From Dehalococcoidia bacterium (GTDB lineage Bacteria; Chloroflexota; Dehalococcoidia; Plut-88900): a stretch of 64,000 nucleotides of DNA. Under the pieces are notes generated by a model. That model saw only the letters and a list, made by a program, of their open reading frames with translations, searched no databases and was not told where the DNA came from. Below are positions 1 through 64,000 of the stretch, piece after piece (position 1 is the first letter of the stretch; every line of letters begins with the position of its first letter). The stretch is taken from positions 96,001-160,000 of the forward strand of contig CBDBLV010000002.1 in assembly GCA_965207225.1 (NCBI GenBank), given 5' to 3'. The translations under genes were made by a program, and so were the position numbers.

Positions 1-996
1 GCCGCGCTTTATCAGGGACTGACATACGTAGTAGTGAAACCTGCCGCCCTTGGCGTCCTGGCCCGAGAGTAACGTCTCGCATCTGTAACACTTGACCAGT
101 CCACTTAGTAAATAGGATCTCGCAATCCTTCGGGGGTGGGTGGTCTTAGACGCACGGGAACGCATCCGGCTGTTGACCCGGCGAAACTGGGCCCTGGAGA
201 CGATGGCGGGGAATGCGTCCTCTACCCGTACCGGGTCGGCGTCGTCCTTGGCCTTGGCGCCCCAGACGAGAGTCCCCGTGTAGACCTCGTTCCTCAGGAT
301 GAAGTCGACCGCGCTATTGGACCAGAGCTTTCCTGCGGCGCTTGGGATCTCCTCGTCGTTGATGGCGCGAGCGATGTCCAGCATCCCTAATCCGGTCTCG
401 GCCATGTCGAAGATGCGCCTGACGACGGGCGCCGTAACGGCGTCGGGTTGCAGTCTGGGGCGCTCCTTCTCCCCATCATGGACCATGACCCTCTTGTAGC
501 CATAGGGCGTCCTGCTGGAGACCCAGAAGCCGCGGGAGGCGGCTTCCCGCATACCTCGCCTGACATCCGTCGCCAGGTCTTCCGAGTAGTACTCATCCAC
601 GGTTTCGATGATGGCCTCGGTGAGCGTGCCCGCTGGAGTGTCATCGGTCTGTTCCGTTATCGACACCACCGTCACGCCTCGCCTGCGGAGCAAGGACTTG
701 TAGGCGATGGCCTGCTCGCGATTCCTGGTGAAGCGTGAGAACTTCCAGACCAGGACCTCTCTGAACGGGGCCTCTGGTGACCTGGCCTCATCGATCATCT
801 TGTTGAATTCGGGCCTGTCGTCGATGAGCCCACTCTTAGCCTCGTCGACGTACTCGCGCACGACCACGTAGTTGTTCTTGTCGGCGTAGACTCTCAGCGC
901 CCGAAGCTGGGCGGCCACCGAGAGGTCCACATCCTGACGGTCGCTGGACACTCTGGCGTAAAGAGCCACTGGCGTGGGCTCAAGTCGTTCATTCAT
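1..996 (-). CDS. Large serine recombinase, 5' part (runs off window start)
   Basis: Manual translation from ATG 996 (or 1017): MNERLEPTPVALYARVSSDRQDVDLSVAAQL...DEYYSEDLATDVRRG; clear paralog of 3463-5058; absent from the ORF track because it is truncated by the window edge. Confidence 0.92.
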   Translation of the reverse strand, partial: MNERLEPTPVALYARVSSDRQDVDLSVAAQLRALRVYADKNNYVVVREYVDEAKSGLIDDRPEFNKMIDEARSPEAPFREVLVWKFSRFTRNREQAIAYKSLLRRRGVTVVSITEQTDDTPAGTLTEAIIETVDEYYSEDLATDVRRGMREAASRGFWVSSRTPYGYKRVMVHDGEKERPRLQPDAVTAPVVRRIFDMAETGLGMLDIARAINDEEIPSAAGKLWSNSAVDFILRNEVYTGTLVWGAKAKDDADPVRVEDAFPAIVSRAQFRRVNSRMRSRASKTTHPRRIARSYLLSGLVKCYRCETLLSGQDAKGGRFHYYVCQSLIKRG

Positions 997-1143
997 CTGC
1001 GTATCTTCCATCCGCATAATGTTTGGCCGGGCCCCATGTGGTCTGAGATAGCAACTCGTCTCTACAGCTCAAGTGCTCTTCTCCGCGGAGCCGGCCGCTA
1101 GGAGGCGGACCCATCAGGCATGGCTCAATTCCCCAAATCCCAG

Positions 1144-1425
1144 TCAGACGGTATCAAGGATATCGTCTGCCGCCTCGTAGCCCGCTCTCGTAACTTCGAA
1201 CACCTCTCCCTTGTAACCGATGTCCCTGATGTAGCCAGACTGTGCTAGCTCTTCAAGGCCACCAACCCATTGAGCTATGGTTCTCGGTTTCCGGTCTGGG
1301 ATCATCGTCTTGCCGTTAGTGTCAATCGACAGCCCTCCGAAGGTGCGGGTTAAGCTGATTAGTCCATCGCCGCAGACCGCTTCTCGCAGAATAGATCGAG
1401 CCTCAAATGATGCCGTCGTACCCAT
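1144..1425 (-). CDS. Small hypothetical protein, possibly winged-helix-like (LEELAQSGYIRDIGYKGEVFEVTRAGY)
   Basis: 93-aa ORF with globular composition, preceded by GGGGGT SD-like sequence. Confidence 0.55.
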   Translation of the reverse strand: MGTTASFEARSILREAVCGDGLISLTRTFGGLSIDTNGKTMIPDRKPRTIAQWVGGLEELAQSGYIRDIGYKGEVFEVTRAGYEAADDILDTV

Positions 1426-1537
1426 AATCCAACTACCCCCTTCTCAAGTGTCTTCTATGTTATACTCACAATAACCGTCGTGTAACTCAATGCATAGAGC
1501 TTTTACATCTAATGTACATCGAAATAGCGTTGAGAGG

Positions 1538-2536
1538 ATGAAGGTGACGCCAGAGGGAGAACTACAGCCTTTCCAGGCAATGACGCGTGGACCGTTCGCA
1601 GCTCTCCTCCGAGTGCCTGAGGATGGTTTCACCCTACGTGAGGATCTCGTCGTCACAGTTGGCGAGGGCGCTGGGGAGAACACTACCGGACCCTGGTTGG
1701 TCAGACCGGACAGTCTGTACGTGCGCCAGTACCCACCACTAGCCGTTTCTAATCTGCACAGGCGGTTTGCTCGGACAGAACCGATTGCCGAGTCCATCCT
1801 TGCATTTGCCGACAAGTATGGGCTCTTGGGTCACGGGTCATGGCTTGAGGACTCAGGCTCCAGCGGCCAGGCAATGTTGATCGGGGAGTCTGTGGGGTTC
1901 TGGAAGAAGGAGATCGAGCGCATGACCCGACTAATCGCCCTTTGGGAGTTCGTCCTGCGGGGAGGCCGGAGGGAACTGAGCCAGTTGGTCGAGTGGTCTC
2001 CACAGGGCGCAGCGCGACAGGTCCGACTGTATCTAGTGGACATAGACGGAAAGCTCCGACCGGACCTCGCACAGTTCATGCGACAACGCCCTGCCGAGTT
2101 TCGTGATCACTTCCGGCAGAACAAGGATCTGGCCACCCGATTGAGACACTCAGAGGTGAGGGTGATCGCGCACGAGGAGATCGGTAGCGATATAGAGCTG
2201 TTGGAACGATGGAGGCATGGCGATCCAGTAGAGCCGGTCCGCTACTTCGTGCATCGAGAGGTGAACATCAGCCTACGGGGCCACGTCAGTCCCGCCGTAC
2301 TCCCCTTCCGTAAAGGTGAGATCTTCTTCTTTCCAGACTGTCTCTTGAGCTCGCTCTACACACAATTCATGCTGGAGCTCTCGGGGCGTAGCCGCCCTGC
2401 GATGATCTGTAGTCGACCTGGCTGTGGACGCTACTTCGAGCCAACGCACGGCCGGCAGAAGTACTGCGATAAGAGTTGCCAGCAACTGGCCTACTACTAT
2501 CGTAGGAAGGCAGGAGAGAAGGCAAAGACGCGTTAA
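1538..2536 (+). CDS. Hypothetical protein with C-terminal CGNR-like zinc finger
   Basis: CSRPGC...YCDKSC followed by a basic tail (YYYRRK); ORF 1490-2536, ATG 1538 taken as the start. Confidence 0.7.
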   Translation: MKVTPEGELQPFQAMTRGPFAALLRVPEDGFTLREDLVVTVGEGAGENTTGPWLVRPDSLYVRQYPPLAVSNLHRRFARTEPIAESILAFADKYGLLGHGSWLEDSGSSGQAMLIGESVGFWKKEIERMTRLIALWEFVLRGGRRELSQLVEWSPQGAARQVRLYLVDIDGKLRPDLAQFMRQRPAEFRDHFRQNKDLATRLRHSEVRVIAHEEIGSDIELLERWRHGDPVEPVRYFVHREVNISLRGHVSPAVLPFRKGEIFFFPDCLLSSLYTQFMLELSGRSRPAMICSRPGCGRYFEPTHGRQKYCDKSCQQLAYYYRRKAGEKAKTR

Positions 2537-2600
2537 CGGGGCATGAGCGGAACGGCGATGCTCAGGCTGTTCGCCACGGGTTCAGCAACTTACCCGGCCA

Positions 2601-3407
2601 GTGAAGGGAGCTTTCGAGGGAAATATGTCCATGCCTCTAGTCGAGGAGATCCACGCCCTGGAGACCAAACTGGCCTTGATCGACAGACCAGATTGGGGCC
2701 CAGGGCATAGACCCTCTGCCCCGGCCATTATCGAAGCGTCCTTTTGGGCTCGAACCATTCTGGAGATTATCTCTAGTGCCGACCTCGAACAGATGGGACA
2801 TCTAGTCGAGACCTACATCTGCACCGTTCACGGTGTCTCGGACCCCGACCATCCTGGAAGCGCGAAAGCCGTATACGACGACAACAAACGCATTCCGCTG
2901 ATGCAACTACTCGGTTACATCATGCACGTCCGATACTTTTCGTTTGCCATTCACACCGACGGCAACCACTGCTTGGACGTCATGAGCGACCGACACGATC
3001 GCACCCTCGTCTACTATTCGGACTTCGTAAAGGCTCTGAGATCGTTGGTGCTGCCCCAAAGATCCGCAGCCGCCGCTATCTGCGAACTGACGGAACAGGC
3101 CACACAGAAGCAATTAATGGGAACCTCCGGTTACGAAGTGGGTATCTTCTCCTCCGTAAACTTCGGCTGGGTTCTGTCTGGCTTCGTGAAGAACCGCTCC
3201 TCACTGAAACGCCAGATACTCTCAGCGATCTTCAACATCGACCAAGTACCAGATCACGCACTGAACGATGTTTGGTTCTTCGTTAGCAGGACGGGTCCCG
3301 GTAACCAGATGGTGATCGGACTCACTCCTCCATGGGAGGACGACCAAAACGTCTTCTCACCATCTTTCGACAGGACGTTGCTGTACGACATAATCAAGAG
3401 CCATTAG
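2601..3407 (+). CDS. Hypothetical protein
   Basis: 268-aa ORF, protein-like composition, no recognised motif. Confidence 0.6.
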   Translation: MKGAFEGNMSMPLVEEIHALETKLALIDRPDWGPGHRPSAPAIIEASFWARTILEIISSADLEQMGHLVETYICTVHGVSDPDHPGSAKAVYDDNKRIPLMQLLGYIMHVRYFSFAIHTDGNHCLDVMSDRHDRTLVYYSDFVKALRSLVLPQRSAAAAICELTEQATQKQLMGTSGYEVGIFSSVNFGWVLSGFVKNRSSLKRQILSAIFNIDQVPDHALNDVWFFVSRTGPGNQMVIGLTPPWEDDQNVFSPSFDRTLLYDIIKSH

Positions 3408-3462
3408 CCGCCTACCAGCAAACTTGCTGGTGACCGAACGGCCGATGCGCCCTAGCTCCACA

Positions 3463-5058
3463 CTAAGAGGGCTTCGTGACGCGATTTCTGGCAGGCGTGG
3501 CTGAGCCGCCCAGCACAATCTCCTCGGACTCCGCTTCGGGCATGTGACTGTCGTCGGGCATGGGTACGTTGTAGTGGATCACGGCCTTGCTTGGCATGAC
3601 CACAATCTCCCCGACGAAGGTCTCGGCAAAGGCCTTGCGCTCGGACAACTCGCTCTCCCCTAGAAACTCGCCCATGTCCTGCGCCCGTGCAACGATGGCC
3701 TCCAGGTCGGACTTGACCGACCTGCGCTGGGAAAGGATGGACTGAGCCTCCTCCAACGATGCCTCAAGAAGGCTCCGCCTCTCAGTGTTGGCCTTGATCC
3801 GGATATCCATGTCAGCCGGGACGTCGTCGGTGGTCTCCACAACGTCCCAGAGCCGACCTAGCCGGCGCCGCACGTCAGCCAGTTCAGATTCGATGGTCTC
3901 CAGTCTCCCACGTTGTTCGCGGACCAGGCCATCCAGCTCCTTAGCAACGACTTTCGTCAGATCGCCAATGATGCCTTCGGTTAGGATGCTAGAGCGAATC
4001 GTCCTGACGATCACATCCTCGAAGCGGCGGGCGTTGAGCCTGGGGGTATCGCAGCCGCCGCTCCCACGTTTGATCAGGGACTGGCAGACGTAGTAATGGA
4101 ATCTGCCGCTCTTGGCGTCCTGGCCCGAGAGCAACGTCTTGCATCTGTAGCACTTGACGAGCCCGCTGAACATGTAGGAGCTTCCCACCCTACGGGGATG
4201 GGCGATCCTGGGTGCGCGGGAACGCGTCCTGGCGTTCACCCGGCGGAACAGAGCCTTGGAGACTATGGGCGAGAACGCCCTCTCCACTCGAACCGGCTCA
4301 GCCTCGTCTCCGGCAGCGGTGCCCCAGACGAGAGTCCCTGTGTACACCTCGTTGGTGAGGATGAAGCGGACCGCATTACTGGTCCAGTGCTTGCCGGTGG
4401 CGCTGGAGATGCCCTGGCCGTTGAGGGTGCGGGTGATGTCCAGCATCCCTTTTCCGGTGTCGGCCAGCTCGAAGATCCGTTTGACGACATAGGCCGTTTC
4501 CTCATCGGGTTCCAGCTTGGGCCGCTTCTTGGCACCGTCCTGCACCATGATCCTGTTGTAGCCGTAGGGTGTCCTGCTGGCGACCCAGAAACCCCGGGAA
4601 GCGGCCTCTCGCATCCCGCGCCGGACCTCTTGCGCCAGATTCTCCGAATAGAATTCGTCGACGCTCTCGATGATTCCTTCAAGGAGTTTGCCAGCTGGAG
4701 TGTCGTCGGCGTTCTCAGTTATGGAGACGACCCTGACGCCGCGCCTGCGGAGCATGGACTTATAGGCGACGGCGTGCTCGCGCTTCCTGGTGAACCGTGA
4801 GAACTTCCAGACCAGTATCTCCCGGAATGCGGCATCGGGAGATCTGGCTTCTTCTATCATCTTGTTGAACTGGGGCCGGTCGTCGACCCAGCCGCTCTCG
4901 GCCTCGTCGACGTACTCACGGACGACCACCTGGCCATTCTTCTCGGCGTGGTCCCTCAGCGCCCGCAACTGGGCTGCGACCGACAGGTCCACGTCCTGAC
5001 GGTCGCTGGAGACCCTGGCGTAGAGGGCCACCGGTGTGGGTTCGGGTCTTTCACTCAT
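3463..5058 (-). CDS. Large serine recombinase (resolvase + recombinase + Zn-ribbon/coiled coil)
   Basis: YARVSS catalytic Ser motif, PYGY, CYRC..YYVC..C Zn ribbon; start MSERPEPTP at 5058. Confidence 0.95.
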   Translation of the reverse strand: MSERPEPTPVALYARVSSDRQDVDLSVAAQLRALRDHAEKNGQVVVREYVDEAESGWVDDRPQFNKMIEEARSPDAAFREILVWKFSRFTRKREHAVAYKSMLRRRGVRVVSITENADDTPAGKLLEGIIESVDEFYSENLAQEVRRGMREAASRGFWVASRTPYGYNRIMVQDGAKKRPKLEPDEETAYVVKRIFELADTGKGMLDITRTLNGQGISSATGKHWTSNAVRFILTNEVYTGTLVWGTAAGDEAEPVRVERAFSPIVSKALFRRVNARTRSRAPRIAHPRRVGSSYMFSGLVKCYRCKTLLSGQDAKSGRFHYYVCQSLIKRGSGGCDTPRLNARRFEDVIVRTIRSSILTEGIIGDLTKVVAKELDGLVREQRGRLETIESELADVRRRLGRLWDVVETTDDVPADMDIRIKANTERRSLLEASLEEAQSILSQRRSVKSDLEAIVARAQDMGEFLGESELSERKAFAETFVGEIVVMPSKAVIHYNVPMPDDSHMPEAESEEIVLGGSATPARNRVTKPS

Positions 5059-5194
5059 CTTGGGTTCCTTCCACTGTTCGTGCTGTTCGGTCACGGCAGC
5101 CCATGGAACGGTTCCCGTGCAGCCATTCCGCCTAACAGGCATCTTGGGATGCGACAAATGTGGTGGTGGAAATTGCCGAGAAGAGGCTTCCGCG

Positions 5195-5550
5195 ATTGGG
5201 ACATTCAAGCGGCCGCTGCGGATTTTCGGCATGGACGGCCGCCAGAGACAGGACGTCGAGGTGGTCGTGGGCACCGGTGCCTTCTACACCACGTTGCCCG
5301 TTGGCCTGTTGCGCAGCCTGGGAATAGAGCCGAGGGGCAAACGCAGGTCCCACAAGCCGGTGGGCGGGGGATCGATCTGGACTATGGCCAGGCCTGGGTT
5401 TCGATAGACGGCAAGAGCGAGATCACCCAGGTGGTATTCGGAGAGGACGATTCTCCGGCCCTGCCGGGGACATACAGCCTTGATTGTGTGGCCCTGGAGG
5501 TGGACCACATCGAACAGCGGCTGGCCCCCAAGACCCTGATCTTGTACTAG
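5195..5550 (+). pseudogene. Degenerate clan AA (retropepsin-like) aspartic protease
   Basis: Two frames join: GTFKRPLRIF...VVGTGAFYTTLP..LLRSLGIEP, then GQAWVSIDG..TQVVFGE..PALPGTYSLD..ALEVD; catalytic DTG reads GTG, start reads ATT, frameshift near 5350. Confidence 0.7.
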
Positions 5551-5649
5551 GGCCAGCGCCCTTTCCCGTTTGCGACTCCACCCGGCCTCCTCTGCGCTCC
5601 GCGTCGGCCCTCCCCGACGATACCGGCGCCTCTTCAGCTCGACTCCTTC

Positions 5650-5850
5650 CTAACACCCTGAAGTGTCACTCGCATCCCCTTCCGAGTCTTCTTCATTCGG
5701 TCTCGGCGGCTGTGCAACCCTGGGCTTAGGCGCCTGCTCTCTCAGGTGAGCGCGGAGAGCGACCTTCGCCAGGATGCTCAGTCCCTGCCGGATTGTCTTT
5801 TGTTGAGTTGCGGAGTACGACTGCCACTCCGACGTCTTATCATCTTCCAT
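5650..5850 (-). CDS. Small helical protein upstream of LSR
   Basis: 66-aa ORF abutting the bilD stop; similar in size and position to 29510-29716. Confidence 0.5.
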   Translation of the reverse strand: MEDDKTSEWQSYSATQQKTIRQGLSILAKVALRAHLREQAPKPRVAQPPRPNEEDSEGDASDTSGC

Positions 5851-7266
5851 TCATCTACTCATGTAGGCCGTTGATGGGCCAGGCTCCAGCGTAGCGGCTG
5901 TCGTACCTGGGTTGAATGGCGGACCATCACTACACACCACCGCCTGGCGCAGCTCAAGAGAGCGTAGGCTCCCATCTACAAGCTCGTATCGAGGTCCGCC
6001 CGATCCCAGCCTTATGAGCTCGGCGATGACCACTGCCGCCGTGACTGCACCCACAAATGACGCACCAACGGTGCGGCCAGCCAACGTGATGATTCCACAA
6101 TCGTCGACTCCGTCTTGAGCTAGTGCGCGGTAGGCGGGATTCTCGGCCACGGCATCCGCATCGGGCCGGTGTCCTTCCGTCCCCCAGCGATGCCTTGCTG
6201 TTCGGCTGGCCGGGAACGTGTGGGTCTGAAATGCGAGGTATTCCTGGGTGCCGGCACCCAGGCCAGCTTCAATGACGCGGTCAAACCCAACAACTTCGAG
6301 GTCCGCTCGGGCAAGAGCATTGTCTACGCCACACAGAGCAACACGTGGCTCATCCCCTGCAACCACAAAGTCGCCCGCGAATTTCCGCTCCACTATGGAA
6401 GTGCGGAACCCGCGTAGTTCACACCAAGCCGCCATCGCTCGGGTCTTCTTCGCCCCCAGGATCGCCCGCGCTGTGAGGAGCGAGGTGCTGTCATTGGCCT
6501 CGACGAGCTCATCAAAATCCTGGAGTACGAGGTTGACCTCCTCAGGGGACTCATAGGGCAGGAGACCGAGTGTCCAAAGAAACGCTTGGCCCAGGTGGCC
6601 GAGCCCGATAATCCAGGCACTTGCCGGCAGTCGTTCTAGTTTGGGTCCCAGCTCATCAGCGTCTAGCCAGTTGATGGCCTTATCCGGCTGCCACAGCGAC
6701 AGTCCAACATCTCGTCGCCCAGCCACGGCGTTATCGCCGCGCACGAACTGGAATGCCTCTGAAACCCCGAGTGCTCCCGCGAGAACTCCTGCCGGAATGC
6801 ACTCTTGCCGCTCCGGGAGTTGAAGACCTTGATGCAGAGGTGCAACGCCCGCACGCCAGCCATCAAACGTCGCGCGCACAGCGAACTCAGCATCCGTAGG
6901 CGGCGGGGACTTACCCCCCATCACGATGCGCGGAATGCCAGGAGCGCAGTCAGCAATGACCCCTCCTAGATCTACAATGGCTTCCCGCAGGGTGCGGCAA
7001 CGTCCCCAGGACACCAACAGGGGCACATCAAGCGTACCCTCGACACTCACTCCGCCCAGAAAGCTGCGACGGCCTGTGTTTACCGCTGTCAGCAACGCTG
7101 CCTGCATCGTTGGTGAGTGGGCGACACTGCCCCCCACCACGATGCCGAGTCGATAGCTGTCGAAGAGGCGCCGTGCCTCTTCGAGGCTTCCCGCCTCTCC
7201 CGTATCTAGGACGAGCTTGAGGTGTCTGTGCAACTCATCTGGTCCTATGACTGCGTTCTTTGTCAT
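5851..7266 (-). CDS. bilD: E1-like ThiF/adenylation enzyme of Bil system
   Basis: GLGHLG nucleotide-binding loop, DFD..VEAN, KKT, CGVDN..AR, candidate catalytic Cys in DDCG; ATGA overlap with the JAB gene. Confidence 0.88.
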   Translation of the reverse strand: MTKNAVIGPDELHRHLKLVLDTGEAGSLEEARRLFDSYRLGIVVGGSVAHSPTMQAALLTAVNTGRRSFLGGVSVEGTLDVPLLVSWGRCRTLREAIVDLGGVIADCAPGIPRIVMGGKSPPPTDAEFAVRATFDGWRAGVAPLHQGLQLPERQECIPAGVLAGALGVSEAFQFVRGDNAVAGRRDVGLSLWQPDKAINWLDADELGPKLERLPASAWIIGLGHLGQAFLWTLGLLPYESPEEVNLVLQDFDELVEANDSTSLLTARAILGAKKTRAMAAWCELRGFRTSIVERKFAGDFVVAGDEPRVALCGVDNALARADLEVVGFDRVIEAGLGAGTQEYLAFQTHTFPASRTARHRWGTEGHRPDADAVAENPAYRALAQDGVDDCGIITLAGRTVGASFVGAVTAAVVIAELIRLGSGGPRYELVDGSLRSLELRQAVVCSDGPPFNPGTTAATLEPGPSTAYMSR

Positions 7267-7787
7267 GCCCATACTCCTGTATAGAAGAAACGTCCCCAAC
7301 CGGCTGCCCTGTAATTGCGCCACCTGTGACTGCCGAGATACTCGTAGACGCCCACGTCCCGCATCCTGAAGTCAATCGCGAAGTTCGGCACGATCAGCGC
7401 CACGTGACCAGCCTGCGCGATCATCGGGTTGTCCCTGTCAAGCGGGCTCTGCCGCGCCGGTCCGGAGCCGCCGTGCGTGTGCAAATCGGCAAGCACCCTC
7501 AGACCGGTCTCCCGACAGAGCTGCCACAACGGTCCGAAACCCGCTCCATCAAAGACCACAATGCCGGAGTCAAGGCAGGCTGGGTCGAAATCGTCGTAGT
7601 ACGCGAATCTCACCACATGGCCACGCAGGCCATCTCTGTAGCCGAGCAGGAACGCGCCACTTTCGTGGCGACCTTCTCCGCGTCTGGCGACCTCAGTAAG
7701 CCCCTGCCGCCAAACCGCCCTGGGGCACCTCAGTCTATGCCTAGGCGCCGTTAGGGCCCGAATAGTCGCTCGAATTGAGAAGGTCAT
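7263..7787 (-). CDS. bilC: JAB/MPN metallopeptidase (deubiquitinase-like)
   Basis: ESGAFLLG...DLHTH...QSPLD JAMM motif. Confidence 0.88.
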   Translation of the reverse strand: MTFSIRATIRALTAPRHRLRCPRAVWRQGLTEVARRGEGRHESGAFLLGYRDGLRGHVVRFAYYDDFDPACLDSGIVVFDGAGFGPLWQLCRETGLRVLADLHTHGGSGPARQSPLDRDNPMIAQAGHVALIVPNFAIDFRMRDVGVYEYLGSHRWRNYRAAGWGRFFYTGVWA

Positions 7788-8229
7788 GGACAATCCTCAA
7801 GTAGTGTGTGATGTCGCTCTCTGGCGACCAGATCATCGAGGGGTGTTGCGTCCGCCACCCGTCGTGGCCCTCGATGGAGAGGCGGTCACAAGGTAGATAG
7901 AGGCACCGGCCGTTGTTCCATCCAGGATTGAAGGCCTTGGATACACGTTTCGTTCCACTTGGCCAGCGCTCCGGTGGCAGTGGAGCATCTTCTTCAGCAT
8001 CCCATGGCTGAGCTGTTGGGGGCGACTGAGGATAGTTCGTGCACTCGAAGCGCAGCGCATACTCAGTTGGACCACCCTCCCTCCCAGCCGCCTGGACAGC
8101 GATTACGGCGTGGGGCCAGTTTATGGAGAGCAGGCGCCACCGGCCGCGGTCGAAGCCACTCTGGAACGGTCCGGCTTCGAGGTGGGCCCGAAACACCTGC
8201 TCGTCCACTCCCATTGTCTGCGCGGACAA
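7741..8229 (-). CDS. bilB: E2-like ubiquitin-conjugating protein
   Basis: LRFECTNYPQSPP, LYLPCDR (catalytic Cys), W...HP..W; position between Ubl and JAB genes. Confidence 0.85.
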   Translation of the reverse strand: MSAQTMGVDEQVFRAHLEAGPFQSGFDRGRWRLLSINWPHAVIAVQAAGREGGPTEYALRFECTNYPQSPPTAQPWDAEEDAPLPPERWPSGTKRVSKAFNPGWNNGRCLYLPCDRLSIEGHDGWRTQHPSMIWSPESDITHYLRIVHDLLNSSDYSGPNGA

Positions 8230-8232
8230 GCC

Positions 8233-8754
8233 CTAACCCTCCACCCGCTGCTTCGCAACCAGGTCAAAGCAGAGGGTCCCGTCCGGGAATTTCACGAGCG
8301 TGCCGATATGCACCTCTTCGTCAGGCTGGTCGCCTGAGTTGCAGACCTTGAGCACATGCTCGGCGGCGTCAACGGGCGACAGGTTGTACTGGTCCTTCCC
8401 GGTCGCCCATTCCTTCACCCGGTCAACCGTCGCCGATGGGGCGAAGAACCCCTTCTTCTGGTCCTGGTTGTAGTTGACCGTGACCTCGACGCTCTTGCAG
8501 CGGTGTATGTGCACGCGGCTGCGGGGAGTGAGGCCGGCCTCATCGATCTTCACGTCCAGTTCCAGGGTGACGTCGGTGTTTTCGATGAAGACGCACACCT
8601 CTGTGTCCTCAGGCCCGCTCAGGCCATGTTCGCGGGCTATCTTGACGATATCCGCCACGGTGTCCTTCGGGCCGAGTTTCACAAGGGTGATCTTCGGGAT
8701 GCCCTCTCCCTGGATGAAGATCTCAATCTGGTCCGGCGCATTGAGCTGAGTCAT
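8233..8754 (-). CDS. bilA: ISG15-like two-domain ubiquitin-like protein
   Basis: Two beta-grasp-sized repeats (..DTVADIVK.., ..SATVDRVKEW..), C-terminus KQRVEG ending in Gly; first gene of the Ubl-E2-JAB-E1 operon. Confidence 0.85.
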   Translation of the reverse strand: MTQLNAPDQIEIFIQGEGIPKITLVKLGPKDTVADIVKIAREHGLSGPEDTEVCVFIENTDVTLELDVKIDEAGLTPRSRVHIHRCKSVEVTVNYNQDQKKGFFAPSATVDRVKEWATGKDQYNLSPVDAAEHVLKVCNSGDQPDEEVHIGTLVKFPDGTLCFDLVAKQRVEG

Positions 8755-8823
8755 TCGACTGTCCTTTCTCCCACAGCGGTGGGACTCTCTGGAGTGGGCG
8801 TCGTTTGATGCCCCTACTAAGAC

Positions 8824-8851
8824 AATCGGAGAAGAAGGGACAGACCGGAAA
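8824..8851 (-). promoter_or_regulatory. Candidate alternative-sigma promoter TTTCCGGTCTG-N12-CGATT upstream of bilA
   Basis: Identical 11-mer and 5-mer at identical 12-nt spacing to the motif at 13768-13795. Confidence 0.7.
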
Positions 8852-8875
8852 TGGCCGTGCCAGCGGCAGTGACGG

Positions 8876-11800
8876 TTACGTGTCCTCGCCCAGCGGGCAG
8901 ATAAAGTAGTGAGGACAACGGGGACAGATGCGGTCGCTAGGCTTGGGTGAGAAATCCTCGCGCAGGATGCCTTTGATGGCTTCGTTGTAACGGTCCAGGC
9001 GAGTCTTGATGGGTCCGGGTCGTGGGTCGACCGGGTCTACCTGATCGGCCGACAGGTAACGTACCTGTACGCGCCGTCGAACGCGTGGCTCAGCCTCCTG
9101 GGCCGCCGTCACGTACAGAGCATAGATGTCCTTTCCGACCTCGCTCTTCGTCGGACGACCGGTGCGGAGACGCTCAACGACCTCGGAGCCATCGCTGAGC
9201 ACCTCGACATGATCGGGCGTGAATCGAATCAGGCCATGTGGCACCGACACCTCCCACGTTGGCCTTGTTGCGGATCCTTGAGACGTGTATGGGCGTCTCG
9301 CAGCCATCTCTACCAGGTCAACGGCTGAGGCACGATACAACTCCTTGTACGGGTGCTCTTCCGGCCCTTGCTCCTGCCAGACTTCTGCCAGGTAAGCGAG
9401 CGCGGCCGTCTCATCTACAGGATTTCCAGAGGCGCGTTCCTCCGCCATCCAGCGCAACACACGATAGACGCAGCGGTGAAACTCGACGTACCCGGAATCC
9501 TCGCGTCTCCGATTCAACCCGAGGACGCTCTCGTAGAAGTACTGACGCGGGCAACGGATGTAGACATCTAGGTCTTCAGCGGCGAAGGGCTCGCTTGCCG
9601 GCGTGGGGTCTGCTACGAAGACCGGAGCAGTAGTCGTGGATGCCCAAGTGACGGGGCTCGACTGATCTCTGGGCAACAGGCCTGCCATCTTGTCGAGCAG
9701 ATCTGACGCATGGCTGTTCTGCGCTCCGTACCTGCGAACTCGCGAAAGACACAGGAAGTCTCTCGCACGGGATAGCCCGACGAAGAAGAGGCACTCCTCT
9801 TCTTCGTCGTGGTCATCACTGGCGGATACGATCATACCCTCGGGAGGAGGACAGGGCTGTGCCTGACGTCGGGCCGGGAACAGACCTTTGCCCAGAAACG
9901 GCAAGTAGACGGCCTGAAACTCCAGTCCCTTGCTCGCATGCACGGTCAGGAGTCGCACTGCATCGATGTCGTCCGCCCAGGTCGGCAGATGCCGGAGTTG
10001 CTTCTCGTCTCCGTATATCTCAAGTCGGCGCACGTATCGCAAGAGACGGAGCTTGGCGTCAGTCGCCTCCCCGGGAGCCGCCGGTCGCTGTTCGTGGACG
10101 AACTGGAGGAATTGATACAGCGCCAGCAAGCGTTGCTGCCCAGCCACGGACGGATCGCCCAAGAGGGTGTCCAGATAGCGGCTTCTCTCGAACAGGTAGT
10201 AGGTGAGCAGCGTCCAGGGTCCGACATGCCTCATCCCATCTACATGGCGTCCCAGCAGAGCGAGACCTTCTCGACCCTTTGGCGAGATGGTCGCTTCCGT
10301 CGCAGCCAGAGCCAATGCGCCCGGGAAAGGGACGTTCCATTCCTTTGCCAGTTCGAGCAGCGCGAGAACATCATCGAGCGGGATGTCGTACTCGGGAAAC
10401 CGCGCCAATCGAACTAGACCCCGCCCATCAGGTTCGCAGGCGAAGGACAAGAGGGATAGCATGTCTCGGATTTCCGGACGCTCGAAGAGGTCACCCAAGT
10501 AGAGAACCGGCACGCCTAAGCCTTCGAGTTCGGCTGCGACTCTGCCAAGGTTTGTATGGGAACGACAAAGAACGGCTTGCTGGCTGTAAGGGATGCCGGA
10601 GGCCCGCTGACGCTCAATCTCCGTAGCCATTCCGGCCGCCTCAGCAGCAAGGTCGTCGGCAACCTCCAACAAGACCCGCCCGCCAGAGTCTGGACGCTTC
10701 GGCTCCCAACGGACGAACCCTGGTCCGCCCTGGCTTGCCCGCATACCGGGTGCCAGCCCTGCGAAGACATCCACAATAGCTGGTTGGGACCTGTAGTTGT
10801 ATCTGAGAGACTTTAGCTTTGCCCCAGGAAAGTCCTCGCCGAATCGCCGCATATTGGCCGGGGCGGCGCCGCGGAACCGGTATATTGCCTGACGTGTATC
10901 CCCTACAACCCAAAGACCTGCGCCCGCACCGGCCAGCTCCTTAAGGAAAAGCCCGCTGGCACGGTTCACGTCCTGGTACTCATCGACCAGAACATGGCGA
11001 TAGGTGCTCCGCAGCGTGTCCCGCACATCGACGTGCGTCCTGAGGAGCGACACTGATTTGTAGATGAGATCCCCGAAGTCGAGTAGATGCTCCCGGTCAA
11101 GGACATCCTGATACTTCCTGTAGACGCGCGCAACCTCGACGGCTTTCTCGGCCGCCTCCGTCTCGTCAGGCGTCGTGGCCCGAGCAAGCATGTTCTCCCC
11201 AAGATCGGCATACTCTTGTGGCCCTACCAGCTCGTCCTTCGCCCGGGATATTGCCGACATGATGTCACGCAGGTAGAGAGCGGGGTCATACAAGTTCTGA
11301 TAGTGGTCCAGCTCCAAGTCTGAGACCATCCCCTCCAGCAGGGCGATAGAGTCGGACGGATCCAGCACGCCTACCCGGGCTGGGAGACCTACGTGAGCGC
11401 TGTACCTGCGCAGCAACTCCAGACCAAAGGCATGAAAGGTCCCGATCCAGATGCGGGGTGCATCATCAGGTCTGGCCTCTGCCACACGTGACCGCAGTTC
11501 CTCGGCCGCGCGGTTCGAGAACGTCAGCGCAAGGATCGATGTTGGAGGCACCCCTTGTTCAAGGAGAAACACGATCCGGCCCACCAAGGTGCGGGTCTTT
11601 CCGGTCCCCGGACCGGCTTCCAGGAGCAACGGCCCCCGCGGCGCGTGAGCAGCGTCCTGCTGGCTGGGGTCCATGGGACGTTCGTCCGTTCCGCCAGCAG
11701 ATACGCCAGCAGGACGGATTTCCGGCGTGAGCAGTGCCCGTGCCATCTGCTGTAGAACAAGCGACTCGGGAAGGCCCAGCCTCTCTGCTGTGTTGCTTGC

Positions 11801-12268
11801 GCTGGCCCTATCAGTCTCGTACCAGGCACGCAGGACGTCAGTCGGGAGCAAGAACTCCCGTGCAAAGACATTCGCCTCACGCTCTCTCAGTTCCTCCGGC
11901 CCATAACCCTCAACCCGATTTACGCCAACCGGCAAGGGTTCCTCAATGGCCTCGGGATCGAGGTTGAATTCTCGCTGGCTCTCCCGTTCGGGGTGCAACC
12001 ACAAGTGGGCATACTCGTGAGCATGATAGAAGCGAGCCAGCCTGGGTTCGACTTCGCGGTTGAACCACACCCTCTTCATGACGTGGTCGAGCGCCGCATC
12101 GGCGCCGTCCAGCAACGAGTCGCCGGCGGCCAGGGCGATTCTTTCGAAGCCAGTCAGCCGCTCTGCCGCAGCGAGCAGTGATTCAGCTGAGGGATCTCCC
12201 CCCGCTTCTCTAAGCGCTGCGGAGCGCTGCGTCCGTGCCAGCCTCCTTATTTCGTCCCAGTGGCTCAC
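8876..12268 (-). CDS. ImmA/IrrE metallopeptidase - UvrD/SF1A helicase - Fe-S PD-(D/E)XK-like fusion
   Basis: HEYAH..EREANVFAREFLLP; AGPGTGKT, DEYQD, VGD..QAIY.FRGA, TVHASKGLEF, SRAR; C-terminal CPR...CPRCPHYFIC. Confidence 0.92.
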   Translation of the reverse strand: MSHWDEIRRLARTQRSAALREAGGDPSAESLLAAAERLTGFERIALAAGDSLLDGADAALDHVMKRVWFNREVEPRLARFYHAHEYAHLWLHPERESQREFNLDPEAIEEPLPVGVNRVEGYGPEELREREANVFAREFLLPTDVLRAWYETDRASASNTAERLGLPESLVLQQMARALLTPEIRPAGVSAGGTDERPMDPSQQDAAHAPRGPLLLEAGPGTGKTRTLVGRIVFLLEQGVPPTSILALTFSNRAAEELRSRVAEARPDDAPRIWIGTFHAFGLELLRRYSAHVGLPARVGVLDPSDSIALLEGMVSDLELDHYQNLYDPALYLRDIMSAISRAKDELVGPQEYADLGENMLARATTPDETEAAEKAVEVARVYRKYQDVLDREHLLDFGDLIYKSVSLLRTHVDVRDTLRSTYRHVLVDEYQDVNRASGLFLKELAGAGAGLWVVGDTRQAIYRFRGAAPANMRRFGEDFPGAKLKSLRYNYRSQPAIVDVFAGLAPGMRASQGGPGFVRWEPKRPDSGGRVLLEVADDLAAEAAGMATEIERQRASGIPYSQQAVLCRSHTNLGRVAAELEGLGVPVLYLGDLFERPEIRDMLSLLSFACEPDGRGLVRLARFPEYDIPLDDVLALLELAKEWNVPFPGALALAATEATISPKGREGLALLGRHVDGMRHVGPWTLLTYYLFERSRYLDTLLGDPSVAGQQRLLALYQFLQFVHEQRPAAPGEATDAKLRLLRYVRRLEIYGDEKQLRHLPTWADDIDAVRLLTVHASKGLEFQAVYLPFLGKGLFPARRQAQPCPPPEGMIVSASDDHDEEEECLFFVGLSRARDFLCLSRVRRYGAQNSHASDLLDKMAGLLPRDQSSPVTWASTTTAPVFVADPTPASEPFAAEDLDVYIRCPRQYFYESVLGLNRRREDSGYVEFHRCVYRVLRWMAEERASGNPVDETAALAYLAEVWQEQGPEEHPYKELYRASAVDLVEMAARRPYTSQGSATRPTWEVSVPHGLIRFTPDHVEVLSDGSEVVERLRTGRPTKSEVGKDIYALYVTAAQEAEPRVRRRVQVRYLSADQVDPVDPRPGPIKTRLDRYNEAIKGILREDFSPKPSDRICPRCPHYFICPLGEDT

Positions 12269-12909
12269 GGTTCCCCCGTAGACCGTTCAAGCGCATACCA
12301 GTGTTCAGCATGCTCGGGACTGATTGTCGGGTCAGCGCGAACCGCGTCGAAGAAGTCCTCCTGCGCCATGAGCTTCGGTGCTTGCTCGGAGCGATGCTCG
12401 GTCCCAGCCGCCAGTATCGGGTCCTGCTGTAGGTAGGCCCTGATGTTCGTTGCCTCGCGTTCAACTGCTTGGGCAATGCGGTCAATCAGCTCTTCCGGGA
12501 TGGTGGCCCAGGCGATCAAGCGGCGGTCAAGCTTTCTGAGGAGGCTGTCCCCCAATCCAACATCATGCGCCAACCGGCGCGGCTCAAGACCCCGTGCTTG
12601 CCCTTCCGCTATCAGACTCTCAAAAGGCACCGCCGGATCTGAGGTAGACTCCGTCGATTGCCCGTGAAGTATGTTCTGGACAACACTCATGCCTCGAAGC
12701 ACCAGCGTTTCTTCGGTGACTTCCTCCGCGTTAGGTGCGGCAGGCAACCACGTCATCAGGCTCCAGCTGGCTGCGAACTCGATGATCTCTCGCTCGAACT
12801 CCGGGTAGCGCCGAGTCCATTCTTCAAGCGGGCTATTGGGGCCGACACCGGACGCCACGTAGGCATCGAGTACGTCCTCCAGGAATTCCTGGTCCATTGG
12901 TCTGTTCAT
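12265..12909 (-). CDS. Putative anti-sigma/HTH protein
   Basis: Helical N-domain (LEEWTRRYPEFEREI), HTH-like LAHDVGLGDSLLRKLD; 4-nt start/stop overlaps with both neighbours; function inferred. Confidence 0.65.
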   Translation of the reverse strand: MNRPMDQEFLEDVLDAYVASGVGPNSPLEEWTRRYPEFEREIIEFAASWSLMTWLPAAPNAEEVTEETLVLRGMSVVQNILHGQSTESTSDPAVPFESLIAEGQARGLEPRRLAHDVGLGDSLLRKLDRRLIAWATIPEELIDRIAQAVEREATNIRAYLQQDPILAAGTEHRSEQAPKLMAQEDFFDAVRADPTISPEHAEHWYALERSTGEP

Positions 12910-13712
12910 CTCTGTTCTCCTCGCCATGCCTCCAGAATCTCATCAGCTCTGGACAACCAGTTTCTGATCGTTCGAGGTGTCTTGCCGAAGTGTCGGCTGA
13001 TAGTCCGTACAGCCGGGTCCTTGTCTTCGATTGGCCAGTCTTCCAGGTGGCGGAGTAGGTATGCGGACCGGATGGGCTCCTCCAATTGATTCAGCGCCGC
13101 TTCAATCAAGACGTTGTCGATCGCCTCCGATGCGACGGAGCGACCACCTGAAGCAGCCGGCACCACCTCGGCGCCCTGCTGAGTTAGTTCGTCGATGGCC
13201 ACTTGGTCGTAGTCACCGCTGGACTCAGTGTCAAACTGTTTGATTTGCTTCCGAAAGACATCCACCGTGATTCTCTCGATGACCGTCCAGAAGCGGACTT
13301 GAAGAAAGTCCCCGCGGTCGCTATCCAGGTCCAGTATCCGGGTGAATACCTCCGCGACGACTGCTGCGTTCCCATCTTCCCTCAGATCCGTTCTCAAGCC
13401 GCTCAACTTACCGTTTATCCAGGTCGCACAACGCTTCAGCAGGCACTCGGTGAGGTCGTTGACGCATTTTCGATTTCCCACTGCGTGGTGGTGCCGTATC
13501 AGATAAACCAGCGACTCCTCCTTCAGAAATACGGGCGACTCTTCGTCACGAACTATCAGTCGGCTTCGAAGCTCTTCGTCGTTCAGTCCGAGGGCCCCTT
13601 CGATCTGCCTGTCCACAACCGCCAGGCGCTGGTAAAGCTGACCATGCGCGTTGCGGTGTGTCAGTGGCTGCGGCAGGCAGGATTCAACCTGCCGTGAGGT
13701 TTCATGCTCCAT
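12906..13712 (-). CDS. ECF-like RNA polymerase sigma factor with N-terminal extension
   Basis: Region 2-like (..RFWTVIERITVDVFRK) and region 4 (ALNQLEEPIRSAYLLRH..ISRHFGKTPRTIRNWLSRA). Confidence 0.8.
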   Translation of the reverse strand: MEHETSRQVESCLPQPLTHRNAHGQLYQRLAVVDRQIEGALGLNDEELRSRLIVRDEESPVFLKEESLVYLIRHHHAVGNRKCVNDLTECLLKRCATWINGKLSGLRTDLREDGNAAVVAEVFTRILDLDSDRGDFLQVRFWTVIERITVDVFRKQIKQFDTESSGDYDQVAIDELTQQGAEVVPAASGGRSVASEAIDNVLIEAALNQLEEPIRSAYLLRHLEDWPIEDKDPAVRTISRHFGKTPRTIRNWLSRADEILEAWRGEQR

Positions 13713-13767
13713 CTATGGCCTCATGTACGAGTCTCATGTTCAACCGCTCCAACTCACCTGACTTCCT

Positions 13768-13795
13768 AATCGTGTGTGACCCCGCAGACCGGAAA
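13768..13795 (-). promoter_or_regulatory. Candidate autoregulatory sigma promoter TTTCCGGTCTG-N12-CGATT
   Basis: Second copy of the motif found upstream of bilA; ends about 56 nt before the sigma start. Confidence 0.7.
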
Positions 13796-13922
13796 GTATG
13801 ACTCTGCGGTCGACAGCAATCTGGACGCCCACCCCCCTGGTTTGAATGGGTCCATCGCCGGGTCTTCCGACCTATCGTTTGCGCCTTCCTCCTTGTCGTC
13901 CCTACGTCTGTATCTGCATTGC

Positions 13923-14756
13923 TCACTCCTGCTGGCTGGTCACCTCCAGCAGATCCTGGCTGAGAGCAACGCTCGATGCGGCGATGAAATCGGAGTCCTC
14001 CGTAGCCGGAACGGCCCTGACAACCAACTGGGTGCCCATGTCGGTCGGTGTGCTGAACAGGCGCTGAAACATCGACAATGCCTCAAAGGTCACCGCGCTC
14101 GAGATCTCGTGCGCCTGCAGGAGTCTGAACTCCTCTGCCATCTCGGCAGTGTCAATGGTGCGAAGGAGCCGGTAGATATCAAAGGCGTCCTTGGGGAGTT
14201 GGTCCCGGCGGCGGATATCGTCGTCCTGGAGACGTTCCCCGATCTTGTGTACCTTCGCCACCAGCAGCGCGGCCGGGCTTGCTACTTTTAGCAGGCATGA
14301 GCGGTCCGAACCTGGAACCAGAGAGCTGACCCTCCTGCGACTATGGCCAACAAGAGCACCCTCGAGTCCATGAACCTTCATGGCCGCCCTGTTCCCATGG
14401 ACGCCAAGCCGGGCGGCCCTGCGGCCAGGCCCGCCCACAGCCTGCGGCACCAGCAGGTCGACCTGCGCCCCACCAGCTCTCCTGTACAGTCCGGGTTGGT
14501 CAGACAGCCGGAATCCTGCGAGGCCCATGGCGTCGCCTAAGGCAGGGCTATCCCTCAGCAGGTCTGGATCAAGCGCGAGGTCTGCGTCATAGGTAAACCG
14601 GGCAACGCCGAAGCTGTCATCCTCGCCCTCTATCTGCACGTATATCGCCTGGGCGCCCACCAGAATGACCGCATCGCTGTGGGGTCCCAGCGCCTCGATG
14701 GCGTCGAGCAGCGTCTCGCGAGCATCTATGTAGTGTTGGTCATCGATAGTTTCCAT
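13923..14756 (-). CDS. AbiEii-like nucleotidyltransferase (type IV TA toxin-like)
   Basis: VILVGAQAI...TYDADL, VDLLVP, LLVAKVHK, KDAFDIYRLL. Confidence 0.8.
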   Translation of the reverse strand: METIDDQHYIDARETLLDAIEALGPHSDAVILVGAQAIYVQIEGEDDSFGVARFTYDADLALDPDLLRDSPALGDAMGLAGFRLSDQPGLYRRAGGAQVDLLVPQAVGGPGRRAARLGVHGNRAAMKVHGLEGALVGHSRRRVSSLVPGSDRSCLLKVASPAALLVAKVHKIGERLQDDDIRRRDQLPKDAFDIYRLLRTIDTAEMAEEFRLLQAHEISSAVTFEALSMFQRLFSTPTDMGTQLVVRAVPATEDSDFIAASSVALSQDLLEVTSQQE

Positions 14757-15862
14757 CTGTCCTCATTGTCCCGCATCCACTCCAAGAGGGCCTCCGCCTC
14801 GGTCGGTCCTCGCCCAGGCCCCTTCATGAGGTCGAGCAGGACCTGGGTCACGCGGGCGTAGGTGATGCCGTCGTCGCGTTCAGCGCGCTCGAACGCCACG
14901 GGGTCGAATGGGCGTACGAGGAGAACATTGCCTCCGGTATCTGCCGGGCGCAGTCCCAACAACCGCGCCGCAGTCTCCGGATCCTCAACGTAGAGTGACG
15001 CCAGGCGCGGCTCTGCAAACGGAGCCAGACGATACGCCGCAAAGGACCCGGTCACGGTGTATCGGAGTCCCGTTTCGCGAAGTCGGGCGAACAGCGCCCC
15101 CGTTCCCCTAGGTTCAAGCCACGATGTGAGGGTGTTGGAGGCCGTGAAATCGTAGTCCATGGCCCATCTACGGGCCAGAGCCTCCCAGTCTACCGAGACG
15201 ATGCGTCCTCTTGGGCTCTCCTTGGCGACGATCTCGTCCGCCTCCAACAGGTTGCACACCCTCGATATCATGGCGGGGGAGCTTGCAGTCTCAGCAGCTA
15301 GCTCCCGGGTTCCGAAGGGGGTCCGATAGTCGAGGAGGCCCCTGACGACGCGGCCAGCGCGGCCTCCCTTCAGCGAGCGAAGGGGGCGCTCTTCTCTGAA
15401 CGGGTTCCTGTCCGCCCCCTGGGTCTCGATATACACTGCGGGACGTTCAATGGCGAATCTGATGTTGCCGGTCGAGTCGGCATAGCTGATGCCGGCCTCC
15501 GCAAGCCGTTCCCTCGTTAGGGGGCTCAGGTAGGTCGAAACGAGCATGAAGGCGGGATTGACGCTTGCTTGTCTGCTCCTCGGGTATGACAGCGCCTTCA
15601 GCTGGGACTCCACACTGCCGACGAGCCTGGGTTCCACCGGGTTCGCCTTGACCTCAACGATGATGTCGGACGAGAGTCCATCGGGGTCTCGGATTTCCCA
15701 GATGGCGTCGATTCCGCGGGCGGGGTCCCGCGGGGACCGTACAGCCTCACGCCCCTCGCGGTCGAGCAGGCGCCACCGCCGGGGCAGTCGCGTGCCTATG
15801 TCCTTAGCGGCCTCGTCTAGGAGTCGTGTTTCTGATATGTAGCTGTTGCGCAGCATGTGCAA
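14726..15862 (-). CDS. AbiEi-like antitoxin / transcriptional regulator
   Basis: N-terminal REase-like fold (DAIW..VEVK, GISYADSTGN), wHTH (TRELAAETASSPAMISRVCNLL), C-terminal VTQVLLDL..GPGRG.EAE. Confidence 0.78.
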   Translation of the reverse strand: MHMLRNSYISETRLLDEAAKDIGTRLPRRWRLLDREGREAVRSPRDPARGIDAIWEIRDPDGLSSDIIVEVKANPVEPRLVGSVESQLKALSYPRSRQASVNPAFMLVSTYLSPLTRERLAEAGISYADSTGNIRFAIERPAVYIETQGADRNPFREERPLRSLKGGRAGRVVRGLLDYRTPFGTRELAAETASSPAMISRVCNLLEADEIVAKESPRGRIVSVDWEALARRWAMDYDFTASNTLTSWLEPRGTGALFARLRETGLRYTVTGSFAAYRLAPFAEPRLASLYVEDPETAARLLGLRPADTGGNVLLVRPFDPVAFERAERDDGITYARVTQVLLDLMKGPGRGPTEAEALLEWMRDNEDRWKLSMTNTT

Positions 15863-16028
15863 CAGTATAAATTCTGCACCACTGAGTAGTCAAGAGCGAC
15901 TTGGCCACTTGATTCCAAGCATCCCTAGCGCCGCCGTACCCAACCGGTCACTCGTATGCGACTCCGCAACAACGGAAGTGACGATAGGACGCCGCCCCTG
16001 CATGAGAAGAGGGGCAAGACGCACGTGC

Positions 16029-16862
16029 CTACGATTCATTCCATAGGCGGGCGAGTGCCTGGATGAAGGCTCGGGCCTTGTCGATGGACCACTGGTCCCC
16101 GGATGAACCGAAGAGGTCGACCAGCTGGTTCTGGCACGTGAAATCGGCCAGTTCCGCCGTCCAGAGCCAGTTGACGACTTCGACGTAGGTTTCACGGAGG
16201 CTGCTTCTGAACAGGCCATTGGGGACGTTGTACAGGAGGCACTCCACAAAGTACGACGGTGCCGTGCCCTTGGCGAGTGCGTTGCTGTCAACGAGGTGAT
16301 TGCGCGCCGCCTTGAACATGCGGGTTGCCCGCTTGTACCTGCCGCTGGTGCCCCGCTCCTTCCTTGCTCCCTTGGAATGATGCTGCTGGGGATAACTCAC
16401 GGCCCAACGATGCTCGTCGGGGATGTAGAGTGCAATCCCGTTGCCACACTTCAGCGTCACGACAACGTCGGCCGCTGCCGGAATCGGACCTCCGGCGATC
16501 TTCAGGGATTTGCGGCCTGGAGTCACCGCTTGACCGAACCTGGCTCTGAGGGCGGCTAACACAAGCCGGCGGAACGACTGCCATCTTCCATATGCAAGCT
16601 CGTGAGACTCGCTGTTCTGGAGTTGCGGCCCGGTGAGTGCCGCCACCCTGGGCCTCAGACGCTCATCGAGTTGCACGACCAGGTCCACGTCGCTGTCCCT
16701 TCGCAGGTTCGTGTCATTCTTGTAAGAGCCCTGAAGAAACATCTCGTGCACCGGTAGACCCTGCCGAGCCAAGGCGTCACGGATTGCCGTGTGTGCCTGA
16801 ACGGATGCCGTCGCCGCGTGGTGATGGCTCCACTGTCCTAGTGTCGAATCCGGGATGGGCAA
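16029..16862 (-). CDS. cGAS/DncV-like nucleotidyltransferase (CD-NTase, CdnE-like)
   Basis: LQGSYKNDTNLRRDSDVDLV, ADVV, YPQQH..G..K, R.FK.AR, APSYFVECLLYNVP. Confidence 0.88.
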   Translation of the reverse strand: MPIPDSTLGQWSHHHAATASVQAHTAIRDALARQGLPVHEMFLQGSYKNDTNLRRDSDVDLVVQLDERLRPRVAALTGPQLQNSESHELAYGRWQSFRRLVLAALRARFGQAVTPGRKSLKIAGGPIPAAADVVVTLKCGNGIALYIPDEHRWAVSYPQQHHSKGARKERGTSGRYKRATRMFKAARNHLVDSNALAKGTAPSYFVECLLYNVPNGLFRSSLRETYVEVVNWLWTAELADFTCQNQLVDLFGSSGDQWSIDKARAFIQALARLWNES

Positions 16863-16874
16863 AGTGCGCTCTCC

Positions 16875-17945
16875 CTAGTGCTCAGGCCGCTGCGTCGAAG
16901 GGCCGCCTACATCGCCGTTAGGGACCGTTCCGATTCGGCTTGGGCTCTCGATGCCGTTGCCCGACGGGTCGCGTCTGTACCTGTTCCGTACCGTCTCGGC
17001 CGCCTGCGACAGCTGATCCAGCAGGCTCAGGACGATGGGATCGTTGGCTCCGACGTGGGGATTGAGCGGCTGCAGGCTCATCTCAACATGCACCTCCTGC
17101 GTGCCCACGGGAACCACGAATCTTGCGGCCTGGTCTTTCGCGCCCCTTATGGCGCTGAGGACGATCCTCCCCAAGTCTTGCTCTAGAGTTCCACGCATGG
17201 AGGCCATGGCATCCTGTTCGTCCATCACGCGCTGTTGTTTCATTACCTCCATTGCCTTGTCGCAGCCCCATGAGCATAGCTCCGCGAGAATCAGGTCTCC
17301 CGTTCTCGGAAACGTGGGGCCCTCCAGGTCGGGCGGAGAGCCTCGGAAGCTCGCAAAGACCAGCTTCCCGTCGTCATCCAGCATCATGTCGAGGTCGGAC
17401 CACGTTGAGTCGCCATCCACACTCCGTCTCGTCAACTCGTCCGCCACCTGCTCCATGAATTGCATCTGTCGTTTGGCGTCCGCCGGCAGGCTGGGGTCGA
17501 AGTCCCACCAAGGCCGGGACGGCCTGAGTCCGGGAATGAGGGACCGTCTGTGAGGGGCGAGAATCGTGAACAGCGGGATTCCCAACTCATCTGCCACTCG
17601 AAGGGAGTTGCTAGGACGGTTGGACCGCACGACCTCAATGAATGCCAGGGGCTTGCGGTGGGTGTCCAGGATGGTGAGGTCCGGACGGCACCGGCCGTTG
17701 ATCGGCGCGGACTGTTGCTGCTCCATCACTACGAAGCCGGCACCCCGCAGGAGATCGTAGCTGTGAGGGTGCATTCGTTCACAGGTCCACAGGATCTGCT
17801 GGGAAGGCTCGCGGTGCCTCCCGCGATGCGTGGGGGCGTGACTATCTCTACTCTCTCCGAACTCGCACGAGACACATCCGCTCAGCTTGCGGTCTAGGTG
17901 GTCGAAGAGGTCCTGCTTCCACCGTTCGTGCTGTTCCGACGGCAT
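16875..17945 (-). CDS. Hypothetical protein with PD-(D/E)XK/CoiA-like nuclease motif
   Basis: RPDLTILD..PLAFIEVVRSN; N-terminal CxxC; ends 12 nt before the CD-NTase. Confidence 0.6.
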   Translation of the reverse strand: MPSEQHERWKQDLFDHLDRKLSGCVSCEFGESRDSHAPTHRGRHREPSQQILWTCERMHPHSYDLLRGAGFVVMEQQQSAPINGRCRPDLTILDTHRKPLAFIEVVRSNRPSNSLRVADELGIPLFTILAPHRRSLIPGLRPSRPWWDFDPSLPADAKRQMQFMEQVADELTRRSVDGDSTWSDLDMMLDDDGKLVFASFRGSPPDLEGPTFPRTGDLILAELCSWGCDKAMEVMKQQRVMDEQDAMASMRGTLEQDLGRIVLSAIRGAKDQAARFVVPVGTQEVHVEMSLQPLNPHVGANDPIVLSLLDQLSQAAETVRNRYRRDPSGNGIESPSRIGTVPNGDVGGPSTQRPEH

Positions 17946-17950
17946 GATGT

Positions 17951-18772
17951 CTATCCTCCATTCTCGGGACGGTCGTCTTCGAGTCCTTTTTCAGATTGAG
18001 TAAACGACTCAGGCTCCAGCTTTCCCCATCTCAGCAGGAAGAGCCTCAATGGCGCCGCAACAAGGGAGCTCAGCAAGACACCGACGATGGTCAGCGATAC
18101 CGCCGACCAGGCCGGACTGAGTTCAAGCATGTGCGGAACAGTGACTGCAATGATGATGACCGGCAGAAACAGCGTGGCCATGGCAAGTGCCTGCATGCCT
18201 GGACCGCTCAATGGGCAGTCCTTCCGTCGTCCGGCGACCTCCAATATCTTCCGTGCCAGAGGTGCCCAGATAATTCCTCCGAAAATCACCACCGGCACCG
18301 GCAACAGCAGAAGCTCCAACCAACTCTCGTCACCGGCCAGTGCGGCAGTCCAGTAGACCATCGTCAAGGCGATTGCGAGCACCAGCGCCATTAGCAGCAA
18401 CCCGCTCCCGCGCATCAGCTTCCAGACCACCCATCCATAAGGGAGTATGAGCATCGAAACGGCCACGTTGATCGCCAACCCATGCCAATCGAACTCGTCG
18501 ACGGCTGCAAGCAGCAATGCGAGCACGAAGAATGCCGAGATCCCGTACTGTTCCCCTCGCTTCTTCCAGGGTCTCGGTTCGGACAAGAGCTCTTCCACCG
18601 GCAACACGGCGACGAGCAGGCTTATCGAGACACGGGCGGACAGGTCATCTATCACGCTGAAATACCAAGTGAAGGCGTAGATTGGCGCGCAGTGAATCAC
18701 GCTGACCAAGAGAACACCGGGGAGATTGGAACGATACTTCCTGTAAGCGTCGCGAACAAAGGTCAGTCTCAC
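17951..18772 (-). CDS. Polytopic membrane protein (about 8 TM)
   Basis: Repeated hydrophobic segments; 5-nt gap to the next gene. Confidence 0.7.
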   Translation of the reverse strand: MRLTFVRDAYRKYRSNLPGVLLVSVIHCAPIYAFTWYFSVIDDLSARVSISLLVAVLPVEELLSEPRPWKKRGEQYGISAFFVLALLLAAVDEFDWHGLAINVAVSMLILPYGWVVWKLMRGSGLLLMALVLAIALTMVYWTAALAGDESWLELLLLPVPVVIFGGIIWAPLARKILEVAGRRKDCPLSGPGMQALAMATLFLPVIIIAVTVPHMLELSPAWSAVSLTIVGVLLSSLVAAPLRLFLLRWGKLEPESFTQSEKGLEDDRPENGG

Positions 18773-18969
18773 TGTCCGCTCTCCTTCCCCAGCGGCATGC
18801 GGTATCCTGCCCGATGCCCTGCAATGATGTGTTTAGGGCTGTCCGTGTCTTTGTCCAAATCGTGCCCGAGCCACCTTAGGTGAATGATGTACGCGCGAAC
18901 CCGTCGATTCCCGCTTCGAGTCGATGCGCAGCCATGTCCTGACCTGTCTTCAGTGGCCCGCATAGAGCA

Positions 18970-19683
18970 TCACTCCCGCGCCGTCGGCTGGAAATTGTTG
19001 CCCAGGTCTGCGTCGTCCACTAGGCCGTTTCGCACGGCCCAGACCACGATCTCCTGCTTCGACTCGACGCCCAGCTTCTCCTGGATGCGGTAGATCGCGT
19101 TCTTGATGGTCGAGGCCTTGTTGCCCCTTGCCTCGGCGATCTGCGCGTAGGACTTGCCGCCGGCGAACATCCTCAGGATCTCCCTTTCACGCTCCGTTAT
19201 CTCCTCCAGCACCCGGCCGGCGGCGATGCCACGCTGCCCCCGTATCAAGGCGAAGACCCTCCTGATCGACCTGTCTGGTATCCGCAGCCGCCCCTTCGCT
19301 ACGTCCCGTATCGCATCCGCCAGCTCCTCCGGCCCCGAGTGTTTCTGCAGGTAGCCCGTCGCGCCCGCGGCGACCGCCTCCACGACGGCATCCTCCGTGG
19401 AGGACGCCGTGAGCATCAGCACCTGCGTTCCCGGCAGCGCCTCCATGATCTCGCGGCAGGCATCGACACCGTCCTTGCCGGGCATCATCACGTCCATCAC
19501 GATAACGTCGGGCTCGACCCGCGCCGCCATCGTGACCGCCTCGACTCCGTCCGAGGCCTGTCCGACGACCTCGAAGTCCTCCTCGCTGCCCAGGGCGTCC
19601 CTCAGCCCGTTCCTCATGATCGGATGGTCGTCTGCCACCATCACCCTGATCCGTTCGCCGGTTGTCATCTTCAACTCCTCCAT
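18970..19683 (-). CDS. NarL/LuxR-family response regulator
   Basis: VADDH..PDVIVMDVMMP..GYLQK receiver domain, TEREREIL..KSYAQIA LuxR HTH. Confidence 0.93.
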   Translation of the reverse strand: MEELKMTTGERIRVMVADDHPIMRNGLRDALGSEEDFEVVGQASDGVEAVTMAARVEPDVIVMDVMMPGKDGVDACREIMEALPGTQVLMLTASSTEDAVVEAVAAGATGYLQKHSGPEELADAIRDVAKGRLRIPDRSIRRVFALIRGQRGIAAGRVLEEITEREREILRMFAGGKSYAQIAEARGNKASTIKNAIYRIQEKLGVESKQEIVVWAVRNGLVDDADLGNNFQPTARE

Positions 19684-19688
19684 AAGAG

Positions 19689-20966
19689 CTATTCGAGCGG
19701 CATCTCGCAGGTCACGGTCGTCCCGCCGCCGGGCCCGCCCGTCTCCACGACGAGCCTCCCGCCCAGCCTCTCGGCATCCGCCTCCATGCCCCTGAAGCCG
19801 CGGCCTGTCTCGGCGTAGTCGTCCGGGAGACCGGCGCCGTCGTCGGATACGGACAGCCGCAGTCCGTCGTTGTCGAACTCCAGCCGGACCTCGACCCGGC
19901 TTGCCTTGGCGTGCAGAAATGCGTTCGTGAGCGCGTTGTGGGCTATGGAAAAGAGGCGTGACTTCGTCTCCACGGCGAGGGGAGGCTCGGTCCCGGTCTG
20001 GAGCAACTCCGCGGGGATCGACGCGGTCTTGGCGAAGTTGTCCGTGTGCGACCACAGCACCCGTCCGAGCTCCCGTCCCTCGAAGAGGTAGCCCTCGTCG
20101 ATGGGCCTTCTCAGCTCCCACATGGCCGCCTTCGACAGCGACGAGGTCGCGGCCAGCGTCTCGGCCAGTTCCTTGTTTCCGTCGCCGGCGAGCTTCATCG
20201 CCCTGTGAACACCCATCGACACCATGTATGCGGTCTGCGCGGCGGTGTCGTGGATGGCCTGGGAGAGCTCGATGCGCTCCCGGTGAAGCTCCCGCTCCCG
20301 TTCGGCCGAGCGCCTCCGCCTCACCCGCTCGAACCGTGCGATCAGGCTCACGCATCCGGCGATGCCGTACATCGCCGCTACTCTCCCGAGCAGGTCCTTC
20401 TCCTCCCCGGAAGCGAAGTCAAGGCCCGGGTGCGCCGTCAGGCTGACGATGGAGTAGACGAGGGTGACCATCGTCGTCCACGCCAGGCTGAGCCACAGTG
20501 ACGTAAAGACCACGGCGAAGAGCGCGAGCGCGACGTAGTATCCGACATATATGTATGTGTTGAAGTCACCGGATATGACGAGGGCGCCGGTGATCAGGGC
20601 GATGTCCATGGCGTGGAGGAAGAGCAGCCAGCGCCACGTCACCGTCCATCCCCTGTGCAGTCGGTAGTGGACCAGGCCGTTGAACACCACCAGCGGCACG
20701 TGCAGGTACAGGTACTCCCTGTGGGTGTCGACCCAGAAATCGGGGCGATACGCCAGCTGGCCCAGGGCGACCGCCCATGTGGCCCACCGGAGCCAGACGG
20801 AGACCCTCGCCGCGAACAGCATCACCTCCGGGTCGGCGTGAACGGTTCGCAGGAGCCACCCGGACTTGCGGGCTCCCGGCGTGGCCGCGCGACCCCGCCG
20901 CCACCAGCGCTTTGCCCGCTGGGCTGCGGCCATTTGAGCTACCACACCGAGACCGTCCTCCGTCAA
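19689..20966 (-). CDS. Membrane sensor histidine kinase (HisKA_3 type)
   Basis: Multiple TMs, IHDTAAQ H-box, NALTNAFLHA, DDGAG, GRGFRGM. Confidence 0.92.
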   Translation of the reverse strand: MTEDGLGVVAQMAAAQRAKRWWRRGRAATPGARKSGWLLRTVHADPEVMLFAARVSVWLRWATWAVALGQLAYRPDFWVDTHREYLYLHVPLVVFNGLVHYRLHRGWTVTWRWLLFLHAMDIALITGALVISGDFNTYIYVGYYVALALFAVVFTSLWLSLAWTTMVTLVYSIVSLTAHPGLDFASGEEKDLLGRVAAMYGIAGCVSLIARFERVRRRRSAERERELHRERIELSQAIHDTAAQTAYMVSMGVHRAMKLAGDGNKELAETLAATSSLSKAAMWELRRPIDEGYLFEGRELGRVLWSHTDNFAKTASIPAELLQTGTEPPLAVETKSRLFSIAHNALTNAFLHAKASRVEVRLEFDNDGLRLSVSDDGAGLPDDYAETGRGFRGMEADAERLGGRLVVETGGPGGGTTVTCEMPLE

Positions 20967-20981
20967 TAGCGGACTCCCCCT
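20891..20981. repeat. Copy 1 of about 90-bp direct repeat (kinase 5' end and RBS)
   Basis: Near-identical to 25500-25590. Confidence 0.85.
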
Positions 20982-21329
20982 TTGTGACTATGTTGAACGA
21001 CTAGCTTCGGGCGCCCCCAAATTACCGTTTCCGATGGGCCGTTGTCGAGTGCCGAACGCACCCCACCACAGGGGTCTATACGACTACACGAACGAGGGCC
21101 TGAAAGTGGTCTGCTTCGCCCTTACAAACACACCACTTTTGGCCCCGTGAATGCATGCGAAACGCCCCCTCCAAAAGCCCTGTCAACAATGTGACGCACG
21201 GCTCTTGTTGACCCCGCTCATTTCCGGCTAGCTTCAGAGTTGACCTATTGCGGCAGTTTCGAGCGCGTCGTCTCCGTGGGATGGCGTGCTCGATGAATGC
21301 GAAAACTCCTATTGAGACGAGGCAGACAC

Positions 21330-24300
21330 ATGAGGATTATTGGTGGACTCCAGGACCGGCCGGTGCGAGTGGCCGCGCTCTTTGCAGCGCTCGCGTTGCT
21401 GGCGCTGTTCGCGGCGACATTCGGAGGCGATTTCATCGCGAGGGCCCAGGCGCAGGACGGCGTCATGAACGCCCCGACCCTGACCAGCGACACGCCGGGA
21501 ACAATGGTCGTCACCTGGCAGACCCCCAGCCCCGAACCCAGCGACTACCGCATCGACTACGCGAAGTCCGGCGAGGACTACACCTCCTGGAAGGTTGACG
21601 AGGGACACGCCTACCCGGCCGGCGCGGAGACGACGCTTACCATCGAGGGTCTTGAGGCCGGTGCCGAGTACAAGGTGCGCATGCGGGCGCGCTATAACAC
21701 GGGCGACCACGCGGAGAGCCCCTGGAGCGGCGACTGGACCGACGACGCGACCGTACTCGTGGCGGCCGAGACCGAAGAAAACACCGGGACCCAGGAAGAC
21801 CCCACGCCAACGCCAACCCCAACACCTACACCGACACCCACGCCCCTTCCCAGGGGAACGATACCCGCACTGGCCGCGTCGAGCCTGGAGGCGGGTTCCC
21901 TGACCCTTCTCTGGCAGGCCCCCAGCCCCGCGCCCACGGACTACCGCATCGACTTCGAGAAGTCCGGCGAGGACTACACGTCGTGGAAGGTTGAGGAGGG
22001 CCACGTCTACCCCGCAGGCGCGGAGACGACGGTCACCATCACCGGGCTCGAGCCCGGCGTGGAGTACAAGGTGCGCATGAAGGCGCGCTACTACGACGGC
22101 GACCACGCAGAGAACCCCTGGAGCGGCTCCTATACCGACAACGTCCTGATGGTCGTGGCCGCCAAGCAGTCCGGGCAGGACAGGGGCGCGCGGGGAGCGA
22201 GCGACCCGCCGCCGGACGGCGCAATGAGCGACCCCGAGCTGACCAGCGACACGCCCGGGACCATCGTCGTCACCTGGGAGGTTCCCAGCCCCGAACCCAG
22301 CGACTACCGCATCGACTACGCGAAGTCAGCCGACGAGTACACCTCCCCGGAGGACGAGGACGGTCACGTCTACCCGGCAGGCACGGAGACGACGGCTACG
22401 CTCACCGGCCTCGACGCCGGTGTGGAGTACAAGGTGCGCATGCAGGCCCGCTACGCCGGGGACAATCCCTCGAACGGCCCCTGGACCGGCGACGTGTACA
22501 TCACCGTGGCCTCCGGGAGCGGGAACCTGCTGCCGCCTCCCGGCATCGTGGAGTTCATCGACTCCGACGACCTCGTGACCGCGCAGCAGAGCGAAGTCGA
22601 AACGCTGTACAGCAACCTGGAACAGGAAAGCACGAGTATTGCTAGTAGTACTGCCATTGGCGTCGTTGGAATTGCTCAAACGGACAATGCCGCGGCCGTC
22701 CCGTTCCATACCGGCCGGAACCCGGGTGGCTACCTCCTACAGGGCGCGAAGGTCGACATTGCCAGCGTAACGGGTACTGCTGGTGGCACCTTCCAGGGCA
22801 CGCTGAAGGCGTCTATCTATGACGACTCCGGCGGCACGCCCGGGAGCGAGGTCCACCCCCTGGGTGACATCACCGACCTGATGGACGGGCAGATGCCCGG
22901 GGAAACCACCCTCGAATCGGACGGCTCGTTCCTGTTGCATCCAGGCACGACCTACTGGCTGGTGCTGGAGCTGGACGGCCAGACCTCTGGTTCCTTCGTC
23001 GATCTCCGGGCTACGGAGAGTGAGGAGCCGGACCCGGGCGCCGAGCGCGGCTAGTCCTCCGGCCCTGTCTATGAGCGCGCCACCTCGTCGGGGTCTTGGT
23101 CGGACACTGGTGGCGACAGAACGAAGTTCGCGATTCTGGGCGAGGCGGTGCCCACGCCGGTTCTGATCAGCAACCTGAACCAGACCGAGTCTGGTGCTGA
23201 CCATGAGATAGGCCACCTGGGTTTTACCGCAAATGCAGACGCTGCCCTTGCCATTCCGTTCCGTACCGGCGGAAACCCGAGCGGCTACCTCCTTCAGGGC
23301 GCGACGGTCGATATTGCGAGTGTGACAAAAGCGGGTGCTGGCAGCTTCCAGGGCACGCTGAAGGCGTCTATCCATGACGACTCCGGCGGCACGCCCGGGA
23401 CCGAGGTCCACCCTCAGGGTGGTACCACCCTGATGTCCGGGCAGACTCTCGGGGTAACCACCCTCGACGCGGACGGTCTGGTCGTACTGCTTCCGGACAG
23501 GCGCTACTGGCTGGTTCTGGAGCTGAACGACCAGACCCCTGGTTCCATAGCCTCGCTCCACACCACGGGGAGTCAGGAGGCGGACCCGGGCGGCGAGCCC
23601 GGCTGGTCCTACGGCACCGAGTCACCGTATGAGCGTTTTACTTCGTCGTCGGACTGGACCCAGGCGCGTTCTCTCTCCCACAGAATAAAATTCGCGATTC
23701 TGGGGGAGGCGCTGCCGAATCCCCCGACGCTGATCAGCAACCTGGGGCAGACAAGTGACGACTCTGTGAGAGTCGTCGGCAATGTTAGCGACCAGTTTGG
23801 CCCCAATTCTGTCGACCGTGCGCAGGCCATCCGGTTCTTCACCGGCGCAAATCAGGATGGATATGCCGTGAACGGCGTCCAAGTCGCAATTCCTACAGTC
23901 ACAAATGCGGCATCGGTCAAGCTCAAGGCGGCGATCTACGATGACGCCTCCGGCTCGCCCGGTTCCCTGGTCGGCACTGTGGGAGAGCTAACCGGCCCGA
24001 CGGCCGGGATACTGCCGATCGACGCGGACAGCGACATCACCCTGGATGCGGACACATACTACTGGCTCGTGCTGGAGCTGGACGATGCACTCGCCGGTTC
24101 GACAATCAACTTGTCGGGAACCGGCTCCGAGAACCTGGATCCCGGGAGGGCCCTGTCGGGATGGTCCCTGGGAAGCGCGCTTCAGCGCTGGGGGGCTAAC
24201 CCTCCGGTGAATTGGACAAGTGCGCCGCGCTTCAAGTTCGCGCTTCTCGGCGAGCCGAACCCTTGCGCGGCGCCAGGCATCACCGACACCTCGGCTGCGG

Positions 24301-25349
24301 TCAACATTCCCGACGCCGCGCTGCGCAGCGTTATCGAGGCAGCCCTCGGAAAGAACGCCGGCGACACCATCACCTACGCGGAGCTCGCCACGGTCGAGGA
24401 GATCAGAGCCGAGAACAGCGGTATCGCCAGCATGGAGGGGCTTCAGTATGCGACCGGGCTGAAGGTCTTGTGGCTGAAAGACAACCGGATCTCGTCGTCA
24501 ATCAGCTTCTGCGGCCTGACCAGGTTGGAGAGACTGTTCCTGTCGCGCAACAACATCGGCGGCAGCATCGACCTGACCGGCCTCAACGCCTTGCGCTCGG
24601 TGTGGATCGAACACAACCGCATCACGAGGCTCTGGCTCCCGGCCGCTCCCAACCTCCATACCATGAACGCCAACAATAACCGGCTCGCCTCCGTCGAATT
24701 CAACGGACCCTTGCCCGACCTGGAGACTTTCGACGTCTGGAAGAACAACCTCACGGAGATTGACCTTACCCACGTAGGAGCAACGGGAACGGAAGATAGG
24801 GAAGCTGGTCGATTGGGACATCTCATTCTGGCTGATAACAATCTCACCAGCCTCGACATTCCCGCCACCAAGGGATACGTGTCTGTGTACGCGCAGGACA
24901 ACGAATTGACCTCGGTGACCATCCCGGCCCTCAAGCAACTCGAGGTACTGAACCTGCGGTCCAACAACCTCACCTCAGTCACCTTTGGCGGGAACCCGCC
25001 CAAGCTCACGTACCTCGATCTGGGCCACAACGAGCTGCGAACAGAGGGTCGTAGAAATGACGAAGCCGTGCTCTGGTCGGGCATTAGATTCTCACAGCTC
25101 GAAATCCTCCACCTCTCCGGCAACAAGCTCGACACCTTGAAGTTCGAGAGCAACCAGGTTCCCAAGCTGGCACGGCTCTATTTGGACCACAACAAGGACT
25201 ACAAGTTCGCCCTTTTGAACAGTGAGGCCTTCATCAGCCTCAACAGGTCCAACGCACCCAACCTCACCTACATCGATCTGAGAGGCAACAACGGCAGCGC
25301 CAGCATGGTAACTTCCCGGTGTAGCTCCGGCATGACGTGCCTTTACTGA
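21330..25349 (+). pseudogene. Large surface protein (signal peptide, 3 FN3-like repeats, 3 beta-rich repeats, LRR) split by in-frame TAG at 23052-23054
   Basis: ORFs 21297-23054 and 23148-25349 are in one frame with open sequence between; GGC TAG TCC aligns with GGC TGG TCC (GWS) of the next repeat; W..P..DYRIDY..L..GVEYKVRM FN3 repeats; LxxLxLxxN LRRs after an internalin-like IPDAALR cap. Confidence 0.85.
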
Positions 25350-25499
25350 TCCACCGGTGGCGACTCACGCCGCGTCCACAACTGACACGGCAAACAGCCG
25401 GCGCGCGAGAGACGGTGATAAAGTGGCTCCGGACCGGGGACGAGAGCCTCTCGTCCCGGTCCGGGATGCCCGCTGGAGGAATCGCCCGGCCTGGCCCCG

Positions 25500-25590
25500 C
25501 GACCGCGCCGCCACCAGCGCCTTGCCCGCTGGGCCGCGCCCATTTGAGCCACCACACCGGGACCGTCCTCCGTCAATAGTGGACTCCCCT
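25500..25590. repeat. Copy 2 of repeat: truncated kinase 5' remnant
   Basis: Encodes MTEDGPGVVAQMGAAQRARRWWRR vs MTEDGLGVVAQMAAAQRAKRWWRR, then diverges. Confidence 0.8.
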
Positions 25591-25853
25591 CTACTTGAAG
25601 GAGAACAACGGAGAAGGCGAAGGCATCGGCAGGCGGCAGTGCACCGCGAACTACAAGGTCAAACCTACCCGCCGCAGGATACGCGAGATGCTGGAACTCA
25701 AACCGGTGCGCGCTGGACCTGCAGAAGACCCCCTACCTTCACACGCTGCGGATGCCCCTGGCAGAGGCCGTCGCGCTAGACGAGGCGGATCTGGCAGCGG
25801 AAGCTCAGGTGGACACGTTCGGCAACGAGTGCGAGGGTCACTGCGGGGTGTGA
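25586..25853 (+). pseudogene. Internally deleted fragment of a PAPS-reductase-like (adenine nucleotide alpha hydrolase) gene common on phages and MGEs
   Basis: PLYL..GIGRRQCTANYKVKP, then in another frame YLH..MPL..FGNECEGHCGV*. Confidence 0.6.
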
Positions 25854-25994
25854 ACGGTTGTGCGTGACGCCCCGATGCGAGAATCAGGCTTGCCACCTGA
25901 ATACTCGAATGTCCCCTTTGGGAAAGCCTCCACACCGTCGTTTCCACCACTCCATTTCCCCCTTTCAGAGCACCCGCTATAGGGGCTGCGCCCC

Positions 25995-26023
25995 TTGACA
26001 CCGGGAGCCGTACCGTTCATAGT
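25995..26023 (+). promoter_or_regulatory. Sigma70-like promoter TTGACA-N17-CATAGT
   Basis: Consensus -35 with 17-nt spacer, 40 nt before the RHH gene. Confidence 0.55.
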
Positions 26024-26062
26024 ACGGGTATGACTAAGTATTACTCGTGAGAACAGAAAAAC

Positions 26063-26287
26063 ATGGCACGTACCACGAAGATCGTCACCTTCTCCATTCC
26101 GCCTGCTATGGAAGAGCAACTGAGGCAGGTGGCCGAGGAGGATGGCCGAACCGTGAGCGAGCTACTGCGCGAGGGGTTTCGCCTCTACCTAGAGGAGCGG
26201 GAATGGCGAAGACGGGAAGGGACGCAGATGCGGCGCTCACGACAAACTACAGACCAAGAGGAAACTGGTAGGGGGAGGGACAGTTGA
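26063..26287 (+). CDS. Ribbon-helix-helix (CopG-like) regulator
   Basis: KIVTFSIPP..LRQVAEEDGRTVSELLREG. Confidence 0.85.
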   Translation: MARTTKIVTFSIPPAMEEQLRQVAEEDGRTVSELLREGFRLYLEEREWRRREGTQMRRSRQTTDQEETGRGRDS

Positions 26288-26805
26288 GGCGACAGATAGA
26301 CCGGCTAAAGCCAATTGTCTCTGGAATCATATCCGGCTTCATCGCCAGAGAACTCAAGGACGCCCGCGAGAGATGGCGACGAGGATTGAAGGGAGAGCAA
26401 CCCTGGCTGTCGGTCCTGATCACCACCGTCAGCATGTACGCATTGTGGCAATGGGCGTTTGGACAGGGTTTCCTTTTTGGGTTGTCATTCCTCACCGCAG
26501 CAACTCTTGCCATCCTGCGCGGCCACATATTTACCCATCCATATCGGCTGATTCTCGTAGCGATGGCGGTGGTGATCGGCTCTCTTGTCATCCCCGGCCT
26601 CAGGGGGGACGCCTGGCAAGCACTTAGAGGAGGGGATGTTATTGGTGCCGTTGCCATTGTGGGGGTAGGCATATTGCTCTGGAGATTGAAGAAGCAGTTG
26701 GAAACTGGACAGACGGGAACCCCCCATCGCGTGCCCCAAAGAGGAGACGCAAATCGCGGCGACGATAGAGCCTTGAGCAACCGAAGAACAAACCCCCGTA
26801 GCTAG
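26284..26805 (+). CDS. Membrane protein, unknown function
   Basis: About 4 hydrophobic segments; overlaps the RHH stop. Confidence 0.6.
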   Translation: MRRQIDRLKPIVSGIISGFIARELKDARERWRRGLKGEQPWLSVLITTVSMYALWQWAFGQGFLFGLSFLTAATLAILRGHIFTHPYRLILVAMAVVIGSLVIPGLRGDAWQALRGGDVIGAVAIVGVGILLWRLKKQLETGQTGTPHRVPQRGDANRGDDRALSNRRTNPRS

Positions 26806-26840
26806 TGAATCTCAAGTAGATGACCAAGAAGGAGAGACCG

Positions 26841-27262
26841 ATGAACGACAGGAATGACTACATACCAGCCGCCCTCTACGCCAGGGTCTCCAGCGACCGT
26901 CAGGACGTCGATCTGTCCGTGGCGGCTCAGATGCGGGCGCTCCGGGACTACGCCGAGAAGAACGGCTACCTGGTTGCCCGAGAGTACATCGACGAGGCCG
27001 AGAGCGGGCGCGTCGCGGACCGCCCCGAGTTCCGCAAGATGCTCGACGAGGCCACCAAGCCCGACGCCCCCTTTCAGGAAATCCTGGTCTGGAAGTTCTC
27101 GCGCTTCACCCGCAAGCGCGAGCACGCCGTCGCCTTCAAGTCCATGCTCCGGCGCAAGGGCGTCAGGGTCGTCTCTATCACCGAGCAGGCCGACGACTCG
27201 CCAACCGGAAAGCTGCTTGAGGGCATCATCGAGAGCGTGGACGAGTTCTACTCCGAGAACCT
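26841..27262 (+). pseudogene. N-terminal half of large serine recombinase, interrupted at FYSENL
   Basis: YARVSSDRQD...ESVDEFYSENL; similarity to 3463-5058 stops here and resumes at 54905. Confidence 0.92.
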
Positions 27263-28842
27263 GTTACCGGTGGTTCAATTGACTCTAACTCTTCCGTTGG
27301 GATGCCGAGGGTGAGATTGACGTTGTTCTCCCCGTCGATGGTCACCTCGTCGAGAAGGAGCCGCAACACCTCGCGGCGCTCCTCGTCCGGCAGGTCGTCC
27401 AGTCTGTCGCCGACCCGGTTGGCCCACTCGACCACGTGCTCACCCAAAGCCAGCTTCTCCATCGCCGCCATCTCCCTGGCGCGAAGGTCGTCCAGCCCTG
27501 CCCGCAGCGTCTCCAACCGCTCGGTGATGAACTTGCGCTGCCGGTCCATCTGCTCCTCGGTGATCTTCTCGGTGACGTAGAGTCTGATCACCCGGTCTTC
27601 CTCGAACTGCACCCTCTGAAGCTCGCGTTCCGCCCTGGCAATCTGGTTCTCCAGCCCTCCGTCCTCCTGCGTGTCCAGCGACTCGATGCCGGCAACGATG
27701 AGGCCGGGGGACTCCAGCACCTTCTTGACCTCGCCCCAGACCAGTCCCTCCAGCCGCTCCGCACGGATCATCGTGTGCTTGCGGCAACCCGTGCGGAAGT
27801 GCTGCACGCCGTAGCACTTGTAGTAGCGGCGGGGGACGTCCATCTCGTACTTGTAGACCTTGCCGTTGCGCTTGACCGTCCGCTTCCTGGTGGCCATGCA
27901 GCCCATGAGCATCCCGCACCCGGTGCACCGGACAAGGTGCTGCAACAGGTAGAATATCTTGGTGTTGCGGTAGGAGCGGGTGCGTCGCTTCTTCATGAGG
28001 CTCTGGGCCATATCCCAGGTCTGCTCGTCCACTATCTGCGGGAACGGCACGGGTATCCAGGTCTCCCTGTCCTTCTCGTAAACTCTCGTCCCATCCTCGG
28101 TGGATACGTAGCGGGCCTTGCCGTACCACCACGTGCCCTTGTAGGTCTCGTTGCTGAGGATACGGTATACCTGTCCGTCCCACCACCGCTTGCCGCCGTT
28201 GGCGACGGGAACGCCGTCGGCCATGAGACGCTGGCCGATCACCCGCGCTCCAAGGTCGTCCCGCACGCACATGCGGAAGATGCGGCGGACGACCTCGGCC
28301 TCGTCCTCCGCTATCTCGGGCCTGCCGTCGTCCCCGATGCGATAGCCGTAGGGGACGTTGCCGATGGGGATTCGGCCCTGCTTGGCCGCGCCGCGCCTGC
28401 CCATCGACGCCCTCTCCCGGAAGTTGTCCAGCTCGATCTTGCCGATGGCGGCCATGAGGCCGAAGGTCTTCATGTCGATGGCGTCCATGACGGCTTCCAA
28501 CTCTATGTGGTGCGCCTCGACCACCTCCATGAGGGCGGCTGCAGGGTACATGCCCCGGCTGAGCCGGTCGGACTTCCAGCAGACGATGGTGTCGAAGCGT
28601 CCCCGCCTGGCGTCGGCGAGCATCCTCTGAAACTCAGGGCGCTTCTTCGACCAGCCCTGTCCCACCTCCTGGTAGCGGGCCACGATGGTCAGGCCGCGCT
28701 TTTCGCAGTGGGCCTCCATGTCGGATGTCTGCTCGGAGATGGAGGTCTTGTCCTCGGCGTCCTGGCTCTGGTCCGAGACGCGGGCGTAGATGGCCGCCCT
28801 GCCTTCCTTCGCCTTGCGGCGCTGCATCTTGATTCTTGGCAT
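27226..28842 (-). CDS. Large serine integrase of the inserted element
   Basis: YARVSD, DRLSR, PYGY, CTGC..YYKC..C; 3' end crosses the attachment site. Confidence 0.94.
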   Translation of the reverse strand: MPRIKMQRRKAKEGRAAIYARVSDQSQDAEDKTSISEQTSDMEAHCEKRGLTIVARYQEVGQGWSKKRPEFQRMLADARRGRFDTIVCWKSDRLSRGMYPAAALMEVVEAHHIELEAVMDAIDMKTFGLMAAIGKIELDNFRERASMGRRGAAKQGRIPIGNVPYGYRIGDDGRPEIAEDEAEVVRRIFRMCVRDDLGARVIGQRLMADGVPVANGGKRWWDGQVYRILSNETYKGTWWYGKARYVSTEDGTRVYEKDRETWIPVPFPQIVDEQTWDMAQSLMKKRRTRSYRNTKIFYLLQHLVRCTGCGMLMGCMATRKRTVKRNGKVYKYEMDVPRRYYKCYGVQHFRTGCRKHTMIRAERLEGLVWGEVKKVLESPGLIVAGIESLDTQEDGGLENQIARAERELQRVQFEEDRVIRLYVTEKITEEQMDRQRKFITERLETLRAGLDDLRAREMAAMEKLALGEHVVEWANRVGDRLDDLPDEERREVLRLLLDEVTIDGENNVNLTLGIPTEELESIEPPVTGSRSRTRPRSR

Positions 28843-28870
28843 GGTTGTCTCCTCTGTGTATAGGACTTGG

Positions 28871-29212
28871 CTAAGGCCAACGTCGCAGCGTCAGTCGTTC
28901 GGTGGCCAAACGGTTCATGCTAACACCGGCCTCGGCTGCGTCCATCGCCAGGGCGCGGTGGGTCTCCGGGGGAATGCGCAGGGTGATCGTCCCGCTGTAG
29001 CGGCGTGTGGATATCGGCTCCGGCACTTCAATGCCCTCCTCCAGATTCAGTTGGACGGCGTGGGACACCACCTCTCGAATCCCGGTCAGGGCCTTTTCCG
29101 GCGTACCGTCCAGGTGGCTCAGCAGGCCGAACTCGGCGCACAGGCCGACGTACTCCCCGTCCTCGTCGGACCAGAAGACCCGGTAGGTGTAGCGGTCGAT
29201 CAATTCAGCCAT
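28871..29212 (-). CDS. hicB: HicB-family antitoxin
   Basis: YTYRVFWSDEDGEYVGLC.EF..LS..TPE.AL, YSG.ITLRIPPETHRALA..A..GVSMN. Confidence 0.9.
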   Translation of the reverse strand: MAELIDRYTYRVFWSDEDGEYVGLCAEFGLLSHLDGTPEKALTGIREVVSHAVQLNLEEGIEVPEPISTRRYSGTITLRIPPETHRALAMDAAEAGVSMNRLATERLTLRRWP

Positions 29213-29453
29213 GCATTTCCTCCAATCTGTCGATTGCCCTGAGCGCCTGACGGACCTGGTAAGCCTTGGCCATTCCCCGAACGGGCTGGATGTTCACCAG
29301 CGGCCTGCCCTGCCAGGGCATCCTGTAGAAGAGATGGCTGCCCCTCTGTCTCGGCTCTCCGAAGTAGCGGTCGCAGACCCTTCTGAGGTCGTCGAACCGG
29401 ACGTTCCGAGGGTTGCGCCGCATGTTGTCCAGTGTCCTGTCCACGATATTCAC
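29205..29453 (-). CDS. hicA: HicA-family mRNA interferase
   Basis: RFDDL...GSH..Y..PW...NIQ...AKAYQVRQ. Confidence 0.88.
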   Translation of the reverse strand: MNIVDRTLDNMRRNPRNVRFDDLRRVCDRYFGEPRQRGSHLFYRMPWQGRPLVNIQPVRGMAKAYQVRQALRAIDRLEEMHG

Positions 29454-29482
29454 ATGATGGCACTAATGCCACCCCGTGTCAA
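29454..29482 (-). promoter_or_regulatory. hicAB promoter TTGACA-N17-CATCAT with palindromic operator TGGCAcTAaTGCCA (29458-29471)
   Basis: Seen directly; consistent with HicB autoregulation. Confidence 0.65.
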
Positions 29483-29509
29483 GGACGACGCAGCTTCCTG
29501 CAAGACGCC

Positions 29510-29716
29510 TCAGTCCTCCCCATCCGGGCCGTGCTGAGGCGATGGGTCCTCAGGGGAAGCCTCTTCGTCCTGGGTCAATTTGGCCAGTATGGTGAAGAGC
29601 CTGCGCAGGCGGTCCCGGGCGTCGGGAGCGGGGTTGCAGTTGATCGCCACCACGCGCAGTTCTGCGGAGGCTTCCCTTCGCGTCTTCTGCTCTGTCCTGC
29701 GGGTGGCTTCTTTCAA
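29510..29716 (-). CDS. Small protein (PAPDARDRLRRLFTILAK), possible directionality factor
   Basis: 68-aa ORF upstream of integrase/hicAB; function inferred from position only. Confidence 0.5.
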   Translation of the reverse strand: MKEATRRTEQKTRREASAELRVVAINCNPAPDARDRLRRLFTILAKLTQDEEASPEDPSPQHGPDGED

Positions 29717-30906
29717 GATCGCTGCTCTTGTCGCTTTGCTTGCGGTCGGATAGGTGCTCAGGGTTGACCTACCGGACTACGGCCCGGTCGTTACGTCAGT
29801 GTGGACGACCGGAATGGCGAGCGTTATCCCTCAGAGGGGGTATTCATCCGTGCAACCGGTTTCATTCATCCCCCGTAGCGATGGCGAGACGCAATGGGGC
29901 CAGACCCGGCTACCGGGATGAGGCCGTGGAGGCCACGGCGTCACCGGGGTTGTTGGTCGCTCTGTCGAACTCAGCGCCACCTCGCTCACCTCGTCGTGGT
30001 CTGCTGCGACGCACTTGATCGCAGCGTTCACCAGAGAGTGTGAACGGTTCAGACGCGAAAAAAGACCTCACGCAAGGTGGCACCTTCCGAGGTCCCTTTT
30101 TGGCGGGCCGTTTCTTGCAGTGGCAGGGGTGTACAGGAAAAGGAGTTTGGTGACTGACTGGTCAAAGTCGTGATTCCGTAGCTGAACCAGGGGCAAAACC
30201 CACTCTACCGGACGTGAGCGGTGAGCAATCTGATGAAAGGGCGGAGTCCGGTCTCCAATGACAAAAAGATGCTTGAGGTGGGGGTGCATGACGCGGCCAA
30301 AATCGACGGCCCGATGACAAAACCGGCCAAAAAGTGCGCTTGAGGTGGGGGTGCGTTACGCGGGGTGCGACATCGCAGAAAACACGGACTTGGCGGAATT
30401 CACAGCTGAGACGAATTTCTTGAGGAGGAGGACATTGCCATGAAGACCACCGGACACGGCATTGAGGACAGCAAAGACGTGGAGAACATGTACCACATGC
30501 GGCTCATGACGTTGCTGCAAGAGCTGGTGCGGGAGCGCGGGTACAGGGGCGCTGCGCGGGCGCTGGAGATCGACCAGCGCACGGTGGCCGAGAGCGCAAG
30601 GACGGGAAGGCTGTCGCGGCGTATGCGGGAGGCCCTGGAGCGGGCTTTGCGGTAGGGCGTGGGTTCTACGGCGGTCCGCCAGCGGGAGCCCAACGACGCC
30701 TTGGAGGAACGGTTGGGGGCGCTGGAGGGCGCGGTGAAGGCCCTGGGGCAGGACGACTTCATGGGGGCGAAGATGACCGGGGGCGCTCACGCCCACGCCG
30801 TTCCTTCCCAGCAAGGCGCTGATGGAGGGGGAGACGGAGCGGAGCGTCAGGACGGGAGAAAAATCCTCCGTCGGAGTCCTTGACCCGGCGCAAGTATCTC
30901 GACCTA

Positions 30907-32114
30907 GTACCGTTTCAACTTGAATATGCTGGATAGATGTGTTGAAGTTTAGTGCGAGCGTGGTGAGTGGAGAAGCGCCAGTCTATGACAGCGCCGGCCT
31001 CATTGCGCTCACGTTCCAGCGCCAAGACTTCTCGCTTCAGTACAGCCTCGTCGCCGATTCGGCGGTTGAGACACTGGTTGCTCAAGACACTCAGCTCTAT
31101 CTCGGCCATGTTCAGCCAACTGCCGTGTACTGGGGTGTAGTGGAACTCGAGGCTCTTGGCAATACGGCGCGCTTCCGCCGGCTCGAAGGCATCGTACAAC
31201 GAACCCAGCTTGTGTGTGTTGAGATTGTCCAGCACCAGCCGTATCGTCTGGGTGTGAGGGTACGCCTCATCGACCAGCCATCTCATCTGATATACGAAAT
31301 CCACGGCAGTACGTTGCTCGGTCACCTCGACATGCTTCCAGCCGGCTTTCGGCTCACAGATCATGAACAGGTTGCGTGTGCCGTTTCGCTTGTACTCGTA
31401 GTCATATCGTTCCACCCGCCCCGGCTTGGCCCTGATGGATGGCCTCTTATCGGCCACCAGTTGCTTGGACGTCTCGTCGAAGCAGACCACGGGACGGTCC
31501 GGGTCGTAGTCTTCATCATACAGGTCGAGCACGTCCTCCATTCGAGCTACGAACTCCCCGCTCACTTGGGGGACGCACCACTCCTTCTTCTTCCACGGCT
31601 TGAGTTCGTTTTTTTGAGTATCTGGCGCACCGTCTCGAGCGAGATGCTCTCGGCAAACCCCATCGCCACCACCCTGTCGGCAAGCAGTTGCAGCGTCCAA
31701 ACCGCGTGGCCTTCGGGTGCGTTGCTGCACGCGATGGCTATCAGATGTGCTTCCTGCCTGCCGTCCAACTTGCGCTTCTGCCCCGGTCGCGCTCGCTCAT
31801 TGAGGGCCCCGTCGAGCCCCTCGTGCACAAACCGGGTGCGCACACGCCCCACCGTGGATACGCTTATCAATAGGCCATTGGCGATGTCGCGGTCGGGCAT
31901 ACCTTCGTCTGCCTTCAGCAACACCAACGCTCGCTTCACCTTACGAGCCGAGGCTTCGCCACGACTCACTAACTGCTTCAGATGTGTCCGCTCCGACCCG
32001 TTCAACTCCACTTTGTACTTGAGAGCAGGCATGTCTTCGTACGTCCTCCCCATAAGATCATACATAAAGACTAACCTATTTCTTATATCTGTTAAATACA
32101 CCTGGAAACGGTAC
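30907..32114 (-). mobile_element. IS630-family insertion sequence with TA target duplication
   Basis: Terminal IR GTACCGTTTC/GAAACGGTAC, TA at 30905-30906 and 32115-32116, empty site CTAG. Confidence 0.93.
30915..32032 (-). CDS. IS630 transposase, two ORFs joined by -1 frameshift at A7 (31609-31615)
   Basis: HTH ORF ends ..ILKK, DDE ORF begins KNELKPW..FDET..LDNLNTH..WLNMAE. Confidence 0.9.
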
Positions 32115-32413
32115 TAGTGACCATTGAGCCCGCCGATGACAACGAGGAGGTATTCGGCGAGGCTTGGACGCTCATCGTCCGGTGGCGGGCGCTCACGCTG
32201 AGGTTGTGGACGCAGTCGTGGTCGTCCGGCGTTACGTTGTGCAGGTCGCTTTGGGCAATTTCCGGGGTGGGGGCACGCAGGGGGTCTTTTCGGCCTCACA
32301 GATCGGCTATGATGACTTCACTGTTTGGCTTTCTCCAGGGTTTCCGACCATAGAAACCCGGGTGCGTGATCCCTGTTGCACGGGCTTCGCCCAAGAGGGA
32401 ATGCTGGCAATGC

Positions 32414-32524
32414 GGAGTTTGACGTTGGTCCTTCGCAACCAGTGCGGGCCGAACCGACGGAGTTGACGCAAGGGCCTCCGTTCTCGGTCCCGTCCAGAGG
32501 GTTGGAGTTTGACGTTGGTCCTTC
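32414..32524 (+). repeat. Three repeats at 45-bp period (GGAGTTTGACGTTGGTCCTTC twice, degenerate middle copy)
   Basis: Starts at 32414, 32459, 32504. Confidence 0.7.
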
Positions 32525-33337
32525 ACCCGCTGGACACCGGTCTGACGGCTGGGGTTGATCGCCTCTCCGTCGGGCCAAGGGAACGGGTGCGCCTTCCGCG
32601 CCTCGTCCCCGGCAAACTGGTCGACGTCGGCGCTTGTCGCATCGACCGGTTCAGCATGTCTGCGTGATGGCTGACGCAGTCGGTCGCACCGCAGTTCCGA
32701 CACGCGCCCGGCTGCCTGTGTCCATGAGCAGGCTGGCCGCTGCACGTCTGGCTGTTTCTCCCTGTCAGTACCAACTCCCGGGCCAGGTTGCTCGTCCCAA
32801 ACCCACTTCGTCCCCTTCGCGCGTCCCTTTGGCTGGCTCACGTCCCAGACGTTCCGCCCTGCCACGTGTGCCACCTAGCCTCGTCAGTCATCTCTGGCCT
32901 GACAGTGAGAAGCGCGGGAACAGGCACGGGTGGGCCGCAGTTGTGGCCGCCTGCGCACTATCGCCAGTCGCGCTGTCACCGTCGCCGGTTACGGCGGAGG
33001 CGGCCCTCCGCGTCGGGGCCGGGGTTGAAGTCGATGGTTGCCGCGCCGAACTCGGAGATGGCCCGGCCACTGTTCTCTGATTCTGTTTGGTTCTCGGCTT
33101 CTTTCAAGGTTGCCACTCTCGTCGCGTCGATTGCCCGGCGTTCGAGTTGGGAATCAAAGGACTGCCCGAACTGCAACTGGCTTTCTCCAACCAGCGTGGG
33201 CTATGGGAGAGACGAGCGTTATCCCTCGGAAGGGGTCTTCATCCATGCAACCGTTTCATTCGTGATAGCCCCTTCCAGGGGATACCCCGCCAAGGGGTCG
33301 CCGTGATGTCATGGGGTAGTACAGGAAAACGCGTCCG

Positions 33338-33530
33338 TGTACATGTTGTACATCTGGGCGGTTTGCAAAGCTGGAACAGGGGGAAAGCAGCCCCTACAGG
33401 GCGTGAAAAGCGAACACTTTTTGTCAGGGACCGGTTGCGACGGGCTGGTACATAGCCCGTAGCTGAAGCGGTACATGTTGTACACCCTGAGAGAGTCGGC
33501 AGCCGTGTACAAAACGGGTACATGTTGTAC
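33338..33530. repeat. Three copies of GTACATGTTGTAC upstream of 33545
   Basis: Copies near 33338, 33471, 33518. Confidence 0.75.
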
Positions 33531-33544
33531 CGGAGGAGGGACTG

Positions 33545-34423
33545 ATGGAAGCGAGTGAGGTGGTCAAGACTGAAGGCGGAGACGCTGAAGAGGAGCACGT
33601 CCAGAGGCTCATGGCCCTGCTGCACGAGGTGGTGCGAAGAGAAGGGAGCCGTAAGGGAGCGGCGCGGGCGCTGGGGATAGACCGGCGGACCGTGGGTGCC
33701 TGCATGGATGGCGGGGGAATGACGTGGCGGCTCAGGGAAGCCCTGGAGCGGGGCCTCCGGGATGGGGTGGGTTCGTCCGCCGCCCGTCACCGGAGGCGTC
33801 ACGACGCGCTGGAGCGTCGGGTGGAGAAGCTGGTGAAGGAACTTCACGAGGGTCTGGACGCCGTCAAAGGCGAGGTGAAAGTCCTGTGTGAGGAGCAGAG
33901 CGGGGCGTTAGCGAAGATCGAGAAGAGGCTGTCGCGTGCGGAAGCCCAGCGAGAGTCCACGACGGGACCGACGGAGGCCCAGGACGCAACCGGAGACGCG
34001 CCGGAGGAGGCCCCGGCGACGGACAAGCCGTCGGCGAGGGCCAGGTACCCGAGGCGGCTGAATCCCGAGCTGGTGACGAAGGAGCCCGCGCCCGACGACG
34101 AGGAGGTCTTCGGCGAGGCGTGGCCGCTCATCGAGGAGTGGCGCGAAATCTGGAAGGCGGGACACGTGGGCACAGGCAAGGGCCTGGCCTGGCTGGAGAC
34201 CGAGGAACGGGTTCGCGAGCTGGAGGTTGCCCTGCTCGAAGAGCACGGGATGACCCTTCCGCCGGAGACGGAGCCGCTGCACGGACTCTACCGAAGCACA
34301 CAGCTCACCTGGCGCAGGGACACCCTCTGGGAGGTCCGCAGGGCGCTGGCGTGGAGATACCTGCTGTGGAAGGCGCTCACGTGCGGCCTGTGGCGGAGCC
34401 GCTGGTGGCCGGGGCGCGCTTAG
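33545..34423 (+). CDS. Hypothetical protein: N-terminal HTH, coiled coil, conserved C-domain
   Basis: KGAARALGIDRRTVGAC HTH; strong GGAGG RBS; paralog in the window. Confidence 0.8.
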   Translation: MEASEVVKTEGGDAEEEHVQRLMALLHEVVRREGSRKGAARALGIDRRTVGACMDGGGMTWRLREALERGLRDGVGSSAARHRRRHDALERRVEKLVKELHEGLDAVKGEVKVLCEEQSGALAKIEKRLSRAEAQRESTTGPTEAQDATGDAPEEAPATDKPSARARYPRRLNPELVTKEPAPDDEEVFGEAWPLIEEWREIWKAGHVGTGKGLAWLETEERVRELEVALLEEHGMTLPPETEPLHGLYRSTQLTWRRDTLWEVRRALAWRYLLWKALTCGLWRSRWWPGRA

Positions 34424-36155
34424 AGGCTGTCCCATAAGTGGGAAGTGACGGATAGCGCCCCGGCAGCTGTTCCGACGCGACATCTACGAAGAGATGAAGA
34501 TGCCGCTTAGACCAGGGTTCGCTTTTACGACCCCAGCCGGGAAGTGATAGGGGAATGCTGGATTGAAGGGTGAGAGTTGTGTAGTAGCGGCAGTTGCTGT
34601 GAGAGAGTGGGGAGAGGCACTAGGCCGCGGATACTTGAGTGGAGGGGTCGGCTCCGGGTCTCCACGCCTTCCAGATAGTGCGGAGGTTGAAGGCGATGGC
34701 AAGCACCGTCCATTCGGCCTTCACGTTGGCAAGGCCACGCAACAGGAACCTCCGAGCCCTCAGTTGTTCCTTAAAGATCCCGAAGACCGGTTCGACCAGG
34801 TACTTCCTCCGTTTGTAGGCCGTCGTGGCTGCCTCGGTAGACATCCATTCTCTGTGAGCGCGCAGTACATGGTCGCGTGCCCCGATTTCTAGCTTGCGTC
34901 CCCGTGGGTAATCCTTGGTGCAGACCCCAAATGCGGGGCAACTGCGGCAGGCCGAGGCAGAGGCTGCTCGGTATACCCGGACCGGCGTTCCGGCGTTTGT
35001 GGACGAGCTGGAGAAGCGCAATATCTTTCCATGAGGACAGACGTACCTGTCGTTGCCCTCGTCATAGGTGAATCGGTCCTTGTGATAGGGATTGTCCAGT
35101 GGTCGGGCCATATCCGGCATTGCCACTTGCTGACCTTTACGGTGACTCGCCTCCAGGTTCCGGCCTCCACAATAACCGGCGTCTGCCAACGTCAACGGAG
35201 TCCTGGTTCCTGTAACACCCTCTGCCTGTTCCATCATCGGGGTCAACTGGAGGGCGTCATTGACTTGGTCCACAACGTCTACGGCGGTCAGCAGCATGCC
35301 GGTCGTCTGTCCGCCTGGTGCCAGCGGTGACACCATAGCTTGGGCGTTGTAGCTGGGCATGAAGCCCTGACGGGTCCTCATGAGTTTTGCATCCCGATCG
35401 GTGAGGTTGATGCGCTTGCGATTCCGCTCAGAAGCCAACTCGTCCATCGCATGACGAATCTGCTCCCTCAGCGTTTGCTTGTTGGCTAATTCTTCCGGCA
35501 GATGTAATGCGGGGGTATCCTCACCTGCTTCGTTCTGAGCTTCAAGGTCGGAGATCGCCTTCTCCACCCTGTTCAATAACCGACCCAACTCCCCCGCATC
35601 GTAGGTCCTATCTCTTGCCGCATTGGCCCCCACCTTAGTTCCGTCAACCGCCTGCACCGCCAGATCCACCAGCTTCATCGTCACCGCCGTGCGCACAGTG
35701 CGCTCGAACAGCTTCCTCATGGACTGCCTGTGTTCCTTGTAGAACCGCCACAAGGTGTTGTGGTCAGGATGCTGCCAGCCGGTCAGCCACAGATACGGTA
35801 TCTGGTCCCGGCAGGCCGCCTCCAACTTGCGGCAGGAGCGCACCCCGGTCATGAAACCGTACAGCCACACGCTCAACAAAGCGCGGGGATGGTAGGCCGG
35901 CGCTCCCATCGGGTCGCCGTCTATCTCCACGCCGAGTTCAGCCCAGCCTTCCCTATCCAGTGCGTCCACAAACTCGGCCACGAATCGGGCTGGATGGTCT
36001 AACGGCAACAGATCGTCAAGAGTCGGGGGCAACAGCCACATCTGTTCTCGGTCCATATCTCGAAGCGGCATCTCCATCTCTCCTTCGTCGATGTCGCTTC
36101 AAAGGTACACCTAACAAGGTTCCATTCACCACTCCCCAACTTCTGAGACAGGCTG
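34424..36155 (-). mobile_element. IS1182-family insertion sequence
   Basis: Imperfect IRs AGGCTGTCCCATAAGT / AGCCTGTCTCAGAAGT; GCTTAG on both flanks (34418-34423, 36156-36161). Confidence 0.85.
34620..36077 (-). CDS. IS1182 transposase
   Basis: LLP..HPAR, PAYHPRALL..YG..SCRKLE, PDHNTL, DGTKV.ANA, TDRDA, ADAGY, VEPVFG.FK. Confidence 0.95.
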   Translation of the reverse strand: MEMPLRDMDREQMWLLPPTLDDLLPLDHPARFVAEFVDALDREGWAELGVEIDGDPMGAPAYHPRALLSVWLYGFMTGVRSCRKLEAACRDQIPYLWLTGWQHPDHNTLWRFYKEHRQSMRKLFERTVRTAVTMKLVDLAVQAVDGTKVGANAARDRTYDAGELGRLLNRVEKAISDLEAQNEAGEDTPALHLPEELANKQTLREQIRHAMDELASERNRKRINLTDRDAKLMRTRQGFMPSYNAQAMVSPLAPGGQTTGMLLTAVDVVDQVNDALQLTPMMEQAEGVTGTRTPLTLADAGYCGGRNLEASHRKGQQVAMPDMARPLDNPYHKDRFTYDEGNDRYVCPHGKILRFSSSSTNAGTPVRVYRAASASACRSCPAFGVCTKDYPRGRKLEIGARDHVLRAHREWMSTEAATTAYKRRKYLVEPVFGIFKEQLRARRFLLRGLANVKAEWTVLAIAFNLRTIWKAWRPGADPSTQVSAA

Positions 36156-37106
36156 GCTTAGGGTTTTCATGAACTGGACAGAACACTTTGGGCGGGGACG
36201 CCGTGAAACCCTTTCCATCCGCTCAACCGTTCGGCAATAATGGAGTCAGTTTCAGGCTTTTCCAGTTGTTTCGTGCCGAGAAACCTGGAGGGTTCCCGTC
36301 CCCCGAATCCGGGACCGGCTGCGTAGGATCGAGCACCGCGCTCTCTGAAAGCCACCCAGGGGTCAGACCGGAGGGATCGAGCATTGCGCTCTCCCGAAGT
36401 CCGCCCCTGAGGGACACATTCGCAGCGGCTGAGGCGCGTTTCGCTTCGGCCCCTCGGACACCTTGGCCGGAGTGCGCCCATCACACCTGGTCAGTTCTGC
36501 AAGGCTGCGGCGCAACCGTCACGCGGTTGGGTCGCAGTTTCCACTCTCATTTGGCCCGCGACGACCTCGCAGGCCGCGTCACACTCGCCGCGCCGTCCTG
36601 TGGTTGAACTTCAGGCCGGTCGCATCCCCTTCAACGCAGTTCTCTCCCCTGGGTCGCTCCCCCGTGACGTGACTCTGGGCTGAGCTGCGTCCTTCTCATT
36701 CCCTTCGTCCCCGCGTCCGGCATCCGACCGTGGGCGAAGTGCGTCTCGCGTCAACCGAACCCATCACACAGACAACCCGCGCCCTGGATGCCGCGCGGGT
36801 CAACAACATCAACAACATCGAGGAGGTGAACATGCACGTCGAGTAACCGGTAGGCGAGGTCGAGGGCGTCGGAGTCGGCTTCGACAGCATTCATGCCACG
36901 GCTCTCGCACGCAAGGCCCACATAGCGGTTGGCGAGCACAGGGCCGCGTCTCTTCCCAGGAGGAGTCGCGGCCCTTCCCTTTGCCAGCCAACACAAACCC
37001 ACGGAGACAGTCCCGGCCATTCGGGACGCCAATTCAAAGCGGGACTGTCTCCGCCCCACGGGGGTGGTAGGCCGTCCCGCTTCTTCATTTCAAAAGGAGA
37101 AGCGAC

Positions 37107-38261
37107 ATGACGACGGCAACCACAACGACCAACCCGACGAAGACGACGGAGACACGGACGGATGCGGCGACGCCCGCCGAGTGCAGGGGCAGGCCCGAGA
37201 GCGAACTCAGGTCTGCGGCCAGGAGAAAGGGTCTCACCGTGAAGGAGTTGGCGGCACTCATGGGGGTCAGCGCAAGCCACCTCTCCCAAGTCGGCACGGG
37301 CAGGAAGCCCTGGACCCCCAACCTGCGGGAGAAGGCAATCGCCGTGCTGGGAGAGGTCCCCGGACAGGGCATCGTCTACCGACAGAGCGAAGAGGTCACC
37401 TCCGAGAGTTCCTATATCCGGGAGACCGCACGCAGCCTCGGCATGACGATGCTGGAGCTCTCCGACCGGTCGGGCGTGAGTTACTCGTATCTCACCCAGG
37501 TCGCGAAGGGTCGCAGAACCATGGGCGTGAAGGCGCAGGCCCAGATCGAGTCTGTCCTGGGCGCACCGGCCAAGGTCGCCCCCGCCAATCTCGCCAACCG
37601 CCAGGGCGAGGTTGTGGACGACGACGCTAGCAACTTCATCCGCGAGGCTGCTCGCTCGCTCGGAATAAGCATGAAGGAGCTGGCCAAGATAGTCGGCGTG
37701 TCCGCAGGCTACCTGAGCCAGGTGGCGCGCGGCAAGCGGTGCATGGGGGTGAAGCTCCAAGCCAAGGTAGAGGCCGTGCTTGGAGGGCGTGCGAAGGTCG
37801 CGTCCGCCCAGTGCCCCGACGTAGACCGGCAGTTCATCTGGCAGCGGATGGACGAGTTGGACGTGAGCCAGAACGAGGTGGCACGGCGGGCGGGCATCAG
37901 CTCCGGCCACCTCTCCCAGATCATGAACGGCCAGCGCAGCCCGTCCGCCGTCGTCCTGCGCAAGCTGCACGGGGCGCTGTTTCAGCGGACCCAGGGGAAG
38001 GAGCGGGTGATGCCTGCCGCGCTCAAGGTTCTTGGCTGGAAGAAAGGAGAGCGCAGCGGGATGGTGGTGCACGGCGCTCGCGGAAGGGACGGCACGGCCA
38101 GGGGCGGCGCTGTGCGCGTCGGTGGGCGGGTGCCCTGGGGCGCGGAGGTGGAGTACGCGTTCCGCACCGGGTACGACGGCGCCGGGAAGGTGTCCGTGGA
38201 CCACGTGGTTGCGCCAAGCTACTCCGCTCTGCTCATGCAGCCGGAGGCGGGAGCCGCGTAG
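37107..38261 (+). CDS. Protein with four tandem XRE-type HTH domains and a C-terminal beta domain
   Basis: Four repeats of ELA..GVS.S(Y/H)LSQ(V/I)..G.R; AGGAG RBS. Confidence 0.88.
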   Translation: MTTATTTTNPTKTTETRTDAATPAECRGRPESELRSAARRKGLTVKELAALMGVSASHLSQVGTGRKPWTPNLREKAIAVLGEVPGQGIVYRQSEEVTSESSYIRETARSLGMTMLELSDRSGVSYSYLTQVAKGRRTMGVKAQAQIESVLGAPAKVAPANLANRQGEVVDDDASNFIREAARSLGISMKELAKIVGVSAGYLSQVARGKRCMGVKLQAKVEAVLGGRAKVASAQCPDVDRQFIWQRMDELDVSQNEVARRAGISSGHLSQIMNGQRSPSAVVLRKLHGALFQRTQGKERVMPAALKVLGWKKGERSGMVVHGARGRDGTARGGAVRVGGRVPWGAEVEYAFRTGYDGAGKVSVDHVVAPSYSALLMQPEAGAA

Positions 38262-38264
38262 TTT

Positions 38265-38309
38265 GCTAGAGAGGGAGGCTATCCATTCGGATGAGCCTCC
38301 CTCTCTAGC
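38265..38309. terminator. 16-bp perfect stem-loop between convergent genes
   Basis: GCTAGAGAGGGAGGCT...AGCCTCCCTCTCTAGC. Confidence 0.7.
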
Positions 38310-38345
38310 GGCATGTATGCCGCCCACTTCCTCCGTAGGTAACAC

Positions 38346-41306
38346 TCACTGCGACGGCGAACGATGGTAGATGCGCTCCAGCGGCGAAATCATGCCGTTT
38401 GCGGGGAAGCTCCATTCGAAGAAGTCCCGGTTGTCTACGGCGTGCACGATGACCTTCTGGAACTTCTCCAGCAGGCCGGGGGATGCCGAATACCCCACGA
38501 GCAACTCATACAGGTCATGCAAGGGGTATGGGATAGTCGTATGTTCGAGGAATGCCTCGAACGCCTCGCTGAAGTCCCCAAAGGCGACGCAGGAGTACAC
38601 GTAGTTCGCCTGGGCCACCCTGTCCCTCGTCTGGTTGTCCCGCGAATACTCGTAGTGCGTCCTGCGAAGGTTGACGCGCTCGATGAGCGCCTCTTCCAGG
38701 GTGTCGTTCGATGCAAGGATGCGGTGGTACTGCTTCGCCTCGCTGGTCTCCCAGTGCTTCTCCGGTGTCCATTCATCCATCGAATACCCGCCGTTGGGCA
38801 GGTCGGATGCCACGTAGTAGCGGGCGTGCTTGCAGAAGTTGGCCAGGTCCTCGTAGCCGCCCTTGTTGCACGGCCCGCCCATGTCGATGACTCCCAGGGG
38901 CCTGCCCAAGTGCCGTGTCCACGACGCGAGAAAAGCATCTGCGTCAGCGTTCTTCACCTGCGTTGCGAAGAGGTCGCCGCCGGGGCCGCCATGGCCGCTG
39001 AACATGAAGTGATGCTCCCCCTGAGGATGGCGTTCCACTAGCACCGCTGCGAAGTCCTCGAACGCGCTCCGCAGAAAGTCGCTCCGTTCATCCGACGACT
39101 CCTCCGGCATCCCCGTGCGGACGCTCAAGGAGTACTGCTCCCGGTAGGCGATCACATCGTCCTTGGACACTCCTCCTGATACGCCGTAGAGCGGATCGTA
39201 GTCGTTGGGGAATGCGTAGAGGTGAACGGAGCCCATCTCCTCCCATATCGCCGCTTCGTAATACCGGAGCGTTGCACTCTCCTTCTGCGGCACCGCCTGC
39301 GTCCAGCCGCCTGGATTGGAGAACGGCACCCAGTCCTTCGTAACCAGCACGACCCTCAAGAACACGTGCGGTTGCATGGAGTAGGCGGACGTGGGAGTAT
39401 TGGCCGGCGTCGGCTCAGGTGTGGGCGTAGCCGCTGGCGTGGCGGCGCTGGCGGGAACTACCGTCAAAGTGTAGGACCCTGTGGCCCCGATGCCCTCTAC
39501 AAGAACGTAGTACCACCCCGAGCTAGGCGCAACCCACGTAACCCGAGACCCTTGGGCATCCCAATTGTCGTCGCTCCATGTCTCCACATCCCACGAGGAG
39601 TTGTAAAGGGTAAGCCCGGAACTCTCCAGGGTCCCGTGGTCTACCCTTACTTCGTAGCTCTGGCCCTCCTCGGCCTGAAATCGGAAGTAGTCTAGGTCGT
39701 AGTCATTGTCCATTTTCCCTTCGACGCTCTCGCCGGGGTCTACAGTGGTGGCATTCTCGAGATAGTCTCCATGGTCGTCCCCACCGAACACGTTTTCGCC
39801 TTCCACCTCCGGCTCCCGAATGTCCACGGGTTGGTTATAGTCGGACAGAACCGTGACGGCCGTCATCTCCAGCATGATGGTGCTGTTGGTGATGGGGTCG
39901 TCCTCGGTTATCTCCATTTCAATCACGACCCTGCGCACGAGGCTGTCTTCGACCCCGATCCAGTATTCGACCTCACCCTCGCCGTTCCCGATGCTGGGGT
40001 CGTTCAGCATTTCGGCGAGGACCTCACCCGAAACGGGACCTCTCACACGGTAGACGCTCTCGCCGTCGAGTGTTTCCTCTCCTACCAGGACGAAGCCCTG
40101 GGCGACTTCCGGGCCGAAGTCGGTGCCGAATGCCCCGGCTGCCAGCAGTTCATTGCCGAAGGGCGTGGGCAGCTTGGGGAGGGCGGTCCATTCACCCGTG
40201 ATGAAGTCCGTCATGAAGGTCTTGTCGCCGATGGTGATCGCTTCGAACTCCACGGTGACGCCGCCAGCGTTGAAACTGAGCTCCGCCTGGTTGCGGTCCG
40301 GGACCTGGAAGTCACCCACGACGCTCATCGCCATGTCCACCGTCTCGTTCGCCTGCGTCAGCTTGACGGCGATGTCCACCTCCCCGTGGCCGGACTCGAC
40401 GTTCTTCATGGCTGCGGTCGTGGCGTCCAACAATTCCTGCGCGGATGGAGGCTCAGGGGTGGGAGTCGGTGTTGGACTCGGCTCGGGAGTAGGCGTGGCT
40501 GTGGGAGATGGTGCAGGCGTGGCGGTCGGCGATGACACAGAGGACGACACCGAGGTTCCGCCGAATGTCGCTGCGTCCTCGCCCACCCATTTGACGATGA
40601 GGGCATCCAGCGCCCCGTCGGCCTTCATGAACGCTAAGGCAGAGTTCAGCTTCGCCAGCAGGTCGTTGTTGTTGCGCACGCCCATGCCGATCCCCCGGTC
40701 CAGCAGCACGGATGGGCCGACGACGGCCAGTCGTCCCTCGTACTCCGAGAGCTTGTCCACGGCGTAGGCGTGGTCCACCAGCATCGCGTCGATGTCGCCA
40801 TTCAGGAGGGCCGCCAACCGGTCGTCCTCGTCGCTGAACTCTATGTACGCGATGCCCCGTTCCGTAAAGTAGTCCGAGTAGATGGTGCTGGCGTAGGCCC
40901 CTAGCCGCCCCTCGACGGCCTCATCACCCGCGCCCGCCACCGCGAGGTAGACAGACGGTGTGGGAGGGTAGTAGGGCTCGGTGAAGTCGATGGTCATGTC
41001 TCGTTTGTCGGTGATGCTCATACCGGCCATGATGGCGTCGAACTCCCCCGCCACCAGGTCTGGGATCATGCTCTCCCAGTCATTGAGCACCCACTCGCAT
41101 TCAAGCTCGGCCCGGCGGCACAACTCGTCGCCGAGCTCGCGCTCCAACCCGTCGATCTCGCCGTCGTCGTTGATGAAGTTGAAGGGATGGTAATCGCCCT
41201 CGGTGGCGAGGCGAACCGGCTCTGTGCCGTCTCCGCACGAGAGAAGGCACACCGTCAGGACCATGGCCGCTGCCAATGCTACTGTTTGCCTAATCCAGCC
41301 CATCAC
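38346..41306 (-). CDS. Multidomain lipoprotein: amino-acid ABC substrate-binding + LppX/LprG-like + PPC + clostripain-like domain
   Basis: LLSC lipobox; ATEGDYHPFN..W..MIPDL..FD.IMAGMSIT; PT linkers; DDHGD..DLDYFRF; SGHGG..MGGPC. Confidence 0.8.
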   Translation of the reverse strand: MMGWIRQTVALAAAMVLTVCLLSCGDGTEPVRLATEGDYHPFNFINDDGEIDGLERELGDELCRRAELECEWVLNDWESMIPDLVAGEFDAIMAGMSITDKRDMTIDFTEPYYPPTPSVYLAVAGAGDEAVEGRLGAYASTIYSDYFTERGIAYIEFSDEDDRLAALLNGDIDAMLVDHAYAVDKLSEYEGRLAVVGPSVLLDRGIGMGVRNNNDLLAKLNSALAFMKADGALDALIVKWVGEDAATFGGTSVSSSVSSPTATPAPSPTATPTPEPSPTPTPTPEPPSAQELLDATTAAMKNVESGHGEVDIAVKLTQANETVDMAMSVVGDFQVPDRNQAELSFNAGGVTVEFEAITIGDKTFMTDFITGEWTALPKLPTPFGNELLAAGAFGTDFGPEVAQGFVLVGEETLDGESVYRVRGPVSGEVLAEMLNDPSIGNGEGEVEYWIGVEDSLVRRVVIEMEITEDDPITNSTIMLEMTAVTVLSDYNQPVDIREPEVEGENVFGGDDHGDYLENATTVDPGESVEGKMDNDYDLDYFRFQAEEGQSYEVRVDHGTLESSGLTLYNSSWDVETWSDDNWDAQGSRVTWVAPSSGWYYVLVEGIGATGSYTLTVVPASAATPAATPTPEPTPANTPTSAYSMQPHVFLRVVLVTKDWVPFSNPGGWTQAVPQKESATLRYYEAAIWEEMGSVHLYAFPNDYDPLYGVSGGVSKDDVIAYREQYSLSVRTGMPEESSDERSDFLRSAFEDFAAVLVERHPQGEHHFMFSGHGGPGGDLFATQVKNADADAFLASWTRHLGRPLGVIDMGGPCNKGGYEDLANFCKHARYYVASDLPNGGYSMDEWTPEKHWETSEAKQYHRILASNDTLEEALIERVNLRRTHYEYSRDNQTRDRVAQANYVYSCVAFGDFSEAFEAFLEHTTIPYPLHDLYELLVGYSASPGLLEKFQKVIVHAVDNRDFFEWSFPANGMISPLERIYHRSPSQ

Positions 41307-41479
41307 TTGCCGTCCAAGGCCAATTACCGAAGCTCATTGCTCATCCCTGCTCATCCCCCGTCTCTTCCAAATCGTATCTTGGATTTGGTATGTAACAATC
41401 ATTTCACCGAGGTGCGGCATACCAGCTAGGGTTGTGGCACCTCCAATTGGAAACACTGAGCTGGATTGGGAAAAGCTCC

Positions 41480-42349
41480 TTACTGCGCGAGCTTGGATCG
41501 GATGCCTTCCTCAAACTCGTTCAGAGTAACGGGGGAGCCACCCGTCAGTCCCTCGGTAGCCCTCTCAAGTGTAGTGACGTGGACGCTATCCCTCACGAGT
41601 TTGAAGTGCCCGCTGGCGTGGTCTTCCTCGAAGTCTACGGTGAACCATGCTATGTCTCCGCTCGATAGGTCTCCGACCTCTTCCATGCGCCCCAGGGACT
41701 CGTAGAAGTGCTTGTCTACCACTACCACCATCTTCTTGCCCCATCGACGGAGCGTAGGCACCTTGATCTGCAACTGGGGCATCAGACGCTTCGGACCACT
41801 ACTCCGGTAGTCGGGTCGTCGCGTCTGGCCTGGGAAGGGCGGCTGATCACCCGCGTAGTTTCTAATGTTTCTGAATTCTTCCCCCATGCTCCTACCGGAA
41901 AAGTAAACGGCTTGAATCTCCAGGGCGCACCAATTAAGTGCTGTTGTTCCGTCTTCCTGATTCGCCAGAACCATGTCTATCCGGCCTACGTGCGTGTTTC
42001 CATCCTCGGATTTGAGGAAGCCCACCTCGCTGGCTATGGCGGGCGATGAAGTACCCAAAACCACCTCACCTACCCATCGAAAGATGGTCATATCCTCCTC
42101 AAATCGCCGGGGACACAGAACCCTCAATCCGGCCTCAGTGCCCGATACTGGAGTAGCAACGCCATCATCGTCTTCGTATAGCCTGAACGAACAGACCCCA
42201 CCGATCTTCGTGCATGATCCCCCACCCATCCGAAAGGGGCATGGCCGGGAACCGGTCCCGGCGGCATATGCCCGGCGTTCGTCCCGCGTCAGCCCGACGA
42301 ATGAATGTCCGTACCATTCTCCTATGCCGAAGCGTCGAGGTTGAGTCAT
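41480..42349 (-). CDS. NotI-family type II restriction endonuclease
   Basis: CPF..C.K.GGVCS..CP.RF Cys cluster, GRIDMVL..ALEIQAVYFSG, RPDYRSSGPKRL.PQL. Confidence 0.85.
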   Translation of the reverse strand: MTQPRRFGIGEWYGHSFVGLTRDERRAYAAGTGSRPCPFRMGGGSCTKIGGVCSFRLYEDDDGVATPVSGTEAGLRVLCPRRFEEDMTIFRWVGEVVLGTSSPAIASEVGFLKSEDGNTHVGRIDMVLANQEDGTTALNWCALEIQAVYFSGRSMGEEFRNIRNYAGDQPPFPGQTRRPDYRSSGPKRLMPQLQIKVPTLRRWGKKMVVVVDKHFYESLGRMEEVGDLSSGDIAWFTVDFEEDHASGHFKLVRDSVHVTTLERATEGLTGGSPVTLNEFEEGIRSKLAQ

Positions 42350-43323
42350 GACGTCAGCTCGTGCGACGTGATTAGCAACTCGTACATCACTGCATGGTGG
42401 GTGTTCTTCATTGCGACCTTGGCCACATGGAATCCTCGCCTGCGCGCCATCTCGATCACGTCGGAACTCTCGTCGTAGGTCATCATGAAGACGCCTCGTA
42501 CCTGTGACATCCGCTTGAACAGTTCCTCGTGGTCGATTTCGTTGTACGTGTACAGTCGCCTCCCCGCCTGCTTACCGGCGGCGGTGTAGGGAGGATCAAT
42601 GAAGAATGCGGTTGCCTCGTTGTACTTGCAGAGTTCCACGAGGCTCACACCATCCCCTTGGAAAAAGTCAAACCGGTCTGCATAGTTCCCGATTGCGCGG
42701 ATACGTGCGGCCAAGGTGTCGGCGTACCAGCGAGAGGAGATCCCATGCCCGTTCTCTCCCTCCTTCATCACCGAGGCACCCTTGGCTAGGATGCCGCCCC
42801 GACTTACTCTGTTCCGCAACAGGGTGCGAAATGCGGCGTCCATACCGCACATCCCCGCATCCGCGAATACCTTGCTCACGTTCTCAGGAGTTGCTTCGAA
42901 ACCCTGCACGCGCTGCGCCAATTCCTCGGCGTCGTCGAGCATGCACTGCCACAGATTGGATATGTCCGGGTCCCTCTCGCAGAGCACTGCACGGTCCACG
43001 TAGTCGTCCATGACTGCCGTTAGGGATGCGATCCCGCCACCGGCGAACGGCTCGACGAATACCTCTGGGCGAAAGTCGAGGCCGTCAAGGTACTTCCTGA
43101 TTTCGGGCACGAGCCACGTCTTACCGCCTGGGTAGCGCAGGGGACTCCGCTGCGGGACTGACGCAACGTTTACCGCTTTGTCGGATAGAACCGGAATAAC
43201 TTGCGCGAACTCCGATTTTGTACAGACTGCGGCAATTGCGCCCTTCAATTCGGTCGTGGCGTTCGTTGGCGACAACCTGGCGCTTTGGTTTACTGTCGAC
43301 CTATTTGTTGGGGTCACTGTCAT
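42346..43323 (-). CDS. Dam-like (D12 class) N6-adenine DNA methyltransferase
   Basis: SPLRYPGGK, EPFAGGG, FIDPPY. Confidence 0.92.
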   Translation of the reverse strand: MTVTPTNRSTVNQSARLSPTNATTELKGAIAAVCTKSEFAQVIPVLSDKAVNVASVPQRSPLRYPGGKTWLVPEIRKYLDGLDFRPEVFVEPFAGGGIASLTAVMDDYVDRAVLCERDPDISNLWQCMLDDAEELAQRVQGFEATPENVSKVFADAGMCGMDAAFRTLLRNRVSRGGILAKGASVMKEGENGHGISSRWYADTLAARIRAIGNYADRFDFFQGDGVSLVELCKYNEATAFFIDPPYTAAGKQAGRRLYTYNEIDHEELFKRMSQVRGVFMMTYDESSDVIEMARRRGFHVAKVAMKNTHHAVMYELLITSHELTS

Positions 43324-43547
43324 TGGCGGTGAATACCCTCTCCAGCAATATGGGCAACATATCTGTGTGCCATCCTCAACTTACTAGAATCTATCTTGTC
43401 TGGCCTCCAACGGTAGTGCGGGTCCCTGCAAGTCAGTCAGCTTGTGCCACCCCTCAGCAGGTGTCTCCATGGCCTTTCTAAGGATGGCAATCAACTCTTG
43501 GCATCCATCTACGTCTTAGGAACCTCTCAGAGTTCTTTCCCACTCTA

Positions 43548-43934
43548 CTACGTCCTCGGCTGCTGGGTAGTCGATGGCGTCCATTGGCTCACCATGCTTC
43601 TATAGGCTGCTCTCACCATCTGGTCAATGGCGACGGCGGCCTCCTCGCTGAGGTGGGGGTCTGCGTGCAGGCAGGAGGAGATGACCGCCATCGGCTTCGG
43701 CTCTTGTCTGGCGACGGCGCTCTTGACGAAGCGGTCCACCTCCAGCCCCGACCAGGCGGCCAAGGCAGCCAGGCCGTTCACATCGGGGAGTCTGCCCTGG
43801 GCCATGCGGCTCAATGTGGAAGCGCTGATCCCGCACTCCTCCGCCACCTGCCTCCATGTGCATCGACGGGCCTGCCGCTCCGCGTCCAGGGCGGTGAAGA
43901 AGGCCCCTCCGTCGAAGCTCGCTGTCCTAGCCAT
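43548..43934 (-). CDS. XRE HTH regulator
   Basis: TWRQVAEECGISASTLSRMAQG..PD; start MARTAS at 43934 with GAGGAG RBS. Confidence 0.85.
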   Translation of the reverse strand: MARTASFDGGAFFTALDAERQARRCTWRQVAEECGISASTLSRMAQGRLPDVNGLAALAAWSGLEVDRFVKSAVARQEPKPMAVISSCLHADPHLSEEAAVAIDQMVRAAYRSMVSQWTPSTTQQPRT

Positions 43935-43993
43935 CGGTCTCTCCTCAGTGTCCCCGTCTACGGGACAATTCCCATCAACGACCGTGATGTTCT

Positions 43994-44020
43994 CTGGTTG
44001 TTTGATTATCGCAACTGTAT
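43994..44020 (+). repeat. 27-bp direct repeat, copy 1 (promoter/operator-like)
   Basis: CTGGTTGTTTGATTATCGCAACTGTAT, identical at 50315-50341. Confidence 0.9.
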
Positions 44021-44079
44021 AATGGCTTTGCAACATTCGTCAAAACTCAATCAGGTGTCTCGGTCCCACCATTTGAATC

Positions 44080-45480
44080 ATGTTACTCACCATCACGACG
44101 ACGCATCAACCGGCGACGGACCTGGGGTTCCTGCTGCACAAGAACCCCGGTCGATTCCAGTCGTTCAAGCTGTCTTTCGGCAGGGCCGACGTTTTCTATC
44201 CAGAGGCAGACATCCACCGTTGCACGGTGGCGCTTCTGTTGCACATCGACCCGGTGGGTCTGGTGCGCCCGAAGTCCGGGAACCCCAACGCCGGGGACTG
44301 GTTGGGGCAATACGTGAACGACCGTCCCTACGTGGCCTCATCGCACATGAGCGTGGCGATTGCCTCGGTGTTTGGCAGCGCGCTGGCGGGCAAGAGCGCT
44401 GAACGACCGGAACTTGCCGACTTGGTCATACCGCTGGAAGCCGATGTCCCCGTGATGCCCTCTGCGGATGGGCCGGACCTCATCAGGCGCTTGTTCGAGC
44501 CGCTGGGCTACGACCTTGACATCTCCAGTCAGCCGTTGGATGAGCGTTTCCCTGAGTGGGGACACGGCCCGTACTACGGCGTCCGCCTTTCGTCGAATAT
44601 CCGGCTCAGGGACCTGCTCGCCCATCTCTACGTGCTCTTGCCCGTCCTGGACGACGAAAAGCACTACTGGGTAGGCGACGACGAGGTGGCTAAGCTGCTG
44701 CGCTTCGGCGAGGTGTGGCTGGGCAGTCATCCTCTGCGGGAACTCATCTCGCGCTGCTACCTGAAGCATCAGCGCAGCCTGGTAAGCCAGGCGCTGGCCC
44801 AACTGTTGGACGCGGGGTCGGCTGACCCGGGCGTTGTGGCCGCAAGGCATGAACAGGAAGAGGAACAGCTCAAAGTGCCCCTTCGACTGGGTGAGCAGCG
44901 CATTCAGGCGGTGCTCAAGGCGCTCCGCGACATGGGAGCGGCCAGTGTGCTCGACCTCGGCTGCGGCGAGGGAAAGTTCATCGAGGCTCTACTCGGAGAG
45001 TCTTCGGTTCGTTCGATCACGGGTTTGGATGTCTCACACCGGGCTTTGGAAACGGCGGCCCGCCGGTTGCGCCTCGACACCCTGCCCCCGCGCCAGCGGG
45101 AGCGCATCACTCTCCTGCAAGGCTCCCTCACCTACAGGGACAAGCGCCTCGCGGGGCACGATGCCGCCGTCGCCATGGAGGTGATAGAGCACATCGACCC
45201 CACGCGGCTTGACGCCTTCGAGGACGCCGTTTTCGGGAATGCCAGGCCCGGCGCCGTCCTCATAACGACGCCGAATGCGGAGTACAACTCGCTGTTCGAA
45301 GGACTGGCCGGCGGCGCGTTCAGGCACGGAGACCATCGTTTCGAGTGGACACGAGGAGAATTCCAAGACTGGTCGCGGCAGGTTGCGGACCGCCGCAAGT
45401 ACGACGTGATCTTCCAGGACATCGGCCCCGTCCACCCAGCGCACGGAGCGCCGACCCAGATGGGGGTCTTCACGCGATGA
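44080..45480 (+). CDS. hen1: 3'-terminal RNA 2'-O-methyltransferase Hen1
   Basis: MLLTITTTH.PATDLGFLLHKNP, YVNDRPY, LDLGCGEG, EVIEH, TTPN.EYN, RH.DHRFEW. Confidence 0.96.
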   Translation: MLLTITTTHQPATDLGFLLHKNPGRFQSFKLSFGRADVFYPEADIHRCTVALLLHIDPVGLVRPKSGNPNAGDWLGQYVNDRPYVASSHMSVAIASVFGSALAGKSAERPELADLVIPLEADVPVMPSADGPDLIRRLFEPLGYDLDISSQPLDERFPEWGHGPYYGVRLSSNIRLRDLLAHLYVLLPVLDDEKHYWVGDDEVAKLLRFGEVWLGSHPLRELISRCYLKHQRSLVSQALAQLLDAGSADPGVVAARHEQEEEQLKVPLRLGEQRIQAVLKALRDMGAASVLDLGCGEGKFIEALLGESSVRSITGLDVSHRALETAARRLRLDTLPPRQRERITLLQGSLTYRDKRLAGHDAAVAMEVIEHIDPTRLDAFEDAVFGNARPGAVLITTPNAEYNSLFEGLAGGAFRHGDHRFEWTRGEFQDWSRQVADRRKYDVIFQDIGPVHPAHGAPTQMGVFTR

Positions 45481-48050
45481 ACATCGCCATTCCTGAGCTG
45501 TGTCTCGTCGCGCTCATCGGCCCCACCGGTTCGGGGAAGTCCCACTTTGCCTCCCGGCACTTCAAGCCCACCGAAGTCGTGTCGTCGGACGATTGCCGGG
45601 CGATGGTGGCCGACGACGCCAACGACCAGTCGGCCACCCCCGACGCCTTTGCGCTGCTCAACTTCATCGCGGCGACACGTTTGAGATCCGGCCGTCTCAC
45701 TGTCATTGACGCCACCAGCGTCCAGCCGGAGGCGCGGAAGTCCCTCGTGGAACTGGCCAGGGAGCATGACTGCCTGCCGGCGGCCATCGTCCTGAACATG
45801 CCCGAGGCCCTATGCCTGGCCCGCAACAGAGAGCGCCCCGACCGCCAATTTGGGGGTCGCGTGGTGCGCCAGCAGGCCCAGCAGCTCAGGCGGTCGCTTC
45901 GCCGTCTGAAGCGCGAGGGCTTCCGGCATGTGTTCGTGCTCAACTCTCCCGAAGAGGTTGACTCCGCAACCGTTCAGCGGACGCCCATGTGGGTCAACCT
46001 GCGCCACGAGCGCGGCCCGTTCGACATCATCGGCGATGTCCACGGATGTTTCGATGAGCTCCTCGCCCTCCTGGAACGCTTAGGCTATGAGGTTGAGACC
46101 CGCACCGAGTCCGACGGCGGTATCGGATATTCAGCAACCCATCCTCAGGGACGAAGGGCCGTGTTCGTCGGCGACCTCGTGGACCGGGGCCCCGGCGTCG
46201 TCAGGGTGCTCAAGCTCGTGATGTCGATGGTGGCCCAGGGTACGGCCCTCTGCGTGGCCGGCAACCACGAGTCCAAGCTCGCCCGCAAGCTACAGGGCAG
46301 GAACGTTCAGGTGACCCACGGACTGGCGGAGTCGCTGGCGCAACTGGACATGGAGTCCGAAGTGTTCCGACAACAGGCTCTTGCCTTCCTGGATGGGCTC
46401 ATCAGCCACTACGTGCTCGACGACGGGGACCTGGCGGTGGCCCACGCGGGCATCAAGTCGGAGTACCAGGGACGCGCCTCGGCACGTGTCCGGGACTTCT
46501 GCCTGTACGGAGAGACCACCGGGGAGAAGGACGAATTCGGACTCCCGATACGCGCCAACTGGGCGGCCGAGTATCGGGGGAAGGCCACGGTTGTCTACGG
46601 CCATACCGCCGTTGTGGAACCAGAGTGGCTCAACCGCACCATCAACATCGATACCGGCTGCGTGTTCGGCGGAAAGCTGACCGCGCTCCGGTATCCCGAG
46701 AAGGAGCTCGTGTCGGTTCCGGCGGCGCAAGTCTACTACGAGCCGGTCAGACCACTGGCCCAATCCGTACCGCCGGAGGAGGCCACTAGGTCAACTGTGA
46801 ACCGCTCGGCGAACCTTCTCGACATCGATGACGTGATCGGCAAGCGTGTCGTCTCGACCCGGCTGCGAGGGAATGTCACGGTGCGGGAGGAGAACGCTGC
46901 TGCGGCGCTTGAGGTGATGAGCCGGTTCGCCCTGGACCCGCGCTGGCTCGTCTACCTTCCGCCCACGATTTCCCCTTCCGAGACCTCCATACTCCCCGGC
47001 CTGCTGGAGCATCCAGCCGAGGCATTCACCTACTACCGGAATGCTGGCGTGTCCGAGGTGGTCTGCGAGGAGAAGCACATGGGTTCACGGGCCGTCGTCG
47101 TGGTTGGGCGGGACGTCTCTGCCATAGAGCGGCGCTTCGGCATCAACGGCGAGGGCGTCGGCGCCTGCTACACGCGGACGGGGCGGAGGTTCTTCGGAGA
47201 CCGCGCCCTGGAGTCGGCGTTCATGGAACGCGTTCGCAGGGGTATTTCGGAGGCTGGCCTGTGGGACGAGCTGGAGACGGACTGGGTGGTGCTGGACAGC
47301 GAAATCATGCCGTGGTCCCTCAAGGCGCATGAGCTGCTCAGCGACCAGTATGCCGCGGTCGGCGCGGCTGCTCGGACCAGCCTGACGGCCGCCGAATCCC
47401 TCCTCCGGCAGACGGCTTCTCGCGGTATTGCGGTGGCCGACGCCGTGGCCGGAGTTGAAGACAGGCTCGACCTGGTCCAGCTCTACGGCGACGCCTACGC
47501 CCGGTACTGCTGGCCGGTCGAATCGCTCGCCGATATCCAGTTCGCGCCATTCCACCTTCTCGCCAGCGAAGGACGAATGCACACCGACAAGGACCACCTT
47601 TGGCACATGAAGATGGCCACGCGCCTGCATGAGGCTGATCCGGCGTTTTTCCGGGACACCCGGCACAAGGTTGTACGACTGGACCAGTCGGATGAGTCTG
47701 AGGCCACCGGCTGGTGGGAGGAGATGACGAGTACAGGCGGCGAGGGTATGGTCGTCAAGCCGTTGGACTTTGTGTCGAGAGGCAAGCGCGGCCTGGTGCA
47801 GCCCGCCGTCAAGTGCAGGGGCACCGAATACCTGCGCATCATCTACGGACCCGAGTACACGCTGCCGAAGAACCTGGAGCGTCTGCGGAACCGGAACATC
47901 TCCGCAAAAAGGTCTCTGGCCCTTCGCGAGTTCGCGCTTGGCGTTGAGGGTCTCCAGCGGTTCGTCGAACGAGAGCCCCTCTACCGGGTGCATGAGTGCG
48001 CCTTCGGCGTGCTCGCCCTTGAGAGCGAGCCGGTCGATCCGAGGCTATGA
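45477..48050 (+). CDS. pnkp: Polynucleotide kinase-phosphatase-ligase Pnkp
   Basis: GPTGSGKS kinase; GDVHG, GDLVDRG, GNHE phosphatase; EEKHMGSR, GEGMVVKP ligase. Confidence 0.96.
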   Translation: MNIAIPELCLVALIGPTGSGKSHFASRHFKPTEVVSSDDCRAMVADDANDQSATPDAFALLNFIAATRLRSGRLTVIDATSVQPEARKSLVELAREHDCLPAAIVLNMPEALCLARNRERPDRQFGGRVVRQQAQQLRRSLRRLKREGFRHVFVLNSPEEVDSATVQRTPMWVNLRHERGPFDIIGDVHGCFDELLALLERLGYEVETRTESDGGIGYSATHPQGRRAVFVGDLVDRGPGVVRVLKLVMSMVAQGTALCVAGNHESKLARKLQGRNVQVTHGLAESLAQLDMESEVFRQQALAFLDGLISHYVLDDGDLAVAHAGIKSEYQGRASARVRDFCLYGETTGEKDEFGLPIRANWAAEYRGKATVVYGHTAVVEPEWLNRTINIDTGCVFGGKLTALRYPEKELVSVPAAQVYYEPVRPLAQSVPPEEATRSTVNRSANLLDIDDVIGKRVVSTRLRGNVTVREENAAAALEVMSRFALDPRWLVYLPPTISPSETSILPGLLEHPAEAFTYYRNAGVSEVVCEEKHMGSRAVVVVGRDVSAIERRFGINGEGVGACYTRTGRRFFGDRALESAFMERVRRGISEAGLWDELETDWVVLDSEIMPWSLKAHELLSDQYAAVGAAARTSLTAAESLLRQTASRGIAVADAVAGVEDRLDLVQLYGDAYARYCWPVESLADIQFAPFHLLASEGRMHTDKDHLWHMKMATRLHEADPAFFRDTRHKVVRLDQSDESEATGWWEEMTSTGGEGMVVKPLDFVSRGKRGLVQPAVKCRGTEYLRIIYGPEYTLPKNLERLRNRNISAKRSLALREFALGVEGLQRFVEREPLYRVHECAFGVLALESEPVDPRL

Positions 48051-48298
48051 ACGCGCACCTACCAGCGCCAAGTCGAAATGATGTGGAGATTGCATAACCT
48101 TCGGCGTTGTATTGGACATCATCGATGGCGAGCCAATACTGCGGGACTGGAGGGTCATCAGGGAGTCCTTCTGGCGCAGCCGAGTCGGGCGGTTCCCGGA
48201 GAGAACAGGCACAGGGAACTTCGTCGGTCAGCAGGAGCATCGTGAACACACATGGACAGAGGTATTGACTAGTGGACCTACAGGTTGAGAGGCAAGCG

Positions 48299-48946
48299 AT
48301 GACGACGCTCTTCATTCTATTATTCGCAACGTTGACGCCCGCCGCCGTACTACTGGGTGCAGGATCGTGGATGGTCAAGAGGCTACGGGGAGACGTGGGC
48401 CGTGCGCTGGGCGTCATATGCATTGTCCTTGGCCTACTGCTGGTGATAGTGGCCGTCCTACTTGTTTTTCTGGTTCAGACTTCTATCGAAGAAGGGTCGG
48501 GAGTCACTGAGCCTAACCTTCAAGCTTCCCAGACCGAGAGACATCCAACACCGCCGCTTCCTCAAGCGTTCCTTGAATACGATGGTCGCCAGCATCGCGG
48601 ATGGAGGGGGTCCTACTGCTGGCCGGTAGGCGGAAGCAGCATTGTTTGCTCAGACAGCGTGGGGTGGGAGGGCTTTGACAAGGCATCTTCTGTAGTGGTG
48701 GAGCGGGGAAGCGGGTTCAAGATCGTCACTTCAGAGAGCACTCTCCCTGAGCAGGTACGCGTTGAGGTATTCACTGCCCTGGGAACAGAACCGAACATGA
48801 TGCCGAGAGGAGAGCCAGTCTACTTGACTGACGTGCGGGAGGTGCCCGCGCTTGATCTACCGGCAGGTGTTTACTTTGTCAGCGCATTCTTTGGATTCCA
48901 TTTTGGAGACGTTGCCCACGGTTTCAGAGTGGAGATCGTTGAGTAG
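48299..48946 (+). CDS. Membrane-anchored hypothetical protein (GSYCW motif)
   Basis: Two N-terminal TMs followed by a beta-rich domain. Confidence 0.6.
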   Translation: MTTLFILLFATLTPAAVLLGAGSWMVKRLRGDVGRALGVICIVLGLLLVIVAVLLVFLVQTSIEEGSGVTEPNLQASQTERHPTPPLPQAFLEYDGRQHRGWRGSYCWPVGGSSIVCSDSVGWEGFDKASSVVVERGSGFKIVTSESTLPEQVRVEVFTALGTEPNMMPRGEPVYLTDVREVPALDLPAGVYFVSAFFGFHFGDVAHGFRVEIVE

Positions 48947-50291
48947 GTACAGTTCCAATTCGCCGGGAGGGGGCACTCCTTTGGAATCCTGCCAAGGATC
49001 CACAACATACGATGCTGGAGGTTCTCCGGGAGGGACTCGGGCCTCAATACCGTCCTCTCGTACGGAAGAACCGGACTGGAACGCGGGACGCGGAACCAGA
49101 GCGGCATTGGTGGGTGCCGTCATGGGCCTCGTCCCTGCGATGGTACTCGGCTCTCTTCGGTTCCTGCTGGCTGAGGGACCGGAGCGCACAGAAGAGCTTG
49201 TGGGCAACATCGCCATCGCCCTTGTCTACACCTCCCCCTATGTGCTTACTCTCATAGTGTCTAGGGAGAAATCGCCGGCGCTTCGTGGCGGCCTTCTGTC
49301 AGCGCTCGGCCTGTTGTCATTCGTAGCGAGCTTCTCGGCAATGTCGCTGATCTCCTTAGTCCTACTACCGGCGACCTTCGTGATCTGGTTCGCCGCAGTT
49401 AGAAGCCTTACTGCTTCGGTTCGTCCAATGGTAATGACCTTCCTCGGAACTCTGGCAGGGCTTCTCGTCGCCGTGACGGTCGGCTTTAGTTTCTTCGCCC
49501 AGTTCGGAATCCAGGACGACGAGGACCGATGTTGGGTCCTGTCTCACGACTCCGATGGACAGTCACGCTGGGAGTCTCGGCCAAATGTCGGGGGGCCTGG
49601 GGGCCTCAGTGCCGGACCCCTGAGCGGCGGCCCCGCGATGGTGACCTACGACGGTGGTGTAACGTGGCAGAGAGTTGGCCCCTTGGTAAGCTCCCGAGGC
49701 CACTGTACCAGCGACATCATCTCCAACACCGAAGCCTTCATGAGCATGGGGATCCTGGCGGTTGCATTCCTTGGCACGGTTTTGATACTGAGGATTGGAC
49801 GCGATTCGCGCCGTTTGATCCTGCCTAACTGGCAACTGCCTAGGTGCATTGTCAGGTGTGTGATGCTCGGGGTAAGACGTACCAGCAAGAGTCTAACAAG
49901 GGTCGTCCTGGGACTGGGACGGTGGCAGTACCTCGTAGGCACCCTTGCGGTAGGCTTGCTAGCTTTTGCCATTATGGAAATTAACACTGCCTACCTACGG
50001 GACTTTCTGTCCGTGAGTATATACGGGACGAGGCCTCACAGGATACCGTGCGACGATTGGCCCACGCGTGACGAGGTAGAGCAGACCCTCAAACAACATA
50101 CCGGAGTGATTCGCAGGATAGAGTTTATCGGGTCTGGAAGTGTCGATCTTTCAATCAATACTTGGAGTTGCCCTGGCAAAGCAGAACTCTATATCTACTA
50201 CCCGGCAAAGCGTCACATCAAGACGATAAGGACGATAATCGGAAATGAGAAGTATTTCTTCGGCGTCCCATACACCTTGAGGAATTACTGA
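48852..50291 (+). CDS. Polytopic membrane protein with Cys-containing C-domain; start uncertain
   Basis: Long ORF with many TMs. Confidence 0.6.
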   Translation: MIYRQVFTLSAHSLDSILETLPTVSEWRSLSRYSSNSPGGGTPLESCQGSTTYDAGGSPGGTRASIPSSRTEEPDWNAGRGTRAALVGAVMGLVPAMVLGSLRFLLAEGPERTEELVGNIAIALVYTSPYVLTLIVSREKSPALRGGLLSALGLLSFVASFSAMSLISLVLLPATFVIWFAAVRSLTASVRPMVMTFLGTLAGLLVAVTVGFSFFAQFGIQDDEDRCWVLSHDSDGQSRWESRPNVGGPGGLSAGPLSGGPAMVTYDGGVTWQRVGPLVSSRGHCTSDIISNTEAFMSMGILAVAFLGTVLILRIGRDSRRLILPNWQLPRCIVRCVMLGVRRTSKSLTRVVLGLGRWQYLVGTLAVGLLAFAIMEINTAYLRDFLSVSIYGTRPHRIPCDDWPTRDEVEQTLKQHTGVIRRIEFIGSGSVDLSINTWSCPGKAELYIYYPAKRHIKTIRTIIGNEKYFFGVPYTLRNY

Positions 50292-50314
50292 GCATAGACG
50301 AGCCGTGACGCTAG

Positions 50315-50341
50315 CTGGTTGTTTGATTATCGCAACTGTAT
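50315..50341 (+). repeat. 27-bp direct repeat, copy 2
   Basis: Identical to 43994-44020. Confidence 0.9.
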
Positions 50342-50467
50342 GATATGATTGCAACAAATGGCATGGACGGTGACGACGCTTCGCCTCGTCCGTCAGCAAG
50401 AGTTACGCACGCAGAGACAAGAGCGAGACGCTAAAGACACGACAACACTGAAATAAGGAGGTTGATT

Positions 50468-50788
50468 ATGGCCAAGTACCTGTATCAGGCAAACTACACA
50501 CCGACGGGAATGCAGGGCCTGCTGCGGGAAGGCGGCAGTTCGCGACGTAAGGTCTTCGAAGACATGGGCAGGGAGCAAGGCGGACAACTGGAGGCGTTCT
50601 ACTACGCCTTCGGTGGCGCGGACCTGTACATCATCTTTGACCTGCCCGATGCGGCGACGGCAGCCGCGATCTCCCTTGCCATCACGGCGGGAGGCGCACT
50701 CAGCATCAGTACGGTGCAGCTGCTCACTCCAGAGGAGATCGACGAAGCCACGCAGAAAACGGTGAACTATCGTCCTCCGGGAGCCTGA
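50468..50788 (+). CDS. GYD domain protein
   Basis: KYL..ANYT..G..GLL.EGGS.R..GG.LEAFYYAFG..D; TAAGGAGG RBS. Confidence 0.88.
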   Translation: MAKYLYQANYTPTGMQGLLREGGSSRRKVFEDMGREQGGQLEAFYYAFGGADLYIIFDLPDAATAAAISLAITAGGALSISTVQLLTPEEIDEATQKTVNYRPPGA

Positions 50789-50895
50789 CTTCCAACTGAG
50801 ACGTAAAATGGGTGGCGGCTAAGTTCTCTCGGAAGGGTGAACGCTGGTTTGAGGAGGAGCGAGAACGATCCTATTGCCACCCGTGGAGGCAGAGC

Positions 50896-52326
50896 ATGTC
50901 GAAGCTGATGGTCCTTGCCGCCTTAGTGTCGCTGTTAGCAATCCTGGCTTGCTCAGACGACGGCCAAACTCCGGCCCCGCAGCCTACGGCCGAGCCAACG
51001 GCCACCCGTGCGCCGGAGGCCACCGCCACTCCGACACCGACAGCCACTCCTCAGCCTACGGCGACGGCGACACCCCAAACGGACAGCTCGGAGGCCAGCC
51101 GGAGTCTTGCCCCGCTGGATTTGGAAGACCCACAGGCGTTCCTGTCGGCTCTATCTGCACAGGAGCAGTCCTGCCTTGCTGACGGCAATCTCGGCATCGC
51201 CCAGATCATGACGGCAATGACTTCGACCGATGGAGCCGCGGAGGGGGACGCCATCCTAGACTGTCTGGAGGATGAGACAGTATTGCGCATGTTCCTGAGC
51301 GAGCCGCTGACGGCAACCGGCGAACTGAGTGATGAGACCTCCGCGTGCATTCGCGAAGGTCTCGGCGGGATGGACCTGCACCCGATGATGAAATCGCCCG
51401 GGGCGGCTGCCGGGGCGATGGATGCCCGGATAGTCGGGATGGCAGGCTTCCTGACGTTCACCGCCTGTCTGAACGATGAGGAGTGGGAAGCGGCATCCTC
51501 CGCACTGGAGTTAGGGCCTCGTGACAAATCCGGTACGGATTGCCTGCTGGCCGAACTCGGCGGACCGACAGGGGTCGCGGAAGCCCTGCTCCGCTTGGAC
51601 CAATCCGGCTTGCCGAGGGACTTCATCGGCGCGGCGGCCAAGTGTGGCGTGGGTTTTGCGGGAATGTCGGAGAACGTGCCTGACGACTCCGGCTCCGGTG
51701 GTATAGGCGGCGACACTTCCACGGAGGGTATGGGGCTGCCGCCGGACACGCTGCACCCCGTAGCTGTTGACGACCCACAAGCCTTCCTGTCTGGACTGTC
51801 GCCCAGGGAGCAGTCCTGCCTCGGCGACAAGGGCATCGGTCCCCAGGAACTCTTGCAGATGACGGGGCACTCTCCAGGCGGCTCGCCGGAGGCCGCTGTG
51901 GACATCGTCAACTGTTTGCAAGACGATACGGTACTGAGGCTGTTCCTGACCACGCTCGTCGGACAGGTTGACCCGTTCAGTCAAGAGACTTCATCGTGCA
52001 TACGGGAAGGATTCGTACCGATTGACCTGCGCGGTCTGTTGGCTCCGGCCGTTGGCGGGTTTACCCCCGAAAACTCCCTGGCGCTGGGGATGACGGCACT
52101 GAACGTCTCAGTGGTCTGCATGAACGACGATGAATGGGAGACCTACGCTCCCAGATTGGGGTTGCCGCCCGATTTCAGGGAGGGCGCTGCCTGCCTGTTC
52201 GAGGAGATGGGTGGACCGGAGAAGCTGGCGAAAGCCATGCAAGAAGCCAGCTTGGGCGAACCATCGGAAGCGTTCCTAAGGGCGGCGGAGACCTGCGGGC
52301 TGGAGGGTATGCCTCCGTCCCGATAA
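50896..52326 (+). CDS. Lipoprotein with PT linker and two Cys-rich helical repeats
   Basis: ILAC lipobox; DPQAFLS.LS..EQSCL..CL.D.TVLR.FL..ETS.CIREG occurs twice. Confidence 0.8.
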   Translation: MSKLMVLAALVSLLAILACSDDGQTPAPQPTAEPTATRAPEATATPTPTATPQPTATATPQTDSSEASRSLAPLDLEDPQAFLSALSAQEQSCLADGNLGIAQIMTAMTSTDGAAEGDAILDCLEDETVLRMFLSEPLTATGELSDETSACIREGLGGMDLHPMMKSPGAAAGAMDARIVGMAGFLTFTACLNDEEWEAASSALELGPRDKSGTDCLLAELGGPTGVAEALLRLDQSGLPRDFIGAAAKCGVGFAGMSENVPDDSGSGGIGGDTSTEGMGLPPDTLHPVAVDDPQAFLSGLSPREQSCLGDKGIGPQELLQMTGHSPGGSPEAAVDIVNCLQDDTVLRLFLTTLVGQVDPFSQETSSCIREGFVPIDLRGLLAPAVGGFTPENSLALGMTALNVSVVCMNDDEWETYAPRLGLPPDFREGAACLFEEMGGPEKLAKAMQEASLGEPSEAFLRAAETCGLEGMPPSR

Positions 52327-52478
52327 ATTATTCCGCGCTTCATACCACAAGATGATCGTACGCTACAAATAGATGAAGGGTCACAAAGATTCCCAGGGAC
52401 GGGGTTGTTATCAGAACGCTGCTCGTACATTGGCGATATGTCGGAGTTGCAGCCGGCATCGCGCTGGGCCTGGTCCTG

Positions 52479-53102
52479 GTGGCGTTTCTCACTTTTCCGG
52501 ACCGCAATGCGCTGGTTGCCAAGGGTCCCATGAACACGGGCCACGAGGGATTGGGCTGCCAGGAATGCCACTCAGCCGTGGCGGGCACCGCCGCGCAACA
52601 ACTGAGCTCCAACGTCTACCACTGGCTGGGCCTGCGGGAGTCCACCATAGGCTTTGGCTCCGAGGATGTCGGTAACGCGGCCTGTCTGGACTGCCACGAG
52701 AGGCCGGATGACCGACACCCCGTATCCCGCTTTGTGGAACCGCGCTTCTCCGATGCGCGGGAGCACATTGCGGCCCACACGTGCGTCACCTGCCACACCG
52801 AGCACCAGGGAGTGCGGGTGACGCAGCCCACCATCGGTTTCTGCACCCACTGCCACCAGGACACCTCGTTGGAAGACGACCCCATCACCCCCACGCATGT
52901 AGAGCTGGTGCGCAGGGGGTCGTGGAACACCTGCCTCCAGTGCCACGACTTCCACGGCAACCACGTCAGGGACACGCCGCTGCGCCTTGAAGAAGGGGTG
53001 CCGGAGGCGCTCATCCTGGAATACTTCCTGGGAGGGCCATCGCCCTACGGCGACGAGAAGCGCGTCGAGCCGTCCTCGACCGGGGAAGGCGGCGACCCAT
53101 GA
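52479..53102 (+). CDS. Pentaheme c-type cytochrome (true start probably upstream)
   Basis: CQECH, CLDCH, CVTCH, CTHCH, CLQCH. Confidence 0.88.
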   Translation: MAFLTFPDRNALVAKGPMNTGHEGLGCQECHSAVAGTAAQQLSSNVYHWLGLRESTIGFGSEDVGNAACLDCHERPDDRHPVSRFVEPRFSDAREHIAAHTCVTCHTEHQGVRVTQPTIGFCTHCHQDTSLEDDPITPTHVELVRRGSWNTCLQCHDFHGNHVRDTPLRLEEGVPEALILEYFLGGPSPYGDEKRVEPSSTGEGGDP

Positions 53103-53920
53103 AGTTCGTCGCCGTGGTCGTGGCGGTAGCCATCGTGCTCGTGGCGCTCATCGTCGCGAATGCGCCGCCGCCGGACGACGCACTCACCGATGGCGGCCCG
53201 CCCGTGCCCATTGAAGCTGTTTTCGCAGTGCTGGAAGCCGAGAACGACGCGGTGCGCCAGGTGTGGGCCAGGGACATTGTGGGAGCGGGCCAAGCGCAGG
53301 GGATTCGATTTGACGAGGACTGGCATGACGAGAGGCTGGACGCCGGGCCGCTTCCGGCGCTCTTCCTGCGGGAGACTGCCGAGGGTCTCCGGCGTAGTCC
53401 GGTTCCCCTGTATCTATTCCTCGGCTCGGACTTCCCGATCAATGACGCCAACAAGTTCACCGGCTTGCAGACAGAGCACTTTCAAGTCATCAGGCGCACC
53501 GGCGAGCCGCAGTTCTTCTTGGACCCGGATATCGGCTTTCAGACCGCCATGTTCTCGGACATCGCCTCGGCGGAGGCGTGCGTGGTCTGCCACAACAGCG
53601 ACCCGAACTCGCCCAAGACCGACTGGCAGGTGGGCGACGTCATGGGTGCGACCACCTGGTCATACCCGGAGGACGAGATAAGCATGGCCGAGGCCATGGA
53701 ACTGATAGGAGCTCTGCGCCGGAGCGTCCGTGAAGCCTATGTGCATTACCTGGATAAGGTTGCCATCTTTGCCGACCCTCCCCCCGTGGGAGACCTGTGG
53801 CCCGCAGACGGCTATTTCCTGCCATCGGCCGATGTCTTCATGGCGGAGGTGGAGGAGAGGACATCGGCCCAGACCCTTCGCTTGCTGCTGGAGGCGCAAG
53901 ACATGGGGGAGGCGCGATGA
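53099..53920 (+). CDS. Tll0287/DUF3365-like monoheme protein
   Basis: PLPA.FLRE, SDFPIN.AN, ACVVCHN..W.VGDVMGA. Confidence 0.8.
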   Translation: MKFVAVVVAVAIVLVALIVANAPPPDDALTDGGPPVPIEAVFAVLEAENDAVRQVWARDIVGAGQAQGIRFDEDWHDERLDAGPLPALFLRETAEGLRRSPVPLYLFLGSDFPINDANKFTGLQTEHFQVIRRTGEPQFFLDPDIGFQTAMFSDIASAEACVVCHNSDPNSPKTDWQVGDVMGATTWSYPEDEISMAEAMELIGALRRSVREAYVHYLDKVAIFADPPPVGDLWPADGYFLPSADVFMAEVEERTSAQTLRLLLEAQDMGEAR

Positions 53921-54486
53921 CAACGGGCCAATCCGTAGGTGAATCTCCAGTGGAAGCTGCCGACAGCAACGGGAGCCGGGGAAGGCCCGTTCGTGCTGGC
54001 CGCCCATTCGCGTTGCCGGTAGCGGCGTGGCGGTGGCGGATGGTGGGTGTCCTCGGCGTGCTCCTCTACGTGGGCCAGGATGTCGCTGGGCTGCGGTGGG
54101 AGTGGCTCGCCCAGGCCCAAGACCTGGACGGGTACAAGTATGTCACCGGCGCCGGACTGCTTTCGTATGTGGGATGGCAGTGGTGGCTCTTCTACTCCCG
54201 TCTCAAGCGGCGGAATCTGCGGAGGCTGCTGCCGTGGCATCAGCGGACCGGCGCACTGGTGCCACTGCTGTTCTACGTGCACAGCGTGGAGGTGGGCTAC
54301 GGCTACCTGGCGGCGCTCAGCTGGGTGTTTCTGGGCAACATGCTTGTTGGTGCGGCGAGTCCCCTGGGCATCAGGATCAACAACCGCTACTACACCGTCT
54401 CGTGGGGAGTTGCCCACGTCTCACTGGCCGCCGTCACGGTTGTCCTGGGTCTCTTCCATGCTTACATCGCCGTGTACTACAAGTAG
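53917..54486 (+). CDS. Membrane protein with His residues in TMs (cytochrome b-like)
   Basis: WHQ, YVH, AH, FH in hydrophobic helices; ATGA overlap with the previous gene. Confidence 0.65.
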   Translation: MTTGQSVGESPVEAADSNGSRGRPVRAGRPFALPVAAWRWRMVGVLGVLLYVGQDVAGLRWEWLAQAQDLDGYKYVTGAGLLSYVGWQWWLFYSRLKRRNLRRLLPWHQRTGALVPLLFYVHSVEVGYGYLAALSWVFLGNMLVGAASPLGIRINNRYYTVSWGVAHVSLAAVTVVLGLFHAYIAVYYK

Positions 54487-54585
54487 CGATGGCAATTGGG
54501 TGTCACACTACAGGGATCGCAAGTCCTTGGTGCGCCGACAGGCTGCCAAGCGACATCTCGAATATGGCGGTATCTACCGTAAGCG

Positions 54586-54810
54586 GTGGTGGAGCTGGAC
54601 GCGCTGGAGACCTGCCGCGCCAGCGAGCAGGGTGAAGACGCCACCCCGTCACCGCCGCCCACGATAGACATCACGGCGGCCAGCGGAGCCACCGAGGGCG
54701 GGGACGCCGTCTTCACGCTGTACGGCCAACCCGGCGCCAGATGCGGCGCTGGACGTGAGCGTTGCGGTCTCGGCCTCGGGCGACTCCGCTACGGACTCTG
54801 GAATTGCGTG
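54586..54810 (+). pseudogene. Fragment of Calx-beta-like surface protein gene at element end
   Basis: PTIDITAASGATEGGDAVFTL, then frameshift to ALDVSVAVSASGD. Confidence 0.45.
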
Positions 54811-54904
54811 TAGCACCACGCCCTGCTGCCGAGGTCAGTTGGCTTCAAGTTCGGCCGCCCATGTGTACCTGATTTTTTTGTCGTTATTGGATAACCGATA
54901 TCCT

Positions 54905-56123
54905 CGCCCAGGAGGTCACCCGGGGGATGCGCGAGGCAGCGTCCAGGGGCTTCTGGGTCACCAGCAGGGTGCCCTACGGCTACCGCAAGCTGATGGTGCA
55001 GGACGGGGCCAAGAAGCGGCCCAGGCTGGACCCCGACGAGGACACGGCCCCAGCCGTCAGTCGCATCTTCGACATGGCCGAGGCCCGCAAGGGCATGCTG
55101 GACATCGCCAAGACCCTGAACGACGAGGGATTCGCCAGCCCCGCTGGAAGGCGCTGGTCGAAGACCGTGATCCACAACATGCTCAGAAACGAGGTCTACA
55201 CGGGCACGCTACTCTGGGGCGTCAGCGGCAAGGGCAAGGCCGAGCCGGTCCGGGTGGAGAACGCATTCCCGGGCATCATCTCCAAGGCCCAGTTCCGCCG
55301 CGTGAGCAGGCTCATGCGCTCCCGAGCACCGAAGAAGACGCACCCCCGCCGCGTGGGAAGCACCTACATGCTCAGCGGCCTCGTCAAGTGCAAAGCCTGC
55401 AACCGGGCATTCAGCGGACAGGAGGCCAAGAGCGGCCGGTTCTCCTACTACGTCTGCCAGTCGATCATGAAGCACGGCGCCGGGGCCTGCGACTCCCCCA
55501 GGATCAACGCCAGGCGCTTCGAGGAGATGGTCATTGGCAACATACGCTCCAACATCCTCACGGACAGCAACATCCGAGCCCTGGTGAAGGTCGTGGACGA
55601 GCGGATGGACGGGGTGGCCGCCGAGCAGCGCCAGCGGCTAGAGACTATCGAGGATGAGCTTGAGGACGTGAAGCGGAAGCTGGGTCGCATATGGCACTAC
55701 ATCGAGTCGACCGATACCGTCGAGATGGCGGACGCCTCGGACCGCATCCGGGAGCACAGGGACCGGCAGGCGCGCCTGGAGGCCGCCGCCTCCGAGGCCA
55801 GGGTGGTTCTCTCCGAGCGCAGGGAGTCCCTCGACGACGTGGAAACCATTGCAGCCTACGCCCAGGACATGAGCGAGTTCCTCAAAGAGAGCGAGCTCAC
55901 CGAGCGCAGGTCCTTCATCGAGACCTTCGTCAGGGAGATCGTCATCATGCCCGGAAAGGCTGTCGTCCGGTACACTGTCCCCATGCCGGACGACAGCCGG
56001 ATTCCTGGCGTTAGCGCCGAGGATATGGCGCTGAACGGCTCAGTTCTGTCTACCGTCAAGTCCGGCCCACCAGACTTGATAAAATCAAGAACCTTCCGGT
56101 TGGCCCTGGTACTGGACTTGTAG
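54905..56123 (+). pseudogene. C-terminal part of the LSR gene begun at 26841
   Basis: AQEVTRGMREAASRGFW..PYGY..CKAC..YYVC; lacks the catalytic domain, which lies at 26841-27262. Confidence 0.92.
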
Positions 56124-56448
56124 GGCAATCCTACGGGCGAACCGCCTTGGGGAAGGCACCTCGGCGACGGGCGCACCCAGAGCCCTCTACGCGTACTCGC
56201 TATTCTCTGTTCGCCTTCCTCCACCCGATAGCTGGTGCGAGGCTCGCTCAACAGGTGAGTGAGGTCCGCCTTTTCCTAGTCGGGGCAGAGAGTGCCGAAG
56301 AGGACCGGTACATCTTAGACGGCCACCACTCCACCGACCAGTCGCTTCACGGCAACTTGGCGACCCTTGCCTGCCCATGTCTTGACTTTTGTAGCAGACT
56401 GCATCACACTGTCGCACAATTGCTACATACTGCTGCGAGTGTCCTGAA

Positions 56449-56655
56449 TTGGCCAGAAAGCGACGAACGGTTTCCTATCCCGAAGGGGTTACTCCTGACC
56501 TCGAAGAGTTGCTGAACCGACTTCGCGAGTGCAGGGACGGCCCATACTGGAACAGAAGCCTCAGTGACATCGGGGGAATGGTCCTGCTGAAAGGAGCTCA
56601 GTCGGAGCTAGAAAAATACGGTAACCAGGATCAACAAGGGGGGGCGGAGTCATGA
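56449..56655 (+). CDS. Small putative regulator (RHH-like)
   Basis: 68 aa, ATGA overlap with the methylase gene. Confidence 0.5.
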   Translation: MARKRRTVSYPEGVTPDLEELLNRLRECRDGPYWNRSLSDIGGMVLLKGAQSELEKYGNQDQQGGAES

Positions 56656-59177
56656 CCCTGACTCATGACCAGGTGCTGGAACGTCTAAAGCACGAGTTCC
56701 ATGGTCTCGGTTATGTCGGCGGGCTCCTGCAAGAAGACTATGCATTCGCGGATGTCCTAGCCTCCCACTATGCGGTAAAACGCATCCCACTCGCAGCATT
56801 CGTTCAAGAACCTCCCTCCTACCGAACCGCCTCGTTTGGTGTGGCCGTAGCCAACGGACGGTCTGGGATCGACTCCATCCTTGACCATCGCTCCTTAGGC
56901 GCTCCGCAGATTCTTGAGGTCAACGACGACCGAGTGCTCAGGTGGAAGGTCACAGGAAAGGGTAGGCCTATACTCTTGGATGAAGTAGGTGTGGATAGGC
57001 TCCATGGCTTCTTTACCCAGCACCGTGATGATTGGTCACCCCAACAAGTTCTGCGGGCCAAGTCCGCAGGGCCTGTGGCTACGCAACTCGACTTCCTTGA
57101 CCTAGACTTAATGCCGCTTCTTGACTACGAGGTGCGCACCAAACTTGATGTGCTCTTACGCGACACTGTAGCTTTGGCACGTAGGACATTCCAGAGAAAC
57201 TTGCCGTTCACAGAAAAGCACTATCCTCCGCTGTTCCGTCTGATCTTCAGACTGATTGCCGCTAAAGTGCTAGCAGATCGTCGCTATCAAGGGGACTGGG
57301 ATTTGGCTGATCCCACATCTGCGATAGAGGCTGTGGAGAACTTGTACTTCAGGGACGCAGCTCTGGAACCCGTTCTTCAGGATTATGAAACGCAACTTGC
57401 CGTTTGGCAGCGTATTAAGGAGACCTTCCATTTTCAAAATCTTTCGGTCGATTCTCTTGCCTACGTCTATGAGAATACTCTGGTAACCCAAGAGACTAGA
57501 AAACTGTTTGGGATACATAGTACTCCACCAGAAATCGCCGAGTACATTGTCAGAAGACTTCCGTTCGACAGCTTGGAGACCCATGAGCGCCGTGTCTTTG
57601 AACCCTTCTCTGGTCACTCAGTGTTTCTGGTGGCCGCGATGCAACGAATGCGTGAACTTCTGCCCGGGGAGATGAACTCTCGCCAGCGGCATGATTACTT
57701 TGTTGACATGCTCTCTGGGATCGAGATAGATGACTTTGCCAGAGAAGTCGCCAAACTATCTCTCATGCTAGCCGACTATCCCAATCCCGACGGGTGGAGG
57801 CTGTATGGTGGAGATGCCCTGAGGTCTCCACTATTTGAGCAAGAATTGGCGAAGGCCAACATCGTCCTATGCAACCCACCGTTTGAGATGTTCAGCGAGG
57901 ATGAAAGAGGTCGTTACGACAATCTGTTCTCATTCCGGAAGCCAGCGGAAATCCTAAGTCGTGTGCTTCAGAATCCCCCCGAACTCTTAGGTTTCGTCCT
58001 CCCACGAGTATTCCTGAAGGGGCAGGGATACAGGAAGCTGCGGTCTCAGCTTGGGAATACTTACGCCTCTGTCGAGCTACTGGCCTTGCCAGAGCGTGTC
58101 TTCAAACGCTCGCGTGCCGAGACCGTGTTGTTGCTCTCCTATGGGCGCGGCCAGGGGACCGTGCGCCTAAAGGCAGGGGAGGTATATGAAGGAGACCACA
58201 AGGGCTTCTACTCTATTCAACCGTCGTACGAATTCGAAGAACACGTAGAAGACGCAGGGAAGGTCTTTGGCCATGGCATGTGGCGCCCGCCTCTTCACGA
58301 TGTCTGGCGGGCGACGGCCAACTTGAAGCGCTTGAGCGACATTTCCTCCGTTCATCGTGGCATCGAATATAACTTACCCTTCGGCGGAAACGAATCACAA
58401 CTAGTATCCAATAGGGACTCACCCGGTTTTGTACCGGGAGTCCACAGGGTAAGGGGCACGGTAGAGCCATTTGCCGTTCTCAATACCGTTTTCCTCAACG
58501 CTTCCGTTGACTTCATGCGTGGGTCCGCTTACACACTTCCTTGGGACAAACCGAAGCTCATTGTAAACGCTAGTCGTCAGTCCGTAGGACATTGGAAGAT
58601 TACGGCTTCATTGGACAATGGAGGCCTCGTCTGTTATCAGAACTTTCATGGGGTTTGGCCGAACGACGGCACTCCTTTGGAAGTCCTGGCTGCCGTGCTC
58701 AATGGCCCTGTTGCTAACGCATTTGTGAGCACCCATGGGACTGGTCGGCATGTTACAGTTCAGTCCTTGAAGGGCATCCCAGTCCCCGAGCTTGGCCATA
58801 CACAGCAGCAGCACATATCGTCACTAGTCAAGCAATACTTGAATGCCCGTAGCCTTTGGCTAACTGAAGGGGTCGGTGCAGAGGAAGCACGCCAGCTATG
58901 CACGTGGCTTCTGAAGTCGATAGACGCCGAAGTACTAAGGGCCTACGATCTATCACCTCGCATAGAGCGTATGCTGTTGGATTACTTCGCTGGGCATTCC
59001 CGCCTTGGACCTGTCGAGTTCACGGAGTACTATCCTCGAGGCTTCGGTCCATACATTCCGTGGCACATTTACATTTCAGAGGAATTCAAGGAGGCCCAAG
59101 CCAAGAATACTCTAGACCGACTTCCTGTCATTCCAGCATCGACTATTATCAATGAAGCCCTTTCCTATGTGGAATAG
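56652..59177 (+). CDS. N6-adenine DNA methyltransferase-like protein with C-terminal target-recognition region
   Basis: G.HSTPPEIAEYIV, atypical motif I EPFSGHSVFL, GIEID, CNPPF, GFVLP. Confidence 0.85.
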   Translation: MTLTHDQVLERLKHEFHGLGYVGGLLQEDYAFADVLASHYAVKRIPLAAFVQEPPSYRTASFGVAVANGRSGIDSILDHRSLGAPQILEVNDDRVLRWKVTGKGRPILLDEVGVDRLHGFFTQHRDDWSPQQVLRAKSAGPVATQLDFLDLDLMPLLDYEVRTKLDVLLRDTVALARRTFQRNLPFTEKHYPPLFRLIFRLIAAKVLADRRYQGDWDLADPTSAIEAVENLYFRDAALEPVLQDYETQLAVWQRIKETFHFQNLSVDSLAYVYENTLVTQETRKLFGIHSTPPEIAEYIVRRLPFDSLETHERRVFEPFSGHSVFLVAAMQRMRELLPGEMNSRQRHDYFVDMLSGIEIDDFAREVAKLSLMLADYPNPDGWRLYGGDALRSPLFEQELAKANIVLCNPPFEMFSEDERGRYDNLFSFRKPAEILSRVLQNPPELLGFVLPRVFLKGQGYRKLRSQLGNTYASVELLALPERVFKRSRAETVLLLSYGRGQGTVRLKAGEVYEGDHKGFYSIQPSYEFEEHVEDAGKVFGHGMWRPPLHDVWRATANLKRLSDISSVHRGIEYNLPFGGNESQLVSNRDSPGFVPGVHRVRGTVEPFAVLNTVFLNASVDFMRGSAYTLPWDKPKLIVNASRQSVGHWKITASLDNGGLVCYQNFHGVWPNDGTPLEVLAAVLNGPVANAFVSTHGTGRHVTVQSLKGIPVPELGHTQQQHISSLVKQYLNARSLWLTEGVGAEEARQLCTWLLKSIDAEVLRAYDLSPRIERMLLDYFAGHSRLGPVEFTEYYPRGFGPYIPWHIYISEEFKEAQAKNTLDRLPVIPASTIINEALSYVE

Positions 59178-59190
59178 AAGTTGATGACTC

Positions 59191-59700
59191 ATGACAACGG
59201 AAGGCTATCTCTTAGATACAAACATCGCCAGTTGGGCCTGCCACGAGGGTAGTAAACTTCATGCCAGAGTAAGGGCAAGGGTGGATGGCCTCGGAGATGA
59301 TGTAGCGTTCATTTCAGCAGTTTCCTTAGCTGAAGTTGAATATGGTCTCAATCTTGTCCCCTCAGGCGTTCAAGAGCCAGCTAACTTCAGGCGTGCAATG
59401 GATATGTATCAGGTTCTGCCCATTGACCGCCATACGGCAGAAATCTACGGCAGCATACGAGCAGACCTCTTTAGGGCATACGCACCTAGAGACCGCCGGA
59501 ACAGATTCGCCTCCCGTTACGTAGAGGATCTGCGCGAGCGCACTTCAGGTAAAGAACTTGGTATTCAAGAGAATGACCTGTGGATCGTGAGCGTTGCCGT
59601 CGAGTACAACTTGATTTTCGTTACCGGAGATCGTGGCGGTGGCATGAAGAAGATCGTTGAGGTAGCAGACTACGCTCATCGGACACAGTATTGGAGCTAG
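59191..59700 (+). CDS. PIN-domain (VapC-like) ribonuclease
   Basis: YLLDTNI, SLAEVEYG, ENDLWI..A..LIFVTGD. Confidence 0.9.
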   Translation: MTTEGYLLDTNIASWACHEGSKLHARVRARVDGLGDDVAFISAVSLAEVEYGLNLVPSGVQEPANFRRAMDMYQVLPIDRHTAEIYGSIRADLFRAYAPRDRRNRFASRYVEDLRERTSGKELGIQENDLWIVSVAVEYNLIFVTGDRGGGMKKIVEVADYAHRTQYWS

Positions 59701-61230
59701 GTTGTATGAGAGCATTACCTAACCAAGCAGGCTTAGGGTTTCCTAGCCATTCGAACACAGGTCGACAGGGTTCATAGAGTAAGATGCCACGCCAGACGGA
59801 GCCGAACGCTAACAACGCCCTCGGCGATTTGCTACGAGGCATGATGCCGGGCTGTGAGGTCCGCTCTGAGAACACCCAGACCTTCATCGACCATCCGGGC
59901 CGCCATGCCGATGTGCTAATCGTCGCGCCGGGCCGCTCCCCGGTAGTCGTCGAGGCGGAGTTTGAGCCGGCTGCCGAGGTGGAGAGAGACGCCTCCGAAC
60001 GCTTGGGGCTTCGCGTGCAAGGGCAACCCCGAACGGTCGAGGCAGCCATAGCGCTGCGCTACCCGAAGGCTGTGGAGGACGCCTATAACGTGCGCCAGGC
60101 CCTCTCCGAAGCCCGTCTCTCTTATTACGTCCTGCATCAAGACGGCGGTCGGTTTCCTGAATCTGGATGGCTAGAAGGTTCTGCAACCGACTTGGCTGAC
60201 CTTGCCCGTCTGGTGTCCGTCCCCCAAAGAGCCGTGGAGCAGGCGGCGGACACACTTGAGCAAGGCATTGGGCAGGCCGCCAGCCGTTTGGAGGAAATGG
60301 CCAAGCTACGGCCCAACGTCACCCCTGTTATTGCCCGGCTGTTGGGAATGAGCGATGTTCCCCAGACCCGCCGCATGGCTTGCGCCATCATCGCCAACGC
60401 TATGGTCTTCCACCAGCGCATCGCGGGGATGCACCAAGAGGTGAAACCCCTGCGCCTGGTGTGCGGTCCCAATGTTGCGAACCCCCAAGGCGAGACGTTA
60501 GCGGCCTGGGACGAAATTCTGGAGATCAACTACTGGCCCATCTTTGCCATAGCCAAGGACATCTTGGAGCAGCTTCCCGGAGACGTTGCCACTAGCGCCA
60601 TGCGGGAGTTGCTGGAGACCGCCCAGGAAGTTGAAGCCACTGGCGTCGACAACGCCCACGACCTGACCGGGCGCATCTTCCAACGGCTGATCGCCGACCG
60701 GAAGTATCTGGCTACCTTCTACACCCTTCCAGCCTCGGCCGCGCTGTTGGCCCGGCTGGCTGTGGCAAAGATTGATGGGGTGGACTGGGCCGACGCCGAG
60801 GCCATCGGCAGACTCCGCATCGGGGATTTCGCCTGCGGTACCGGTGCCTTGCTGTCGGCGGTGTACGAGCAGGTTGCTTCCCACCACGAGCGAGCCGGGG
60901 GTGATTCCACGGCCCTGCATCCCGTGATGATCGAGGAAGTCCTGTACGGCTGCGACGTCATGCCCTCGGCCATTCACATCACCGGCTCCACCCTGTCCGG
61001 TATGCGGCCCAACGTGGGATTCAATCAGTCCCGTCTCTACACCATGCCCTATGGAAAGCAGAAGGACAGCACTGTGAAGATAGGTTCCCTGGAGTTGCTC
61101 CAAGCCTCCACGGCCTTGACCTTGTTCAATACCAGCGACCCAGCTCTGCGCACCGGCAGCGTGGGCGAGGAGACTGCTGCCCAGATTAACGTTGACATCC
61201 CGGATGCGAACTTTGATCTGGTGATAATGA

Positions 61231-63626
61231 ATTGAGTAGGAACGGCGCCGCCAATGACCGGATTTCGCCGACGGGTTTGCGCCATTCCTCTCACCGAACC
61301 GGACGTGCCTCTTTCAAGGCATCCGGCTCTCCATTAGACGGTTGGTTGTTGGCTTGGTTGGCTTTCGGCCTTATGGCACGTCCGGCAGAGCGTGACCAAG
61401 TCTTTGAGCGCGTGGGACTTCATGCCTTTGGTGTGGTGGACTTGGAGAGGACTCCGAGCGCCACACTGCTGGCATCTCATCTCGTCGCGCAACTTGGCCT
61501 TTAGTTTCCGTTCGGCGAGTGCGAGAGGTTCGCTGCGGCTACGTCTGCCGCTGCTTGCCCCGATGGTCGCCGTGTAGGTGCGCTCGTCTGGGCCGGTTTC
61601 TCCCTGTGGATGGTCGCTTGTTGCCTCTGCGTGGCCGGACAGGTAGGGATGCGGGAATCCCGCGGCCCCTTTCTGAAGGTAGCGTTGGCGGTCAAGCTCC
61701 TGTCGGGTGGGGAGCCATTGGTACGCTTCCAGCTTGTTATCGCCTTCGCGTTCCTCTGCGTACCAGCGGGTTCTGCCGTGGAGCCGCCTAGTCTTGGCTT
61801 TCATGAGTTGTCCCTTGTGGCTACCCTTATGCTTCTTTAGTAGCCAGTTGAGGTAGCGGAACCATGTGAACCGCGTGATGTCCTCAACGTCTTGCACAAG
61901 GCTGGTGTACCGATAGTATTCGGCCCAGCCCCGCACGATAGCGTTCAGGGTCGTCAGTCGGGTATACTCGTTCATCCAAGTCCAGTTCCTGGAAGTCAGG
62001 GCCTTGAGTTTCCGCTTCACGCGCTCCTTGGCCTTGGCCGTCGGTCGGAGATACACCGCCCACTTTCCTTCGGTCTTCTTGCGCTGGATGTGGAAACCCA
62101 GGAACTGGAAGCCGTCGTTGACGTGGGTGATGACAGTCTTTTCTTCCGATAGCGTTAGGTGGAGTTTGGTCTCCAGAAACCGTTGTATGGCCTGCTTGGT
62201 CGCTTTAACCTCGGCAATGGGGCCATTGCTGACGACCACGAAGTCGTCGGCGTAGCGCACCATTTTGTAATTGCCGAGACCGGCGTACCGTCTCCGGCGT
62301 CGAGCGTTCTGGTCGAGATCCCACTGCGCCGCCGCCCACTGGTCAAACTCGTTGAGGTAGACGTTGGCGAGCAGTGGGGAGATAACCCCTCCCTGTGGCA
62401 CACCGGATTCGGTGCGAGCGAAGAGGCCCTCTTCCATTACGCCCGATTTCAGGAATTTCCAGATTAAGTCCAGAAGCGCCCTGTCCTTCAACCGCCTCCG
62501 CAACAGCTTCATGAGTGTCCTATGATGGACGGTGTCGAAGTAGCTTTGGAGGTCGCCTTCAATCACGTAGTAGTGTTTCACGCTGGTGATGAACATGGGC
62601 ATAAGGACTGCGATAGCGTCCATCGTGCAACGACCTTTGCGGAAGCCGTAGGAGTGCGGATAGAAGTCCGACTCGTAAATCGGGTCGAGGATGGCCCGAA
62701 GTGCTTCCTGCACGATGCGGTCTCGCAGGGCGGGGATGCCCAGCGGGCGCTTCTTGCCATCGTGCTTGGGTATGTAAACTCGCCGGACGGGTTGTGGCTC
62801 GTACGTTTTGCGCTTCAGTTGGTTGATGAGGGCCGTCATTTGACCCTCGTAGTCCTTCTTGAACGCATCCCGTGTCTTGCCGTCCACGCCGTCGGTCTGG
62901 CTACCCGGTCGTGCAAGTACCCTTTCGGCCGCCGTGTGCATCCAGCAATCCCAGTGCAACAGGTCGTACAGGTTGGTGAACCTGTGGTCTGGATGCTCAT
63001 TGGCCGTCTTTGCCAAGAACCTTTGCTTTTCTGCCATCTTTGTCGGGTTCATACACCCCTCCTCTGGCGTAGTTTGCTTGTGTTCTGCACTCGTCTAATT
63101 GCCCTCCTTCGCCATGTGGCCGGCTTTCCCGACCTCGGACTACTACGAGGGCTCTGCCCCACTTTCGGCATTGGCCGCAAGCTAGCCGACCCCGTTGCCG
63201 GGGAGCCGAACGTGGTTCCCAAGTTCACGTAGGTTGTGTCTGCATTCCGCCTTAGGCTCTGCCTTTACGCCTGGCACGGCTCCTTGCCGCGCTCGCCATC
63301 GGGGGACGTCCGGTTGTACGGAGTGCGGCGTCCCTGTCCTAATGAACTTTCCCCGCAGTGGTTAGACGGGTATCCGATGACTCTGCCCTCGCCCTACCGT
63401 GGACGGACAGTCAGCGATTCGACGCTTCAACCAGCAGTTTCTTGTGTAGCCTTAACGGAACTCTGGCTAGGGGTGCACAGCTTGGTAGGGTCGCTGTCGC
63501 CCCGTTGTCGGGAAGGCTTCAAACACGGTTCTGCTTCGGGTCCCCGTGCCTGCTTCCGTAGCCACCGGCCCACTCCTGGCCGGGCTCCACATCTGGAACT
63601 CTCAACCTATGCGCTTCTTGGCGCAC
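61231..63626 (-). mobile_element. Group II intron
   Basis: 5' GUGCG at 63626, domain V GAGCCGGAUGCC..GGCACGUCCGGUUC near 61296-61329, domain VI and 3' end ..CUCAAU; flanks rejoin in frame. Confidence 0.95.
61334..63052 (-). CDS. ltrA: Group II intron-encoded RT/maturase with HNH endonuclease
   Basis: RPLGIP..DRIVQ, SYGFR, GVPQGGVISPLLAN.YL, YADD, FLGF, GWAEYY, CQQC..VHH..LC..CH. Confidence 0.96.
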   Translation of the reverse strand: MNPTKMAEKQRFLAKTANEHPDHRFTNLYDLLHWDCWMHTAAERVLARPGSQTDGVDGKTRDAFKKDYEGQMTALINQLKRKTYEPQPVRRVYIPKHDGKKRPLGIPALRDRIVQEALRAILDPIYESDFYPHSYGFRKGRCTMDAIAVLMPMFITSVKHYYVIEGDLQSYFDTVHHRTLMKLLRRRLKDRALLDLIWKFLKSGVMEEGLFARTESGVPQGGVISPLLANVYLNEFDQWAAAQWDLDQNARRRRRYAGLGNYKMVRYADDFVVVSNGPIAEVKATKQAIQRFLETKLHLTLSEEKTVITHVNDGFQFLGFHIQRKKTEGKWAVYLRPTAKAKERVKRKLKALTSRNWTWMNEYTRLTTLNAIVRGWAEYYRYTSLVQDVEDITRFTWFRYLNWLLKKHKGSHKGQLMKAKTRRLHGRTRWYAEEREGDNKLEAYQWLPTRQELDRQRYLQKGAAGFPHPYLSGHAEATSDHPQGETGPDERTYTATIGASSGRRSRSEPLALAERKLKAKLRDEMRCQQCGARSPLQVHHTKGMKSHALKDLVTLCRTCHKAESQPSQQPTV

Positions 63627-64000
63627 ACCCACCCTTCACCAGGGCAACTAACCATGAAGGCGCCCATGCGGACATTACCAACCCTGCCTTCGCTGCGTTT
63701 GATGCCACTCCTGCTGACCAATCGGAGATGGGAGACCGGATCAACCAGTTAGGGAAAGGCTCCTGCTACCACGGCAATGCTGGAATCGCTTCAGCATTCG
63801 CTGCGCTGGCCGACAAGAAACTCAAGGCCGGTGGAGTCCTTGCCCTGGTCTTGCCCCTGTCGGCAGCTTCGGGCCTATCCTGGCAAGGGTTCAGAGAGAC
63901 GCTGGCCAAGAACTATACCGACCTTACCGTGTTTAGCATAGCGGCCTCGGACAACGACCACATTTCGTTCTCGGCTGACACGGGCATGGCTGAGTGTCTG

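Follow-up and report, generated by a model that had tools for sequence, protein, structure and literature searches.

In the CapH/CapP, ImmR/ImmA and DdrO/IrrE (PprI) pairs, an XRE-HTH regulator is cut after DNA damage by the M78 metallopeptidase encoded next to it, and the CapP/IrrE peptidases carry a small sensor domain. In the available text of the respective reports, CapP is described as cleaving CapH upon activation by ssDNA (PMC13373217) and PprI/IrrE as binding ssDNA (PMC10904395). CapH/CapP were reported beside 25 of 162 Type II Bil operons, with capH/capP divergent from the Bil operon in all but one case (10.1101/2023.09.26.559546, accessible part). CapK/CapS precede five Bil operons and, together with CapW, are presented in the sections at hand as regulators through which Bil, Bub and CBASS respond to DNA damage (PMC13373217). 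As for the product of the Bil pathway, conjugation of the ubiquitin-like protein (Ubl) to the phage central tail fibre is described for other Bil systems in the available text of 10.1101/2023.09.04.556158.

The window analysed here is a stretch of 64,000 nt from Dehalococcoidia bacterium (assembly GCA_965207225.1, contig CBDBLV010000002.1, positions 96,001 to 160,000 of the forward strand). It contains a cassette of seven genes, all on the minus strand, in the order sigma, 214-aa protein (p214), M78-UvrD-nuclease fusion (M78Hel), bilA, bilB, bilC, bilD (Table 1). The sigma stop and the p214 start overlap as ATGA, the p214 stop and the fusion start as GTGA (4 nt), and a gap of 121 nt (8755-8875) separates the fusion gene from the bilA start at 8754. 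The ORFs and coordinates bear out the earlier note, which had described the first three genes (the trio) as coupled by 4-nt overlaps and placed 121 nt upstream of bilABCD; the 215 aa that it gave for the HTH protein had to be corrected to 214. The listed ORF of this protein (12265-12927, minus strand) has 220 aa and, since the homologues are 214 aa long, translation probably starts from the ATG at 12909. As with CapK/CapS and CapW, the regulatory module lies directly 5′ of the immune operon. The chemistry of these regulators, kinase/STAS-wHTH or WYL repressors in the available descriptions, is without the sigma, peptidase and helicase of the cassette. Unlike the capH/capP genes, divergent according to the accessible text, the regulators of the cassette, M78Hel included, are co-directional with bilABCD.

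Table 1. Positions of the cassette features in the window (residue numbers for the parts of p214).
Feature	Position	Strand	Basis
P_sig promoter-like motif, TTTCCGGTCTG-N12-CGATT	13768..13795	(-)	Pattern search and alignment across loci
Divergent ECF-like sigma, 268 aa	12906..13712	(-)	Pfam, TIGR02937, Foldseek
p214, anti-sigma-like protein, 214 aa	12265..12909	(-)	Homologue lengths, complex prediction, Foldseek
p214 N-terminal helical domain, predicted sigma-binding	residues about 5-85		
p214 XRE-type HTH domain	residues about 99-160		
p214 conserved loop (EHRSEQAP)	residues 167-179		C-terminal helices after loop
M78Hel: M78 (ImmA/IrrE) peptidase, UvrD/PcrA-type SF1 helicase, PD-(D/E)XK nuclease, 1130 aa	8876..12268	(-)	
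P_bil promoter-like motif, second copy, inside the 121-nt gap 5′ of bilA	8824..8851	(-)	Pattern search and alignment
Hairpin-capable stretch CCCACCGCTGTGGG in bilA 5′ leader, just 5′ of ribosome-binding site	8770..8783	(-)	
BilA, ubiquitin-like, 173 aa	8233..8754	(-)	PADLOC BilA, E 3.3e-50
BilB, E2-like	7741..8229	(-)	PADLOC BilB, E 2.4e-67; Pfam DUF7665, E 1.3e-61
BilC, JAB-family deubiquitinase-like	7263..7793	(-)	PADLOC BilC, E 3.1e-61; weak Pfam Prok-JAB
BilD, E1-like	5851..7323	(-)	PADLOC BilD, E 2.4e-170

The Ubl-E2-DUB-E1 order and four near-full-length PADLOC matches identify the downstream operon as Type I BilABCD. BilA ends in ...RVEG and has the exposed terminal glycine of a Ubl. 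The family-model match of BilD starts at residue 27, so that translation may in fact begin 3′ of the listed GTG. PDB sequence searches with BilB and BilD gave no match.

We propose that a protease-gated sigma/anti-sigma switch drives both its own operon and Bil, a reading to which we give a probability of about 55%. The private ECF-like sigma would recognise a promoter made of a -35 TTCCGG, a 16-nt spacer and a -10 CGATT, occurring once 5′ of the sigma operon (sigma, anti-sigma, peptidase-helicase-nuclease) and once 5′ of bilABCD. At rest, sigma would be held off by the N-terminal domain of p214, wedged between sigma regions 2 and 4. The M78 metallopeptidase gene, directly 3′ of the p214 gene, would be translationally coupled to it, and on the peptidase a UvrD-like helicase and a RecB-type nuclease would replace the usual ssDNA-sensing domain. 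When the helicase-nuclease meets abnormal DNA (phage DNA ends, ssDNA, damage), the peptidase would recognise p214 via its XRE-type HTH and cut it, probably within or close to the conserved loop at residues 167-179. Released sigma would then boost its own operon and induce Bil, leading to conjugation of the Ubl to phage structural proteins.

The wiring of sigma to Bil is well supported in silico by the linkage, the conserved motif, the predicted binding of p214 to sigma, the CapH/DdrO-like HTH and the intact M78 motif. By analogy with ImmA/ImmR, IrrE/DdrO and CapP/CapH, we infer DNA sensing by the helicase, cleavage of p214 by the peptidase and release of sigma by this cleavage. The interpretation of the earlier note, in which a helicase-sensed signal leads to cleavage of the HTH protein and to sigma-driven expression of Bil, is partly supported overall. 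Literature searches returned no description of a sigma-driven, helicase-gated Bil circuit. Taken as a whole, the observations are on balance best explained if the 7.9-kb cassette is a Type I Bil defence unit that is complete in itself, moves horizontally and brings its own transcription switch. A more specific picture is offered tentatively: a portable cassette whose helicase-nuclease, acting on DNA ends or ssDNA, carries the protease destroying a cytoplasmic anti-sigma built on an HTH scaffold, such that processing of foreign DNA would directly license sigma to express its own operon, in a positive feedback, and Bil. If this is true, the private sigma/promoter pair would free expression from host regulators, and this independence would explain how the same seven genes can function in Chloroflexota, Acidobacteriota, Actinomycetota, Alpha- and Betaproteobacteria.

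The putative sensor was described in the earlier note as an IrrE-UvrD fusion. Both domains were indeed found by Pfam (Peptidase_M78, residues 63-173; UvrD, 199-843), but the nuclease had been missed (PDDEXK_1, 896-1125), giving three enzymatic domains. HEYAH is located at residue 84 and the Walker A sequence GPGTGKT at residue 219. All 25/25 aligned M78Hel proteins retain the HExxH motif with the downstream E..EAN, the Walker A, the DExQD and four Cys, and a 4-Cys cluster lies in the nuclease domain. The fusion has SF1A helicase motifs, like AddA/AdnB-type proteins (PDB 3u44, 6ppr) and PcrA/UvrD (1pjr), and its C-terminal nuclease belongs to the RecB family and bears a Cys cluster, like that of the AddA/AdnB type (3u44, 6ppr). 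Unlike AddA/AdnB, it is one polypeptide with an N-terminal M78 peptidase, and no partner-subunit gene was found nearby. As in CapH/CapP, an XRE-type HTH gene stands directly 5′ of an M78 peptidase gene with intact HExxH, and the pair is upstream of a defence operon; by this analogy a DNA-derived signal is expected. In contrast with CapP, M78Hel joins its peptidase to a UvrD helicase and a RecB-type nuclease and is without the small CapP/IrrE sensor domain.

A complete PcrA/UvrD-like helicase joined to a RecB/AddB-like nuclease with a Cys cluster could also be mainly an effector or repair-type enzyme acting on phage DNA, even if the sigma/anti-sigma pair controls the cassette. The peptidase would then act on itself, on a phage protein or on a component of Bil, and another signal would free the anti-sigma. 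In PADLOC the fusion strongly matched the Gabija helicase (GajB) and the helicase of a DRT system, in favour of such an effector role; these matches nevertheless span the generic UvrD core only, and no GajA or reverse transcriptase genes were found among the neighbours of the cassette. One Bil-linked plasmid locus (L109) retains sigma, p214 and BilABCD and is devoid only of the helicase protein, so the helicase is not strictly needed for induction there. Against an effector role stands the overlap of the HTH gene with the M78 gene directly 3′ of it, which is the standard ImmR-ImmA and CapH-CapP arrangement. In addition, a short aromatic-basic-small-acidic...P loop is found in most p214 proteins with an adjacent M78Hel and in 0/11 without one, a hint, among sequences that are mutually related, that this loop goes along with M78Hel. 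Overall, we consider an effector role rather unlikely. The preferred reading, protease-gated release of sigma, has points of its own to answer: the peptidase is without the CapP/IrrE sensor domain, and the region of p214 predicted to bind sigma (8-84) is distant from the candidate cleavage loop, both of which count against it.

In the sigma protein, sigma2 and sigma4 are preceded by about 80 aa of N-terminal extension. Pfam Sigma70_r4_2 (PF08281) matched it with 29.5 bits, above the 25.7 cut-off, and the sigma homologue of locus L078 passes Sigma70_ECF (PF07638; 31.3 for a cut-off of 21.1). The top Foldseek match of the AF2 model was the sigmaE-RseA complex (1or7_A, E 3.2e-4, prob 1.0), and further top matches were AlgU-MucA, SigH and SigL, all two-domain ECF sigmas; TM-scores were low, owing to domain orientation and the N-terminal extension. 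The model thereby shows the two-domain sigma fold. A PDB sequence search with the protein gave no match.

For the pair of sigma and HTH protein, whose structure prediction the earlier note had proposed, binding was predicted. The complex had an ipSAE of 0.90, as compared to 0.01 for the best of three controls; a mark of 0.90 is reached by 58/80 solved complexes and 2/110 mismatched pairs, a calibration that is only approximate here as custom alignments were used. The score may mirror likeness to known complexes, since sigma/anti-sigma complexes have already been solved. Three runs agreed in at least 83% of contacts with a partner pLDDT of at least 78, and the interface involves p214 residues 8-84 facing sigma residues 76-157 and 200-243. 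The N-terminal helical domain of p214 is thus predicted to bind both sigma2 and sigma4. This domain had no Pfam, NCBIfam or PDB family match, the zinc-ASD motif HxxxCxxC is absent from p214, and residues 1-90 hold no Cys. Residues 99-160 match XRE HTH folds, namely the CapH N-domain (7t5u, TMt 0.77), DdrO (6jq1) and SinR, and the nearest Atlas clusters to p214 carry HTH_31.

Several features recall sigmaE-RseA and AlgU-MucA: a two-domain sigma, a co-transcribed partner predicted between sigma2 and sigma4, an apparently autoregulated sigma promoter and, by analogy, a proposed proteolytic release. Unlike RseA and MucA, the anti-sigma of the cassette is cytoplasmic, without zinc motif or membrane span, and carries an HTH; the proposed protease also differs, being the M78-helicase-nuclease of the same operon. 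The sigma itself differs from sigmaE and AlgU by its N-terminal extension and is too divergent for a curated family cut-off. Compared to CapH/CapP, the HTH protein has gained a predicted sigma-binding domain, and the output would be a dedicated sigma instead of plain de-repression.

P_sig and P_bil carry exact copies of TTTCCGGTCTG-N12-CGATT, as expected from the earlier note, which had seen a motif common to both transcription units; 0/100 shuffles gave two matches. At P_sig, TTCCGG begins 82 nt upstream of the sigma ATG, and this site forms the left edge of the conserved cassette. The 4.03-Mb genome has no other exact copy; one extra site with two mismatches is at chance level, a reversed control pattern having likewise given one. 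Across loci, the strict pattern TTCCGGTY-N13-16-YGATT gave 24 matches in 338.7 kb, all 24 on the coding strand at the two expected sites (shuffled-sequence mean, 0.08), and the expected sites without the strict pattern hold variant boxes. The motif is kept upstream of bilA in all Bil-linked loci examined, including across phyla. In plasmid loci the -10 box varies between loci and agrees within a locus, with TTGTA at both sites in L104 and L107 and TGCGACT at both in L105. The presence of this bipartite motif before both units fits a -35/-10 promoter that the cassette sigma would use.

The same region could be read differently, p214 being chiefly a CapH-like DNA-binding repressor with the shared motif or the box just 3′ of it as operator, and the 268-aa protein a LuxR/GerE-type activator or co-regulator. 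Indeed, the HTH of p214 is well folded and XRE-like, and both sites have, immediately 3′ of CGATT, another conserved element as the third (..TAGTAGG.. / ..TAGGTGAG..), a candidate operator for the HTH protein. The 268-aa protein stays under the TIGR02937 cut-off (E 2e-4, 20.9 bits for 42.9), and its plasmid homologues have Pfam GerE matches and PGAP ‘LuxR C-terminal-related’ labels, public annotation naming them LuxR-type or response regulators. A repressor of this kind is nevertheless quite improbable: the motif is bipartite and non-palindromic, keeps its two boxes about 16 nt apart, and covaries like -35/-10 boxes; the fold matches and the homologue passing Sigma70_ECF point to a sigma; and the predicted contacts use the N-terminal domain of p214, outside the HTH.

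The conservation of the cassette was examined in other genomes. The seven genes occur in the same order in 13/13 related genome loci (Chloroflexota, one Actinomycetota, one Acidobacteriota), in the single metagenome contig long enough to show all seven, and in 5/6 fetched proteobacterial plasmid loci (the sixth being L109), whose p214 proteins are only 23-32% identical; five shorter metagenome contigs show sigma-p214-M78Hel as far as the contig end. Nucleotide homology between loci starts 1-7 nt 5′ of the -35 box and stops at the bilD 3′ end, and the flanks outside these shared boundaries differ. The comparison of loci makes it well supported that the trio and Bil have been inherited together as a single unit across phyla. 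The earlier note had held that rare co-occurrence of the trio with Bil would speak against the link; co-occurrence is strong within the clade, in favour of the link, but Bil is adjacent to 0/20 distant trio relatives in Chloroflexota, a few of which adjoin BREX or Hma genes.

That the trio forms a separate module responding to DNA damage or DNA ends, merely beside Bil in a defence island without regulatory link, is very unlikely: relatives without Bil in 10/20 distant Chloroflexota loci (near FtsX-like permease, FAD oxidoreductase etc.) and a closely related trio without Bil (L077) speak for it, yet the motif 5′ of bilA is kept in every Bil-linked locus examined, the seven genes have sharp common boundaries, and L077 is nested within the Bil-linked clade on the M78Hel tree (quick tree, midpoint root), which fits secondary loss of Bil. 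As for the bilA leader, an Rfam search with CCCACCGCTGTGGG found no family; this hairpin-capable stretch is retained in most close relatives.

Seven co-directional genes were found on the minus strand of the window: a sigma-like gene, the gene for the anti-sigma-like HTH protein p214, the gene for M78Hel, and bilA to bilD. ORF coordinates, Pfam and PADLOC confirmed the arrangement that an earlier note had read upstream of bilABCD. The HTH protein, taken there to be 215 aa long, has 214 aa according to homologue lengths; because homologues are uniformly of this length, the ATG at 12909 is the likely start. This ATG overlaps the stop codon of the upstream sigma gene (ATGA), the M78Hel start overlaps the p214 stop (GTGA), and a 121-nt gap separates M78Hel from the first bil gene. 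The presumed IrrE-UvrD fusion does join a peptidase to a helicase, but Pfam revealed a PDDEXK_1 nuclease domain that had been overlooked. PADLOC matches to BilA, BilB, BilC and BilD were nearly full length (E 3e-50 to 2e-170), and PDB sequence searches with BilD and BilB returned no match.

Genes of the cassette and of its immediate surroundings in the window
Feature	Size	Position	Strand	Assignment or remark
Large serine recombinase	603 aa	3463-5274	(-)	directly downstream of bilD
BilD		5851-7323	(-)	PADLOC
BilC		7263-7793	(-)	PADLOC
BilB		7741-8229	(-)	PADLOC
BilA		8233-8754	(-)	PADLOC
M78Hel	1130 aa	8876-12268	(-)	Pfam Peptidase_M78 (63-173), UvrD helicase (199-843), PDDEXK_1 nuclease (896-1125)
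p214	214 aa	ORF 12265-12927, likely start ATG 12909	(-)	Pfam: none
Sigma-like protein	268 aa	12906-13712	(-)	Pfam Sigma70_r4_2
AbiEii + AbiEi		13923-15862	(-)	upstream of sigma
NTase		16029-16862	(-)	weak SMODS match; also upstream of the cassette

The sigma-like protein is very divergent. TIGR02937 aligned with residues 106-259 at a score under the cut-off, and a PDB sequence search gave no match. The best Foldseek match of its AF2 model (pLDDT 73) was E. coli sigmaE in the RseA complex (E 3.2e-4, prob 1.0), with AlgU-MucA, SigH and SigL next. A homologue from a related locus scored above the Pfam Sigma70_ECF cut-off, and a nearly invariant DFLQVRFW stretch lies at what we take to be the position of region 2.2-2.3. 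The fold matches, the Sigma70_ECF match of the homologue and the position of DFLQVRFW point to an ECF-like sigma.

In the AF2 model of p214 (pLDDT 72), a part made of four N-terminal helices (5-85) precedes a confidently modelled five-helix domain (99-160) and further helices at the C-terminus. The linkers at 84-92 and 167-179 have low confidence, the second being a nearly invariant EHRSEQAP stretch. By Foldseek, the middle domain resembles XRE-type HTH proteins, among them SinR, DdrO, C.BclI and the N-terminal domain of CapH (7t5u, TMt 0.77), and the closest Atlas clusters carry HTH_31. With the whole model no match reached E <= 1e-3, and all that came up were local HTH matches. The N-terminal domain had no fold relative by Foldseek, residues 1-92 yielded nothing usable in the Atlas, the PDB search with the p214 profile gave one chance match (E 0.78), and no phage record matched. 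The pairing of the sigma with the HTH protein, which the earlier note had proposed for structure prediction, was indeed predicted as a complex, with a score of 0.90 as compared to 0.01 for the best control. Of 80 solved complexes 58 attained this mark, as did 2 of 110 mismatched pairs; this calibration is only rough here as the prediction used custom alignments. Because solved sigma/anti-sigma complexes exist, the pass may also reflect likeness to known structures. The runs agreed in at least 83% of contacts, with partner pLDDT of at least 78. Residues 8-84 of p214 contact sigma residues 76-157 and 200-243, a predicted interface corresponding to the classical anti-sigma clamp between sigma2 and sigma4. 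The N-terminal part contains no Cys and matched no curated anti-sigma family. Hence p214 is predicted from the model to work like an ASD and is not assigned to a known ASD family.

A promoter-like motif precedes both groups of genes. As the earlier note had proposed, the motif is common to the two transcription units: TTTCCGGTCTG-N12-CGATT occurs exactly at 13768-13795 and 8824-8851 on the coding strand, two matches were obtained in 0 of 100 shuffles, and the 4.03-Mb genome contains no other exact copy. A third copy, with 2 mismatches, was rejected as a regulon member since one such match also turned up with a reversed control pattern. Taking TTCCGG as the -35 element leaves a spacer of 16 nt before CGATT. 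Across the 15 closer loci (338.7 kb), the strict pattern TTCCGGTY-N13-16-YGATT occurs 24 times, always on the coding strand, in front of sigma or in the interval from M78Hel to bilA, as compared to a mean of 0.08 matches in block shuffles. The remaining 6 of the 30 expected sites carry a variant -10 box such as TAATT, AGATT, ACATT or GTATT. In the proteobacterial plasmid loci, a similar -35-like TTTCCG(G/A) box is found at both sites in five of six cases, the upstream copy of L108 being only a partial match. The -10-like box varies between plasmid loci and agrees within each: TTGTA at both sites of L104 and of L107, TGCGACT at both sites of L105, CGAT(T/A) at both sites of L106 and of L109. 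Such co-variation, read from sequence, is what a specificity factor encoded by the locus itself predicts.

The bilA leader (8755-8823, minus strand) is conserved among close relatives and contains CCCACCGCTGTGGG, a hairpin-capable stretch at 8770-8783(-) just before the ribosome-binding site. A few nucleotides after the -10 box, a further conserved box reads ..TAGTAGGGG.. before bilA and ..TAGGTGAG.. before sigma; its role may be that of start-site context, of an operator for the HTH domain or of a translational element. In window positions 5000-15000, Rfam gave nothing but a single chance lncRNA match (E 0.22). Contigs of metatranscriptome library X24, from a relative, cover parts of bilA-bilC, the M78Hel gene and p214 at 80-99% likeness; they can show neither transcription, starts nor strand, DNA carry-over is possible, and no expression inference was drawn from them.

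In M78Hel, the HExxH motif with the downstream E..EAN, the Walker A motif, DExQD and the four-Cys cluster framing the nuclease are kept in all 25 aligned homologues. The helicase is nearest to PcrA/UvrD, and the helicase-nuclease layout resembles that of AddA/AdnB. PADLOC assignments as GajB or as a DRT helicase were discarded: the matches span the generic UvrD core only, and no GajA or reverse transcriptase gene lies nearby. An XRE-HTH gene directly 5' of and overlapping an M78 gene is the arrangement of ImmR-ImmA, DdrO-IrrE and CapH-CapP. In these systems a DNA-damage signal leads the peptidase to cleave the HTH protein (PMC13373217, PMC10904395). A short aromatic-basic-small-acidic...P loop is retained by most p214 homologues next to an M78Hel; in the 11 homologues lacking an adjacent M78Hel, the loops are longer and unrelated. 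The loop is thus hinted to be a candidate recognition site of the peptidase, weakly so because the sequences are phylogenetically clustered.

The linkage to Bil was then followed in relatives. Among one-genome-per-species contigs, the p214 profile retrieved 13 loci (11 Chloroflexota, 1 Candidatus Aldehydirespiratoraceae and 1 Acidobacteriota), and all 13 have sigma, p214, M78Hel and BilA, B, C and D in identical order, with identities down to 44-69% in the most distant. Scanning metagenomes with alignment A1 gave seven loci, most of them short: one long contig (L099) carries all seven genes, five short ones carry sigma-p214-M78Hel up to the contig end, and one other holds a p214 fragment only. 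With tblastn, p214 matched seven plasmid records from Alpha- and Betaproteobacteria at 23-32% identity. Six were examined and five keep the seven-gene order: Rhizobium leguminosarum pRLN3, Variovorax sp. RA8 plasmid 2, Bradyrhizobium quebecense pBq12S5, Sinorhizobium medicae pMl5 and B. japonicum p1S06B. Peptidase_M78 was found in both plasmid helicases scanned with Pfam (L104, L105). The sixth plasmid locus, that of Cupriavidus sp. EM10 p352-2 (L109, 9192-16724), has a sigma-like gene, p214 and BilABCD and no helicase. In this locus an unrelated opposite-strand 295-aa gene occupies the helicase position, the promoter-like motif is present at both sites, and a 238-aa ORF, an AAA ATPase and S8 peptidases follow BilABCD.

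Pairwise blastn of the 15 closer cassettes showed that homology sets in 1-7 nt before the -35-like box and stops at the bilD 3' end, the flanks beyond being otherwise unrelated. These sharp boundaries indicate that the cassette moves as a discrete 7.9-kb unit including its promoter. An SbcD-like exonuclease gene and a large AAA/SbcC-like ATPase gene adjoin the cassette in two of the six plasmid loci (L104 4566-8779, L108 17040-20540), upstream in one and downstream in the other. In locus L006 (15119-15644), BilC matches in two frames with a break at ~15499-15501, a frameshift that reflects either a pseudogene or an assembly error.

The p214 family extends well beyond Bil. At E <= 1e-3 the profile matched 1194 cluster representatives, and 50 of 401 sampled Chloroflexota genomes had a match. 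In the same 401 genomes, the BilD model found a true BilD solely in the window's own genome (E 8.5e-170), the next best match (2e-28) being other E1-like proteins; with one true BilD only, this sample is uninformative on the fraction of Bil operons that bear the trio of sigma, p214 and M78Hel. Among 20 distant Chloroflexota loci examined, p214 is followed by M78Hel in ten. The trio's association with defence put forward earlier holds in part: Bil accompanies it in 13 of 13 closer loci but in none of the 20 distant ones, where BREX or HmaA stands beside individual trios. The genes 3' of the ten distant trios vary: a PglX fragment and BrxL (BREX) in one, HmaA (E 1.8e-176) in another, a PLD-SNF2 helicase in another, and an FtsX-like permease, an FAD oxidoreductase or unknown proteins in the rest. 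Since trio relatives lacking Bil carry such varied neighbours, the trio is a module of its own; at least one lineage of it is firmly tied to Bil.

In a quick, midpoint-rooted M78Hel tree, with L105 and L091 on long branches, the Bil-linked sequences of Chloroflexota type group together with support (SH-aLRT 100); this clade also includes L080, the locus with the BREX neighbour, in a basal position and L077, which has no Bil, in a nested one. The plasmid sequences, likewise Bil-linked, make up a group apart, and a third clade consists of eight non-Bil sequences. The nested position of L077 suggests a secondary loss of Bil. At this locus (G149:C55, 3197-11054) the trio is 54-66% identical to that of the window, and the helicase is followed by neither Bil nor a motif copy; the downstream genes are small unknown ORFs and those for a PIN-domain and a HicA-like protein. 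Sigma-p214 pairs without M78Hel adjoin housekeeping-type genes (for example LarC, APH-type kinases and SRP54). In four of five such Chloroflexota loci (L084, L085, L086 and L088, from G353, G337, G225 and G147), an ORF of ~390-430 aa comes after a distant pair that lacks any M78 peptidase; in the three loci examined for it (L084-L086), this ORF encodes a LarC-type nickel-insertion protein. Next in L084 are genes for a DnaJ-like protein and an RNase_T-DinG-type helicase, and L086 and L088 have ORFs of similar size; L087 (G385) has a different neighbourhood. The LarC-side pairs indicate that the p214 family is broader than defence.

The evidence best supports a model in which Bil is switched on by a private, protease-gated sigma; as a whole chain, this model is given a probability of about 0.55. 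The switch would consist of an orthogonal sigma and a protease-sensitive anti-sigma built on a repressor-like HTH domain, with the protease physically joined to a DNA motor and a nuclease. The sigma/anti-sigma/promoter part is likely. Cleavage by the M78 domain is, by analogy with the known pairs, fairly probable, and DNA sensing mediated by the helicase is put forward tentatively. One difficulty concerns sigma release, as in the model the proposed cut would fall outside the sigma-binding domain of p214. The second comes from the Cupriavidus plasmid, whose gene content shows Bil, sigma and p214 persisting with no helicase.

Other controllers of Bil have been described. They are CapH/CapP, found with 25 of 162 Type II Bil operons (10.1101/2023.09.26.559546), and CapK/CapS (five Bil operons) and CapW (PMC13373217). 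Literature searches on Bil, M78/IrrE, CapH/CapP and sigma factors in phage defence gave no description of a sigma factor or M78-helicase with Bil; Supplementary Table 1 of 10.1101/2023.09.26.559546 and the operon lists of Bil papers may hold such loci, and the one operon of that study in which capH/capP are not upstream and divergent could be of this kind. What is new is the merging of protease-controlled immune regulation with ECF-type sigma/anti-sigma control in one architecture, which bears on how costly or toxic defence systems stay silent and are then switched on. If true, the protease-gated switch would directly couple the transcription of a ubiquitin-like immune pathway to DNA processing, explain the cross-phylum mobility of the cassette and provide a compact orthogonal sigma/anti-sigma/promoter set. 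The plasmid copies in culturable Rhizobium, Sinorhizobium, Bradyrhizobium and Variovorax make the model directly testable.

The surroundings of the cassette are a defence island with mobility genes. Two different Bil types lie within ~15 kb. In the 10 kb before the window start (L110 2703-8354; G000:C2 ~88.7-94.4 kb), a CBASS-like pair, made of a SMODS cyclase fused to an E2-like region and a patatin phospholipase, is found with a Type II (CEHH/6C) Bil-like operon encoding a 146-aa ORF, Metal_CEHH, a JAB-like protein and a Prok-E2_C+ThiF E1. Another large serine recombinase, at L110 9336-11018, reaches window positions 1-1018.

Follow-up and report, generated by a model that had tools for sequence, protein, structure and literature searches.

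A sponge-associated Dehalococcoidia island with a probable primary attachment site inside the gene of another large serine recombinase

A 27.6-kb segment in the genome of an uncultured, sponge-associated Dehalococcoidia is very probably a site-specific integrative island that moves by means of a large serine recombinase (LSR) of its own, and sequence comparisons point to a conserved motif inside a different LSR family as its primary attB. The window analyzed here is a stretch of 64,000 nucleotides from contig CBDBLV010000002.1, and all coordinates are window positions. Within it, a target LSR gene is cut at FYSENL|AQE by an insert of 27,642 bp, as follows:

26820..27262, + strand: N-terminal half of the target (A-type) LSR gene, ending ...DEFYSENL and covering positions 1-128 of 145 of the Pfam Resolvase profile; its final ~22 nt form the B arm of attL
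27261..27262, + strand: core dinucleotide CT of attL
27263..54904: inserted island, 27,642 bp including one core copy
27226..28842, - strand: island LSR, 538 aa, with Resolvase and Recombinase domains plus Zn_ribbon_recom
27263..27284, + strand: P' arm of attP, within the 3' end of the island LSR gene and dyad partner of the P arm
54881..54902, + strand: P arm of attP
54903..54904, + strand: core dinucleotide CT of attR
54905..56123, + strand: C-terminal half of the target LSR gene, beginning AQEVTRGM, with Recombinase and Zn_ribbon_recom domains

The split target gene and its attachment sites

The N-terminal half starts with the ATG at 26820, the preliminary description having started it at an in-frame ATG at 26841. 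Neither half contains stops or frameshifts, and joining them by coordinates yields a single in-frame 553-aa ORF with zero internal stops; the earlier claim that two LSR halves lying 27.6 kb apart rejoin in frame at CT, present at both junctions, is thus borne out. We take the FYSENL|AQE motif to be the start of helix E, at the end of the Resolvase domain. The crossover fits a non-palindromic 2-bp core identical in attL and attR, without any longer target duplication. Dyad symmetry about CT had been claimed for attP and attB alike, and only the former part stands: the window attP is complementary at 12/22 positions (binomial P = 0.003) and those of five other genomes at 12-19/22 (P = 0.003 to 2.5e-9 over all), whereas the window attB reaches a non-significant 8/22 (P = 0.16), essentially only its CTCC/GGAG tetramers, and five other targets 1-5/22.

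The island LSR, which shares only ~25% identity with the target LSR, matches PF00239 (E = 8.8e-26), PF07508 (E = 5.3e-18) and PF13408 (E = 4.3e-07), and its closest solved relative is SPbeta SprA/YokA (E = 1.8e-18). Its N-terminus holds the YxRVS-type motif AAIYARVSDQSQ (residues 16-27), invariant in 4/4 in-genome paralogues, the serine of which is presumably the nucleophile. Domains, motif, core and attP repeat are all those of a large serine recombinase. Serine integrases catalyze recombination between attP and attB and require a directionality factor for excision; no candidate for such a factor was identified for the island. The 3' end of the island LSR gene overlaps attL, its last 12 codons coming from target DNA, and the integrated 538-aa protein compares with 549 aa predicted for the excised form.

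The target family numbers 33 copies in this genome, with one of the 33 candidate sites occupied; the 32 unoccupied paralogous sites carry CT (24) or TT (8). Two of them lie in the window, and here the preliminary description, which had noted CT at the same codon in two more LSR paralogues, proved accurate:

3463..5274, - strand: intact paralogous LSR gene with an unoccupied attB, CT at 4638-4637
1..1017, - strand: second intact paralogous LSR gene, running off the window, unoccupied, CT at 576-575

The target LSRs are located at the ends of islands beside tRNA genes, seven copies of the family directly adjoining such genes, and no conjugation genes were found among the ORFs scanned with Pfam in 1490-26805 and 56652-63052. 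The number of copies, their tRNA neighbours and the homologous loci described below agree with the earlier proposal that the element exploits a common island family.

In the mechanism that we propose, attP is an imperfect inverted repeat of ~46 bp centred on the 2-bp core (CT; TT in some relatives), and the primary attB would be the DNA encoding (F/Y)YSENL|A(Q/E)EV at the end of the Pfam Resolvase domain of a family whose members each lie at an end of an island of their own, inserted at a tRNA gene. Recombination at the core would in every case place the island in antisense orientation to the target gene, duplicate only the core, and leave the target in two pieces, a stump with the catalytic domain and a DNA-binding part that lacks a promoter. 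The split recombinase would presumably be inactive and the outer island locked, and precise excision would restore the 553-aa ORF; that the island immobilizes its host element, and that excision reactivates the host recombinase, we infer from the truncation and the in-frame rejoining. Such a target may be favoured as one that is constant through coding constraint, multi-copy, dispensable to the cell and borne on mobile DNA.

Recurrence of the insertion in other genomes

Alignment with other genomes establishes the site and orientation of the insertion, both of its junctions, the empty site, the covariation of the core and the independence of insertions. The homologous loci compared were the best 80 of 186 stretches encoding relatives, all from other Dehalococcoidia genomes. 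Thirteen of these 80 adjoin an antisense LSR fragment ending at residue 148, and all 13 display a conserved P' arm and a core of AG or AA in LSR orientation, so that a check proposed beforehand, the insertion sites of homologous integrases, returned the same codon and orientation in 13 of the best 80 loci. At attR, the C-terminal half follows a conserved P arm in 5/5 genomes checked, with the frame L|A(Q/E)E kept, and the distances from junction to junction are 18.6, 25.1, 27.6, 29.2 and 70.8 kb. The core is CT at both junctions in the window and four genomes; in the element of the remaining genome (G003) it is TT at attL and attR alike. In another genome (G001), an 18.6-kb relative of the island, 95% identical to it, occupies the orthologue of window gene 3463..5274, which is itself intact, and the flanks of this relative map to the adjoining positions 4636|4638 of that gene with 90% and 87% nucleotide identity, which provides an empty-site comparison with the flanks abutting at the core.

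A single ancient insertion, passed down vertically with the host gene, is very improbable. It would agree with the origin of every case in one class, the Dehalococcoidia, but the LSRs of the window, L004 and L005 are 98-99% identical, and their elements 95-99% at the nucleotide level, against only 81-82% identity between their target fragments; the insertions are independent. Nor does it fit the G001 target, orthologous to a different paralogue that is intact in the window, or the genome of contig OZ244924.1, where three sites are occupied (L006, L008 and L013). An assembly chimera of two paralogous LSR genes, for its part, can be considered exceedingly improbable. The 33 paralogues could mislead an assembler, and no listed contig piece spans 27262 in the runs examined; against this, the same attL and attR recur across numerous independent assemblies, some of which are complete chromosomes (several cases), and the P arm occurs only once in this genome. 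Misassembly of the junctions, which the preliminary description had named as grounds for dismissing the insertion, is contradicted both by the recurrence of the junction in 13/80 independently assembled loci and by the L022 element, which is 97% identical, occupies another site and loses homology exactly at 27261.

Excision was looked for in the Logan contigs, which drop rare variants, of four runs (X19, X20, X1 and X2) on window positions 24000-31000. These contigs contained neither a circular, excised attP nor the attB of this very gene in restored form, and X19 and X20, the runs that best cover the region, have neither joints nor loose ends at 27262 among the rows listed. An attP junction was also sought through the P arm, which has one copy in the genome and none in loci L001-L083. 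In X1 and in X2, one contig departs from the window at 27262 and runs on into B'-like sequence. We rejected these two contigs as evidence of excision: the motif region collects paralogues at at least 95% identity, and the contigs thus indicate only uninterrupted, near-identical genes in other sponge metagenomes. A joint from 26217 to 26871 was also present in X1 and X2 contigs.

Cargo of the island and preference for the site

Apart from its LSR, the island encodes the following features:

28871..29212, - strand: HicB-like antitoxin gene, adjoining an 82-aa ORF at 29205..29453
30909..32113: extra segment of 1.2 kb, which L004, L005 and L022, elements 95-99% identical to the island, lack
34620..36077, - strand: IS transposase (DDE_Tnp_1_6 / DUF772)
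37107..38261, + strand: protein with four Xre-type HTH repeats
41480..43323, - strand: restriction-modification genes, a NotI-family endonuclease (41480..42349) and a D12-class N6-adenine methyltransferase (42346..43323)
44080..48050, + strand: RNA repair pair, Hen1 (44080..45480) and Pnkp (45345..48050)

The 392-aa ORF of the extra segment had no family match in Pfam and PHROGs/NCBIfam scans of the island ORFs, and assembled contigs of 4/4 runs have loose ends at 30908, at the edge of the segment. The IS region (34423-36156) is likewise missing from L005 and L022. The HTH-repeat gene is the only gene besides the LSR kept in more distant elements (67-74% nucleotide identity; L012, L013, L015 and L057). 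Relaxase, mobilization and conjugation families are absent from the island ORFs scanned with Pfam, PHROGs and NCBIfam, an ORF scan that does not exclude an oriT, and the relaxase or mobilization genes by which an IME is recognized were not among the families found. Phage genes were not detected either: of 10 ORFs scanned with PHROGs, mostly ORFs without a Pfam match, the HTH regulator alone had a match, with no virion or lysis genes, and the best IMG/VR relative of the island LSR is 29% identical, both unlike a prophage.

In the LSR tree, the users of residue 148 fall into two clades, where they account for 14/20 rows (window included), and target labels are clustered: they need 20 changes, compared with a mean of 47.4 for shuffled labels, and 0/200 shuffles reached as few. 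The remaining six members of these clades lie elsewhere, L007, L012, L016, L019 and L022 in non-LSR DNA and L039 at LSR residue 253, which suggests that specificity is preferential rather than absolute. The location of homologous elements at unrelated sites, earlier named as an outcome that would speak against targeting, is therefore seen in part, for the five in non-LSR DNA and the one at residue 253, and contradicted by the 14 at residue 148. From their translations, the flanks of the secondary sites presumably include an M28-like peptidase region and an inositol-monophosphatase-like gene.

These data also bear on the possibility that a low-specificity, transposase-like recombinase such as TndX or TnpX landed in an LSR gene by chance, which we regard as unlikely. 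The five close relatives in unrelated DNA would be expected of such an enzyme, particularly L022, whose LSR is 98% identical to that of the window and which occupies a non-coding site, but chance does not account for the same codon and orientation in 14 of 20 clade members with diverged targets, and the secondary sites, compared by eye, resemble one another little. It is somewhat harder to sustain that the island is a domesticated switch, in which regulated excision of the inner element controls the outer recombinase as in skin/sigK or SPbeta/spsM. The in-frame rejoining of two halves free of stops and frameshifts and the different LSR tails of the integrated and excised forms would suit a switch; however, cargo is almost wholly different among related elements, in which only the LSR and the HTH gene recur, and insertions are spread over many paralogues and non-LSR sites, a pattern that corresponds to a selfish element.

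Known systems and other target positions

The landing of LSR elements in conserved genes of other mobile elements is a known habit, which the island would extend in that its landing site appears to be the integrase of the other element. For serine-recombinase IMEs and ICEs of Firmicutes, other ICEs offer insertion sites in conserved genes (SNF2-like, Maff2-like and traG), and these elements share with the island a specific attB inside a conserved gene of another mobile element, which the insertion disrupts, very short direct repeats and occasional secondary sites (PMC5704250, PMC4701971). The island differs from them in that it targets a recombinase, the very enzyme by which the host element integrates, in the lack of mobilization genes among its scanned ORFs and in its host phylum, the Chloroflexota. 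The integrases of streptococcal ICEs targeting rumA resemble the island LSR in that att lies in the 3' end of their own gene, which gives them a different C-terminus after excision (538 vs 549 aa here); their target, however, is a housekeeping rRNA methyltransferase and their tail swap alters both proteins, whereas the island cuts its target mid-gene (PMC4701971).

A split gene whose ORF is rebuilt by precise excision (here 553 aa, as predicted by joining) is also a property of SPbeta SprA/spsM, skin SpoIVCA/sigK and XisF-type heterocyst elements, but these are described as single loci tied to terminal differentiation, while here a whole LSR clade appears to have an integrase motif as its primary site, in many paralogues and many genomes (PMC5499854, PMC4874684). 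In the heterocyst survey, an 'integrase family protein' gene does hold one element, and transposase genes hold some others (PMC4874684). LSRs targeting comM / Mg-chelatase genes, which represent 12.4% of predicted site-specific LSRs, likewise have an attB inside a conserved coding motif; their target gene is different, and recombinase genes are not named as targets in main-text passages of that work (PMC10083194). Our literature search found no paper on an LSR with another LSR gene as its primary attB, a result on which the target-gene Pfam enrichment in the supplement of PMC10083194 may bear.

As a natural LSR with a defined attP and attB backed by comparison, a core that varies (CT or TT), B arms that accept synonymous changes and close relatives retargeted elsewhere, the island enzyme may be useful for studying specificity change in serine integrases and for orthogonal integration tools. 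The island also illustrates the build-up of mosaic defence islands in sponge symbionts. Should the interrupted integrase be inactive, the outer island would need the inner one to be excised before it could move.

We put forward only tentatively a broader reading, in which LSR lineages are each specialized on a different conserved position of the tRNA-targeting LSR family, integrase genes serve as preferred landing pads and the outcome is a layered 'Russian-doll' parasitism, the inner island disabling the outer mobility enzyme and returning it only by excising; if true, it would constitute a layer of conflict or control between mobile elements at the level of recombinase genes. Residue 148 would then belong to two clades, residue ~253 to a third, residue 112 to one case and perhaps the C-terminal tail to others. 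Both junctions at residue 253 are seen in one of five genomes (G009, with the C-terminal partner 35.7 kb away), and the other four have no C-terminal partner among the matches listed. Residue 112 of the target family has a single insertion case. For the group at the LSR tail (L058, L063, L071 and L073) a single junction is seen, and the L071 contig has no N-terminal partner among the matches listed.

The sister clade of the island LSR (L041, L048, L049 and L068) adjoins Mg_chelatase genes. Helicase-like sequences flank two further insertions: the DYSVYTMRQASRRSWRIGQ flank, a 181-aa fragment without a Pfam family, we take from its motif VI to be a presumed 'SNF2' helicase, and the other helicase flank has a weak Pfam match to ResIII.

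The split recombinase gene and its target family

The window covers C2:96001-160000 of an assembly of five contigs, C1 to C5 (4.03 Mb, about 60% G+C). Within it, an insert of 27,642 bp, here termed the island, interrupts the gene of a large serine recombinase (LSR) of a different family (A-type) from its own. The preliminary description held that the halves of this gene lie 27.6 kb apart and rejoin in frame at a CT dinucleotide, and this was borne out, since their joining at the CT gives a 553-aa ORF with zero internal stops. The elements involved, in window coordinates, are as follows.

Split gene, junctions and island recombinase
26820 to 27314: target LSR N-half, 148 residues to ...VDEFYSENL, then unrelated sequence up to the stop (ORF reading)
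27261-27262 and 54903-54904: core dinucleotide CT, at both island junctions
27226..28842 (-): island LSR, 538 aa, at the island's left end, antisense to the target, with all three LSR domains
54905 to 56123: target LSR C-half, frame AQEVTRGMREAASRGFW... from 54905 to the stop (ORF reading)

The N-half covers positions 1-128 of 145 of the Pfam Resolvase profile and the C-half matches Recombinase and Zn_ribbon_recom; these matches put the cut where the Pfam Resolvase domain ends, before the DNA-binding domains. We take this point to be the start of helix E. Near its 3' end (window 56045-56080) the split LSR carries CCGGCCCACCAG, and the other A-type copies compared carry CTGGTGGGCCGG or differ from it by one base; as 12-mers, the two sequences reverse-complement each other exactly.

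The genome holds 33 copies of the target family, comprising 31 full-length genes, a frameshifted one and the split one, which is its only occupied site. The motif at the 32 unoccupied sites is kept with little variation, reading (F/Y)YSENL|A(Q/E)EV in most copies, with CT as the dinucleotide in 24 and TT in 8. Target LSRs and intruder share the same layout, in which the gene occupies an island end and its 3' end falls at the junction. Seven target-family genes terminate within tRNA genes convergent to them (Ile, Lys, Met, Val, Ala, Val and Gln; C1:177682-177758, C2:75260-75336, C5:1911928-1912002, C5:1036504-1036580, C1:245981-246056, C5:130428-130504 and C5:589542-589615), and their common 3' end, ...GTCAAGTCTGGTGGGCC, continues into the tRNA 3' end in reverse complement. 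It seems unusual for a serine-integrase family to use many different tRNA genes. The target is thus the enzyme that integrates a common family of multi-copy islands, as had been proposed. Seven other target LSRs form convergent pairs with a second LSR type, in a repeated unit of about 3.1 kb with an overlap of about 52 bp (C4:734112-737230, C4:871801-874919, C5:1960480-1963619, C5:2030765-2033880, C3:23312-26457, C3:57409-60572 and C3:85284-88444). Homology to solo copies switches within the 52-bp overlap, at C4:735689-735698, which by eye resembles a tRNA T-arm. The arrangement suggests that the 3' end of one LSR gene is where the island of the other LSR inserts.

Targeting of residue 148 across genomes

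Four in-genome paralogues of the island LSR were aligned and a collection of species-representative genomes was then scanned, yielding 186 stretches that encode relatives, of which the best 80, nearly all titled as Dehalococcoidia or other Chloroflexota MAGs, were examined and are designated here by L-numbers. A tblastn comparison of these 80 loci with the rebuilt target protein defined three groups. This search for homologous integrases and their insertion sites, proposed in the preliminary description, revealed that in 13 of the best 80 loci (L004-L006, L008-L011, L013, L015, L017, L018, L025 and L057; L017 and L018, both counted, are identical contigs) the LSR gene is followed immediately downstream by a target-family fragment in antisense, which ends exactly at residue 148. 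The fragment ends at residues 251-253 in five further loci (L027, L028, L029, L031 and L039) and at residue 112 in one (L074). Read in the orientation of the LSR, the junction in the 13 loci is ...tcgATTGAACCACCGGTAwC-AG-(A/G)TTCTC..., that is, a conserved P' arm of attP, the core and the antisense of GAGAA(C/T), the core of L006 and L010 being AA (TT on the target strand). In five of these genomes the other half was searched for and the predicted junctions were retrieved; all five contain a correctly oriented C-terminal half starting L|A(Q/E)E(V), directly preceded by the conserved P arm CCCATGTGTACCTGATTTTTTTGTCGTTATTGGATAACCGATATC, at junction-to-junction distances of 18.6, 25.1, 27.6, 29.2 and 70.8 kb. 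The element of genome G003 presents TT at both attL and attR, which is what a 2-bp crossover core demands.

In a maximum-likelihood tree of 84 LSRs, the users of site 148 fall into two well-supported clades, accounting for 7/9 rows in one and 7/11 in the other. Target labels are strongly clustered on this tree (20 changes, where shuffling gives 47.4 on average and 0/200 shuffles reach so few). Homologues integrating at unrelated sites had been named as evidence against a dedicated target; most rows of both clades are at site 148, and six, singly scattered, lie elsewhere: L007, L012, L016, L019 and L022 in non-LSR DNA and L039 at residue 253. We read these six as secondary-site insertions, such as those that PMC4701971 reports for streptococcal serine integrases. 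Residue 148 is therefore the primary site, though not an exclusive one.

Genome G001 provides an orthologous empty site. Its element is 95% identical to the island across about 4 kb, its left flank corresponds to window 5881-4636 (90% identity) and its right flank to window 4638-3545 (87%); the two matched window stretches meet at the core, so the intact LSR at 3463..5274(-) represents the orthologous attB in its unoccupied state. Set side by side, the two loci reveal a clean insertion at the CT, without further duplication. With regard to the INDEPENDENCE of the insertions, the LSRs of the window, L004 and L005 are 98-99% identical and the L005 element matches the island at 95-99% nucleotide identity for 10 kb or more. 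The target fragments (390 nt) of L004 and L005, in contrast, share no more than 81-82% identity with that of the window. Over all occupied sites this identity is 75-92%, excluding the truncated L015 fragment, and three occupied sites lie on a single chromosome (OZ244924.1). The element of L022, 97% identical, sits in non-coding DNA, and its homology ends exactly at window 27261.

Both att sites had been described as dyad-symmetric about the CT, a claim that holds for attP but is weak for attB. The former is a clear imperfect inverted repeat around the core; in the window 12/22 positions match (P = 0.003), and the number rises to 19/22 in G003 (P = 2.5e-9). Shifting its centre by one base breaks the register, as judged by eye, which supports CT, rather than the adjacent CC, as the core. 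The symmetry of attB is weak, at 8/22 in the window (P = 0.16) and 1-5/22 in five other targets, the CTCC/GGAG pairing being real in the window but not conserved. The B arms vary at synonymous positions (GAGAAC, GAGAAT, GAAAAT), and their constant positions are largely those fixed by the peptide motif.

Other insertion sites and known systems

Five LSRs that form a clade of their own, with full support, use the site NE(V/T/A)Y(T/A)G(T/E)L|, at about residue 253 of the same target family, where the loci also include L089 (G009:C1:3311250-3311750, in another genome). Both junctions of L031 were recovered, 35.7 kb apart, with CT as the core, halves that rejoin in frame and a P arm closely resembling that of site 148, and L074, of the same clade, lies at AFKSML| (residue 112). 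Intruders of different lineages have therefore struck more than one conserved position of the target family. In the clade of L058, L063, L071 and L073, the last ~40 codons of a target-type LSR gene (VPMPxDS...) follow in sense, which could be a fourth insertion position in the family; no N-terminal partner for L071 was found among the matches listed on its contig.

Other branches of the island-LSR family adjoin other conserved coding motifs. L041, L048, L049 and L068 adjoin Mg-chelatase/comM (confirmed with Pfam), the commonest LSR target according to PMC10083194, and two helicase motifs are adjoined by sister-clade LSRs. The closest paralogue of the island LSR in its own genome (69% identical in alignment; L001, C5:1534000-1553000, LSR at 8719-10371 of the locus, C5:1542736) adjoins the end of a helicase-like gene in antisense (...CHPRLVQTGLDLIDFPTLCWYETEN), a site common to L014, L020, L024 and L032. 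In another clade the neighbour, in sense, is DYSVYTMRQASRRSWRIGQ, perhaps the next stretch of that helicase family. A further sister-clade site is the N-terminus of a FAD-binding, GMC-like oxidoreductase.

Site-specific LSR elements within conserved genes of other mobile elements (PMC5704250, PMC4701971), gene reconstitution through LSR excision (PMC5499854) and a heterocyst element within an 'integrase family protein' gene (PMC4874684) are on record. The literature searched, which took in the main text of PMC10083194, contained no description of LSRs that, as a clade, use a conserved motif in a second LSR family as their primary attB; the supplements of that paper may list target domains.

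The island, its recombinase and its surroundings

The closest solved relative of the island LSR is SPbeta SprA/YokA (E = 1.8e-18), and its identity to the rebuilt target protein is only 25%. The final 12 codons of its integrated form come from target DNA, the excised circle being predicted to encode 549 aa with an altered tail. For rumA-targeting streptococcal ICEs, PMC4701971 likewise places the att site within the serine integrase gene. No directionality factor for the island LSR was identified, and the contigs of four runs yielded neither an excised circle nor a restored attB of the split gene. We infer that the split recombinase is inactive and its own island locked, and that excision would reactivate it.

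The cargo includes a HicB-like antitoxin, a large protein that has a solute-binding domain, a NotI-family endonuclease together with a D12 methyltransferase, the RNA repair pair Hen1-Pnkp, a multihaem cytochrome and a four-HTH Xre protein, the sole non-LSR gene also found in more distant elements. An IS transposase lies in a segment (34423-36156) missing from L005 and L022, and 30909-32113 is a further extra segment of 1.2 kb. The other island ORFs have no family match in Pfam, PHROGs or NCBIfam, and scans against these collections detected no virion, lysis, relaxase or type IV secretion genes. The top IMG/VR relative of the LSR is 29% identical, and we call the element a non-phage integrative island. 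In metagenome runs X19 and X20, compared over window 24000-31000, single element contigs have word depths of ~340-440 where the flanking chromosome of that run has ~25. Because these depths sum all organisms sharing the sequence, they give at most a hint that the element occurs in that community far beyond this one insertion.

The surroundings of the island in the window are mosaic too.

Features outside the island
8876-17945: defence-like cluster, with a 1130-aa protein (M78-peptidase, UvrD-helicase and PD-(D/E)XK), an AbiEii/AbiEi pair and a nucleotidyltransferase (weak SMODS match)
56652-59177: MmeI-like methylase
61334-63052 (-): group II intron reverse transcriptase/maturase/HNH ORF, 572 aa

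At 13657-15375 (-) of L001, ORFs of equal lengths (572 aa and 236 aa) occur in the same arrangement as in the window intron, suggesting a second copy of this group II intron on contig C5.
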